NCBI RefSeq assembly: GCF_009914755.1
Contig: NC_060933.1
Origin: the human T2T-CHM13v2.0 reference genome, Homo sapiens
Length of the DNA: 64,000 nucleotides
Strand: one strand, 5' to 3'
In this document: positions 1 through 64,000 of the stretch, piece after piece
Layout: each line of letters begins with the position of its first letter
Numbering within the stretch: position 1 is the stretch's first letter
Translations under genes and position numbers: made by a program
The notes under the pieces: model-generated
Told to the model about the DNA's origin: nothing
The model's database searches: none
Seen by the model: the letters and a program-made list of their open reading frames with translations, nothing else

Positions 1-2953
1 CCGAGTGGAATGGAATGGAAAGCACTGGAATGGAGTGGAATGGAATGGAATGGAATGGATTGGAATCAACTCGATTGGAATGGAATGGAATGGAATGGAA
101 TGGAATTAACCCGAATAGAATGGAATGGAATGGAATGGAAAGGAATGGAAGGGAATGGAATGGAATGTAATGAACCCGAGTGCAGGGGAATGGAATGGAA
201 TTGAATGCAATGGAATGGAATTGAATGCAATGGAATGGAATCATCCGGAATGGAATGGAAGGGAATGGAATGGAATGGAATGGAATGGAATGATCCCGAT
301 GCAATGGAATGGAATGGAATGGAATGGAATGGAATGGAAACATCCCGAATGGAATGGAATGCAATGGAATGGAATCAACCCGAGTGCAGGGGAATGGAAT
401 GGAATGGAATGCAATGGAATGGAATCATCCGTAATGGAATGGAAAGGAATGGAATGGAATGGAATGGAATGGAATGGAATGGAATCAACTCGATGGCAAT
501 CGAATGGAATGGAATGGAATTAACCCGAATAGAATGGAATGGAATAGAATGGAACGGAACGGAACGGAATGAAATGGAATGGAATGGAATGGAATGGAAT
601 GGAATGGAATGGAACGGAAAGGAAGGGAATGGAATGGAATAGAATGGAATGGAATGGAATCAACGCGAGTGCAGGGGAATGGAATGGAATGGAATGCAAT
701 GGAATGGAACAACCCGAATGGAATGGAATGAAATGGAGAGTAAGGGAGTTGAATAGAATCAATCCGAATGTAATGGAATGGAATGCAACGGAATGTAATG
801 GAATGGAATGGAATGGAATGCAATGGAATGGAATCAACCCGAGTACAATGGAATGGAATGGAATGGAATGGAATGGAATGGAATGGAATGGAATGGAATG
901 GATTGGAATACCTTCAAACCGAATGGAATGGAAAGGAATGGAATCAACACGAGTGGAATGGAATGGAATGGAATGGAATGGAATGGCAAGGAATGGAATG
1001 GAATGATATGGAATAGAATGGAATGGAACGAAATGGAATGGAATGGAATGGAATGGAATGGAATGGAATGGAATGGAATCGTTCCGAGTGGAATAGCAGG
1101 GAATGTATTCGAGTGGAATGGAAAGGAATGGAATCAACCAGAGTAGAATGGAAGGGAATGGAATGGAATGGAAACTAATAGAATGGAATCAACCCGAATG
1201 GAATGGAATGGAAAGGACTGGAATGGAAAGGAATGGAATGGAATGGAATGGAATGGAATGGAATGGAATGGAATGGAATGGAATCAACGCGAGTGCAGGG
1301 GAATGGAATGGAATGGAATGGAATGGAATGGAATGGAATGGAATGGAATGGAATCAACCTGAGTGCAGGGGAATGTAATGGAACGGAATGCAATGGAATG
1401 GAATCATCCGGAATGGAATGGAATGGAATGGAATGGAATGGAATGGAATGGAATCAACCCGAGTGCAATGGAATGGAGTGGAATGGAATGGAATGGAATG
1501 GAATGGAATGGAATGGAATGGAATGGAATGGAATGGAAACCCGAGTGCAGGGGAATGTAATGGAACGGAATGCAATGGAATGGAATCATCCGGAATGGAA
1601 TGGAATGGAATGGAATGGAATCAACCCGAGTGCAATGGAATGGAGTGGAATGGAATGGAATGGAATGGAACAACCCGAATGGAATGGAATGTAATGGAGA
1701 GTAAGGGAGTTGAATAGAATCAATCCGAATGTAAAGGAATGGAATGCAACGGAATGGAATTGAATGGAATGGAATGGAATGCAATGGATTGGAGTCAACC
1801 CGAGTGCAATGGAAAGGAGAGGAATGGAATGGAATGGAATGGAAACTACGCGAATGTAATGGAATGTAATGGAGTGTAAGGGAATTGAATAGAATCAATC
1901 CGAATGTAATGGAATGGAATGGAATGGAATGCAGTGGAATGGAATGGAATGGAATCAACCCGAGTGCAATGGAATGGAGTGAAATGGAATGGAATGGAAT
2001 GGAAACAACGAGAATGGATTGGAATATAATGGAGTGTAAGGGAATTGAATAGAATCAATCTGAATGTAATGAAATGGAATGGAACGGAATGTAATGTAAT
2101 GGAATGGAATGGAATGCAATGGAATGGAATCAACCTGAGTGCAATCAAATGGAATCGAATGGAATGGAATGCAATGGAATGGATTCAACTTGAATGGAAA
2201 GGAAAGAATGGAATCAACACGAGTGGAATGGCATGGATTGGAATGGAATGGAATGGAATCAACCCGAGTACAGGGGAATGGAATGGAATGGAATGCAATG
2301 CAATGGAATCATCAGTAATGGAATGGAAAGGAATGGAAAGGACTGGAATGGAATGGAATGGAATGGAATGGAATGGAATCAACTCGATTGCAATCGAATG
2401 GAATGGAATGGAATTAACCCGAATAGAATGGAATGCAATGGAATGGAACGGAACGGAACGAAACGGAACGGAAAGGAATGGAATGGAATGGAACGGAACG
2501 GAATGGAATGGAATGGAATGGAATGGAATGGAATGGAATGGAATCAACGCGAGTGTAGGGGAATGGAATGGAATCGAATGGAATGGAAAGGAATGGAATG
2601 GAATCAACCCGAGTGCAGGGGAATGTAATAGAACGGAATGCAATGGAATGGAATCATCCGGAATGGAATGGAATGGAATGGAATGGAATCAACCCGAGTG
2701 CAATGGAATGGAGTGGAATGGAATGGAATGGAATGGAACAACCCGAATGGAATGGAATGTAATGGAGAGTAAGGGAGTTGAAAAGAATCAATCCGAATGT
2801 AATGGAATGGAATGGAACGGAATGGAATGGAATGGAATGGAATGGAATAGAATGTAATGGAATGGAAAGAACCCGAGTACAATGGAATGGAATGGAATGG
2901 AATGGAATGGAATGGAATGGAATGGAATGGAATGGAATGGAATGCAATGGAAT

Positions 2954-2968
2954 GGAATCTTCCGGAAT
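2954..2968 (+). promoter_or_regulatory. Perfect heat-shock-element motif nGAAnnTTCnnGAAn (GGAATCTTCCGGAAT); representative of about 40 copies across the window
   Basis: Parses as gGAAt-cTTCc-gGAAt. Other copies include 4268, 5076, 6344, 8616, 10300, 11831, 13495, 15206, 15406, 37311, and reverse-strand copies such as 45571, 48382, 52270. This is a motif match only; binding is not shown. Confidence 0.55.
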
Positions 2969-4639
2969 GGAATGGAATGGAATGGAATGCAATGGATTCA
3001 ACCCGATTGCAATGGAATGGAATAGAATGGAATGGAATGGAATGGAATGGAATGGAATGGAATTAAACAGAATAGAATGGAATGGAATGGAATGGAACGG
3101 AACAGAACAGAACGGAACGGAAAGGAGTGGAATGGAATGGAATGGAATTGTATGGAATGGAATGGAATGGTACGGAATAGAATGGAATGGAAAGAATTGG
3201 AATGGAATGGAATCGAATGGAATGGAATTGAATGGAATGGAATCAACCCGAGTGCAGGGGAATGTAATGGAACGGAATGCAATGGAATGGAATCATCCGG
3301 AATGGAATGGAATGGAATGGAATGGAATGGAATGGAATGGAATCAACCTGAGCGCAATGGAATGGAGTGAAATGGAATGGAATGGAATGGAGACAACCAG
3401 AATGGATTGGAATATAATGGAGTGTAAGGGAATTGAATAGAATCAATCTGAATGTAATGAAATGGAATGGAACGGAATGGAATGGAATGTAATGGAATGG
3501 AATGGAATGCAATGGAATGGAATCAACCCGAGTGCAATCGAATGGAATCGAATGGAATGGAATGCAATGGAATGGATTCAACTTGAATGGAATGGAAAGA
3601 ATGGAATCAACACGAGTGGAATGGCATGGATTGGAATGCAATGGAATGGAATCAACCCGAATATAGGGGAATGGAATGGAATGCAATGCAATGGAATGGA
3701 ATCATCCGTAATGGAATGGAAAGGAATGGAATGGAATGGAACGGAATGGAATGGAATGGAATCAACTCGATTGCAATCGAATGGAATGGAATGGAATTAA
3801 CCCGAATAGAATGGAATGGAATGGAATGGAACGGAACGGAATGGAATGGAATGGAATGGAATGGAATGGAATGGGACGGAAAGGAAGGGAATGGAACGGA
3901 ATAGAAAGGAATGGAATGGAATCAACGCGAGTGCAGGGGAATGGAATGGAATGGAATGCAATGGAATGGAATCATCCGTAATGGAATGGAATGGAAAGGA
4001 ATGGAATGGAATGGAATGGAATGGAATAGAATGGAATGGAATCAACACGATTGCAATCGAATGGAATGGAATGGAATTAACCCGAATAGAATGGAATGGA
4101 ATGGAATGGAACGGAACGGAACGGAATGGAATGGATTGGAATGGAATGGAATGGAATGGAATGGAACGGAAAGGAATGGAATGGAATGGAATGGAATGGA
4201 ATGGAATGGAATGGAATGGAATCAACGCGAGTGCAGGGGAATGGAATGGAATGGAATGCAATGGAATGGAATCTTCCGGAATGGAATGGAATGGAATGGA
4301 ATGGAAGGGAATCAACCCGAGTGCAATGGAATGGAGTGGAATGGAATGGAATGGAATGGAACAACCCGAATGGAATGGAATGTAATGGAGAGTAAGGGAG
4401 TTGAATAGAATCAATCCGAATGTAATGGAATGGAATGGAACGGAATGGAATTGAATGGAATGGAATGGAATGCAACGGAATGGAATCAACCCCATTGCAA
4501 TGGAATGGAGAGGAATGGAATGGAAACTACCCGAATGGAATGGAATGTCATGGAGTGTAAGGGAATTGAATAGAATCAATCCGAATGTAAAGGAATGGAA
4601 TGGAACGGAATGGAATGGAATGGAATGGAATGGAATGGA

Positions 4640-7100
4640 ATCAACCCGAGTGCAATCGAATGGAATCGAATTGAATGGAATGCAATGGAATGGACTCAAC
4701 TTGAATGGAATGGAAAGAATGGAATCAACACGAGTGGAATGGCATGGATTGGAATGGAATGGAATGGAATCAACCTGAGTACAGGGGAATGGAATGGAAT
4801 GGAATGCAATGGAATGGAATCATTCGTAATGGAATGGAAAGGAATGGAATGGAATGGAATGGAATGGAATGGAATGGAATGGAATCAACTCGATTGCAAT
4901 CGAATGGAATGGAATGGAATTAACCCGAATAGAATGGAATGGAATGGAATGGAATGGAACGGAATGGAATGGAATGGAATGGAATGGAATGGAATGGAAC
5001 GGAACGGAATGGAATGGAATGGAATGGAATCAACGCGAGTGCAGGGGAATGGAATGGAATGGAATGCAATGGAATGGAATCTTCCGGAATGGAATAGAAT
5101 GGAATGGAATGGAATGAAATGCAATGGATTCAACTCGATTTCAATGGAATGGAATAGAATGGAATGGAATGGAATGGAATGGAATTAATCCGAATAGAAT
5201 GGAATGGAATGGAATGGAACGGAATGGAACGGAATGGAATGGAATGGAATGGAATGGAATGGAATGGTATGGAATGGAATGGAATGGTACGGAATAGAAT
5301 GGAATGGAACGAATTGTAATGGAATGGAATTGAATGGAATGGAATGGAATGGAATGGAATCAACGCGAGTGCAGGGGAATGTAATGGAACGGAATGCAAT
5401 GGAATGGAATCATCCGGAATGGAATGGAATGGAATGGAATGGAATGGAATCAACCCGAGTGCAATGGAATGGAGTGGAATGGAATGGAATGGAATGGAAC
5501 AACCCCAATGGAATGCAATGTAATGGAGAGTAAGGGAGTTGAATAGAATCAATCCGAATGTAATGGAATGGAATGCAACGGAATGGAATGGAATGGAATG
5601 GAATGGAATGCAATGGAATGGAATCAACACGAGTACAATGGAATGGAATGGAATGGAATGGAATGGAATGGAATGGAATGGAATGATACGGAATAGAATG
5701 GAATGGAACGAAATGGAATGGAATGGAATGGAATGGAATGGAATGGAATGGAATGGAATCGTTCCGAGTGGAATAGGAGGGAATGTATTCGAGTGGAATG
5801 GAAAGGAATGGAATCAACCAGAGTGCAATGGAAGGGAATGGAATGGAATGGAAAGGAATGGAATGGAATGGATTGGAATGCAATGGAATGGAATCAACCC
5901 GAGTGCAATCGAATGGAATCAAATGGAATGGAATGCAATGGAATGGATTCAACTTGAATGGAAAGGAAAGAATGGAATCAACACGAGTGGAATGGCATGG
6001 ATTGGAATGGAATGGAATGGAATCAACCCGAGTACAGGGGAATGGAATGGAATGGAATGCAATGGAATGGAATCATCCGTAATGGAATGGAAAGGAATGG
6101 AATGGAATGGAATGGAATGGAATAGAATGGAATGGAATCAACTCGATTGAAATCGAATGGAATGGAATGGAATTAACCCGAATAGAATGGAATGGAATGG
6201 AATGGAACGGAACGGAATGGAATGGAATGGAATGGAATGGAATGGAATGGAACGGAACGGAATGGAATGGAATGGAATGGAATGGAATGGAATGGAATCA
6301 ACGCGAGTGCAGGGGAATGGAATGGAATGGAATGCAATGGAATGGAATCTTCCGGAATGGAATGGAATGGAATGGAATGGAATGAAATGCAATGGATTCA
6401 ACTCGATTGCAATGGAATGGAATAGAATGGAATGGAATGGAATGGAATGGAATTAATCCGAATAGAATGGAATGGAATGGAATGGAACGGAATGGAACGG
6501 AATGGAATGGAATGGAATGGAATGGAATGGTATGGAATGGAATGGAATGGTACGGAATAGAATGGAATGGAACGAATTGTAATGGAATGGAATTGAATGG
6601 AATGGAATGGAATCAACGCGAGTGCAGGGGAATGTAATGGAACGGAATGCAATGGAATGGAATCATCCGGAATGGAATGGAATGGAATGGAATGGAATGG
6701 AATGGAATGGAATGGAATCAACCCGAGTGCAATGGAATGGAGTGGAATGGAATGGAATGGAATGGAACAACCCGAATGGTATGGAATGTAATGGAGAGTA
6801 AGGGAGTTGAATACAATCAATCCGAATGTAATGGAATGGAATGCAACGGAATGGAATGGAATGGAATGGAATGGAATGGAATGCAATGGAATTGAATCAA
6901 CCTGAGTACAATGGAATGGAATGGAATGGAATGGAATGGAATGGAATGGAATGGAATGGAATGGAATGGAATGGAATGATACGGAATAGAATGGAATGGA
7001 ACGAAATGGAATGGAATGGAATGGAATGGAATGGAATGGAATCGTTCCGAGTGGAATAGGAGGGAATGTATTCGAGTGGAATGGAAAGGAATTGTATCAA
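4640..7100 (+). repeat. Diverged tandem duplication, period about 1.26 kb
   Basis: The same word order recurs at offsets of 1253-1293: CAACCCGAGTGCAATCG 4642/5895, CAACTTG 4697/5950, CTTCCGG 5081/6349, TAATCCG 5186/6454, CGTTCCGAG 5760/7043. A related copy lies at about 8170-9300. Confidence 0.75.
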
Positions 7101-7729
7101 CAAGAGTGGAATGGAAGGGAAGGGAATGTAATGGAAACTAATAGAATGGAATCAACCCGAGTGGAATGGAATGGAAAGTACTGGAATGGAATGGAATGGA
7201 ATGGAATCAACTCGATTGTAATGGAATGGAATGGAATGGAATGGAATGGATTGGAATGGAATGGAATTAACCCGAATACAATGGAATGGAATGGAATGGA
7301 ACGGAATGGAGTGGAATGGAATGGAATCAACCCGAGTGCAGGGGAGTGGAATGGAATAGAATGCAATGGAATGGAATCATCCGGAATGGAATGGAATGGA
7401 ATGGAATGCAAAGCAATGGAATCAACTCGATTGCAATGGAATGGAATGGAATGGAAAGGAATACATTGGAATCAACCCGAGTGGAATGGAATGGAAAGGA
7501 CTGGAATGGAGTGGAATGGAATGGAATGGAATGGAATGGAATCAACTCGATTGGAATGGAATGGAATGGAATGGAATGGAATGGAATGGAATCAACTCGA
7601 TTGCAATCGAATGGAATGGAATGGAATTAACCCGAATAGAATGGAGTGGAATGGAATGGAACGGAATGGAATGGAATGGAATGGAATGGAATGGAATGGA
7701 ATGGAATGGAATGGAATGGAATGGAATTA

Positions 7730-10700
7730 ACCCGAATAGAATGGAATGGAATGGAATGGAACGGAACGGAATGGAATGGAATGGAATGGAATGGAATGGT
7801 ATGGAATGGAATGGAATAGTACGGAATAGAATGGAATGGAACGAATTGTAATGGAATGGAATCGAATGGAATGGAATGGAATGGAATGGAATGGAATCAA
7901 CGCGAGTGCAGGGGAATGTAATGGAACGGAATGTAATGGAATGGAATCATCCGGAATGGAATGGAATGGAATGGAATGGAATGGAATGGAATGGAATCAA
8001 CCCGAGTGCAATGGAATGGAGTGGAATGGAATGGAATGGAATGGAAAAACCCGAATGGAATGGAATGTAATGGAGAGTAAGGGAGTTGAATAGAATCAAT
8101 CCGAATGTAATGGAATGGAATGCAACGGAATGGAATGGAATGGAATGGAATGGAATGCAATGGAATTGAATCAACCCGAGTGCAATAGAATGGAATCGAA
8201 TGGAATGGAATGCAATGGAATGGACTCAACTTGAATGGAATGGAAAGAATGGAATCAACACGAGTGGAATGGCATGGATTGGAATGGAATGGAATGGAAT
8301 CAACCCGAGTACAGGGGAATGGAATGGAATGGAATGCAATGGAATGGAATCATCCGTAATGTAATGGAAAGGAATGGAATGGAATGGAATGGAATGGAAT
8401 GGAATGGAATGGAGTCAACTCGATTGCAATCGAATGGAATGGAATGGAATTAACCCGAATAGAATGGAATGGAATGGAATGGAATGGAACGGAACGGAAT
8501 GAAATGGAATGGAATGGAATGGAATGGAACGGAACGGAATGGAATGGAATGGAATGGAATGGAATGGAATCAACGCGAGTGTAGGGGAATGGAATGGAAT
8601 GGAATGTAATGGAATGGAATCTTCCGGAATGGAATGGAATGAAATGGAATGGAATGAAATGCAATGGATTCAACTCGATTGCAATGGAATGGAATAGAAT
8701 GGAATGGAATGGAATGGAATTAATCCGAATAGAATGGAATGGAATGGAATGGAACGGAATGGAACGGAATGGAATGGAATGGAATGGTATGGAATGGAAT
8801 GGAATGGTATGGAATAGAATGGAATGGAACGAATTGTAATGGAATGGAATTGAATGGAATGGAATGGAATGGAATGGAATCAATGCGAGTGCAAGGGAAT
8901 GTAATGGAACGGAATGCAATGGAATGGAATCATCCGGAATGGAATGGAATGGAATGGAATGGAATGGAATGGAATGGAATCAACCCGAGTGCAATGGAAT
9001 GTAACGGAGAGTAAGGGAGTTGAATAGAATCAATCCGAATGTAATGGAATGGAATGCAACGGAATGGAATGGAATGGAATGGAATGGAATGGAATGGAAT
9101 GGAATGCAATGGAATTGAATCAACCCGAGTACAATGGAATGGAATGGAATGGAATGGAATGGAATGGAATGATACGGAATAGAATGGAATGGAACGAAAT
9201 GGAATGGAATGGAATGGAATGGAATGGAATGGAATGGAATGGAATCGTTCCGAGTGGAATAGGAGGGAATGTATTCGAGTGGAATGGAAAGGAATGGTAT
9301 CAACCAGAGTGGAATGGAAGGGAATGGAATGGAATGGAAACTAATAGAATGGAATCAACCCGAGTGGAATGGAATGGAAAGGATTGGAATGGAATGGAAT
9401 AGAATGGAATCAACTCGATTGTAATGGAATGGAATGGAATGGAATGGAATTAACCCGAATACATTGGAATGGAATGGAATGGAGCGGAATGGAGTGGAAT
9501 GGAATGGAATCAACACGAGTGCAGGGGAATGGAATGGAATGGAATGCAATGGAATGGAATCATCCGGAATGGAATGGAATGGAATGGAATGCAAAGCAAT
9601 GGAATCAACTCGATTGCAATGGAATGGAATGGAATGGAAAGGAATACATTGGAATCAACCCGAGTGGAATGGAATGGAAAGGACTGGAATGGAGTGGAAT
9701 GGAATGGAATGGAATGGAATGGAATCAACTCGATTGGAATGGAATGGAATGGAATGGAATGGAATTAACCCGAATAGAATGGAATGGAATGGAATGGAAC
9801 GGAACGGAACGGAATGGAATGGAATGGAATGGAATGGAATGGAATGGAATCAACCCGACTGCAGGGGAATGGAATGGAATGGAATGCAATGGAATGGATT
9901 CAACTTCAATGGAATGGAAAGAATGGAATCAACACGAGTGGAATGGCATGGATTGGAATGGAATGGAATGGAATCAACCCGAGTACAGGGGAATGGAATG
10001 GAATGGAATGCAATGGAATGGAATCATCCGTAATGGAATGGAATGGAAAGGAATGGAATGGAATGGAATGGAATGGAATAGAATGGAATGGAATCAACAC
10101 GATTGCAATCGAATGGAATGGAATGGAATTAACCCGAATAGAATGGAACGGAATGGAATGGATTGGAATGGAATGGAATGGAATGGAATGGAACGGAAAG
10201 GAATGGAATGGAATGGAATGGAATGGAATGGAATGGAATGGAATGGAATGGAATCAACGCGAGTGCAGGGGAATGGAATGGAATGGAATGCAATGGAATG
10301 GAATCTTCCGGAATGGAATGGAATGGAATGGAATGGAATGGAATCAACCCGAGTGCAATGGAATGGAGTGGAATGGAATGGAATGGAATGGAACAACCCG
10401 AATGGAATGGAATGTAATGGAGAGTAAGGGAGTTGAATAGAATCAATCCGAATGTAATGGAATGGAATGGAACGGAATGGAATTGAATGGAATGGAATGG
10501 AATGCAACGGAATGGAATCAACCCCATTGCAATGGAATGGAGAGGAATGGAATGGAAACTACCCGAATGGAATGGAATGTAATGGAGTGTAAGGGAATTG
10601 AATAGAATCAATCCGAATGTAAAGGAATGGAATGGAATGGAATGGAATGGAATGGAATGGAATGGAATGGAATCAACCCGAGTGCAATCGAATGGAATCG

Positions 10701-13700
10701 AATTGAATGGAATGCAATGGAATGGACTCAACTTGAATGGAATGGAAAGAATGGAATCAACACGAGTGGAATGGCATGGATTGGAATGGAATGGAATGGA
10801 ATCAACCTGAGTACAGGGGAATGGAATGGAATGGAATGCAATGGAATGGAATCATTCGTAATGGAATGGAAAGGAATGGAATGGAATGGAATGGAATGGA
10901 ATGGAATGGAATCAACTCGATTGCAATCGAATGGAATGGAATGGAATTAACCCGAATAGAATGGAATGGAATGGAATGGAACGGAACGGAATGGAATGGA
11001 ATGGAATGGAATGGAATGGTATGGAATGGAATGGAATAGTACGGAATAGAATGGAATGGAACGAATTGTAATGGAATGGAATCGAATGGAATGGAATGGA
11101 ATGGAATGGAATGGAATCAACGCGAGTGCAGGGGAATGTAATGGAACGGAATGTAATGGAATGGAATCATCCGGAATGGAATGGAATGGAATGGAATGGA
11201 ATGGAATGGAATCAACCCGAGTGCAATGGAATGGAGTGGAATGGAATGGAATGGAATGGAAAAACCCGAATGGAATGGAATGTAATGGAGAGTAAGGGAG
11301 TTGAATAGAATCAATCCGAATGTAATGGAATGGAATGCAACGGAATGGAATGGAATGGAATGGAATGGAATGCAATGGAATTGAATCAACCCGAGTGCAA
11401 TAGAATGGAATCGAATGGAATGGAATGCAATGGAATGGACTCAACTTGAATGGAATGGAAAGAATGGAATCAACACGAGTGGAATGGCATGGATTGGAAT
11501 GGAATGGAATGGAATCAACCCGAGTACAGGGGAATGGAATGGAATGGAATGCAATGGAATGGAATCATCCGTAATGTAATGGAAAGGAATGGAATGGAAT
11601 GGAATGGAATGGAATGGAATGGAATGGAGTCAACTCGATTGCAATCGAATGGAATGGAATGGAATTAACCCGAATAGAATGGAATGGAATGGAATGGAAT
11701 GGAACGGAACGGAATGAAATGGAATGGAATGGAATGGAATGGAACGGAACGGAATGGAATGGAATGGAATGGAATGGAATGGAATCAACGCGAGTGTAGG
11801 GGAATGGAATGGAATGGAATGTAATGGAATGGAATCTTCCGGAATGGAATGGAATGAAATGGATTGGAATGAAATGCAATGGATTCAACTCGATTGCAAT
11901 GGAATGGAATAGAATGGAATGGAATGGAATGGAATTAATCCGAATAGAATGGAATGGAATGGAATGGAACGGAATGGAACGGAATGGAATGGAATGGAAT
12001 GGTATGGAATGGAATGGAATGGTATGGAATAGAATGGAATGGAACGAATTGTAATGGAATGGAATTGAATGGAATGGAATGGAATGGAATGGAATCAACG
12101 CGAGTGCAAGGGAATGTAATGGAACGGAATGCAATGGAATGGAATCATCCGGAATGGAATGGAATGGAATGGAATGGAATGGAATGGAATGGAATCAACC
12201 CGAGTGCAATGGAATGTAACGGAGAGTAAGGGAGTTGAATAGAATCAATCCGAATGTAATGGAATAGAATGCAACGGAATGGAATGGAATGGAATGGAAT
12301 GGAATGGAATGGAATGGAATGCAATGGAATTGAATCAACCCGAGTACAATGGAATGGAATGGAATGGAATGGAATGATACGGAATAGAATGGAATGGAAC
12401 GAAATGGAATGGAATGGAATGGAATGGAATGGAATGGAATGGAATCGTTCCGAGTGGAATAGGAGGGAATGTATTCGAGTGGAATGGAAAGGAATGGTAT
12501 CAACCAGAGTGGAATGGAAGGGAATGGAATGGAATGGAAACTAATAGAATGGAATCAACCCGAGTGGAATGGAATGGAAAGGATTGGAATGGAATGGAAT
12601 AGAATGGAATCAACTCGATTGTAATGGAATGGAATGGAATGGAATGGAATTAACCCGAATACATTGGAATGGAATGGAATGGAGCGGAATGGAGTGGAAT
12701 GGAATGGAATCAACACGAGTGCAGGGGAATGGAATGGAATGGAATGCAATGGAATGGAATCATCCGGAATGGAATGGAATGGAATGGAATGCAAAGCAAT
12801 GGAATCAACTCGATTGCAATGGAATGGAATGGAATGGAAAGGAATACATTGGAATCAACCCGAGTGGAATGGAATGGAAAGGACTGGAATGGAGTGGAAT
12901 GGAATGGAATGGAATGGAATGGAATCAACTCGATTGGAATGGAATGGAATGGAATGGAATGGAATTAACCCGAATAGAATGGAATGGAATGGAATGGAAC
13001 GGAACGGAACGGAATGGAATGGAATGGAATGGAATGGAATGGAATGGAATCAACCCGACTGCAGGGGAATGGAATGGAATGGAATGCAATGGAATGGATT
13101 CAACTTCAATGGAATGGAAAGAATGGAATCAACACGAGTGGAATGGCATGGATTGGAATGGAATGGAATGGAATCAACCCGAGTACAGGGGAATGGAATG
13201 GAATGGAATGCAATGGAATGGAATCATCCGTAATGGAATGGAATGGAAAGGAATGGAATGGAATGGAATGGAATGGAATAGAATGGAATGGAATCAACAC
13301 GATTGCAATCGAATGGAATGGAATGGAATTAACCCGAATAGAATGGAACGGAATGGAATGGATTGGAATGGAATGGAATGGAATGGAATGGAACGGAAAG
13401 GAATGGAATGGAATGGAATGGAATGGAATGGAATGGAATGGAATGGAATCAACGCGAGTGCAGGGGAATGGAATGGAATGGAATGCAATGGAATGGAATC
13501 TTCCGGAATGGAATGGAATGGAATGGAATGGAATGGAATCAACCCGAGTGCAATGGAATGGAGTGGAATGGAATGGAATGGAATGGAACAACCCGAATGG
13601 AATGGAATGTAATGGAGAGTAAGGGAGTTGAATAGAATCAATCCGAATGTAATGGAATGGAATGGAACGGAATGGAATTGAATGGAATGGAATGGAATGC

Positions 13701-14180
13701 AACGGAATGGAATCAACCCCATTGCAATGGAATGGAGAGGAATGGAATGGAAACTACCCGAATGGAATGGAATGTAATGGAGTGTAAGGGAATTGAATAG
13801 AATCAATCCGAATGTAAAGGAATGGAATGGAACGGAATGGAATGGAATGGAATGGAATGGAATGGAATGGAATGGAATCAACCCGAGTGCAATCGAATGG
13901 AATCGAATTGAATGGAATGCAATGGAATGGACTCAACTTGAATGGAATGGAAAGAATGGAATCAACACGAGTGGAATGGCATGGATTGGAATGGAATGGA
14001 ATGGAATCAACCTGAGTACAGGGGAATGGAATGGAATGGAATGCAATGGAATGGAATCATTCGTAATGGAATGGAAAGGAATGGAATGGAATGGAATGGA
14101 ATGGAATGGAATGGAATGGAATCAACTCGATTGCAATCGAATGGAATGGAATGGAATTAACCCGAATAGAATGGAATGGA
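7730..14180 (+). repeat. Near-identical tandem duplication, 2 copies of about 3.2 kb (about 7730-10950 and 10950-14180)
   Basis: Rare variants are shared at 3195-3220 offset: GGAAAAACCCG (8043/11258), GTAACGGAGAG (9001/12216), GGAGCGGAAT (9481/12681), CAACCCCATTGC (10519/13714), CATTCGTAAT (10853/14048). ORF-track pairs 9434/12634 and 8235/11450 are identical. Confidence 0.9.
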
Positions 14181-16859
14181 ATGGAATGGAACGGAACGGA
14201 AAGGAATGGAATGGATTGGAGTGGAATGGAATGGAATGGAACGGAAAGGAATGGAATGGAATGGAATGGAATGGAATGGAATGGAATGGAATCAACGCGA
14301 GTGCAGGGGAATGGAATGGAATGGAATGCAATGGAATGGAATCAACTCGATTGGAATGGAATGGAATGGAATGGAATGGAATGGAATGGAATAAACCCGA
14401 GTGCAATGGAATGGAGTGGAATGGAATGGAATGGAATGGAACAACCCGAATGGAATGGAATGTAATGGAGAGTAAGGGAGTTGAATAGAATAAATCCGAA
14501 TGTAATGGAATGGAATGGAACGGAATGGAATTGAATGGAATGGAATGGAATGCAATGGAATGGAATCAACCCGAGTTCAATGGAATGGACAGGAATGGAA
14601 TGGAATGGAATGGAAACTACCCGAATGGAATGGAATGTAATGGAGTGTAAGGGAATTGAATAGAATCAATTCGAATGTAATGGAATGGAATGGAACGGAA
14701 TGGAATGGAATGGAATGGAATGGAATGGAATGGAATGGAATGCAATGGAATGGAAGCAACCCGAGTGCAATCGAATGGAATCGAATGGAATGGAATGCAA
14801 TGGAATGGATTCAACTTGAATGGAATGGAAAGAATGGAATCAACACGAGTGGAATGGCATGGATTGGAATGGAATGGAATGGAATCTACCCGAGTACAGG
14901 GGAATGGAATGGAATGGAATGCAATGGAATGGAATCATCCGTAATGGAATGGAAAGGAATGGAATGGAATGGAATGGAATGGAATGGAATGGAATGGAAT
15001 CAACTCGATTGCAATCGAATGGAATGGAATGGAATTAACCCGAATAGAATGGAATGGAATGGAATGGAACGGAACGGAACGGAATGGAATGGATTGGAAT
15101 GGAATGGAATGGAATGGAATGGAACCGAAAGGAATGGAATGGAATGGAATGGAATGGAATCAACGCGAGTGCAGGGGAATGGAATGGAATGGAATGCAAT
15201 GGAATGGAATCTTCCGGAATGGAATGGAATGGAATGGAATGGAATGGAATGGAATAAACCCGAGTGCAATGGAATGGAATGGAATGGAATGGAATGGAAT
15301 GGAATGGAATGGAACGGAAAGGAAGGGAATGGAATGGAATAGAATGGAATGGAATGGAATCAACGCGAGTGGTGGGGAATGGAATGGAATGGAATGCAAT
15401 GGAATGGAATCTTCCGGAATGGAATGAAATGGAATGGAATGGAATGGAATGGAATGGAATGGAATCAACCCGAGTGCAATGGAATGGAGTGGAATGGAAT
15501 GGAATGGCATGGAACAACCGAAATGGAATGGAATGTAATGGAGAGTAAGGGAGTTGAATAGAATCAATCCGAATGTAATGGAATGGAATGGAACGGAATG
15601 GAATGGAATGGAATGGAATGGAATGCAATGGAATGGAATCAACCCGAGTGCAATGGAATGGAGAGGAATGGAATGGAATGTAATGGAAACTACCCGAATG
15701 GAATGGAATGTAATGAAGTGTAAGGGAATTGAATAGAATCAATCCGAATGTAATGGAATGGAATGGAACGGAATGGAATGGAATGGAATGGAATGGAATG
15801 GAATGGAATGGAATGCAATGGAATGGAATCAACCCGAGTGCAATAGAATGGAATCGAATGGAATGGAATGCAATGGAATGGATTCAACTTGAATGGAAAG
15901 GAAAGAATGGAATCAACACGAGTGGAATGGCATGGATTGGAATGGAATGGAATGGAATCAACCCGAGTACAGGGGAATGGAATGGAATGGAATGCAATTG
16001 AATGGAATCATCCCTAATGGAATGCAAAGGAATGGAATGGAATGGAATGGAATGGAATCAACTCGATTGCAATCGAATGGAATGGAATGGAATTAACCTG
16101 AATAGAATGGAATGGAATGGAATGGAACGGAACGGAATGGAATGGAATGGAATGGAATGGAATGGAACGGAACGGAAAGGAGTGGAATGGAATGGAATGG
16201 AATGGAATGGAATCAACGCGAGTGCAGGGGAATAGAATGGAATGGAATGCAATGGAATGGAATCTTCCGGAATGGAATGGAATTGAATGGAATGGAATGA
16301 AATGCAATGGATTCAACTCAATTGCAATGGAATGGAATAGAATGGAACGGAATGGAATGGAATGGAATTAATCCGAATAGAATGGAATGGAATGGAATGG
16401 AACGGAATGGAACGGAATGGAATGGAATGGAATGGTATGGAATGGAATGGAATGGTACGGAATAGAATGGAATGGAACGAATTGTAATGGAATGGAATTG
16501 AATGGAATGGAATGGAATGGAATGGAATGGAATCAACGCGAGTGCAGGGGAATGTAATGGAATGGAATGGAATGGAATGGAATGGAATTAACCCGAATAC
16601 AATGGAATGGAATGGAATGGAACGGAATGGAGTGGAATGGAATGGAATCAACCCGAGTGCAGGGGAATGGAATGGAATGGAATGCAATGGAATGGAATCA
16701 TCCGGAATGGAATGGAATGGAATGGAATGCAAAGCAATGGAATCAACTCGATTGCAATGGAATGGAATGGAATGGAAAGGAATACATTGGAATCAACCCG
16801 AGTGGAATGGAATGCAAAGGACTGGAATGGAGTGGAATGGAATGGAATGGAATGGAATG

Positions 16860-19800
16860 GAATCAACTCGATTGGAATGGAATGGAATGGAATGGAATGG
16901 AATCAACCCGAGTGCAATGGAATGGAGTGGAATGGAATGGAATGGAATGGAACAACCCGAATGGAATGGAATGTAATGGAGAGTAAGGGAGTTGAATAGA
17001 ATCAATCCGAATGTAATGGAATGGAATGGAATGGAATGGAATGGAATGCAATGGAATGGAATGGAATGGAATGCAATGGAATGGAATCAACCCGAGTGCA
17101 ATCGAATGGAATCGAATTGAATGGAATGGAATGGAATGGAATGGAATGGAATGGAATCAACGCGACTGCAGGGGAATGGAATGGAATGGAATGTAATGGA
17201 ATGGAATCATCCGGAATGGAATGGAATGGAATGGAATGGAATGGAATGGAATTAACCCGAATGCAATGGAATGGAGAGGAATGGAATGGAATGGAATGGA
17301 AACTACCCGAATGGAATGGAATGTAATGGAGTGTAAGGGAATTGAATAGAATCAATCCGAAAGTAATGGAATGGAATGGAACGGAATGGAATGGAATGGA
17401 ATGGAATGGAATGGAATGGAATGCAATGGAATGGAATCAACCCGAGTGCAATCGAATGGAATCGAATGGAATAGAATGCAATGGAATGGATTCAACTTGA
17501 ATGGAATGGAAAGAATGGAATCAACACGAGTGGAATGGCGTGGATTGGAATGGAATGGAATGGAATCAACCCGAGTACAGGGGAATGGAGTGGAATGGAA
17601 TGCAATGGAATGGAATCATCCGTAATGGAATGGAAAGGAATGGAATGGAATGGAATGGAATGGAATGGAATGGAATCAACTCGATTGCAATCGAATGGAA
17701 TGGAATGGAATTAACCCGAATAGAATGGAGTGGAATGGAATGGAACGGAACGGAATGGAATGGAATGGAATGGAATGGAACAGAACGGAATGGAATGGAT
17801 GGAATGGAATGGAATGGAATGGAATGGAATCAACGCGAGTGCAGGGGAATGGAATGGAATGGAATGTAATGGAATGGAATCTTCCGGAATGGAATGGAAT
17901 GGAATGGAATGGAATGAAATGCAATGGATTCAACTCGATTGCAATGGAATGGAATAGAATGGAATGGAATGGAATGGAATGGAATGGAATGGAATTAACC
18001 CGAATAGAATGGAATGGAATGGAATGGAACGGAATGGAATGGAATGGAATGGAATGGAATGGAATGGAATGGAATGGTATGGAATGGAATGGAATGGTAC
18101 GGAATAGAATGGAATGGAACGAATTGTAAAGGAATGGAATTGAATGGAATGGAATGGAATGGAGAGTAAGGGAGTTGAATAGAATCAATCCGAATGTAAT
18201 GGAATGGAATGCAACGGAATGGAATGGAATGGAATGGAATGGAATGGAATGCAATGGAATTGAATCAACCCGAGTACAATGGAATGGAATGGAATGGAAT
18301 GGAATGCAATGGAATGGAATGGAATGATACGGAATAGAATGGAATGGAACGAAATGGAATGGATTGGAATGGAATGGAATGGAATGGAATCGTTCCGAGT
18401 GGAATAGGAGGGAATGTATTCGAGTGGAATGGAAAGGAATGGTATCAACCAGAGTGGAATGGAAGGGAATGGAATGGAATGGAAACTAATAGAATGGAAT
18501 CAACCCGAGTGGAATGGAATGGAAAGGACTGGAATGGAATGGAATGGAATGGAATCAACTCGATTGTAATGGAATGGAATGGAATGGAATGGAATGGAAT
18601 GGAATTAACCCGAATACAATGGAATGGAATGGAATGGAACGGAATGGAGTGGAATGGAATGGAATCAACCCGAGTGCAGGGGAATGGAATGGAATGGAAT
18701 GCAATGGAATGGAATCATCCGGAATGGAATGGAATGGAATGGAATGCAAAGCAATGGAATCAACTCGATTACAATGGAATGGAATGGAATGGAAAGGAAT
18801 GGAATGGAATGGAATCAACGCGAGTGCAGGGGAATGGAATGTAATGGAATGCAATGGAATGGAATCTTCCGGAATGGAATGGAATGGAATGGAATGGAAT
18901 CAACCCGAGTGCAATGGAATGGAGTGGAATGGAATGGAATGGAATGGAACAACCCGAATGGAATCGAATGTAATGGAGAGTAAGGGAGTTGAATAGAATC
19001 AATCCGAATGTAATGGCATGGAATTGAATGGAATGGAATGGAATGGAATGGAACGGAAAGGAATGGAATGGAATGGAATGGAATGGAATGGAAAGGAATG
19101 GAATGAACGCGAGTGCAGGGGAATGGAATGGAATGGAATGCAATGGAATGGAATATTCCGGAATGGAATGGAATGGAATGGAATGGAATGGAATAAACCC
19201 GAGTGCAATGGAATGGAGTGGAATGGAATGGAATGGTATGGAACAACCCGAATGGAATGGAATGTAATGGAGAGTAAGGGAGTTGAATAGAATCAATCCG
19301 AATGGAATGGAATGGAATGGAACGGAATGGAATTGAATGGAATGGAATGGAATGCAATGGAATGGAATCACCCCGAGTGCAATGGAATGGAGAGGAATGG
19401 AATGGAATGGAATGGAAACTACCCGAATGGAATGGAATGTAATGGAGCGTAAGGGAATTGAATAGAATCAATCCGAATGTAATGGAATGGAATGGAACGG
19501 AATGGAATGGAATGGAATGGAATGGAATGGAATGGAATGCAATGGAATGGAATCAACCCGAGTGCAATCGAATGGAATCGAATTGAATGGAATGCAATGG
19601 AATGGATTCAACTTGAATGGAAAGGAAAGAATGGAATCAACACGAGTGGAAGGGCATGGATTGGAATGGAATGGAATGGAATCAACCCGAGTACAGGGGA
19701 ATGGAATGGAATGGAATGCAATGGAATGGAATCATCCGTAATGGAATGGAAAGGAATGGAATGGAATGGAAAGGAATGGAATGGAATGGAATGGAATGGA

Positions 19801-22800
19801 ATGGAATCAAGTCGATTGTAATCGAATGGAATGGAATGGAATTAACCCGAATAGAATGGAATGGAATGGAATGGAACGGAACGGAATGGAATGGAATGGA
19901 ATGGAATGGAATGGAATGGAATGGAATGGAACGGAATGGAATGGAATGGAATGGAATGGAACGGAACGGAATGGAATGGAATGGAATGGAATCTTACGGA
20001 ATGGAATGGAATGGAATGGAATGGAATGGAATGAAATGCAATGGATTCAAGTCGATTGCAATGGAATGGAATAGAATGGAATGGAATGGAATGGAATGGA
20101 ATTAATCCAAATAGAATGGAATGGAATGGAATGGAACGGAATGGAATGGAATGGAATGGTATGGAATGGAATGGAATGGTACGGAATAGAATGGAATGAA
20201 ACGAATTGTAATGGAATGTAATTGAATGGAATGGAATGGAATGGAATGGAATCAACGCGATTGCAGCGGAATGTAATGGAACGGAATGCAATGGAATGGA
20301 ATCATCCGGAATGGAATGGAATGGAATGGAATGCAATCAACCTGATGCAATGGAATGGAGTGGAATGGAATGGAATGGAATGGAAACATCCCGAATGGAA
20401 TGGAATGGAATTGAGTGTAAGGGAATTGAATAGAATCAATCCGAATGTAATGGAATGGAATGGAATGAAATGTAATGGAATGGAATGGAATGGAATCAAC
20501 CCGAGTGCAATGGAATGGATACGAATGGAATGGAATGGAATGGAATGGATTCAACAAGAATGGAATGGAAAGGAATGGAATCAACCCGAGTGTAGTGGAA
20601 TGGAATGGAACGGAATGGAATGGGATGGAATGGAATGGTACGGAATAGAATGGAATGGAATGAAATGGAATGGAATGGAATGGAATGGAATGAACCCGTG
20701 AGCAATGGAATGGAATGGAATGGAATGGAATGGATTCAACTCGAATGGAATCAACTCGATTGCAATGGAATGGAAAGGAATGGAAAGGAATAGAATGGAA
20801 TCAACCCGAGTGAAATGGAATGGAAAGACTGGAATGGAGTGGAATGGAATGGAATGGAATTAACCCGAATAGAATGGAATGGAACGGAATGGAACGGAAT
20901 GTAATGGAATGGAATGGAATGGAATCAACCCGAGTGCAGGGGAATGGAATGGAATGGAATGCAATGGAATGGAATCATCCAGAATGGAATGGAATGGAAT
21001 GGAATGGAATGGGATGGAATCAACTCGATTTCAATGGAATGGAATGGAATAGAATGGAATGGAATTAACAAGAATAGAATGGAATGGAATGGAATAGAAT
21101 GGAACAGAAAGGAATGGAATGGAATGGAATGGAATCAACCCAAGTACAGGGGAATGGAATGGAATGGAATTCCATGGAATGGAATCATCCGAAATGGAAT
21201 GGAATGTAATGGAATGGAATGGAATCAACCCGAGTGCAATGGAATGGAGAGGAATGGAATGGAATGGAATGGAAACTACCCGAATGGAATGGAATGTAAT
21301 GGAGTGTAAGGGAATTGAATAGAATGAATCCGAATGGAATGGAATGGAATGGAATGGAATGGAATGGAATGGAATGGAATGGAATGCAATGCCATGGAAT
21401 CAACCCGAGTGCAATCGAATGGAATCGAATGGAATGGAATGCAATGGAATGGATTCAACTTCAATGGAATGGAAAGAATGGAATCAACACGAGTGGAATG
21501 GCATGGATGGGAATGGAATGGAATGGAATCAACCCGAGTACAGGGGAATGGAATGGAATGGAATGCAATGGAATGGAATCATCCGTAATGGATTGGAAAG
21601 TAATGGAATGGAATGGAATGGAATGGAATGGAATGGAATGGAATGGAGTCAACTCGATTGCAATCGAATGGAATGGAATGGAATTAACCCAAATAGAATG
21701 GAATGGAATGGAATGGAATGGAACGGAACGGAATGGAATGGAATGGAATGGAATGGAACGGAACGGAACGGAATGGAATGGAATGGAATGGAATGGAATC
21801 AACGCGAGTGCAGGGGAATGGAATGGAATGGAATGCAATGGAATGGAATCTTCCGGAATGGAATGGAATGGAATGGAATGGAATGGAATGGAATGAAATG
21901 CAATGGATTCAACTCGATTGCAATGGAATGGAACAGAATGGAATGGAATGGAATGGAATGGAATTAACCCGAATAGAATGGAATGGAATGCAATGGAACG
22001 GAATGGAACGGAATGGAATGGAATGGAATGGAATGGAATGGAATGGAATGGTATGGAATGGAATGGAATGGTACGGAATAGAATGGAATGGAACGAATTG
22101 TAATGGAATGGAATTGAATGGAATGGAATGGAATCAACGCGAGTGCAGGGGAATGGAATGGAATGGAATGCAATGGAATGGAATCATCCGGAATGGAATG
22201 GAATGGAATGGAATCAACCCGAGTGCAATGGAATGGAGTGGAATGGAATGGAATGGAATGGAACAACCCGAATAGAATGGAATGTAATGGAGAGTAAGGG
22301 AGTTGAATAGAATCAATCCGAATGTAATGGAATGGAATGGAACGGAATGGAATTGAATGGAATGGAATGGAATGGAATGGAATGGAATCAACTCGATTGC
22401 AATCGAATGGAATGGAATGGAATTAACCCAAATAGAATGGAATGGAATGGAATGGAACGGAACGGAATGGAATGGAATGGAATGGAATGGAATGGAACGG
22501 AACGGAACGGAACGGAATGGAATGGAACGGAATGGAATGGAATGGAATGGAATCAATGCGAGTGCAGGGGAATGGAATGGAATGGAATGCAATGGAATGG
22601 AATCATCCGGAATGGAATGGAATGGAATGGAATGGAAGGGAATGGAATGGAATCAACTCGATTTCAATGGAATGGAATGGAATAGAATGGAATGGAATTA
22701 ACACGAATAGAATGGAATGGAATGGAATTGAATGGAACAGAAAGGAATGGAATGGAATGGAATGGAATCAACCCACTTGCAGGGGAATGGAATGGAATGG

Positions 22801-25800
22801 AATTCAATGGAATGGAATCATCCGGAATGGAATGGAATGGAATGGAATGGAATGGAATGGAATGGAATCAACCCGAGTGCAATGGAATGGAGAGGAATGG
22901 AATGGAATGGAATGGAAACTACACGAATCGAATGGAATGTAATGGAGTGTAAGGGAATTGAATAGAATGAATCCGAATGGAATGGAATGGAATGGAATCA
23001 ACGCGAGTGCAGGGGAATGGAATGTAATGGAATGCAATGGAATGGAATCTTCCGGAATGGAATGGAATGGAATGGAATGCAATGGATTCAACTCGATTGC
23101 AATGGAATGGAATAGAATGGAATGGAATGGAATGGAATGGAATTAACCCGAATAGAATGGAATGGAATGGAACGGAATGGAACGGAACGGAATGGAATGG
23201 AATGGAATGGAATGGAATGGAATGGAATGGAATGGAATGGTGGGGAATGGAATGGAATGGAATGGAATCAACGCGAGTGCAGGGGAATGTAATGGAAAAG
23301 AATGTAATGGAATGGAATCATCCGGAACGCAATGGAATGGAATGGAATGGAATGGAATCAACCCGAGTGCAATGGAATGGAGTGGAATGGAATGGAATGG
23401 AATGGAACAACCCGAATGGAATGGAATGTAATGGAGTGTAAGGGAGTTGAATAGAATCAATCCGAATGTAATGGAATGGAATGGAACGGAATGGAATGGA
23501 ATGGAATGGAATGCAATTGAATGGAATCAACCCGAGTACAATGGAATGGAATGGAATGGAATGGAATGGAATGGAATGGAATGGAATGGCTTCAAACCGA
23601 ATGGAAAGGAAAGGAATGGAATCAACACAAGTGGAATGGAATGGAATGGAATGGAATGCAATCGAATGGAATGGAATGGTATGGAATAGAATGGAATGGA
23701 AAGAAATGGAATGGAATGGAATCGTTCCGAGTGGAATAGGAGGGAATGTATTCGAGTGGATTGGAAAGGAATGGAATCAACCAGAGTGGAATGGAAGGGA
23801 ATGGAATGGAATGGAAACTAATAGAATGGAATCAACCCGAGTGGAATGGAATGGAAAGGACTGGAATGGAATGGAACGGAATGGAATGGAATGGAATGGA
23901 ATGGAATTAACCCAAATACAATGGAATGGAATGGAATGGAACGGAATGGAGTGGAATGGAATGGAAACAACCCGAGTGCAGGGGAATGGAATGGAATGGA
24001 ATGGAATGCAATGGAATGGAATCATCCGGAATGGAATGGAATGGAATGGAATGCAAAGCAATGGAATCAACTCGATTGCAATGGAATGGAATGGACTGGA
24101 AAGGAATACATTGGAATCAACCCGAGTGGAATGGAATGGAAAGGACTGGAATGGAGTGGAATGGAATGGAATGGAATGGAATGGAATCAACTCGATTGGA
24201 ATGGAATGGAATGGAATGGAATGGAATCAACCCGAGTGCAATGGAATGGAGTGGAATGGAATGGAATGGAATGGAACAACCCGAATGGAATGGAATGTAA
24301 TGGAGAGTAAGGGAGTTGAATAGAATCAATCCGAATGTAATGGAATGGAATGGAATGAAATGGAATGGAATGCAATGGAATGGAATGGAATGGAATGCAA
24401 TGGAATGGAATCAACCCGAGTGCAATCGAATGGAATCGAATTGAATGGAATGGAATGGAATGGAATGGAATGGAATGGAATGGAATGGAATCAACGCGAC
24501 TGCAGGGGAATGGAATGGAATGGAATGTAATGGAATGGAATCATCCGGAATGGAATGGAATGGAATGGAATGGAATGGAATGGAATTAACCCGAATGCAA
24601 TGGAATGGAGAGGAATGGAATGGAATGGAATGGAAACTACCCGAATGGAATGGAATGTAATGGAGTGTAAGGGAATTGAATAGAATCAATCCGAAAGTAA
24701 TGGAATGGAATGGAACGGAATGGAATGGAATGGAATGGAATGGAATGGAATGGAATGCAATGGAATGGAATCAACCCGAGTGCAATCGAATGGAATCGAA
24801 TGGAATAGAATGCAATGGAATGGATTCAACTTGAATGGAATGGAAAGAATGGAATCAACACGAGTGGAATGGCGTGGATTGGAATGGAATGGAATGGAAT
24901 CAACCCGAGTACAGGGGAATGGAGTGGAATGGAATGCAATGGAATGGAATCATCCGTAATGGAATGGAAAGGAATGGAATGGAATGGAATGGAATGGAAT
25001 GGAATGGAATCAACTCGATTGCAATCGAATGGAATGGAATGGAATTAACCCGAATAGAATGGAGTGGAATGGAATGGAACGGAACGGAATGGAATGGAAT
25101 GGAATGGAATGGAACAGAACGGAATGGAATGGATGGAATGGAATGGAATGGAATGGAATGGAATCAACGCGAGTGCAGGGGAATGGAATGGAATGGAATG
25201 TAATGGAATGGAATCTTCCGGAATGGAATGGAATGGAATGGAATGGAATGAAATGCAATGGATTCAACTCGATTGCAATGGAATGGAATAGAATGGAATG
25301 GAATGGAATGGAATGGAATGGAATGGAATTAACCCGAATAGAATGGAATGGAATGGAATGGAACGGAATGGAATGGAATGGAATGGAATGGAATGGAATG
25401 GAATGGAATGGAATGGTATGGAATGGAATGGAATGGTACGGAATAGAATGGAATGGAACGAATTGTAAAGGAATGGAATTGAATGGAATGGAATGGAATG
25501 GAGAGTAAGGGAGTTGAATAGAATCAATCCGAATGTAATGGAATGGAATGCAACGGAATGGAATGGAATGGAATGGAATGGAATGGAATGCAATGGAATT
25601 GAATCAACCCGAGTACAATGGAATGGAATGGAATGGAATGGAATGCAATGGAATGGAATGGAATGATACGGAATAGAATGGAATGGAACGAAATGGAATG
25701 GATTGGAATGGAATGGAATGGAATGGAATCGTTCCGAGTGGAATAGGAGGGAATGTATTCGAGTGGAATGGAAAGGAATGGTATCAACCAGAGTGGAATG

Positions 25801-28800
25801 GAAGGGAATGGAATGGAATGGAAACTAATAGAATGGAATCAACCCGAGTGGAATGGAATGGAAAGGACTGGAATGGAATGGAATGGAATGGAATCAACTC
25901 GATTGTAATGGAATGGAATGGAATGGAATGGAATGGAATGGAATTAACCCGAATACAATGGAATGGAATGGAATGGAACGGAATGGAGTGGAATGGAATG
26001 GAATCAACCCGAGTGCAGGGGAATGGAATGGAATGGAATGCAATGGAATGGAATCATCCGGAATGGAATGGAATGGAATGGAATGCAAAGCAATGGAATC
26101 AACTCGATTACAATGGAATGGAATGGAATGGAAAGGAATGGAATGGAATGGAATCAACGCGAGTGCAGGGGAATGGAATGTAATGGAATGCAATGGAATG
26201 GAATCTTCCGGAATGGAATGGAATGGAATGGAATGGAATCAACCCGAGTGCAATGGAATGGAGTGGAATGGAATGGAATGGAATGGAACAACCCAAATGG
26301 AATCGAATGTAATGGAGAGTAAGGGAGTTGAATAGAATCAATCCGAATGTAATGGCATGGAATTGAATGGAATGGAATGGAATGGAATGGAACGGAAAGG
26401 AATGGAATGGAATGGAATGGAATGGAATGGAAAGGAATGGAATGAACGCGAGAGCAGGGGAATGGAATGGAATGGAATGCAATGGAATGGAATATTCCGG
26501 AATGGAATGGAATGGAATGGAATGGAATGGAATGGAATAAACCCGAGTGCAATGGAATGGAGTGGAATGGAATGGAATGGTATGGAACAACCCGAATGGA
26601 ATGGAATGTAATGGAGAGTAAGGGAGTTGAATAGAATCAATCCGAATGGAATGGAATGGAATGGAACGGAATGGAATTGAATGGAATGGAATGGAATGCA
26701 ATGGAATGGAATCACCCCGAGTGCAATGGAATGGAGAGGAATGGAATGGAATGGAATGGAAACTACCCGAATGGAATGGAATGTAATGGAGCGTAAGGGA
26801 ATTGAATAGAATCAATCCGAATGTAATGGAATGGAATGGAACGGAATGGAATGGAATGGAATGGAATGGAATGGAATGCAATGGAATGGAATCAACCCGA
26901 GTGCAATCAAATGGAATCGAATTGAATGGAATGCAATGGAATGGATTCAACTTGAATGGAAAGGAAAGAATGGAATCAACACGAGTGGAAGGGCATGGAT
27001 TGGAATGGAATGGAATGGAATCAACCCGAGTACAGGGGAATGGAATGGAATGGAATGCAATGGAATGGAATCATCCGTAATGGAATGGAAAGGAATGGAA
27101 TGGAATGGAAAGGAATGGAATGGAATGGAATGGAATGGAATGGAATCAAGTCGATTGTAATCGAATGGAATGGAATGGAATTAACCCGAATAGAATGGAA
27201 TGGAATGGAATGGAACGGAACGGAATGGAATGGAATGGAATGGAATGGAATGGAATGGAATGGAACGGAATGGAATGGAATGGAATGGAATGGAACGGAA
27301 CGGAATGGAATGGAATGGAATGGAATCTTACGGAATGGAATGGAATGGAATGGAATGGAATGGAATGAAATGCAATGGATTCAAGTCGATTGCAATGGAA
27401 TGGAATAGAATGGAATGGAATGGAATGGAATGGAATTAATCCAAATAGAATGGAATGGAATGGAATGGAACGGAATGGAATGGAATGGAATGGTATGGAA
27501 TGGAATGGAATGGTACGGAATAGAATGGAATGAAACGAATTGTAATGGAATGTAATTGAATGGAATGGAATGGAATGGAATGGAATCAACGCGATTGCAG
27601 CGGAATGTAATGGAACGGAATGCAATGGAATGGAATCATCCGGAATGGAATGGAATGGAATGGAATGCAATCAACCTGATGCAATGGAATGGAGTGGAAT
27701 GGAATGGAATGGAATGGAAACATCCCGAATGGAATGGAATGGAATGGAGTGTAAGGGAATTGAATAGAATCAATCCGAATGTAATGGAATGGAATGGAAT
27801 GAAATGTAATGGAATGGAATGGAATGGAATCAACCCGAGTGCAATGGAATGGATACGAATGGAATGGAATGGAATGGAATGGATTCAACAAGAATGGAAT
27901 GGAAAGGAATGGAATCAACCCGAGTGTAGTGGAATGGAATGGAACGGAATGGAATGGGATGGAATGGAATGGTACGGAATAGAATGGAATGGAATGAAAT
28001 GGAATGGAATGGAATGAACCCGTGAGCAATGGAATGGAATGGAATGGAATGGAATGGATTCAACTCGAATGGAATCAACTCGATTGCAATGGAATGGAAA
28101 GGAATGGAAAGGAATAGAATGGAATCAACCCGAGTGAAATGGAATGGAAAGACTGGAATGGAGTGGAATGGAATGGAATGGAATTAACCCGAATAGAATG
28201 GAATGGAACGGAATGGAACGGAATGTAATGGAATGGAATGGAATGGAATCAACCCGAGTGCAGGGGAATGGAATGGAATGGAATGCAATGGAATGGAATC
28301 ATCCAGAATGGAATGGAATGGAATGGAATGGAATGGGATGGAATCAACTCGATTTCAATGGAATGGAATGGAATAGAATGGAATGGAATTAACAAGAATA
28401 GAATGGAATGGAATGGAATAGAATGGAACAGAAAGGAATGGAATGGAATGGAATGGAATCAACCCAAGTACAGGGGAATGGAATGGAATGGAATTCCATG
28501 GAATGGAATCATCCGAAATGGAATGGAATGTAATGGAATGGAATGGAATCAACCCGAGTGCAATGGAATGGAGAGGAATGGAATGGAATGGAATGGAAAC
28601 TACCCGAATGGAATGGAATGTAATGGAGTGTAAGGGAATTGAATAGAATGAATCCGAATGGAATGGAATGGAATGGAATGGAATGGAATGGAATGGAATG
28701 GAATGCAATGCCATGGAATCAACCCGAGTGCAATCGAATGGAATCGAATGGAATGGAATGCAATGGAATGGATTCAACTTCAATGGAATGGAAAGAATGG

Positions 28801-31800
28801 AATCAACACGAGTGGAATGGCATGGATGGGAATGGAATGGAATGGAATCAACCCGAGTACAGGGGAATGGAATGGAATGGAATGCAATGGAATGGAATCA
28901 TCCGTAATGGATTGGAAAGTAATGGAATGGAATGGAATGGAATGGAATGGAATGGAATGGAATGGAGTCAACTCGATTGCAATCGAATGGAATGGAATGG
29001 AATTAACCCAAATAGAATGGAATGGAATGGAATGGAACGGAACGGAATGGAATGGAATGGAATGGAATGGAACGGAACGGAACGGAATGGAATGGAATGG
29101 AATGGAATGGAATCAACGCGAGTGCAGGGGAATGGAATGGAATGGAATGCAATGGAATGGAATCTTCCGGAATGGAATGGAATGGAATGGAATGGAATGG
29201 AATGGAATGAAATGCAATGGATTCAACTCGATTGCAATGGAATGGAACAGAATGGAATGGAATGGAATGGAATGGAATTAACCCGAATAGAATGGAATGG
29301 AATGCAATGGAACGGAATGGAACGGAATGGAATGGAATGGAATGGAATGGAATGGAATGGAATGGAATGGTATGGAATGGAATGGAATGGTACGGAATAG
29401 AATGGAATGGAACGAATTGTAATGGAATGGAATTGAATGGAATGGAATGGAATCAACGCGAGTGCAGGGGAATGGAATGGAATGGAATGCAATGGAATGG
29501 AATCATCCGGAATGGAATGGAATGGAATGGAATCAACCCGAGTGCAATGGAATGGAGTGGAATGGAATGGAATGGAATGGAACAACCCGAATAGAATGGA
29601 ATGTAATGGAGAGTAAGGGAGTTGAATAGAATCAATCCGAATGTAATGGAATGGAATGGAACGGAATGGAATTGAATGGAATGGAATGGAATGGAATGGA
29701 ATGGAATCAACTCGATTGCAATCGAATGGAATGGAATGGAATTAACCCAAATAGAATGGAATGGAATGGAATGGAACGGAACGGAATGGAATGGAATGGA
29801 ATGGAATGGAATGGTATGGAATGGAATGGAATGGTACGGAATAGAATGGAATGGAACGAATTGTAATGGAATGGAATTGAATGGAATGGAATGGAATCAA
29901 CGCGAGTGCAGGGGAATGGAATGGAATGGAATGCAATGGAATGGAATCATCCGGAATGGAATGGAATGGAATGGAATCAACCCGAGTGCAATGGAATGGA
30001 GTGGAATGGAATGGAATGGAATGGAACAACCCGAATAGAATGGAATGTAATGGAGAGTAAGGGAGTTGAATAGAATCAATCCGAATGTAATGGAATGGAA
30101 TGGAACGGAATGGAATTGAATGGAATGGAATGGAATGGAATGGAATGGAATCAACTCGATTGCAATCGAATGGAATGGAATGGAATTAACCCAAATAGAA
30201 TGGAATGGAATGGAATGGAACGGAACGGAATGGAATGGAATGGAATGGAATGGAATGGAACGGAACGGAACGGAACGGAATGGAATGGAACGGAATGGAA
30301 TGGAATGGAATGGAATCAATGCGAGTGCAGGGGAATGGAATGGAATGGAATGCAATGGAATGGAATCATCCGGAATGGAATGGAATGGAATGGAATGGAA
30401 GGGAATGGAATGGAATCAACTCGATTTCAATGGAATGGAATGGAATAGAATGGAATGGAATTAACACGAATAGAATGGAATGGAATGGAATTGAATGGAA
30501 CAGAAAGGAATGGAATGGAATGGAATGGAATCAACCCACTTGCAGGGGAATGGAATGGAATGGAATTCAATGGAATGGAATCATCCGGAATGGAATGGAA
30601 TGGAATGGAATGGAATGGAATGGAATGGAATCAACCCGAGTGCAATGGAATGGAGAGGAATGGAATGGAATGGAATGGAAACTACACGAATCGAATGGAA
30701 TGTAATGGAGTGTAAGGGAATTGAATAGAATGAATCCGAATGGAATGGAATGGAATGGAATCAACGCGAGTGCAGGGGAATGGAATGTAATGGAATGCAA
30801 TGGAATGGAATCTTCCGGAATGGAATGGAATGGAATGGAATGCAATGGATTCAACTCGATTGCAATGGAATGGAATAGAATGGAATGGAATGGAATGGAA
30901 TGGAATTAACCCGAATAGAATGGAATGGAATGGAACGGAATGGAACGGAACGGAATGGAATGGAATGGAATGGAATGGAATGGAATGGAATGGAATGGAA
31001 TGGTGGGGAATGGAATGGAATGGAATGGAATCAACGCGAGTGCAGGGGAATGTAATGGAAAAGAATGTAATGGAATGGAATCATCCGGAACGCAATGGAA
31101 TGGAATGGAATGGAATGGAATCAACCCGAGTGCAATGGAATGGAGTGGAATGGAATGGAATGGAATGGAACAACCCGAATGGAATGGAATGTAATGGAGT
31201 GTAAGGGAGTTGAATAGAATCAATCCGAATGTAATGGAATGGAATGGAACGGAATGGAATGGAATGGAATGGAATGCAATTGAATGGAATCAACCCGAGT
31301 ACAATGGAATGGAATGGAATGGAATGGAATGGAATGGAATGGAATGGAATGGAATGGCTTCAAACCGAATGGAAAGGAAAGGAATGGAATCAACACAAGT
31401 GGAATGGAATGGAATGGAATGGAATGCAATCGAATGGAATGGAATGGTATGGAATAGAATGGAATGGAAAGAAATGGAATGGAATGGAATCGTTCCGAGT
31501 GGAATAGGAGGGAATGTATTCGAGTGGATTGGAAAGGAATGGAATCAACCAGAGCGGAATGGAAGGGAATGGAATGGAATGGAAACTAATAGAATGGAAT
31601 CAACCCGAGTGGAATGGAATGGAAAGGACTGGAATGGAATGGAACGGAATGGAATGGAATGGAATGGAATGGAATTAACCCAAATACAATGGAATGGAAT
31701 GGAATGGAACGGAATGGAGTGGAATGGAATGGAATCAACCCGAGTGCAGGGGAATGGAATGGAATGGAATGGAATGCAATGGAATGGAATCATCCGGAAT

Positions 31801-31960
31801 GGAATGGAATGGAATGGAATGCAAAGCAATGGAATCAACTCGATTGCAATGGAATGGAATGGACTGGAAAGGAATACATTGGAATCAACCCGAGTGGAAT
31901 GGAATGGAAAGGACTGGAATGGAGTGGAATGGAATGGAATGGAATGGAATGGAATCAACT
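16860..31960 (+). repeat. Near-identical tandem duplication, unit about 7.32 kb (about 16860-24185 and 24185-31960, second copy expanded)
   Basis: Private variants are shared at about 7.33 kb offset: CAACGCGACTGC (17158/24492), CCGAAAGTAAT (17357/24691), GGCGTGGATT (17537/24871), 4-nt GGAT unit (about 17797/25131), CAAGTCGATT (19808/27147), GCAGCGG (20263/27597). The offset jumps to about 7763 after 29.8 kb (ORF pairs 22332/30095, 23037/30800). Confidence 0.9.
29369..30256 (+). repeat. Nested 444-bp tandem duplication within the second 7.3-kb copy
   Basis: GGTATGG...GGTACGG occurs at 29369 and 29813, and TAACCCAAATAG at 29743 and 30187. Identical ORFs lie at 29447 and 29891. Only one copy is present at the homologous site near 22050-22500. 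Confidence 0.88.
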
Positions 31961-34900
31961 CGATTGGAATGGAATGGAATGGAATGGAATGGAATGGAAT
32001 TAACCCGAATAGAATGGAATGGAATTAAATGGAACGGAACGGAATGAAATGGAATGGAATGGAATGGAATGGAATGGAATGGAATTGAATGGAATCAACC
32101 CGACTGCAGGGGAATGGAATGGAATGGAATGCAATGGAATGGATTCAACTTGAATGGAATGGAAAGAATGGAATCAACACGAGTGGAATGGCATGGATTG
32201 CAATGGAATGGAATGGAATGAACCCGAGTACAGGGGAATGGAATGGAATGGAATGCAATGGAATGGAATCATACGTAACGGAATGGAAAGGAATGGAATG
32301 GAATGGAATGGAATGGAATGGAATGGAATGGAATGGAATCAACTCGATTGCAATCGAATGGAATGGAATGGAATTAACCCGAATAGAATGGAATGGAATG
32401 GAATGGAACGGAACGGAACGGAACGGAATGGAATGGAATGGAATGGAATGGAACGGAAAGGAACGGAATGGAATGGAATGGAATGGAATGGAAGGGAATC
32501 AACGCGAGTGCAGGGGAATGGAATGAAATGGAATGCAATGGAATGGAATCTTCCGGAATGGAATGGAATGGAATGGAATGGAATCAACCCGAGTGCAATG
32601 GAATGGAGTGGAATTGAATGGAATGGAATGTAACAACCCGCATGGAATGGAATGTAATGGAGAGTAAGGGAGTTGAATAGAATCATTCCGAATGTAATGG
32701 AATGGAATGGAACGGAATGGAATTGAATGGAATGCAATGGAATGGAATCAACCCGTGTGCAATGGAATGGAGAGGAATGGAATGGAATGGAATGGAAACT
32801 ACCCGAATGGAATGGAATGTAATGGAGTGTAAGGGAATTGAATAGAATCAATCTGAATGTAATGGAATGGAATGGAACGGAATGGAATGGAATGGAATGG
32901 AATGGAATGGAATGGAATCAACAAGAGTGCAATCGAATGGAATCGAATGGAATGCAATGCAATGGAATGGATTCAACTTGAATGGAATGGAAAGAATGGA
33001 ATCAACACGAGTGGAATGGCATGTATTGGAATGGAATGGAATGGAATCAACCCGAGTACAGGGCAATGGAATGGAATGGAATGCAATGGAATGGAATCAT
33101 CCGTAATGGAATGGAAAGGAATGGAATGGAATGGAATGGAATGGAATCAACTCGATTGCAATCGAATGGAATGGAATGGAATTAACCCAAATAGAATGGA
33201 ATGGAATGGAATGGAACGGAACGGAATGGAATGGAATGGAATGGAATGGAATGGAACGGAATGGCATGGAATCAACGCGAGTGTAGGGGAATGGAATGGA
33301 ATGGAATGCAATGGAATGGAATCTTCCGGAATGGAATGGAATGGAATGGAATGAAATGCAATGGATTCAACTCGATTGCAATGGAATGGAATAGAATGGA
33401 ATGGAATGGAATGGAATGGAATTAACCCGAATAGAATGGAATGGAATGGAATGGAACGGAATGGAATGGAATGGAATGGAATGGAATGGAATGGTATGGA
33501 ATGGAATGGAATAGTACGGAATAGAATGGAATGGAACGAATTGTAATGGAATGCAATTGAATGGAATGGAATGGAATGGAATGGAATCAACGCGAGTGCA
33601 GGGGAATGTAATGGAACGGAATGCAATGGAATGGAATCATCCGGAATGGAATGGAATGGAATGGAATGGAATCAACCCGAGTGCAATGGAATGGAGTGGA
33701 ATGGAATGGAATGGAATGGAAGAACCCGAATGGAATGGAATGGAATGGAGAGTAAGGGAGTTGAATAGAATCAATCCGAATGTAATGGAATGGAATGCAA
33801 CGGAATGGAATGGAATGGAATGCAATGGAATGCAATGGAATGGAATCAACCCGAGTACAATGGAATGGAATGGAATGGAATGGAATGGAATGGAATGGAA
33901 TGGAATGGAATGGAATTGAATGGATTGGAATGCCTTCAAACCGAATGGAATGGAAAGGAATGGAATCAACACGAGTGGAATGGAATGGAATGGAAAGGAA
34001 TGGAATGGAATGGAATGGTACGGAATAGAATGGAATGGAACGAAATGGAATGGAATGGAATGGAATAGAATGGAATCGTTCAGAGTGGAATAGGAGGGAA
34101 CGTATTCGAGTGGAATGGAAAGGAATGGAATCAACCAGAGTGGAATGGAAGGGAATGGAATGGAATGGAAACTAATAGAATGGAATCAACCCGAGTGGAA
34201 TGGAATGGAAAGGACTGGAATGGAATGGAATGGAATGGAATCAACTCGATTGTAATGGATTGGAATGGAATGGAATTGAATGGAACGGAATGGAATTAAC
34301 CCTAATACAACGGAATGGAATGGAATGGAACGGAATGGAGTGGAATGGAATGGAATCAACCCGAGTGCAGGGGAATGGAATGGAATGGAATGCAATGGAA
34401 TGGAATTATCCGGAATGGAATGGAATGGAATGGAATGCAAAGCAATGGAATCAACTCGATTGCAATGGAATGGAATGGAATGGAAAGGAATACATTGGAA
34501 TCAACCCGAGTGGAATGGAATGGAAAGGACTGGAATGGAGTGGAATGGAATGGAATGGAATGGAATGGAATCAACTCGATTGGAATGGAATGGAATGGAA
34601 TGGAATGGAATGGAATGGAGTTAAACCGAATAGAATGGATTGGAATTAAATGGAAAGGAACGGAATGGAATGGAATGGAATGGAATGGAATGGAATCAAC
34701 CCGACTGAAGGGGAATGGAATGGAATGGAATGCAATGGAATGGACTCAACTTGAATGGAATGGAAAGAATGGAATCAACAAGAGTGGAATGGCATGGATT
34801 GCAATGGAATGGAATGGAATCAACCCGAGTACAGGGGAATGGAATGGAATGGAATGCAATGGAATGGAATCATCCGTAATGGAATGGAAAGGAATGGAAT

Positions 34901-37685
34901 GGAATGGAATGGAATGGAATAGAATGGAAAGGAATCAACTCGATTTCAATGGAATGGAATGGAATGGAATTAACCCGAATAGAATGGAATGGAATGGAAT
35001 GGAAGGGAATGGAACGGAATGGAATGGAATGGAATGGAATGGAACGGAACGGAACGGAATGGAATGGAATGGAATGGAATCAACGCGAGAGCAGGGGAAT
35101 GGAATGTAATGGAATGCAATGGAATGGAATCTTCCGGAATGGAATGGAATGGAATGGAATCAACCCGAGTGCAATGGAATGGAGTGGAATGGAATGGAAT
35201 GGAATGGAACAACCCGAATGGAATGGAATGTAATGGAGAGTAAGGGAGTTGAATAGAATCAATCCGAATGTAATGGAATGGAATGCAACGGAATGGAATG
35301 GAATGGAATGGAATGGAATGGAATGGAATGCAATGGAATGGAATCAACCCGAGTACAATGGAATGGAATGGAATGGAATGGAATGGAATGGAATCAACTC
35401 GATTTCAATGGAATGGAATGGAATAGAATGGAATGGAATTAACAGGAATAGAATGGAATGGAATGGAATGGAATGGAATGGAACAGAAAGGAATGGAATG
35501 GAATGGAATCAACCCAAAAGCAGGGGAATGGAATGGAATGGAATTCAATGGAATGGAAACATCCGGAATGGAATGGAATGGAATGGAATGGAATGGAGTG
35601 GAATGGAATGGAATCAACCCGTGTGCAATGGAATGGAGAGGAATGGAATGGAATGGAATGGAATGGAATGGAATGGAACGGAAAGGAATGGAATGGAATG
35701 GAATGGAATGGAATGGAATGGAATGGAATGGAATGGAATCAACGCGAGTGCAGGGGAATGGAATGGAATGGAATGCAATGGAATGGAATCTTGCGGAATG
35801 GAATGGAATGGAATGGAATCAACCCGAGTGCAATGGAATGGAGTGGAATGGAATGGAATGGAATGGAACAACCCGAATAGAATGGAATGTAATGGAGAGT
35901 AAGGGAGTTGAATAGAATCAATCCGAATGTAATGGAATGGAATGGAACGGAATGGAATTGAATGGAATGGAATGGAATGGAATGGAATGGAATCAACTCG
36001 ATTGCAATCGAATGGAATGGAATGGAATTAACCCAAATAGAATGGAATGGAATGGAATGGAACGGAACGGAATGGAATGGAATGGAATGGAATGGAATGG
36101 AACGGAACGGAACGGAACGGAATGGAATGGAACGGAATGGAATGGAATGGAATGGAATCAATGCGAGTGCAGGGGAATGGAATGGAATGGAATGCAATGG
36201 AATGGAATCATCCGGAATGGAATGGAATGGAATGGAATGGAATGGAATGGAATGGAATAGAATGCAATGGAATGGAATCAACCCGAGTACAATGGAATGG
36301 AATGGAATGGAATGGAACGGATTGGAATGGAATGGAATGGAATGGAATGGAATTAAATGGAATGGAAAGGAATGGAATCAACCCGAGTGCAGGGGAAAGG
36401 AATGGAATGGAATGCAATGGAATGGAATGGAATGGAATGGAATGGAATGGAATGGAATCAACCCGAGTGGAATGGCATGGAATGGAATGCAAAGGAATGG
36501 AATGGAATGGAATCAACTCGAGTGGAAAGGAATGGAATGGAATGGAAAGGAATGGAATGAAATCAAGTCGAGTGGAATGGAATATAATGGAATGGATTGG
36601 AATGGATTGCAATGGAATGAAATGGAATGGAATGGAATGGAATCAATCATTCCGAGTGGAATGGAAGGGAATGTAATGGAGTGGAAAGAAGGGAATGGAA
36701 TCAACCCGAGTGGAATGCAAGGCAATGGAATGGAATGGAAAGGAATGGAATGGAATCAACTCGATTGCAATCGCATGGAATAGAATGGAATGGAATGGAA
36801 AGGAATGGAATGGAATGAAATGGGATGGAATGGAATGCAATGGAATGGAATCAACCCGAGTGCAATCGAATGGAATCGAATGGAATGGAATGCAATGGAA
36901 TGGATTCAACTTGAATGGAATGGAAAGAATGGAATCAACACGAGTGGAATGGCATGGATTGGAATGGAATGGAATGGAATCAACCCGAGTACAGGGGAAT
37001 GGAATGGAATGGAATGCAATGGAATGGAATCATCCGTAATGGAAAGGAAAGGAATGGAATGGAATGGAATGGAATGGAATGGAATGGAATCAACTCGATT
37101 GCAATCGAATGGAATGGAATGGAATTAACCCGAATAGAATGGAATGGAATGGAATGGAACGGAACGAAACGGAATGGAATGGAATGGAATGGAATGGAAT
37201 GGAACAGAAAGGAATGGAATGGAATGGAATGGAATGGAATGGAATGGAATGGAATGGAATGGAATCAACGCGAGTGCAGGAAAATGGAATGTAATGGAAT
37301 GTAATGGAATGGAATCTTCCGGAATGGAATGGAATGGAATGGAATCAACCCGAGTGCAATGGAATGGAGTGGAATGGAATGGAATGGAATGGAACAACCT
37401 GAATGGAATCGAATGTAATGGAGAGTAAGGGAGTTGAATAGAATCAATCCGAATGTAATGGAATGGAATGGAACGGAATGGAATTGAATGGAATGGAATG
37501 GAATGCAATGGAATGGAATCAACCCGAGTGCAATGGAATGGAGAGGAGGGGAATGGAATGGAGTGGAAACTACCCGAATGGAATGGAATGTAATGGAGTG
37601 TAAGGGAATTGAATAGAATCAATCCGAATGTAATGGAATGGAATGGAACGGAATGGAATGGAATGGAATGGAATGGAAAGAAGGG

Positions 37686-37713
37686 AATGGAATCAACCCG
37701 AGTTGATTCCATT
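37686..37713. other. Satellite strand-switch (inversion) breakpoint; 28-bp quasi-palindrome
   Basis: AATGGAATCAAC-CCGA-GTTGATTCCATT has 12-bp perfectly complementary arms (37686-37697 and 37702-37713). CGAGT (37699-37703) is shared by the + strand word CAACCCGAGT and the - strand word CAACTCG. ORFs crossing the site (37643..37900 +, 37619..37972 -) switch from MEWNG to IPFHS. Confidence 0.95.
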
Positions 37714-40570
37714 GCTTTGCATTCCGTTCCATTCCATTCCTTTTCATTGTATTCGGGTTAATTCCATTGCATTCCATTCCATTCCTTTCCATTCCATTCC
37801 ATTCCATTACAATGGAGTTGATTCCATTCCTTTCCATTCCATTCCATTCCATTCCAGTCCTTTCCATTCCATTCCACTCGGGTTGATTCCATTCTATTAG
37901 TTTCCATTCCATTCCATTCCCTTCCATTGCACTCTGGTTGATTCCATTCCTTTCCATTTCACTCGAATACATTCCGTCCTATTCCACTCGGAACGATTCC
38001 ATTCCATTCCATTCCATTCCATTCCATTCCATTCCATTCCATTCCATTTCGTTCCATTCCATTCTATTCCGTACCATTCCATTCCATTCCATTCCATTCC
38101 ATTCCATTCCATTCCACTCGTGTTGATTACATTCCTTTCCATTCCATTCAGTTTGAAGGCATTCCATTCCATTCAATTCCATTCCATTCCATTCCATTCC
38201 ATTCCATTCCATTCCATTCCATTCCATTGTACTCGGGTTGATTCCATTCCATTGCATTCTATTCCATTCCATTCCATTCCATTCCATTCCATTCCATTCC
38301 ATTCCGGATGATTCCATTCCATTGCATTCCATTCCATTCCATTCCATTCCCCTGCACTCGGGTTGATTACATTCCATTCCCTTCCCTTCCATTCCTTTCC
38401 ATTCCATTCCATTCCATTCTATTCGGGTGAATTCCATTCCATTCCATTCCATTCCATTCCATTCCATTCCATTCCATTCCATTCCATTCCATTCCATTGC
38501 AATCGAGTTGATTCCATTACATTCCATTCCATTCCGTTGCGGATGATTCCATTCCATTGCATTCCATTCCATTCCATTCCCCTGCAGTCGGTTTGATTCC
38601 TTTCCATTCCATTCCATTCCATTCCATTCTATTCCATTCCGTTCCATTCCGTTGCATTCCATTCTATTCGGGTTAATTCCATTCCATTCCTTTCCATTCC
38701 ATTCCAATCGAGTTAATTCCATTCCATTGCATTCCATTCCACTCCATTCCAGTCCTTTCCATTCCATTCCACTCGGGTTGATTCCATTCTATTCCTTTCC
38801 ATTCCATTCCATTGCAATAGAGTTGATTCCACTGCATTGTATTCCATTCCATTCCATTCCATTCCGGATGATTCCATTCCATTGCATTCCATTCCATTCC
38901 ATTCCCCTGCACTCGGGTTGATTCCATTCCATTCCACTCCATTCCCTTCCATTGCATTCCATTCCATTGTATTCGGGTTAATTCCATTCCATTCCATTCC
39001 ATTCCATTCCATTCCATTCCATTACAATCGAGTTGATTCCATTCCATTCCATTCCATTCCATTCCATTCCATTCCTTTCCATTCCATTCCACTCGGGTTG
39101 ATTCCATTCTATTAGTTTCCATTCCATTCCATTCCCTTCCATTCCACTCTGGTTGATTCCATTCCTTTCCATTCCACTCGAATACATTCCCTCCTATTCC
39201 CTCGGAACAATTCCATTCCATTCCATTGCATTCTATTTCATTCCATTTCGTTCCATTCCATTCTATTCCATTCTGTTCCGTTCCGTTCCATTCCATTCCA
39301 TTCCATTCTATTCGGGTTAATTCCATTCCATTCCATTCGATTGCAAACGAGTTGATTCCATTCCATTCTATTCCATTCCATTCCATTCCTTTCCATTCCA
39401 TTACGGATGATTCCATTCCATTGCATTTTATTCGATTCCATTCCCCTGTACTCGGGTTGATTCCATTCCATTCCGTTCCATTCAATTCCATTCCTTTCCA
39501 TTCCGTTCCGTTCCATTCCATTCCATTACAATCGAGTTGATTCCATTCCATTCCATTCCATTCCAGTCCTTTCCATTCCATTCCACTCGGGTTGATTCCA
39601 TTCTATTAGTTTCCATTCCATTCCATTCCCTTCCATTCCACTCTGGTTGATTCCATTCCTTTCCATTCCACTCGAATACATTCCCTCCTATTCCAATCGG
39701 AACGATTCCATTCCATTCCATTCCATTCCATTCCATTCCATTCCATTTCGTTCCATTCCATTCTATTCCGTATCATTCCATTCCATTCCATTCCATTCCA
39801 TTCCATTGTACTCGGGTTGATTCCATTCCACTGCATTCCATTCCATTCCATTCCATTCCATTCTGTTGCATTCCAATCCATGCCCTTCCACTCGGGTTGA
39901 TTTCATTCTTTCCATTCCATTCAAGTTGAATCCATTCCATTGCATTACATTCCATTCGATTCCATTCGATTGCACTCGGGTTGATTCCATTCCATTGCAT
40001 TCCATTCCATTCCATTCCATTCCATTCCATTCCGTTCCGTTCCATTCCATTACATTCGGATTGATTCTATTCAATTCCCTTACACTCCATTACATTCCAT
40101 TCCATTCGGGTAGTTTCCATTCCATTCCATTCCATTCCTCTCCATTCCATTGCACTCTGGTTGATTCCATTCCATTGCATACCATTCCATTCCATTCAAT
40201 TCCATTCCGTTCCATTCCATTCCATTACATTCGGATTGATTCTATTCAACTCCCTTACTCTCCGTTACATTCCATTCCATTCGGGTTGTTCCATTCCATT
40301 CCATTCCATTCCACTCCATTCCATTGCACTCGGGTTTATTCCATTCCATTCCATTCCATTCCATTCCATTCCATTCCATTCCATTCCTGAAGATTCCATT
40401 CCATTGCATTCCATTCCATTCCATTCCCCTGCACTCGCATTGATTCCATTGCATTCCATTCCATTCCATTCCATTCCGTTCCATTCCATTCCTTTCCGTT
40501 CCGTTCCATTCCATTCCATTCCATTCCATTCCGTTCCGTTCCGTTCCGTTCCATTCCATTCCATTCCATT

Positions 40571-40650
40571 CCATTCCGTTCCGTTCCGTTCCGTTCCGTT
40601 CCGTTCCGTTCCATTCCGTTCCGTTCCGTTCCGTTCCGTTCCGTTCCGTT
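40571..40650. repeat. (CCGTT)n variant-pentamer expansion: [CCATT(CCGTT)7] x2
   Basis: Seven CCGTT units at 40576-40610, one CCATT, then seven CCGTT at 40616-40650. Confidence 0.9.
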
Positions 40651-43600
40651 CCATTCCATTCCATTCTATTCGGGTTAATTCCATTCCATTCCATTGGATT
40701 GCAATCGAGTTGATTCCATTCCATTCCATTCCATTCCATTCCATTCCATTCCATTCCTTTCCATTCCATTACGGATGATTCCATTCCACTACATTACATT
40801 CCATTCCATTCCCCTGTACTCGGGTTGATTCCATTCCATTCCATTCCATTCCATTCCATTCTATTCCATTCCATTCCATTCCGGAAGATTCCATTCCATT
40901 GCATTCCATTCCATTCCATTCCCCTGCACTCACGTTGATTCCATTCCATTCCATTCCATTCCATTCCATTCCATTCCATTCCATTCCGTTCCGTTCCGTT
41001 CCGTTCCATTCCATTCCATTCCATCCTATTCGGGTTAATTGCATTCCAATCTATTCGATTGCCATCGAGTTGATTCCATTCCATTCCATTCCATTCCATT
41101 CCATTCCATTCCATTCCTTTCCATTCCATTACGGATCACTCCATTCCATTGCATTCCATTCCATTCCATTCCCCTGTACTCGGGTTGATTCCATTCCATT
41201 CCATTCCACTCCATTCGGTTCCGTTGCATTCCATTATATTGCATTCCATTCTATTCGGGTTAATTCCATTCCATTCTATTCCATTCCATTCCATTCCATT
41301 CCATTGCAATGGAGTTGATTCCATTCCATTCCATTCCATTCCGGATGATTCCATTCCATTGCATTCCATTCCATTCCATTCCCCTGCACTCGTGTTGATT
41401 CCATTCCCTTCCATTCCATTCCATTCCATTCCATTCTATTCCGATTAATTCCATTCCATTCCATTCCATTCCATTCCATTCCATTGCAATCGAGTTGATT
41501 CCATTCCATTCCTTTCCATTCCATTCCATTGCCTTGCATTACACTCGGGTTGATTCCAATCCCTTCTTTCCACTCCATTACATTCCCATCCATTCCAATC
41601 GGAATGATTGATTCCATTCCATTCCATTCCATTTCATTCCATTGCAATCCATTCCAATCCATTCCATTCCATTCCATTCCACTCGAGATGACTTCATTCC
41701 ATTCCTTTCCATTCCATTCCATTCCATTCCTTTCCACTCGAGTTGATTCCATTCCATTCCAATCCATTGCATTCCATTCCATGCGATTCCACTCGGGTTG
41801 ATTCCATTCCTTTGCATTCCATTCCATTCCATTCCATTGCATTCCATTCCATTCCAATCCGTTGCATTCCATTCCATTACATTCGGATTGATTCTATTCA
41901 ACTCCCTTACTCTCCAATACATTCCATTCCATTCGGGTTGTTCCATTCCATTCCATTCCATTCCACTCCATTCCATTGCACTCGGGTTGATTCCATTCCA
42001 TTCCATTCCATTCCATTCCGGATGATTCCATTCCATTGCATTCCGTTCCATTACATTCCCCTGCACTCGGGTTGATACCATTCCATTCCATTCCATTCCA
42101 TTCCGGATGATTCCATTCCATTGCATTCCATTCCATTCCATTCCCATGCACTCGGGTTGATTACATTCCATTTCCTTCCCTTCCATTCCTTTCCATTCCA
42201 TTCCATTCCATTCTATTCGTGTGAATTCCATTCCATTCCATTCCATTCCACTCCATTCCATTCCATTCCATTCCATTCCATTCCATTCAATTGGAATCGA
42301 GTTGATTCCATTCTATTCCATTCCATTCCGTTCCGGATGATTCCATTCCATTCCATTCCATTCCATTCCATTCCATTCCCCTGCAGTCGGGTTGATTCCA
42401 TTCCATTCCATTCCATTCCATTCCATTCCATTCCATTCCATTCCGTTCCGTTCCATTCCATTCCACTCCATTCTATTCGGGTTAATTCCATTCCATTCCA
42501 TTCCATTCCATTCCATTCCATTCCAATCGAGTTGATTCCATTCCATTCCATTCCATTCCATTCCATTCCATTCCACTCCATTCCAGTGCTTTCCATTCCA
42601 TTACACTCGGGTTGATTCCATTCTATTCCTTTAAACTCCTTTCCATTCCATTGCAATGGAGTTGATTCCATTGCTTTGCATTCCATTCCATTCCATTCCA
42701 TTCCGGATGATTCCTTTCCATTGCATTCCATTCCATTCCATTCCCCTGCACTCGGGTTGATTCCATTCCATTCCACTCCATTCCGTTCCATTCCATTCCA
42801 TTCCATTTTATTCGGGTTAATTCCATTCCATTCCATTCCATTCCATTCCATTCCATTACAATCGAGTTTATTCCATTCCATTCCATTCCATTCCATTCCA
42901 TTCCATTCCGGAAGATTCTATTCCATTGCATTCCATTGCATTCCATTCCATTCCATTCCATTCCATTCCATTCCGGAAGATTCCATTCCATTGCATTCCA
43001 TTCCATTCCATTCCCCTGCACTCGCCTTGGTTCCATTCCATTCCATTCCATTCCATTCCATTCCATTCCATTCCGTTCCGTTCCGTTCCGTTCCATTCCA
43101 TTCCATTCCATTCCATTCCGTTCCGTTCCATTCCATTCCATTCCATTCTATTCGGGTTAATTCCATTCCATTCCATTCGATTGCAATCGTGTTGATTCCA
43201 TTCCATTCCATTCCATTCCATTCCATTCCATTCCATTCCATTGCACACGGTTTCATTCCATTCCATTCCATTCCATTCCATTCCATTCCATTCCATTCCT
43301 TTCTATTCCATTTCATTCCATTCTATTCTATTCCGTACCATTCCATTCCATCCCATTCCATTCCGTTCCATTCCATGCCATTACACTCGGGTTGATTCCA
43401 TTCCTTTCCATTCCATTCTTGTTGAATCCATTCCATTCCATTCCATTCCATTCCATTCCATTCGAATCCATTCCATTGCACTCGGGTTGATTCCATTCCA
43501 TTCCATTCCATTCCATTCCATTCCATTACATTCGGATTGATTCTATTCAATTCCCTTACACTCCATTACATTCCATTCCATTCGGGATGTTTCCATTCCA

Positions 43601-46600
43601 TTCCATTCCATTCCACTCCATTCCATTGCATCAGGTTGATTGCATTCCATTCCATTCCATTCCATTCCGGATGATTCCATTCCATTGCATTCCATTCCAT
43701 TCCATTCCCCAGCACTCGAATTGATTCCATTCCATTCCATTCCATTCCATTCCATTCCGTTCCATTCCATTCCATTCCATTCTATTCCGGTTAATTCCAT
43801 TCCATTCCATTCCATTCCATTCCATTCCATTCCATTCCATTGCAATCGAGTTGATTCCATTCCATTCCATTCCATTCCGTTCCGGATGATTCCATTCCAT
43901 TGCATTCCATTCCGTTCCGGATGATTCCATTCCATTCCATTCCATTACATTCCATTCCATTCCCCTGCAGTCGGGTTGATTCCATTCCATTCCATTCCAT
44001 TCCATTCCATTCCATTCCATTGCATTCCGTTCAATTCCATTCCATTCCATTCTATTCGGGTTAATTCCATTCCATTCCATTCCATTCCATTCTATTCGGG
44101 TTAATTCCATTCCATTCTATTCCATTCCATTCCATTCTATTCCATTCCATTGCAATCGAGTTGAATCCATTGCATTTCATTCCATTCCATTCCATTCCAT
44201 TCCATTCCATTCCGGAAGATTCCATTCCATTGCATTCCATTCCATTCCATTCCCCTGCACTCGCCTTGATTCCATTCCATTCCATTCCATTCCATTCCAT
44301 TCCATTCCGTTCCGTTCCGTTCCGTTCCGTTCCATTCCATTCCATTCCATTCCATTCCGTTCCGTTCCATTCCATTCCATTCCATTCTATTCGGGTTAAT
44401 TCCATTCCATTCCATTCGATTGCAATCGTGTTGATTCCATTCCATTCCATTCCATTCCATTCCATTCCATTCCATTCCGGATGATTCCATTCCATTGCAT
44501 TCCATTCCATTCCATTCCCCTGCACTCGCGTTGATTCCATTCTATTCCATTCTATTCCATTCCATTCCTTTCCTTTCCGTTCCATTCCGTTCCATTCCGT
44601 TCCGTTCCGTTCCATTCCATTCCATTCCATTCTATTCGGGTTAATTCCATTCCATTCCATTCGATTGCAATCGAGTTGATTCCATTCCATTCCATTCCGT
44701 TCCATTCCATTCCATTTCATTCCATTCCTTTCCATTCCATTACGGATGATTCCATTCCATTGCATTCCATTCCATTCCATTCCCCTGTACTCGGGTTGAT
44801 TCCATTCCATTCCATTCCAATCCATGCCATTCCACTCGTGTTGATTCCATTCTTTCCATTCCATTCAAGTTGAATCCATTCCATTGCATTCCATTCCATT
44901 CGATTCTATTCGATTGCACTCGGGTTGATTCCATTCCATTGCATTGCATTCCATTCCATTCCATTCCATTCCATTCCATTCCATTCCGTTCCATTCCATT
45001 CCATTACATTCGGATTGATTCTATTCAACTCCCTTACTCTCCATTACATTCGATTCCATTCGGGTTGTTCCATTCCATTCCATTCCATTCCACTCCATTC
45101 CATTGCACTCGGGTTGATTCCATTACATTCCATTCCATTCCGGAGCATTCCATTCCATTGCATTCCATTACATTCCATTCCCCTGCACTCGCGTTGATTC
45201 CATTCCTTTCCATTCCATTCCATTCCATTCCATTCCATTCCATTCCGTTCCGTTCCATTCCATTCCATTCCATTCCATTCCATTCCGTTCCGTTCCATTC
45301 CATTCCATTCCATTCTATTCGGGTTAATTCCATTCCATTCCATTCCATTGCAATCGTGTTGATTCCATTCCATTCCATTCCATTCCATTCCATTCAATTC
45401 CATTCCGTTCCATTCCATTCCATTACATTCGGATTGATTCTATTCAACTCCCTTACTCTCCATTACATTCCATTCCATTCGGGTTGTTCCATTCCACTCC
45501 ATTCCATTCCACTCCATTCCATTGCACTCGGGTTTATTCCATTCCATTCCATTCCATTCCATTCCATTCCATTCCGGAAGATTCCATTCCATTGCATTCC
45601 ATTCCATTCCATTCCCCTGCACTCGCGTTGATTCCACTCCATTCCATTCCATTCCATTCCATTCCATTCCATTCCATTCCTTTCCGTTCCATTCCATTCC
45701 ATTCCATTCCATTCCATTCCGTTCCGTTCCGTTCCATTCTATTCCATTCCATTCTATTCAGGTTAATTCCATTCCATTCCATTCGATTGCAATCGAGTTG
45801 ATTCCATTCCATTCCATTCCATTCCATTCCATTCCATTCCTTTCCATTCCATTACGGATGATTCCATTCCATTGCATTCCATTCCATTCCATTCCCCTGT
45901 ACTCGGGTTGATTCCATTCCATTCCATTCCAATCCATGCCATTCCACTCGTGTTGATTCCATTCTTTCCATTCCATTCAAGTTGAATCCATTCCATTGCA
46001 TTCCATTCCATTCGATTCCATTCGATTGCACTCGGGTTGATTCCATGGCATTGCATTCCATTCCATTCCATTCCATTCCATTCCATTCCATTCCATTCCT
46101 TTCCATTCCATTCCATTCCATTCCATTCGGATTGATTCTATTCAATTCCCTTACACTCCATTACATTCCATTCCATTCGTGTAGTTTCCATTCCATTCCA
46201 TTCCATTCCTCTCCATTCCATTGCACTCGGGTTGATTCCATTCCATTCCATTGCATTCCATTCCATTCCATTCCATTCCATTCCATTCCATTCCGGATGA
46301 TTCCATTCCATTGCATTCCATTCCATTCCATTCCCCTGCACTCGCGTTGATTCCATTCTATTCCATTCTATTCCATTCCATTCCCTTCCTTTCCGTTCCA
46401 TTCCATTCCATTCCATTCCATTCCATTCCATTCCGTTCTGTTCCGTTCCATTCCATTCCATTCCATTCTATTCGGGTTAATTCCATTCCATTCCATTCGA
46501 TTGCAAGCGAGTTGATTCCATTCCATTCCATTCCATTCCATTCCATTCCATTCCATTCCTTTCCATTCCATTACGGATGATTCCATTCCATTGCATTCCA

Positions 46601-48329
46601 TTCCATTCCATTCCCCTGTACTCGGGTTGATTCCATTCCATTCCATTCCAATCCATGCCCTTCCACTCGTGTTGATTTCATTCTTTCCATTCCATTCTAG
46701 TTGAATCCATTCCATTGCATTCCATTCCATTCGATTCCATTCGATTGCACTCGGGTTGATTCCATTCCATTGCATTCCATTCCATTCCATTCCATTCCAT
46801 TCCTTTCCATTCCATTCCATTACATTCGGATTGATTCTATTCAACTCCCTTACTCTCCATTACATTCGATTCCATTTGGGTTGTTCCATTCCATTCCATT
46901 CCATTCCACTCCATTCCATTGCACTCGGGTTGATTCCATTACATTCCATTCCATTCCGGAAGATTCCATTCCATTGCATTACATTACATTCCATTCCCCT
47001 GCACTCGCGTTGATTCCATTCCTTTCCATTCCATTCCATTCCATTCCATTCCGTTCCGTTCCACTCCATTCCATTCCATTCCATTCCATTTCGTTCCGTT
47101 CCATTCCATTCCATTTCATTCTATTCGGGTTAATTCCATTCCATTCCATTCGATTGCCATCGAGTTGATTCCATTCCATTCCATTCCATTCCATTCCATT
47201 CCATTCTATTCCATTCCATTGCAATCGAGTTGAATCCATTGCCTTTCATTCCATTCCATTCCATTCCATTCCATTCCGTAAGATTCCATTCCATTACATT
47301 CCATTCCATTCCATTCCCCTGCACTCGCGTTGATTCCATTCCATTCCATTCCATTCCATTCCGTTCCGTTCCATTCCATTCCATTCCATTCCTTTCCGTT
47401 CCATTGCATTCCATTCCATTCTATTCGGGTTAATTCCATTCCATTCCATTCGATTGCCATCGAGTTGATTCCATTCCATTCCATTCCATTCCATTCCATT
47501 CCATTCCATTCCATTCCTTTCCATTCCATTACGGATGACTCCATTCCATTGCTTTCCATTCCATTCCATTCCCCTGTACTCTGGTTGATTCCATTCCATT
47601 CCATTCCACTCCATTCGGTTCCGTTGCATTCCCTTGTATTGCATTCCATTCTAATCGGGTTAATTCCATTCCATTCGATTCCATTCCATTCCATTCCATT
47701 CCATTGCAATGGAGTTGATTCCATTCCATTCCATTCCACTTCATTCCATTGCAATCCATTCCAATCCATTCCATTCCATTCCATTCCACTCGAGTTGACT
47801 TCATTCCATTCCTTTCCATTCCATTCCATTCCTTTCCACTCGAGTTGATTCCATTCCATTCCAATCCATTGCATTCCATTCCATGCCATTCCACTCGGGT
47901 TGATTCCATTCCTTTGCATTCCATTCCATTCCATTCCATTGCATTCCATTCCATTCCATTCCGTTGCATTCCATTCCATTACATTCGGATTGATTCTATT
48001 CAACTCCCTTACTCTCCATTACATTCCATTCCATTCGGGTTGTTCCATTCCATTCCATTCCATTCCACTCCATTCCATTGCACTCGGGTTGATTCCATTC
48101 CATTCCATTCCATTCCATTCCGGATGATTCCATTCCATTGCATTCCGTTCCATTACATTCCCCTGCACTCGCGTTCATTCCATTCCATTCCATTCCATTC
48201 CATTCAATTCCATTCCATTACAATTCGTTCCATTCCATTCTATTCCGTACCATTCCATTCCTTTCCATACCATTCCATTCCATTCCATTCCATTCCATTC
48301 CGTTCCATTCCGTTCCATTCCATTCCATT

Positions 48330-51300
48330 CCATTCTATTCGGGTTAATTCCATTCCATTCCATTCCATTCCATTCCATTCCATTCCGGAAGATTCCATTC
48401 CATTGCATTCCATTCCATTCCATTCCCCTGCACTCGCGTTGATTCCATTCCATTCCATTCCATTCCATTCCATTCCATTCCGTTCCGTTCCATTCCATTC
48501 CATTCCATTCCATTCCATTCCGTTCCGTTCCATTCCATTCCATTCCATTCTATTCGCGTTAATTCCATTCCATTCCATTCGATTGCAATCGTGTTGATTC
48601 CATTCCATTTCATTCCATTCCATTCCTTTCCATTCCATTACGGATGATTCCATTCTATTGCATTCCATTCCATTCCATTCCCCTGTACTCGGGTTGATTC
48701 CATTCCATTGCATTCCAATCCATGCCCTTCCACTCGTGTTGATTCCATTCTTTCCATTCCATTCAAGTTGATTCCATTCCATTGCATTCCATTCCATTCG
48801 ATTCCATTCGATTGCACTCGGGTTGATTCCATTCCATTGCATTCCATTCCATTCCATTCCATTCCATTCCATTCCATTCTGTTCCATTCCATTCCATTAC
48901 ATTCGGATTGATTCTATTCAATTCCCTTACACTCCATTACATTCCATTCCATTCGGGTAGTTTCCATTCCATTCCATTCCATTCCTCTCCATTCCATTGC
49001 ACTCGGGTTGATTCCATTCCATTGCATTCCATTCCATTACATTCAATTCCATTCCGTTCCATTCCATTCCATTACATTCGGATTGATTCTATTCAACTCC
49101 CTTACTCTCCATTACATTCCATTCCGTTCGCATTGCTCCATTCCATTCCATTCCATTCCACTCCATTCCATTGCACTCCGGTTTATTCCATTCCATTCCA
49201 TTCCATTCCATTCCATTCCATTCCATTCCGGAAGTTTCCATTCCATTGCAATCCATTCCATTCCTTTCCCCTGCACTCGCTTTGATTCCATTCCATTCCA
49301 TTCCATTCCATTCCATTCCATTCCATTCCATTCCTTTCCGTTCCATTCCATTCCATTCCATTCCATTCCATTCCATTCCGTTCCGTTCCATTCCATTCCA
49401 TTCCATTCCATTCTATTCGGGTAAATTCCATTCCATTCCATTCGATTGCAATCGAGTTGATTCCATTCCATTCCATTCCATTCCATTCTTTTCCATTCCA
49501 TTACGGATGATTCCATTCCATTACATTCCATTCCATTCCATTCCCCTGTACTCGGGTTGATTCCATTCCATTCCATTCCAATCAATGCCATTCCACTCGT
49601 GTTGATTCCATTCTTTCCATTCCATTAAAGTTGAATCCATTCCATTGCATTCCATTCCATTCCATTCCCCTGCAGTCGGGTTGATTCCATTCCATTCCAT
49701 TCCATTCCATTCCATTCCGTTCCGTTCCATTCCGCTCCGTTCCGTTCCATTCCATTCCATTCCATTCTATTCGGGTTAATTCCATTCCATTCCATTCCAT
49801 TCCATTCCATTCCATTCCATTCCAATCGAGTTGATTCCATTCCATTCTATTCCATTCCATTCCATTCCACTCCATTCCAGTCCTGTCCATTCCATTCCAC
49901 TCGGGTTGATTCCAATGTATTCCTTTCCATTCTATTCCGTTCCATTGCAATCGAGTTGATTCCATTGCTTTGCATTCCATTCCATTCCATTCCATTCCGG
50001 ATGATTCCATTCCATTGCATTCCATTCCATTCCCCTGCACTCGGGTTGATTCCATTCCATTCCACTCCATTCCGTTCCATTCCATTCCATTGTATTCGGG
50101 TTAATTCCGTTCCATTCCATTCCATTGCATTCCATTCCATTCCATTCCATTCCATTCCATTCCATTACAATCGAGTTGATTCCATTCCATTCCATTCCAT
50201 TCCATTCCATTCCAGTCCTTTCCATTCCATTCCACTCGGGTTGATTCCATTCTATTACTTTCCATTCCATTCCATTCCCTTCCATTCCACTCTGGTTGAT
50301 TCCATTCCTTTCCATTCCACTCGAATACATTCCCTCTTATTCCACTCGGAACGATTCCATTTCATTCCATTCCATTCCATTTCATTCCAGTTCGTTCCAT
50401 TCCGTTCTATTCCGTACCATTCCATTCCATTCCTTTCCTTTCCATTCCATTCTTTTCCACTCGTGTTGATTCCATTCCTTTCCATTCCATTCGGTTTGAA
50501 GGCATTCCATTCCATTCAATTCCATTCCATTCCATTCCATTCCATTCCATTCTATTCCATTCCATTGCAATCGAGTTGAATCCATTGCCTTTCATTCCAT
50601 TCCATTCCATTCCATTCCGGAAGATTCCATTCCATTGCATTCCATTCCATTCCATTCCCCTGCACTCGCGTTGATTCCATTCCATTCCATTCCATTCCAT
50701 TCCGTTCCGTTCCATTCCATTCCATTCCATTCCATTCCATTCCTTTCCATTCCATTCCATTCCATTCCATTCTATTCGGGTTAATTCCATTGCATTCCAT
50801 TCGATTGCCATCGAGTTGATTCCATTCCATTCCATTCCATTCCATTCCATTCCATTCCATTCCTTTCCATTCCATTACGGATGACTCCATTCCATTGCAT
50901 TCCCTTCCATTCCATTCCCCTGTACTCGGGTTGATTCCATTCCATTTCATTCCACTCCATTCGGTTCCGTTGCATTCCATTCTATTGCATTCCATCTATT
51001 CGGGTTAATTCCATTCCATTCTATTCCATTCCATTCCATTCCATTCCATTGCAATGGAGTTGATTCCATTCCATTCCATTCCATTCCGGATGATTCCATT
51101 GCATTGCATTCCATTCCATTCCATTCCCCTGCACTCGTGTTGATTCCATTCCCTTCCATTCCATTCCATTCCGTTCCATTCCATTCCATTCCATTCTATT
51201 CCGGTTAAATCCATTCCATTCCATTCCATTCCATTCCATTCCATTGCAATCGAGTTGATTCCATTCCATTCCTTTCCATTCCATTCCATTGCCTTGCATT

Positions 51301-54300
51301 CCACTCGGGTTGATTCCATTCCCTTCTTTCCACTCCATTACATTCCCTTCCATTCCACTCGGAATGATTGATTCCATTCCATTCCATTCCATTTCATTCC
51401 ATTGCAATCCATTCCAATGCATTCCATTCCATTCCATTCCACTCGAGTTGACTTCATTCCATTCCTTTCCATTCCATTCCATTCCTTTCCACTCGAGTTG
51501 ATTCCATTCCATTCCAATCCATTGCAATCCGTTCCATGCCATTCCACTCGGGTTGATTCCATTCCTTTGCATTCCATTCCATTCCATTCCATTGCATTCC
51601 ATTCCATTCCATCCCGTTGCATTCCATTCCATTACATTCGGATTGATTCTATTCAACTCCCTTACTCTCCATTACATTCCATTCCATTCGGGTTGTTCCA
51701 TTCCATTCCATTCCATTCCACTCCATTCCATTGCACTCGGGTTGATTCCAATCCATTCCATTCCATTCCATTCCATTCCGGATGACTCCATTCCATTGCA
51801 TTCCGTTCCATTACATTCCCCTGCACTCGAGTTGATACCATTCCATTCCATTCCATTCCATTCCGGATGATTCCATTCCATTGCATTCCATTCCATTCCA
51901 TTCCCCTGCACTCGGGTTGATTACATTCCATTTCTTTCCCTTCCATTCCTTTCCATTCCATTCCATTCCATTCTATTCGGGTGAATTCCATTCCATTCCA
52001 TTCCATTCCATTCCATTCCATTGCAATCGAGTTGATTCCATTCCATTCCATTGCATTCCGTTCTAGATGATTCCATTCCATTCCATTCCATTCCATTCCA
52101 TTCCCCTGCAGTCGGGTTGATTCCATTCCATTCCATTCCATTCCATTCCATTCCATTCCATTCCATTCCATTCCGTTCCGTTCCGTTCCGTTCCGTTCCA
52201 TTCCGTTCCATTCCATTCCATTCCATACTATTCGGGTTAATTCCATTCCATTCCATTCCATTCCATTCCATTCCGGAAGATTCCATTCCATTGCATTCTA
52301 TTCCATTCCATTCCCCTGCACTCGCGTTGATTCCATTCCATTCCATTCCATTCCATTCCGTTCCGTTCCATTCCATTCCATTCCATTCCATTCCGTTCCG
52401 TTCCATTCCATTCCATTCCATTCTATTCGGGTTAATTCCATTCCATTGCATTCGATTGCAATCGTGTTGATTCCATTCTATTCCATTCCATTCCATTCCA
52501 TTCCATTCCTTTCCATTCCATTACGGATGATTCCATTCTATTGCATTCCATTCCATTCCATTCCCCTGTACTCCGGTTGATTCCATTCCATTGCATTCCA
52601 ATCCATACCCTTCCACTCGTGTTGATTTCATTCTTTCCATTCCATTCAAGTTGAATCCATTCCATTGCATTCCATTCCATTCGATTCCATTCGATTGCAC
52701 TCGGGTTGATTCCATTCCATTGCATTCCATTCCATTCCATTCCATTCCATTCCATTCCGTTCCATTCCATTCCATTACATTCGGATTGATTCTATTCAAT
52801 TACCTTACAATCCATTACATTCCATTCCATTCGGGTAGTTTCCATTCCATTCCATTCCATTCCTCTCCATTCCATTGCACTCCGGTTGATTCCATTCCAT
52901 TGCATTCCATTCCATTCCATTCAATTCCATTCCGTTCCATTCCATTCCATTACATTCGGATTGATTCTATTCAACTCCCTTACTCTCCATTACATTCCAT
53001 TCCGTTCGGGTTGCTCCATTCCATTCCATTCCATTCCACTCCATTCCATTGCACTCGGGTTTATTCCATTCCATTCCATTCCATTCCATTCCATTCCATT
53101 CCATTCCATTCCGGAAGATTCCATTCCATTGCATTCCATTCCATTCCATTCCCCTGCACTCGCGTTGATTCCATTCCATTCCATTCCATTCCATTCCATT
53201 CCATTCCATTCCATTCCATTCCTTTCCGTTCCATTCCATTCCATTCCATTCCATTCCATTCCGTTCCGTTCCGTTCCGTTCCATTCCATTCCATTCCATT
53301 CCATTCTATTCGGGTTAATTCCTTTCCATTCCATTCGATTGCAATCGAGTTGATTCCATTCCATTCCATTCCATTCCATTCCTTTCCATTCCATTCCATT
53401 CCATTCCTTTCCATTCCATTACAGATGATTCCATTCCATTGCATTCCATTCCATTCCATTCCCCTGTACTCGGGTTGATTCCATTCCATTCCATTCCAAT
53501 CCATGCCATTCCACTCGTGTTGATTCCATTCTTTCCATTCCATTCAAGTTGAATCCATTCCATTGCATTCCATTCCATTCCATTCCCCTGCAGTCGGGTT
53601 GATTCCATTCCATTCCATTCCATTCCATTCCATTCCGTTCCGTTCCGTTCCGTTCCGTTCCGTTCCATTCCATTCCATTCCATTCTATTCGGGTTAATTC
53701 CATTCCATTCCATTCCATTCCATTCCATTCCAATCGAGTTGATTCCATTCCATTCCATTCCATTCCATTCCATTCCACTCCATTCCAGTCCTTTCCATTC
53801 CATTACACTCGGGTTGATTCCAATGTATTCCTTTCCATTCCATTCCATTCCATTGCAATCAAGTTGATTCCATTGCTTTGCATTCCATTCCATACCACTC
53901 CATTCCGGATGATTCCATTCCATTGCATTCCATTCCATTCCATTCCCCTGCACTCGGGTTGATTCCATTCCATTCCACTCCATTCCGTTCCATTCCATTC
54001 CATTCCATTGTATTTGGGTTAATTCCAGTCCATTCCATTCCATTGCATTCCATTCCATTCCATTCCATTCCATTCCATTACAATCAAGTTGATTCCATTC
54101 CATTCCATTCCATTCCATTCCAGTCCTTTCCATTCCATTCCACTCAGGTTGATTCCATTCTATTAGTTTCCATTCCATTCCATTCCCTTCCATTCCACTC
54201 TGGTTGATTCCATTCCTTTCCATTCCAGTCGAATACGTTCCCTCCTATTCCACTCGGAACGATTCCATTCCATTCCATTCCATTCCATTCCATTCCATTC

Positions 54301-55750
54301 CATTCCAGTTCTTTCCATTCCGTTCTATTCCGTACCATTCCATTCCATTCCATTCCTTTCCATTCCATTCCTTTCCACTCGTGTTGATTCCATTCCTTTC
54401 CATTCCATTCGGTTTGAAGGCATTCCATTCCACTCAATTTCATTCCATTCCATTCCATTCCATTCCATTCCATTCTATTCCATTCCATTGCAATCGAGTT
54501 GAATCCATTGCCTTTCATTCCATTCCATTCCATTCCATTCCGGAAGATTCCATTCCATTGCATTCCATTCCATTCCATTCCCCTGCACTCGCGTTGATTC
54601 CATTCCATTCCATTCCATTCCATTCCGTTCCGTTCCATTCCATTCCATTCCATTCCATTCCATTCCGTTCCGTTCCATTCCATTGCATTCCATTCTATTC
54701 TGGTTAATTCCATTCCATTCCATTCGATTGCCATCGAGTTGATTCCATTCCATTCCATTCCATTCCATTCCATTCCATTCCATTCCATTCCTTTCCATTC
54801 CATTACGGATGACTCCATTCCATTGCATTCCATTCCATTCCATTCCCCTGTACTCGTGTTGATTCCATTCCATTCCATTCCACTCCATTCGGTTCCGTTG
54901 CATTCCATTCTATTGCATTCCATCTATTCGGGTTAATTCCATTCCATTCTATTCCATTCCATTCCATTCCATTCCATTGCAATGGAGTTGATTCCATTCC
55001 ATTCCATTCCATTCCGGATGATTCCATTGCATTGCATTCCATTCCATTCCATTCCCCTGCACTCGTTTTGATTCCATTCCCTTCCATTCCATTCCATTCC
55101 GTCCCATTCCATTCCATTCCATTCTATTCCGGTTAATTCCATTCCATTCCATTCCATTCCATTCCATTCCATTCCATTGCAATCGAGTTGATTCCATTCC
55201 ATTCCTTTCCATTCCATTCCATTGCCTTGCATTCCACTCGGGTTGATTCCATTCCCTTCTTTCCACTCCATTACATTCCCTTCCATGATTGATTCCATTC
55301 CATTGCATTCCATTGCAATCCATTCCAATCCATTCCATTCCATTCTATTCCACTCGAGTTGACATTATTCCATTCCTTTCCATTCCATTCCATTCCTTTC
55401 CACTCGAGTTGATTCCATTCCATTCCAATCCATTGCATTCCATTCCATGCCATTCCACTCGGGTTGATTCCATTCCTTTGCATTCCATTCCATTCCATTC
55501 CATTCCATTCCATTTCATTCCATTCCGTTGCATTCCATTCCATTACATTCGCATTGATTCTATTCAAATCCCTTACTCTCCATTACATTCCATTCCATTC
55601 GGGTTGTTCCATTCCATTCCATTCCATTCCACTCCATTCCATTGCACTCGGGTTGATTCCATTTCATTCCATTCCATTCCATTCCGTTCCATTCCGGATG
55701 ATTCCATTCCATTGCATTCCGTTCCATTACATTCCCCTGCACTCGCGTTG
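48330..55750 (-). repeat. Diverged tandem duplication, period about 3.9 kb (about 48330-51830 and 52230-55750)
   Basis: Shared variants at 3870-3935 offset: CGGATGATTCCATTCTATTGC (48641/52524), TTGCTCC (about 49133/53011), GGTTTGAAGGC (50493/54411), 1-nt deletion CCATCTATT (about 50992/54920), GATGATTCCATTGCATTGC (about 51089/55017). Confidence 0.8.
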
Positions 55751-58700
55751 ATTCCATTCCATTCCATTCCTTTCCATTCAATTCCATTCCATTACAATTC
55801 GTTCCATTCCATTCTACTCCGTACCATTCCATTCCATTCCATACCATTCCATTCCATTCCATTCCATTCCATTCCATTCCATTCCATTACGGATGATTGC
55901 ATTCCATTGCATTCCATTCCATTCCATTCAATTCCATTCCGTTCCATTCCATTCCATTACATTCGGATTGATTCTATTCAACTCCCTTACTCTCCATTAC
56001 ATTCGATTCCATTCGGGTTGTTCCATTCCATTCCATTCCATTCCACTCCATTCCATTGCACTCGGGTTGATTCCATTCCATTCCATTGCATTCCGGAAGA
56101 TTCCATTCCATTACATTCCATTACATTCCATTCCCCTGCACTCGCGTTGATTCCATTCCATTCCATTCCATTCCATTCAATTCCATTCCTTTCCGTTCCA
56201 TTCCATTCCATTCCATTCCGTTCCGTTCCGTTCCGTTCCGTTCCATTCCATTCCATTCCATTCCATTCTATTCGGGTTAATTCCATTCCATTCCATTCGA
56301 TTGCAATCGAGTTGATTCCATTCCATTCCATTCCATTCCATTCCATTCCATTCCATTCCTTTCCATTCCATTACGGATGATTCCATTCCATTGCATTCCA
56401 TTCCATTCCATTCCCCTGTACTCGGGTTGATTCCATTCCATTCCATTCCAATCCATGCCATTCCACTCGTGTTGATTCCATTCTTTCCATTCCATTCAAG
56501 TTGAATCCATTCCATTGCATTCCATTCCATTCGATTCCATTCGATTGCACTCGGATTGATTCCATTCCATTGCACTCCATTCCATTCGATTTCATTCCAT
56601 TCCATTCCTTTCCATTCCATTCCATTCCATTCCATTCCATTGCAATCGAGTTGATTACATTCCATTCCTTTCAATTCCATTCCATTGCCTTGCATTCCAC
56701 TCTGGTTGATTCCATTCCCTTATTTCCACTCCATTACATTCCCTTCCATTCCACTCGGAATGATTGATTCCATTCGATTCCATTCCATTTTATTCCATTG
56801 CAATCCATTCCAATCCATTCCATTCCATTCCATTCCACTCGAGTTGATTTCATTCCATTCCTTTCCATTCCATTCCATTCTTTTCCACTCGAGTTGATTC
56901 CATTCCATTCCATTCCATTGCATTCCATTCCATGCCATTCCACTCGGGTTGATTCCATTCCATTCCATTCCATTCCATTCCATTCCATTCCATTGCATTC
57001 CATTCCATTCCTTTCCCCTGCACTCGGGTTGATTCCATTCCATTCCATTCCCTTTAATTCCATTCCATTCCATTCCATTCCATTCCAATCCGTTCCATTC
57101 CATTCCATTCTATTCCATTGCAATCGACTTGATTCCATTCCATTCCATTCCATTCCATTCCATTCCATTCCATTTTGTTCCAATCCATTCTATTCCGAAC
57201 CATTCCATTGCATTCCATTCCATTCCATTCCATTCCATTCCATTCCATGCCATTCCACTCGGGTTGATTCCATTCCTTTCCATTCCATTCGGGTAGAATC
57301 CAATCCACTCCATTCCATTCCTTTCGAATCCATTCCATTGCACTCGGGTTGATTCCATTCCATTCCATTCCATTCGATTCCATTCCATTCCATTCCATTC
57401 CGTTCGATTCCATTTCATTACATTCAGATTGATTCTATTCAATTCCCTTGCACTCCATTATATTCCAATCCATTCTGGTTGTTTCCATTCCATTCCATTC
57501 CATTTCACTCCATTCCATTGCACTCGGTTTGATTCCCTTCCATTCCATTCCATTCCATTCCGGATGATTCCATTCCATTGCATTCCATTCCATTCCATTC
57601 CCGTGCACTCAGGTTGATTCCATTCCATTCCATTCCACTTCATTCGGTTCCGTTACATTCCATTCTATTGCATTCCATTCTATTCGGGTTAATTCCATTC
57701 CATTCTGTTCCATTCCATTCCATTCCATTCCATTGCAATGGAGTTGATTCCATTCCATTCCATTCCATTCCGGATGATTCCATTCCATTGCATTCCATTC
57801 CATTCCATTCCCCTGCTCTCGTGTTGATTCCATTACCTTCCATTCCATTCCATTCCGTTCCATTCCATTGCATTCCATTCTATTCCTGTTAATTCCATTC
57901 CATTCCATTCCATTCCATTCCATTCCATTCCATTGCAATCGAGTTGTTTCCATTCCATTCCTTTCCATTCCATTCCATTGCCTTGCATTCCAATCGGGTT
58001 GATTCCATTCCCTTCTTTCCACTCCATTACATTCCCTTTCATTCCACTCGGAATGATTGATCCCATTCCATTCCATTCGATTTCATTCCGTTGCAATCCA
58101 TTCCAATCTATTCCATTCCATTCCATTCCACTCGAGTTGATTTCATTCCATTCCTTTCCATTCCATTCCATTCCTTTCCACTCGAGTTGATTCCATTCCA
58201 TTCCATTCCATTGCATTCCATTCCATGCCATTCCACTCGGGTTGATTCCATTCCTTTGCATTCCATTCCATTCCATTCCATTCCATTCCATTCCATTCCA
58301 TTCCGTTGCATTCCATTCCATTACATTCGGATTGATTCTATTCAACTCCCTTACTCTCCATTACATTCCATTCCATTCGGGTTATTCCATTCCATTCCAT
58401 TCCATTCCACTCCATTCCATTGCACTCGGGTTGATTCCATTCCATTCCATTCCATTCCATTCCATTCCATTCCGGATGATTCCATTCCATTGCATTCCGT
58501 TCCATTACATTCCCCCGCACTCGCGTTGATTCCATTCCATTCCATTCCATTCCGTTCAATTCCATTCCATTACAATTCGTTCCATTCCATTCTATTCCGT
58601 ACCATTCCATTCCATTCCATACCATTCCATTCCATTCCATTCCATTCCATTCCATTCCATTCCGTTCCATTCCGTTCCATTCCATTCCATTCCATTCTAT

Positions 58701-59639
58701 TCGGGTTAATTCCATTCCATTCCATTCTATTCCATTCCATTGCAATCGAGTTGAATCCATTGCATTTCATTCCATTCCATTCCATTGCATTCCATTCCGG
58801 AAGATTCCATTCCATTGCATTCCATTCCATTCCATCTCCCTGCACTCGCGTTGATTCCATTCCATTCCATTCCATTCCATTCCATTCCATTCCGTTCCGT
58901 TCCGTTTCGTTCCGTTCCGTTCCATTCCATTCCATTCCATTCCATTCCGTTCCGTTCCATTCCATTCCATTCCATTCTATTCGGGTTAATTCCATTCCAT
59001 TCCATTCGATTGCAATCGTGTTGATTCCATTCCATTCCATTCCATTCCATTCCATTCCATTCCATTCCATTCCTTTCCATTCCATTACGGATGATTCCAT
59101 TCCATTGCATTCCATTCCATTCCATTACCCTGTACTCGGGTTGATTCCATTCCATTGCATTCCAATCCATGCCCTTCCACTCGTGTTGATTCCATTCTTT
59201 CCATTCCATTCAAGTTGAATCCATTCCATTGCATTCCATTCCATTCGATTCCATTCGATTGCACACTGGTTGATTCCATTCCATTGCTTTCCATTCCATT
59301 CCATTCCATTCCATTCCATTCCGTTCCTTTCCATTCTATTACATTCGGATTGATTCTATTCAATTCCCTTACACTCCATTACATTCCATTCCATTCGGGT
59401 AGTTTCCATTCCATTCCATTCCATTCCTCTCCATTCCATTGCACTCGGGTTGATTCCATTCCATTGCATTCCGTTCCATTCCATTCCATTCAATTCCATT
59501 CCGTTCCATTCCATTCCATTACATTCGGATTGATTCTATTCAACTCCCTTAGTCTCCATTACATTCCATTCCATTCGGGTTGTTCCATTCCATTCCATTC
59601 CATTCCACTCCATTCCATTGCACTCGGGTTTATTCCATT

Positions 59640-61480
59640 CCATTCCATTCCATTCCATTCAATTCCATTCCATTCTGGAAGATTCCATTCCATTGCATTC
59701 CATTCCATTCCATTCCCCTGCACTCGCGTTGATTCCATTCCATTCTATTCCATTCCATTCCATTCCATTCCTTTCCGTTCCATTCCATTCCATTCCATTC
59801 CACTGCATTCCGTTCCGTTCCGTTCCATTCCATTCTATTCCATTCTATTCGGGTTAATTCCATTCCATTCCATTCGATTGCAATCGAGTTGATTCCATTC
59901 CATTCCATTCCATTCCATTCCATTCCATTCCATTCCATTCCATTCCATTCCTTTCCATTCCATTACGGATGATTCCATTCCATTGCATTCCATTCCATTC
60001 CATTCCCCTGTACTCGGGTTGATTCCATTCCATTCCATTCCAATCCATGCCATTCCACTCGTGTTGATTCCATTCTTTCCATTCCATTCAAGTTGCATCC
60101 ATTCCATTGCATTCCATTCCATTCCATTCCCCTGCAGTCAGGTTGATTCCATTCCATTCCATTCCATTCCATTCCATTCCATTCCATTCCAATCAATTCC
60201 ATTCCATTCCATTCCATTCCATTCCATTCCATTCCATTCCACTCCATTCCAGTCCTTTCCATTCCATTCCACTCGGGTTGATTCCAATGTATTCCTTTCC
60301 ATTCCTTTCCATTCCATTGCAATCGAGTTGATTCCATTGTTTTGCATTCCATTCCATTCGATTCCGGATGATTCCATTCCATTGCATTGCATTGCATTCC
60401 ATTCCCCTGCACTCGGGTTTATTCCATTCCATTCCACTCCATTCCGTTCCATTCCGTTCCATTGCATTCCATTCCATTGTATTCGGGTTAATTCCATTCC
60501 ATTCCATTCCATTCCACTCCATTCCATTGCACTCGGGTTGATTCCATTCCATTCCATTCCATTCCATTCAATTCCATTCCATTCTGGAAGATTCCATTCC
60601 ATTGCATTCCATTCCATTCCATTCCCCTGCACTCGCGTTGATTCCATTCCATTCCATTCCATTCCATTCCATTCCATTCCATTCCTTTCCGTTCCATTCC
60701 ATTCCATTCCATTCCATTCCATTCCATTCCATTCCGTTCCGTTCCGTTCCATTCCATTCTATTCCATTCTATTCGGGTTAATTCCATTCCATTCCATTCG
60801 ATTGCAATCGAGTTGATTCCATTCCATTCCATTCCATTCCATTCCATTCCATTCCATTCCATTCCTTTCCATTCCATTACGGATGATTCCATTCCATTGC
60901 ACTCCATTCCATTCCATTCCCCTGTACTCGGGTTGATTCCATTCCATTCCATTCCAATCCATGCCATTCCACTCGTGTTGATTCCATTCTTTCCATTCCA
61001 TTCAAGTTGAATCCATTCCATTGCATTCCATTCCATTCCATTCCCTTGCAGTCAGGTTGATTCCATTCCATTCCATTCCATTCCATTCCATTCCATTCCA
61101 TTCCGTTCCGTTCCATTCCATTCCATTCCTTTCTATTCGGGTTAATTCCATTCCATTCCATTCCATTCCATTCCATTCCATTCCAATCAATTTGATTCCA
61201 TTCCATTCCATTCCATTCCATTCCATTCCATTCCACTCCATTCCAGTCCTTTCCATTCCATTCCACTCGGGTTGATTCCAATGTATTCCTTTCCATTCCT
61301 TTCCATTCCATTGCAGTCGAGTTGATTCCATTGCTTTGCATTCCATTCCATTCCATTCCGGATGATTCCATTCCATTGCATTGCATTCCATTCCATTCCC
61401 CTGCACTCGGGTTGATTCCATTCCATTCCACTCCATTCCGTTCCATTCCATTCCATTCCATTGTATTCGGGTTATTTCCA
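59640..61480 (-). repeat. Tandem duplication, period about 0.91-0.99 kb
   Basis: ATTCAATTCCATTCCATTCTGGAAG at about 59657/60566; CAGTCAGGTTG at 60135/61049; CCAATGTATTCCTTTCCATTCCTTTCC at 60284/about 61278. Confidence 0.8.
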
Positions 61481-64000
61481 TTCCATTCCATTCCATTCCA
61501 TTCTATTCCATTCCATTACAATCGAGTTGATTCCATTCCATTCCATTCCATTCCATTCCAGTCCTTTCCATTCCATTCCACTCGGGTTGATTCCATTCTA
61601 TTAGTTACCATTCCATTCCATTCCCTTCCATTCCACTCTGGTTGCTTCCATTCCTTTCCATTCCACTCGAATACAATCCCTCCTATTCCACTCGGAACGA
61701 TTCCATTCCATTCCATTCCATTCCATTCCATTCCATTCCATTCCATTTCGTTCCATTCCATTCCATTCCGTATCATTCCATTCCATTCCATTCCATTCCA
61801 TTCCATTCCATTCCATTGTACTCGGGTTGATTCCATTCCATTGCATTCCATTCCATTCCATTCCATTCCATTCCATTCCGTTGCATTCCATTCCATTACA
61901 TTCGGATTGATTCTATTCAACTCCCTTACTCTCCATTACATTCCATTCCATTCGGGTTGTTCCATTCTATTCCATTCCATTCCACTCCATTCCATTGCAC
62001 TCGGGTTGATTCCATTCCATTCCATTCCGGATGATTCCATTCCATTGCATTCCGTTCCATTTCATTCCCCTGCACTCGCGTTGATTCCATTCCATTCCAT
62101 TCCATTACATTACATTCCATTCCATTACAATTCGCTCCATTCCATTCTATTCCGTACCATTCCATTCCATTCCATACCATTCCATTCCATTCCATTCCGT
62201 TCCATTCCGTTCCATTCCATTCCATTCCATTCTATTCGGATTAATTCCATTCCATTCCATTCCATTCCATTCTATTCCATTCCATTGCAATCGAGTTGAA
62301 TCCATTGCATTTCATTCCATTCCATTCCATTCCATTCCGGAAGATTCCATTCCATTGCATTCCGTTCCATTACATTCCCCTGCACTCGCGTTGATTCCAT
62401 TCCATTCCATTCCATTCCATTCCATTCAATTCCATTCCGTTCCGTTCCATTCCATTCCATTCCATTCCATTCCATTCCGTTCCGTTCCGTTCCGTTCCAT
62501 TCCATTCCATTCCATTCTATTCGGGTTAATTCCATTCCATTCCATTCGATTGCAATCGAGTTGATTCAATTCCATTCCATTCCATTCCATTCCATTCCGT
62601 TCCATTCCATTCCTTTCCATTCCATTACGGATGATTCCATTCCATTGCATTCCATTCCATTCCATTCCCCTGTACTCGGGTTGATTCCATTCCATTCCAT
62701 TCCAATCCATGCCATTCCACTCGTGTTGATTCCATTCTTTCCATTCCATTCAAGTTGAATCCATTCCGTTGCATTCCATTCCATTCGATTCCATTCGATT
62801 GCACTCGGGTTGATTCCATTCCATTGCATTCCATTCCATTCCATTCCATTCCATTCCATTCCATTCCATTCTTTTCCATTCCATTTCATTACATTCAGAT
62901 TGATTCTATTCAATTCCCTTACACTCCATTATATTCCAATCCATTCTGGTTGTTTCCATTCCATTCCATTCCATTTCACTCCATTCCATTTCACTCGGGT
63001 TGATTCCATTCTATTCCATTCCATTGCATTCCATTCCATTCCATTCTGGATGATTCCATTCCATTGCATTCCTTTCCATTCCATTCCCCTGCACTCGGGT
63101 TGATTCCATTCCATTCCTTTCCATTACATTCCGTTCCATTCCATTCCATTCCATTCGGATTGATTCTATTCAATTCCCTTACACTCCATTACATTCCATT
63201 CCATTTGGGTAGTTTCCTTTCCATTCCATTCCATTCCTCTCCATTCCATTGCACTCGGGTTGATTCCATTGCATTCCATTCCATTCCATTACATTGCATT
63301 ACATTACATTCCGTTCCATTGTACTCGGGTTGATTCCATTCCATTGCATTCCATTCCATTCCATTCCATTCCATTCCATTCCATTCCATTCCATTCCGTT
63401 CCATTCCATTACATTCGGATTGATTCTATTCAACTCCCTAACTCTCCATTCCATTCCATTCCATTCCATTCAATTCCATTCCGTTCCATTCCATTCCATT
63501 ACATTCGGATTGATTCTATTCAACTCCCTTACTCTCCATTACATTCGATTCCATTCGGGTTGTTGCATTCCATTCCATTCCATTCCACTCCATTCCATTG
63601 CACTCGGGTTGATTCCATTCCATTCCATTCCATTCCGGAATATTCCATTCCATTACATTCCATTACATTCCATTCCCCTGCACTCGTGTTGATTCCATTC
63701 CATTCCATTCCATTCCATTCCATTCAATTCCATTCCTTTCCGTTCCATTCCATTCCATTCCATTCCGTTCCGTTCCATTCCATTCCATTACATTCGGATT
63801 GATTCAATTCTATTCCCTTACACTCCATTACATTCCATTCCATTCGGGTAGTTTCCATTCCATTCCATTCCATTCCTCTCCTTTCCATTGCACTCGGGTT
63901 GATTCCATTCCATTGCATTCCATTCCATTCCATTCAATTCCATTCCGTTCCATTCCATTCCATTACATTCGGATTGATTCTATTCAACTCCCTTACTCTC

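What the first reader, a model, noticed from the sequence alone, without database searches (positions are those of the whole stretch)
2954..63646. A recurrent variant word is a perfect canonical heat-shock element, tiling the array roughly every 1.5 kb
Seen: plain (GGAAT)n gives only direct nGAAn repeats, but GGAAT-CTTCC-GGAAT supplies the inverted unit, giving nGAAnnTTCnnGAAn. I counted about 25 copies on the left arm by eye (2954 to 37311) and a similar density on the right. Several mutated copies keep the consensus (GGAATATTCCGGAAT 19150, 26489, 63632; ATTCTGGAAGATTCC about 59672 and 60581; ATTCCTGAAGATTCC about 40383). Others break it (CTTAC about 19993, CTTGC about 35790), and the sister word CATCC is one mismatch away. 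Established: HSF1 binds inverted nGAAn arrays and is recruited to SatIII to form nuclear stress bodies and drive SatIII lncRNA. Inference: these words could be high-affinity HSF1/HSF2 nucleation sites, each containing a methylatable CCGG.
Basis: partly seen in the sequence, partly recalled or inferred. Interest (0 to 1): 0.7.

Follow-up and report, generated by a model that had tools for sequence, protein, structure and literature searches.

The report
Heat-shock elements in chromosome 9 satellite
One 15-letter variant of the chromosome 9 satellite repeat matches the heat-shock factor binding site perfectly and occurs 12,700 times in the genome, probably almost all in this one array, so it likely supplies the landing sites that make chromosome 9 a main place where nuclear stress bodies form.

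Summary
Observation confirmed. The window is chr9 satellite 3 and holds 44 perfect three-unit heat-shock elements (25 left arm, 19 right), 36 of them the exact word GGAATCTTCCGGAAT; low-order nulls give about 1. The word has 12,700 copies genome-wide, none listed on chr1-8, and 20 chr9 samples extrapolate to 12,696, so it is probably close to chr9-exclusive. It is 17% of all perfect three-unit HSE matches in the genome. The Y array carries three different perfect words; chr15, chr17 and chr16 samples (24 kb) had none. The two known primary stress-body loci therefore look like the two big carriers of perfect HSEs. HSEs in satellite 3 are already in print in general terms (9q12 unpublished remark, four per Y unit, motif enrichment plus HSF1 ChIP-seq on T2T), but I did not find this word, its count or its chr9 restriction. 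Binding, high affinity and methylation control are untested. A published motif scan does not single out chr9, no copy has a fourth unit, and the test for selection is suggestive but inconclusive. New member of a known kind; it makes an old question testable.

The parts
6..37693 (+). Left block of the chr9 HSat3 array, GGAAT on the + strand
   Evidence: Tandem Repeats Finder, period 5, 73% matches
37706..63970 (-). Right block of the array, GGAAT on the - strand
   Evidence: Tandem Repeats Finder, period 5, 74% matches
2954..37325 (+). 25 perfect three-unit HSEs (15 bp each), starts: 2954, 4268, 5076, 6344, 8616, 10300, 11831, 13495, 15206, 15406, 16259, 17876, 18861, 19150, 21845, 23044, 25210, 26200, 26489, 29159, 30807, 32545, 33318, 35126, 37311
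   Evidence: 23 exact, 2 with ATTCC middle
40383..63646 (-). 19 perfect three-unit HSEs, + strand starts: 40383, 40878, 42905, 42970, 44209, 45571, 46953, 48382, 49225, 50614, 52270, 53108, 54537, 56090, 58794, 59672, 60581, 62334, 63632
   Evidence: 13 exact, 6 variants at free positions
19988..20002 (+). Broken copy (CTTAC); its duplicate starts at 27322
35785..35799 (+). Broken copy (CTTGC)
47273..47287 (-). Broken copy (CTTAC on the G-rich strand)
237..63970 (.). 54 copies of the sister word with CATCC middle, one mismatch from the HSE and its likely ancestor
37689..37710 (.). Strand switch (inversion junction) inside a short near-palindrome with 9-base arms
16865..29370 (+). Near-tandem duplication: about 16.9-22.0 kb repeated at an offset of about 7.33 kb, duplicating several HSE and broken copies

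Best explanation
GGAAT-CTTCC-GGAAT is a perfect three-unit heat-shock element that likely arose by one A-to-T change in the chr9 satellite's CATCC module, was likely spread by duplications to 12,700 copies, and likely serves as the main sequence-specific landing site for HSF1 trimers on 9q12. Shown: the match, the count, the even strewing along the array (19 of 20 samples positive), its fixed orientation on the G-rich strand, its link to one upstream word. Inferred: near-exclusive chr9 location; one trimer per word, with about 14,000 perfect sites plus one-mismatch sisters in 27.6 Mb raising local HSF1 concentration enough to seed a stress body and recruit Pol II; the Y array does the same with three unrelated words, while arrays with only one-mismatch sites (chr15) would be secondary sites. 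Untested: binding, affinity rank, any effect of CpG methylation, any selection.
For: 44 perfect HSEs in the window against about 1 expected. 12,700 exact copies, reversed-pattern control 3; listings for both orientations start on contig 9 and listings run in contig order. 92 exact and 103 perfect HSEs in 20 x 10 kb across chr9 49.1-76.5 Mb extrapolate to 12,696 (10,050-15,340) and 14,214. GGAAT-preceded perfect HSEs: 24,315, only 40 rows on chr1-8; the + strand excess of 9,391 fits two Y words. 3 of 3 GGAAT-rich Y samples hold 3 HSEs each; 0 in 4 chr15, 1 chr17 and 1 chr16 samples, chr15 holding one-mismatch sites only. 9q12 and Yq12 are the primary HSF1 targets (PMC7889540). 43 of 44 copies have the preferred pyrimidine-purine step between TTC and GAA (preference from PMC8379338). 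HSF1 ChIP-seq tracks motif density in HSat3 (bioRxiv 2024.10.22.616524). Heat-induced RNA maps across the whole chr9 array (PMC11622622). 33 of 44 copies follow the word CAACGCGAGT and none CAACCCGAGT, while the sister follows both (14 and 17 of 54).
Against: No binding data for this word. No copy has a fourth alternating unit. The published JASPAR HSF1 scan gives chr9 blocks about 10-fold enrichment, Y about 16, the chr15 A5 array 18.6 and small A1 arrays mostly 13-47, so a weight matrix does not single out chr9. HSF1 bound a 158-bp chr9 SatIII probe whose nGAAn arrangement was called non-canonical (PMC2173303), and a crystal structure on head-to-tail SatIII repeats is cited. HT1080 cells form bodies on Y, not chr9. 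A chr5 HSat3 sample holds a related perfect HSE (2 in 4 kb, picked around known hits; 6 rows over about 190 kb). 13 of 23 non-chr9 samples missed GGAAT satellite, so chr10, 13, 14, 20, 21 and 22 arrays are unsampled; an older map also places subfamily B5 reads on chr13, 14, 20, 22. SatIII is also induced without HSF1 under osmotic stress.
Confidence: 0.6

Rival explanations
1. HSF1 loads on chr9 through the mass of weak sites (one-mismatch sisters and plain head-to-tail GGAAT) plus cooperativity, condensation and array size; the perfect word is a passenger that binds somewhat better but is not needed.
For: One-mismatch sites outnumber perfect ones 98 to 44 in the window and 228 to 103 in the chr9 samples; sister word 20,563 copies. 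In vitro binding to a non-canonical chr9 probe; structure on head-to-tail SatIII cited. Weight-matrix enrichment is broad across HSat3 subfamilies. The background supplies two of three units for free, so one substitution makes the site.
Against: Binding to that probe needed over 12.5 ng HSF1 against over 3 ng for an HSE. ChIP signal follows motif density, not pentamer density. The large chr15 array has abundant GGAAT and one-mismatch sites but no perfect site in 16 kb and is not named among the primary sites.
Confidence: 0.3
2. Locus choice is set by chromatin state, unusual DNA structure or a cofactor, not by duplex HSE reading; the word, if bound at all, could serve another factor (its other strand carries CCGGAAG, recalled as an ETS-type core).
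For: HSF1 shifted only slower-migrating, possibly structured forms of the chr9 probe. HT1080 chr9 is not used in vivo although it binds HSF1 in vitro; a cofactor was proposed.
Against: Cold HSE competes for the probe. ETS motifs are mostly not enriched in HSat3. Both primary loci carry perfect HSEs by unrelated words.
Confidence: 0.1

Closest known systems
Perfect HSEs in the Y-chromosome SatIII unit DYZ1 / HSat3A6 (PMC7889540; passages and Discussion read)
   Same: Canonical HSEs strewn through a GGAAT satellite at a primary stress-body locus; four reported per 3564-bp unit, three found here per 4-kb sample; similar density (about 0.75 per kb against 0.5).
   Different: Other words, other chromosome; HSF1 ChIP was shown near one Y site, none for the chr9 word. 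The chr9 sites are essentially one word.
Putative HSEs at 9q12 (review PMC9032817, section read)
   Same: States that putative HSEs lie over SATIII stretches of 9q12.
   Different: An unpublished observation with no sequence; says the number of sites is unknown. Here: word, count and distribution.
HSF1 motifs in T2T HSat3 (bioRxiv 10.1101/2024.10.22.616524 = PMC11526998; abstract, sections 5 and 13, passages, header and HSF rows of media-2.csv read; figures not seen)
   Same: HSF1 motif enrichment in nearly all 235 chr9 B5 blocks; HSF1 ChIP-seq follows motif density.
   Different: Weight-matrix scan; the text read does not name the word, does not separate perfect from one-mismatch sites and does not rank chr9 first. 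Figure 2b, not seen, may show these sites.
HSF1 binding to pHuR98, chr9 SatIII (PMC2173303; passages and section 8 read)
   Same: Direct HSF1 binding to chr9 satellite III DNA, competed by HSE.
   Different: Argued that the nGAAn arrangement is non-canonical and favoured secondary structure; the complete array does hold canonical elements.
Canonical three-site HSE bound by an HSF trimer (PMC8379338; passages read)
   Same: Three alternating inverted nGAAn, pyrimidine-purine step between TTC and GAA.
   Different: Promoter-type context; here G rather than A precedes each GAA and the step is a CpG in heterochromatin.

Membership tests
Canonical heat-shock element | At least three contiguous alternating inverted nGAAn units | tested here: met
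   44 matches; definition from PMC8379338
Canonical heat-shock element | Preferred pyrimidine-purine step between TTC and the next GAA | tested here: met
   CG 41, CA 2, AG 1 of 44
Canonical heat-shock element | Favoured base before GAA (purine; A in most strong sites, recalled) | tested here: inconclusive
   G before all three GAA in the exact word; purine favoured over C; affinity cost of G against A not found in the papers read
Extended HSE for two cooperating trimers | Four or more alternating units | tested here: not met
   0 four-unit elements in the window; a GAA falls in register after a one-unit gap in 42 of 44
Functional HSE | Bound by HSF1 or HSF2 in vitro or in cells | not testable with these tools
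   No ChIP reads or binding assay available; only array-level published evidence
Functional HSE | Confers heat-induced transcription | not testable with these tools
   Array-wide induction is published; the word's part is untested
Functional HSE | Core positions conserved more than free positions, relative to a neutral control | tested here: inconclusive
   Genome-wide, core position 9 changed in 284 against 12,700 exact (2.2%), sister 1,054 against 20,563 (5.1%); free position 6: 3.3% against 1.4%; free position 10: 4.2% against at most 4.8%. But copies are duplicates, distinct alleles show no clear difference (5:6 against 10:9) and the ratio ranks 5th of 15 words
Human satellite 3, chr9 array (HSat3B5) | Degenerate (GGAAT)n array in the chr9 pericentric block | tested here: met
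   window lies inside the span labelled hSat3_9_3(B5) in PMC11622622
Human satellite 3, chr9 array (HSat3B5) | Subfamily assignment by diagnostic 24-mers | not tested
   label taken from the papers, not recomputed

The most novel reading that the evidence does not exclude
The choice of primary stress-body loci is written in sequence: chr9 and Y independently acquired perfect HSE words and together hold over a third of all perfect three-unit HSEs in the genome (about 14,200 + 14,700 of 76,189). The chr9 word is kept by selection, methylation of its central CpG gates HSF1 loading, and person-to-person differences in array size tune how much active HSF1 is soaked up during stress.
Probability: 0.15. 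Interest if true: 0.8.

Novelty: new member of a known kind. Interest (0 to 1): 0.5.

Why it matters
Since 2002 it has been open what HSF1 reads on chromosome 9 satellite III and why this array and the Y array, rather than other GGAAT satellites, form primary nuclear stress bodies; a 2022 review says the number of sites is unknown. A single word with a one-base sister as built-in control turns that into a k-mer count on existing ChIP-seq data and a three-oligo binding assay. If right, one array holds about 19% of the genome's perfect three-unit HSE matches (about 23% without Y) at some 33 times background density, a large sink for the master stress regulator.

Tried and rejected
Strict 1.5-kb periodicity: rejected, gaps run 65-2704. 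A perfect fold-back palindrome around the strand switch: rejected, no dominant inverted diagonal. Conservation in the window as proof of function: rejected; 8 keeping against 4 breaking copies include duplicates, 2 of the 8 are CpG transitions at free positions, and plain pentamers also spare their AA (79 and 41 changes against 320, 625, 324 at the other positions). Position-10 control for the sister on the + strand: unusable, swamped by a Y word, so only the - strand was used. Sampling other arrays at recalled coordinates: 13 of 23 stretches held no GGAAT satellite. Literature: the word itself searched as text gave 147 papers, none of the 25 listed about satellites; the top hit was a crystallin promoter primer. 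Searches and passages of PMC13634412, bioRxiv 2026.02.12.705659, bioRxiv 2025.06.15.659631 (HSE there means something else) and PMC12771815 gave no description of the word. No paper on methylation of an HSE CpG among 6 listed; one search gave nothing useful on base preference. Three papers wanted were not held.
Full report
Observation. The window is two opposed blocks of (GGAAT)n satellite that switch strand at about 37.7 kb. It holds 44 perfect nGAAnnTTCnnGAAn elements, 25 on the left block and 19 on the right, all reading GAA-TTC-GAA on the G-rich strand; 36 are GGAATCTTCCGGAAT. Four broken copies and 54 CATCC sisters are also present. 41 of 44 contain CCGG. Spacing is more even than random (CV 0.47 against 0.96) but not periodic. 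Low-order nulls give about 1 match; high-order Markov chains reproduce the count because they learn the word. The count therefore shows amplification of one word, not repeated invention.

Origin. 33 of 44 copies follow the upstream word CAACGCGAGT and none follows CAACCCGAGT, while the sister follows both (14 and 17 of 54). The simplest reading (inference) is one A-to-T change in a sub-lineage of the CATCC module, then spread by duplication; a 7.3-kb duplication in the window copies both intact and broken words. The satellite supplies two of the three units, so a single change suffices.

Genome-wide distribution. The exact word has 12,700 copies (6,460 +, 6,240 -; reversed control 0 and 3). 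Only the first 100 places are listed per search; lists run in contig order, and for both orientations they start on contig 9, so none is listed on chr1-8. Twenty 10-kb samples from chr9 49.1 to 76.5 Mb gave 92 exact words and 103 perfect HSEs, 19 of 20 samples positive. Scaled to 27.6 Mb (length from PMC10505914 and PMC12771815 passages) that is 12,696 words (95% interval 10,050-15,340) and about 14,200 HSEs. So most, probably nearly all, copies are on chr9; up to about a fifth elsewhere on chr10-22, X or Y is not excluded. All perfect three-unit matches number 76,189 (reversed control 43,994): the word is 16.7% of them, and chr9 array density is about 0.5 per kb against about 0.015 elsewhere.

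Other arrays. Of 23 samples off chr9, 10 hit GGAAT satellite and 13 missed. Three Y samples each hold three perfect HSEs of unrelated sequence; one of these words has 4,895 copies, listed once on chr5 and then on contig 24. Four chr15 samples (16 kb), one chr17 and one chr16 sample hold none; chr15 has a recurrent one-mismatch site. A chr5 sample chosen around known hits holds two copies of a related perfect word. Perfect HSEs preceded by GGAAT number 24,315, with only 40 rows on chr1-8; the + strand excess (9,391) fits two Y words, and the rest fits chr9. The arrays of chr10, 13, 14, 20, 21 and 22 were not sampled successfully.

Selection. Genome-wide, change of the core C of TTC is seen in 284 copies (2.2% of the exact count; 15 of the first 100 rows lie off chr9) against 1,054 (5.1%) for the sister in the same three-base context; a free position shows the reverse (424, 3.3% against 285, 1.4%), and the free CpG position is similar (531, 4.2% against at most 4.8% on the usable strand, which includes about two dozen chr7 rows). 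In 264 kb of chr9, core against free changes are 10:18 for the word and 38:24 for the sister after leaving out 112 copies of an established sister subfamily (p 0.039 on copies). The direction fits selection, but copies are not independent, distinct alleles are 5:6 against 10:9, only one core position was counted genome-wide, and the word ranks 5th of 15 recurrent words. Inconclusive.

Mechanism. Established: HSF trimers bind three alternating nGAAn units, preferring a pyrimidine-purine step between TTC and GAA (PMC8379338, passages); 43 of 44 copies have it, and it is the CpG. 9q12 and Yq12 are the primary HSF1 targets (PMC7889540), heat-induced RNA covers the whole chr9 array (PMC11622622) and is mostly G-rich (PMC2241877). 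Inferred: each word docks one trimer, and the density of sites seeds the body. Against: no four-unit site; in vitro binding to a non-canonical chr9 probe, possibly through structure (PMC2173303); HT1080 cells ignore chr9; a weight-matrix scan gives chr9 about 10-fold, Y about 16, chr15 A5 18.6 and small A1 arrays mostly 13-47. I put the landing-site reading at 0.6, the weak-site mass reading at 0.3, structure or cofactor at 0.1. Methylation control is a bare possibility; no paper on it was listed.

Novelty. Satellite-borne HSEs are known: four per Y unit with ChIP nearby, putative 9q12 HSEs as an unpublished remark with the number unknown, HSE-like sequences scattered in HSat3, HSF1 motif enrichment and ChIP on T2T. 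In ten library searches and the passages read I did not find this word, its count, its chr9 restriction, or the perfect-site contrast between chr9/Y and chr15. Figures (notably Fig. 2b of the preprint and Fig. 4A of PMC2173303), the supplement of PMC7889540, subscription papers and three papers not held could contain some of it. Verdict: real, a new member of a known kind, interest 0.5 because it makes a 2002 question directly testable.

Noticed in passing
window 37689-37710: The strand switch falls inside a near-palindrome with 9-base arms formed from the array's own CAAC-CGAG word, suggesting inversion by microhomology. G-rich strands point towards the junction, so G-rich transcripts would converge there. 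Many strand blocks are already catalogued (235 chr9 B5 blocks in the table).
   Followed up: partly
L012 about 9.5 kb and L013 about 5.2 kb (chr9 65.0 and 66.5 Mb): Two further strand switches share one junction sequence in opposite orientation, different from the window's, so inversion junctions are themselves duplicated.
   Followed up: partly
window 16865-22030 and about 24190-29370; also 22.6-24.1 kb at offset 7.76 kb: Recent near-tandem duplications of about 7.3 and 7.8 kb offset.
   Followed up: partly
L025, L029, L030 (chrY): Three different perfect HSEs per unit in fixed order, plus 8-10 one-mismatch sites per 4 kb; Y total about 14,700, close to the chr9 total.
   Followed up: partly
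L033 and chr5 49.72-49.91 Mb: The small chr5 HSat3 array holds a related perfect word (CTTCC-CGAAT, 6 rows) and 14 listed copies of the broken CTTAC form.
   Followed up: partly
all exact copies, C-rich strand: The word also reads CCGGAAG on its other strand, recalled as an ETS-family core; flanks look sub-optimal. Not tested.
   Followed up: no
window 19150, 26489, 63632: These variants share their first ten bases with the HSP70 promoter HSE probe printed in PMC2173303.
   Followed up: no
chr9 samples and window: A third family member ending in GTAAT (112 copies in 264 kb) is tied to a different upstream word and is two mismatches from the HSE.
   Followed up: partly

What the first reader, a model, noticed from the sequence alone, without database searches (positions are those of the whole stretch)
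37686..37713. Single clean inversion junction built on a 5-bp microhomology that creates a near-perfect palindrome
Seen: 37.7 kb of GGAAT is joined directly to at least 26.3 kb of ATTCC with no inserted foreign DNA. The join falls inside the CpG-containing variant words: + strand CAACCCGAGT overlaps the inverted CAACTCG word through CGAGT (37699-37703). The result is AATGGAATCAAC-CCGA-GTTGATTCCATT, one mismatch from a perfect 28-bp palindrome. Established: complete human assemblies show strand switches within HSat3 arrays. Inference: pure GGAAT has almost no self-complementarity, so the quasi-palindromic CAAC(C/T)CGAG words may be the preferred sites for strand switching, which would be a sequence rule for where HSat3 inversions break.
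Basis: partly seen in the sequence, partly recalled or inferred. Interest (0 to 1): 0.8.

Follow-up and report, generated by a model that had tools for sequence, protein, structure and literature searches.

The report
Amplified HSat3 strand-switch junction, chromosome 9
This is a real point where the chromosome 9 satellite-3 repeat flips strand at a 5-base overlap, but it is one of about 45 inherited copies of a single old junction, in an array already known to be full of such flips.

Summary
GGAAT repeats run to 37698 and ATTCC repeats run from 37704. CGAGT (37699-37703) is shared by a CAACCCGAGT word and an inverted CAACTCGATT word, and no foreign DNA lies between.

The 5-bp overlap is unlikely by chance: 42 of 20000 random joins of the two arms reach 5 bp. 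The 28-bp near-palindrome is not special: 19% of random joins give arms of 12 bp or more.

The junction is not unique. Its 27-mer occurs 40 times, and the family has 45 members, all on chr9 at 51-76 Mb. All 15 members read in sequence carry the same odd flank variants, so one junction was copied by large duplications. One of these is the published multi-megabase 9qh+ duplication; the twin at +10.62 Mb has 0 mismatches in 2000 bp.

On chr9 I located 198 switches, and parity implies at least 225. Of the 198, 186 fall into five sequence classes.

Six of 11 classes touch a CAAC-type word, but microhomology availability alone nearly explains this. Pure-pentamer junctions exist, and the strongest palindromic word hosts no convergent junction.

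Strand switches here are already in print; junction sequences apparently are not.

The parts
1..37698 (+). HSat3 arm with the GGAAT strand on top. It continues upstream of the window. The nearest mapped divergent junction is about 301 kb upstream, at chr9:57,644,416.
   Evidence: 4267 GGAAT vs 6 ATTCC; TRF period 5; junction map
37679..37693 (+). Idiosyncratic left-flank variant AGAAGGGAATGGAAT. It marks every copy of this junction family that was read.
   Evidence: Differs from 16 of 16 left paralogs in the window. Present in all 8 fetched copies L001-L008, and in the 4 further chr9 copies with one base changed at 63.585 Mb.
37694..37703 (+). CAACCCGAGT word of the left (GGAAT) lineage. The left breakpoint lies at its 3' end.
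   Evidence: Paralogs continue CAACCCGAGT|GCAAT or |GGAAT. The word occurs 116 times in the left arm.
37699..37703 (.). CGAGT, the 5-bp microhomology shared by both parental lineages; this is the junction itself.
   Evidence: Random joins reach 5 bp or more in 42 of 20000.
37699..37705 (-). Retained part (CGAGTTG on the + strand) of an inverted CAACTCGATT-type word of the right lineage.
   Evidence: 11 of 13 window paralogs of the right-proximal marker are preceded by TCGAGTTGATTCC.
37686..37713 (.). 28-bp quasi-palindrome with 12-bp arms and a CCGA centre. As a single strand it is predicted to fold into a hairpin of -11.0 kcal/mol.
   Evidence: Not unusual for a join of this kind.
37711..37725 (+). 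Right-flank marker ATTGCTTTGCATTCC, which identifies the right parental lineage.
   Evidence: Conserved in the family copies, with single-base changes in some.
37704..64000 (-). HSat3 arm with the ATTCC strand on top, i.e. inverted. It continues downstream. The nearest mapped divergent junction is about 288 kb downstream, at chr9:58,233,264.
   Evidence: 6 GGAAT vs 2943 ATTCC; TRF; junction map

Best explanation
The site is a genuine GGAAT-to-ATTCC strand-switch (inversion) junction inside the chr9 q12 HSat3 array.

Origin (inferred). It arose once. A DNA end or nascent strand ending in ...GGAATCAACC-CGAGT (a CAACCCGAGT word) was joined, through the 5-bp overlap CGAGT/ACTCG, to the opposite strand of a CAACTCGATT word elsewhere in the same array. 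Nothing was inserted. That is a microhomology-mediated event. It could be replicative template switching (the MMBIR/FoSTeS type) or alternative end joining of breaks. Which of the two applies is not shown.

Spread (shown). The junction then travelled as a passenger in later segmental duplications of tens of kilobases to megabases, some of them inverted. It is now present about 45 times across 24.6 Mb of the array. The copy in this window and its identical twin 10.62 Mb away belong to the recent multi-megabase 9qh+ duplication of CHM13.

Palindrome. The local 28-bp near-palindrome is a by-product of joining a pentamer array to its reverse complement at equivalent words.
For: Real switch and clean join.

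Parental lineages and the 5-bp overlap: 11 of 13 paralogs; an unbroken left-lineage paralog, GGAAAGAAGGGAATGGAATCAACCCGAGT|GGAATGCAAGG, lies upstream in L004.

Overlap beyond chance: 42 of 20000 random joins.

One event, amplified:
- The 27-mer has 40 genome hits, all on chr9 at 51.07-75.68 Mb, and 0 for the reversed control.
- The 17-mer core has 47 chr9 hits. Of these, 45 are counted as switches: the 40 exact 27-mer matches plus 5 more read in sequence. Ten of the 40 were read in sequence.
- All 15 copies read in sequence share the odd flank variants.
- Flank identity to the window copy is 0.90-1.00.
- The twin at chr9:68,570,027 has 0 mismatches in 2000 bp.
- 37 of 37 mapped junctions in 55-61 Mb have a same-class twin at +10.57 to +10.66 Mb, and 25 of 25 in 52.3-54.2 Mb have one at +8.68 to +8.77 Mb.
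- Passages of Nurk et al. [quoted passage not shown]

Not an assembly artefact:
- Many diverged copies exist.
- 170 of 197 neighbouring mapped junctions alternate between convergent and divergent; shuffled labels give a mean of 99 and a maximum of 128.
- Strand switches are reported in hundreds of other assemblies (passages read).
Against: - The right lineage is inferred from paralogs that are only about 85-95% alike. More distal right-flank paralogs (7 of 7) carry ACTCGGGTTG, which would leave only a 2-bp exact overlap (GT). The 5-bp reading rests on the 27-nt exact match to the CGAGTTG...GCTTTGCATTCC lineage.
- The reciprocal junction predicted for a two-break inversion was not found. Of 30 pattern hits, 16 were fetched: 15 are not strand switches, and the one true switch has a different structure.
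- Only 15 of the 45 family members were read in sequence. The other 30 are inferred from the exact 27-mer and from parity.
- No reads were inspected.
Confidence: 0.7

Rival explanations
1. Fold-back (snap-back) inverted duplication. The nascent strand ending in CAACCCGAGT folded on itself at the quasi-palindrome CAAC/GTTG and copied its own strand, making a true palindrome centred on CCGA.
For: There are 12-bp perfect arms around a 4-nt centre, with a hairpin of -11.0 kcal/mol. The same CAACNCGAGTTGATT quasi-palindrome has also arisen in place, without any strand switch, on chr10, chr13/14/15/21 and at chr9 48.5 Mb. This looks like short-range template switching at this word.
Against: The arms are no more mirror-symmetric than random word-anchored pairs. 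Observed identity is 0.77-0.84 over 50-1000 bp against a null of 0.81-0.87, and 68-95% of null pairs do as well or better. No hit on the mirror diagonal appears among the 40 best inter-arm HSPs listed. From the 13th base onward the right flank follows its own lineage (ATTGCTTTGCATTCC), not the complement of the left flank.
Confidence: 0.1
2. Recurrent hotspot. The about 45 copies are independent strand switches that formed again and again at the same pair of words.
For: Both parental words are common: CAACCCGAGT about 3 per kb and CAACTCG about 2 per kb. CGAGT is one of the few 5-mers present on both strands.
Against: All 15 copies read share rare flank variants that the parental word families lack: AGAAGGGAAT on the left, and GCTTTGCATTCCGTTCC...TTTTCATTGTATTCGGGTTAATTCC on the right. 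Copies sit at fixed spacings from other junction classes, for example 12,681 bp from a D1 junction three times (positions). Whole series of junctions are duplicated in order. Apart from this family the junction core occurs only as non-switch word variants.
Confidence: 0.03
3. Ordinary two-break inversion sealed by end joining, with the 5-bp overlap a coincidence and the words playing no role.
For: Other junction classes in the same array lie in plain pentamers with 0-3 bp overlaps, for example GGAATGGATTCC, GGAATGG|CCATTCG and ATTCCAT|GGAAT.
Against: An overlap of 5 bp or more is expected in 0.21% of random joins. Both breakpoints falling in words is expected in about 0.5% of joins (0.075 x 0.071).
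Confidence: 0.12
4. Assembly artefact: a chimeric or fold-back read built into T2T-CHM13.
For: Inverted joins with short palindromes are a known signature of library artefacts (recalled). No reads were checked here.
Against: There are 45 copies with flank identities from 0.90 to 1.00 spread over 24.6 Mb. The mapped junctions alternate consistently. Independent assemblies report about 129 orientation switches per haplotype and 'hundreds of strand switches' in this array (passages).
Confidence: 0.02

Closest known systems
Inversion breakpoints (strand switches) of the chr9 HSat3B5 array. Sources: Altemose et al., bioRxiv 10.1101/2021.07.12.452052 (section 7 read); later population counts in bioRxiv 10.64898/2026.07.22.740206 and 10.64898/2026.09.03.749043 (passages read).
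   Same: Same array and same phenomenon. Those papers report 'over 200 inversion breakpoints' (a figure given jointly with beta-satellite arrays), 'hundreds of strand switches' whose number correlates with array length (r = 0.90), and about 129 switches per haplotype. My parity count of at least 225 in CHM13 agrees.
   Different: The passages I read give counts and positions only. They give no junction sequences, no microhomology and no grouping into classes. One of them reads the switches as 'stochastic byproducts' that are 'randomly distributed'. Here, 186 of 198 mapped junctions fall into five sequence classes that are copies of a few founders.
Recent multi-megabase 9qh+ HSat3 tandem duplication of CHM13 (Nurk et al. 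2022, PMC9186530, passages read).
   Same: This window lies in one copy of that duplication. The twin junction at +10.62 Mb is identical over 2000 bp, and 37 of 37 junctions in 55-61 Mb have twins.
   Different: That paper describes the duplication as an assembly-graph loop. It does not use inversion junctions as markers of the duplication.
Microhomology-mediated rearrangement junctions: MMEJ (alternative end joining) and MMBIR/FoSTeS template switching (general knowledge, recalled).
   Same: A short (5-bp) overlap shared by both parental sequences, no inserted bases, and an inverted join.
   Different: The pathway cannot be assigned from sequence. No templated insertion and no reciprocal partner junction was found.
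Fold-back inversions and palindromic junctions of breakage-fusion-bridge cycles; quasi-palindrome template-switch mutations (Ripley model, recalled).
   Same: A short palindrome sits at the join. The same word shows in-place quasi-palindrome 'completion' elsewhere.
   Different: There is no mirror symmetry of the arms beyond 12 bp, so the defining feature of a fold-back is not met for this junction.

Membership tests
Human satellite 3 (HSat3), chr9 q12 array | Pentamer GGAAT/ATTCC base repeat | tested here: met
   TRF finds period 5 over 6-37693 and 37706-63970, with 73-74% matches.
Human satellite 3 (HSat3), chr9 q12 array | Interspersed CAACCCGA(A/G)T-type 10-mers (the classical satellite III signature; recalled from Prosser et al. 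1986, seen here only in a reference list) | tested here: met
   CAACCCGA[AG]T occurs at 3.66 per kb in the left arm and 3.42 per kb in the right arm.
Human satellite 3 (HSat3), chr9 q12 array | Assignment to subfamily B5 by the diagnostic k-mers of Altemose et al. | not tested
   Inferred only from position. The window is chr9:57.9 Mb (hub annotation), inside the array called HSat3B5 in the papers read.
Strand-switch (inversion) junction of a satellite array | Abrupt change of repeat strand with satellite on both sides | tested here: met
Microhomology-mediated junction (MMEJ / MMBIR) | Overlap of a few bases shared by both parental sequences, beyond chance | tested here: met
   A 5-bp CGAGT overlap from paralog reconstruction. 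Random joins reach 5 bp or more in 0.21%.
Microhomology-mediated junction (MMEJ / MMBIR) | No long homology at the breakpoints (which would instead indicate NAHR) | tested here: met
   The parental lineages differ immediately on both sides of CGAGT: C vs T before it and G vs T after it.
Microhomology-mediated junction (MMEJ / MMBIR) | Enzymatic pathway (Pol theta end joining vs replicative switching) | not testable with these tools
   Sequence alone does not separate the two pathways.
Fold-back inverted duplication | Arms are mirror images of each other about the junction | tested here: not met
   Mirror identity is 0.77-0.84 against a null of 0.81-0.87. No mirror-diagonal hit appears among the 40 best HSPs listed.
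Reciprocal two-break inversion | A partner junction joining the two complementary ends | tested here: inconclusive
   The predicted partner pattern gave 30 rows, of which 16 were fetched. Fifteen are not switches and 1 is a switch of a different structure. The partner may have been lost or altered.

The most novel reading that the evidence does not exclude
The whole 'mosaic inversion' pattern of the chr9 HSat3 array (at least 225 switches in CHM13) may descend from only about a dozen founder junctions. These would mostly have formed at the few short sequences that exist on both strands of the satellite, in or next to CAACNCGANT words and GCAAT variants, and then been multiplied by segmental duplication.

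On this reading the CAACNCGAGT word is a template-switch hotspot. It produces both in-place quasi-palindrome variants (chr10, the acrocentrics) and array-scale strand switches. The junction classes would then be ready-made markers for reconstructing how 9q12 heterochromatin expanded in human populations.
Probability: 0.35. Interest if true: 0.55.

Novelty: new member of a known kind. Interest (0 to 1): 0.4.

Why it matters
Strand switches in the chr9 HSat3 array are known but have been treated as counts.

Read at base level, they turn out to be a small set of heritable junction classes. That has three consequences:
1. It explains why their number tracks array length: they are passengers of duplication, not fresh events.
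2. It gives exact k-mer markers for tracing the highly variable 9qh heterochromatin block across haplotypes.
3. It shows that counting raw junctions as independent breakpoints would badly inflate any test of a breakpoint rule.

The strand of HSat3 also sets which strand yields the G-rich satellite III transcripts (recalled). Each switch therefore flips the local transcription polarity.

For this single junction by itself, the result is modest.

Tried and rejected
1. First reading of the microhomology as only 2 bp (GT). This came from 7 distal right-flank paralogs carrying ACTCGGGTTG. It was revised after the exact 27-nt right-proximal lineage was found.

2. Kilobase-scale palindrome. Rejected.

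3. Predicted reciprocal partner of the junction.
   - The pattern ATTCC-N(0-12)-ATTGCAATGGAATGG gave 30 rows.
   - The 22 hits of the form ATTCCACTCGATTGCAATGG looked exactly as predicted. However, 12 of the 12 of this form that I fetched have GGAAT on both sides and are a word variant.
   - Two close variants of that form are also not switches, nor is the hit at 56.677 Mb.
   - Only the hit at 63,534,237 is a true switch, and it has an 11-bp TCGATTGCAAT overlap.

4. Idea that classes C7 and D1 are the two ends of one inversion (site 1 CAACCCGAG|TGCAATGG, site 2 GGAATGCA|ACGGAATGG). The natural word GGAATGCAACGGAATG exists 14 times in the left arm, but the paralog test was uninformative because the flanks are too repetitive. 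Compatible, not shown.

5. Perfect-palindrome convergent junction at CAACTCGATTGCAATCGAGTTG: 0 genome hits.

6. Same-overlap junctions with other word variants (AATCAACDCGAGTTGATT). There are 2 sites on chr3 arms, not examined, and 2 on chr10 that are not switches.

7. Resources that were unavailable or unhelpful.
   - The Science version of Altemose et al. was not held under the id I tried, so the preprint was read instead.
   - A literature search for the 10-mer words returned only unrelated primer matches.

8. A complete map of all switches was not reached.

Full report
**Observation**

The window is pentamer satellite throughout. TRF calls a TGGAA array at 6-37693 and an ATTCC array at 37706-63970. 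GC skew is about +0.62 in every 1-kb bin up to 37000 and about -0.61 from 38001 on. Left of 37701 there are 4267 GGAAT and 6 ATTCC; right of it there are 6 and 2943. In 100-bp bins the flip is abrupt.

The sequence across the join is ...GGAAAGAAGGGAATGGAATCAACCCGAGTTGATTCCATTGCTTTGCATTCCGTTCC..., with no foreign DNA. The 28-mer at 37686-37713 differs from its own reverse complement at one base pair only.

**Parental lineages and the overlap**

I reconstructed what each side looked like before the join from its paralogs in the window.

- Left side. Sixteen paralogs of the left flank continue through (GGAAT)n-CAACCCGAGT and then GCAAT or GGAAT. A copy of the junction elsewhere (L004) has, just upstream, an unbroken paralog carrying the same rare prefix: GGAAAGAAGGGAATGGAATCAACCCGAGT|GGAATGCAAGG.
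- Right side, first reading. I first took seven more distal paralogs, all with ACTCGGGTTG, which would leave only a GT overlap.
- Right side, revised reading. The right-proximal 27 nt (CGAGTTGATTCCATTGCTTTGCATTCC) has exact matches in the window. Of the 13 other copies of its marker ATTGCTTTGCATTCC, 11 are preceded by TCGAGTTGATTCC, the reverse complement of a CAACTCGA-type word.

The parents were therefore CAACC[CGAGT]GCAAT/GGAAT and GCAAT[CGAGT]TGATTCC. This step is an inference from paralogs that are only 85-95% alike.

**Chance**

I joined random positions of the left arm to random positions of the right arm 20000 times.

- Overlap length: 0 bp in 65% of joins, 2 bp or more in 14%, 4 bp or more in 0.7%, and 5 bp or more in 0.21% (42 joins). 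The overlap is therefore meaningful.
- Palindrome: a perfect arm of 12 bp or more with a spacer of up to 6 bp appeared in 18.9% of the same joins. A period-5 array abutting its own reverse complement is symmetric about some point within a few bases of any join. The near-palindrome is therefore not evidence for anything.

The arms are also not mirror images. Anchored at GGAATCAAC/GTTGATTCC, mirror identity over 50-1000 bp is 0.77-0.84, against 0.81-0.87 for random word-anchored pairs. The 40 best inter-arm BLAST hits listed include none on the mirror diagonal. A fold-back origin is not supported.

**The junction is a family, not a single site**

The window's assembly can be searched.

- The 27-mer GGAATCAACCCGAGTTGATTCCATTGC occurs 40 times (27 forward, 13 reverse), all on contig 9 between 51.07 and 75.68 Mb. 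The reversed control gives 0.
- The 17-mer core occurs 61 times: 47 on contig 9 and 14 on contigs 13, 14, 15 and 21.
- Five further contig-9 hits, seen in fetched DNA, are true switches with a single-base change in the flank. The family therefore has 45 members.
- The two hits at 48.5 Mb and all 14 acrocentric hits have ATTCC on both sides and are not switches.

I read 15 family members in sequence: the window, L001-L008, four, one and the twin. All 15 carry the same rare variants, AGAAGGGAAT on the left and GCTTTGCATTCCGTTCC...TTTTCATTGTATTCGGGTTAATTCC on the right. The ordinary paralogs lack these. Flank identity to the window copy over 900 bp per side ranges from 0.90 to 1.00. This is identity by descent: one junction, copied.

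**How it was copied**

The copy at chr9:68,570,027 has 0 mismatches to the window over 2000 bp. All 37 mapped junctions between 55 and 61 Mb have a twin of the same class at +10.57 to +10.66 Mb. All 25 between 52.3 and 54.2 Mb have one at +8.68 to +8.77 Mb.

Nurk et al. [quoted passage not shown] They also mention a 'mosaic inversion structure' in HSat arrays. The window lies in one copy of that duplication.

Smaller units recur as well. A divergent junction lies exactly 12,681 bp upstream of this junction type three times (positions).

**Census of strand switches on chr9**

I found recurrent classes by generic patterns and by fetching intervals that must contain a switch by parity.

| Class | Type | Sequence at the join | Copies |
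|---|---|---|---|
| D1 | divergent | CCATTGCAC\|ACGGAATGG | 82 |
| C1 | convergent | this finding | 45 |
| C7 | convergent | CAACCCGAG[TGCA]TTCCATT | 28 |
| C6 | convergent | GGAATAAAC\|CCATTCCGTTCC | 20 |
| D2 | divergent | CCATTAC\|GGAATGG | 11 |
| D3 | divergent | ATTCCAT\|GGAAT | 2 |

There are also several classes of one or two copies.

In total 198 junctions are placed, and 186 of them belong to five classes. Of 197 neighbouring pairs, 170 alternate between convergent and divergent as true switches must. Shuffled labels give a mean of 99 and a maximum of 128 in 5000 trials. The 27 parity violations imply at least 225 switches.

Only a few members of each class were verified in fetched sequence; the rest rest on the exact motif and on the alternation. 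The count agrees with 'over 200 inversion breakpoints' (Altemose et al. preprint, section 7 read; that figure is given jointly with beta-satellite arrays).

CAACNCGANT words cover 7.5% of the left arm and 7.1% of the right arm. I could read 11 distinct chr9 classes (C1, C3, C4, C5, C6, C7, C8, D1, D2, D3, D6).

- Six have a breakpoint in or abutting such a word: C1 (both sides), C5, C6, C7 (at the boundary), D1 and D6.
- Five do not.
- Three further junctions at the array edge (76.54-76.57 Mb) were not analysed.
- Elsewhere in the genome, a chr17 junction ends exactly after CAAACCGAGT, while chr1, chr7 and chr14 junctions lie in plain pentamers.

Six of 11 exceeds uniform breakage, which expects about 17% for at least one of two breakpoints (binomial p = 0.005). 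It does not clearly exceed a model in which joins need a shared 5-mer and sites are weighted by abundance. In that model 33.5% of joins touch a word (p = 0.12).

The pure pentamer offers at most 2-3 bp of overlap between strands. Any microhomology-dependent process is therefore steered towards variant words and GCAAT pentamers without these being structurally special.

Three results argue against a palindrome-driven rule:
- The longest strand-shared words (ATTGCAAT; TCGATTGCAATCGA) host no convergent junction (0 genome hits) and one divergent junction.
- CAACCCGAGT-centred 40-mers fold at only -1.3 kcal/mol, against -0.75 for random array 40-mers and -4.0 for CAACTCGATTGCAAT.
- The class count is small and its ascertainment is uneven.

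The rule is partly supported and is best restated as microhomology availability.

**Mechanism**

Shown: a clean inverted join with a 5-bp overlap, followed by amplification through duplication.

Inferred: the join was microhomology-mediated, either by a replicative template switch onto the same-sense strand at ACTCG or by alternative end joining of breaks.

I looked for the reciprocal junction that a two-break inversion predicts (ATTCC...[ACTCG]ATTGCAATGG).
- The pattern gave 30 rows.
- Of the 16 rows fetched, 14 are a word variant inside GGAAT arrays, one is a small non-switch feature, and one is a true switch of different structure.
- The partner is therefore unfound, and the pathway stays open.

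**Literature**

- Strand switches in this array are in print: Altemose et al. preprint (sections and passages read).
- bioRxiv 10.64898/2026.07.22.740206 (passages) reports 'hundreds of strand switches', a number that correlates with array length (r = 0.90), and interprets them as 'stochastic byproducts'.
- bioRxiv 10.64898/2026.09.03.749043 (passages) reports about 129 switches per haplotype.
- A search for HSat3 together with 'inversion breakpoints' and 'microhomology' found no paper. Searches for HSat3B5 and for HSat3 with 'strand switch' found nothing at junction level.

**Verdict**

The feature is real, its description is accurate, and the overlap is non-random. It is a member of a known phenomenon and one of about 45 copies of a single founder. 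The modestly new point is that the array's switches collapse into a handful of heritable junction classes.

Noticed in passing
L026-L030 (contigs 13, 14, 15, 21) and L031-L032 (contig 9 at 48.50 and 48.55 Mb): The junction core CAACCCGAGTTGATTCC also occurs 16 times inside uniformly ATTCC-oriented HSat3, as CCATTCAACCCGAGTTGATTCC. That is the usual CCATTCCACTCGGGTTGATTCC with three clustered substitutions, equivalent to the word flipped in place. No strand switch is involved.
   Followed up: partly
L076, L077 (contig 10 at 42.223 and 42.236 Mb): GGAATCAACACGAGTTGATTGGAAGGG sits inside GGAAT-oriented satellite. Two substitutions turn GTGGAAT into GTTGATT, the exact complement of AATCAAC. This looks like quasi-palindrome completion by short-range template switching.
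   Followed up: partly
Contig 9, 22 sites listed (e.g. L059-L063, L067-L073): ATTCCACTCGATTGCAATGG mimics a divergent strand switch but is a variant (AATCAAC changed to ATTCCAC) of the CAACTCGATTGCAAT word inside GGAAT arrays. Some copies are tandem at a spacing of about 3.2 kb. Motif hits alone can therefore mislead.
   Followed up: yes
window 16559-22633 vs 23878-29977, and 7650-11435 vs 10860-14615: There are local direct duplications inside the left arm: 7.3 kb at 98.4% identity and 3.2 kb at 96.5%. Elsewhere the arm is only about 90% self-similar, so there is no strict higher-order repeat here.
   Followed up: no
Contig 9: junction classes C7 (e.g. 52,957,870) and D1 (e.g. 52,975,696): C7 and D1 fit as the two reciprocal ends of one inversion between CAACCCGAG|TGCAATGG and GGAATGCA|ACGGAATGG. 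The second is a natural word seen 14 times in the window's left arm. D1-C7-D1 also forms a tandem unit of about 21.2 kb. This is compatible but not shown.
   Followed up: partly
Contig 9, 63,534,237 (L064): A single-copy divergent switch lies exactly on the palindromic word, CCATTCGATTGCAATGGAATGG, with an 11-bp overlap TCGATTGCAAT between the parental forms. It sits between two inverted copies of the junction family.
   Followed up: partly
Contig 3 at 139,994,933 and 173,739,200: The perfect 18-bp palindrome AATCAACTCGAGTTGATT occurs twice on chromosome 3 arms, far from any large satellite array. It was not examined.
   Followed up: no
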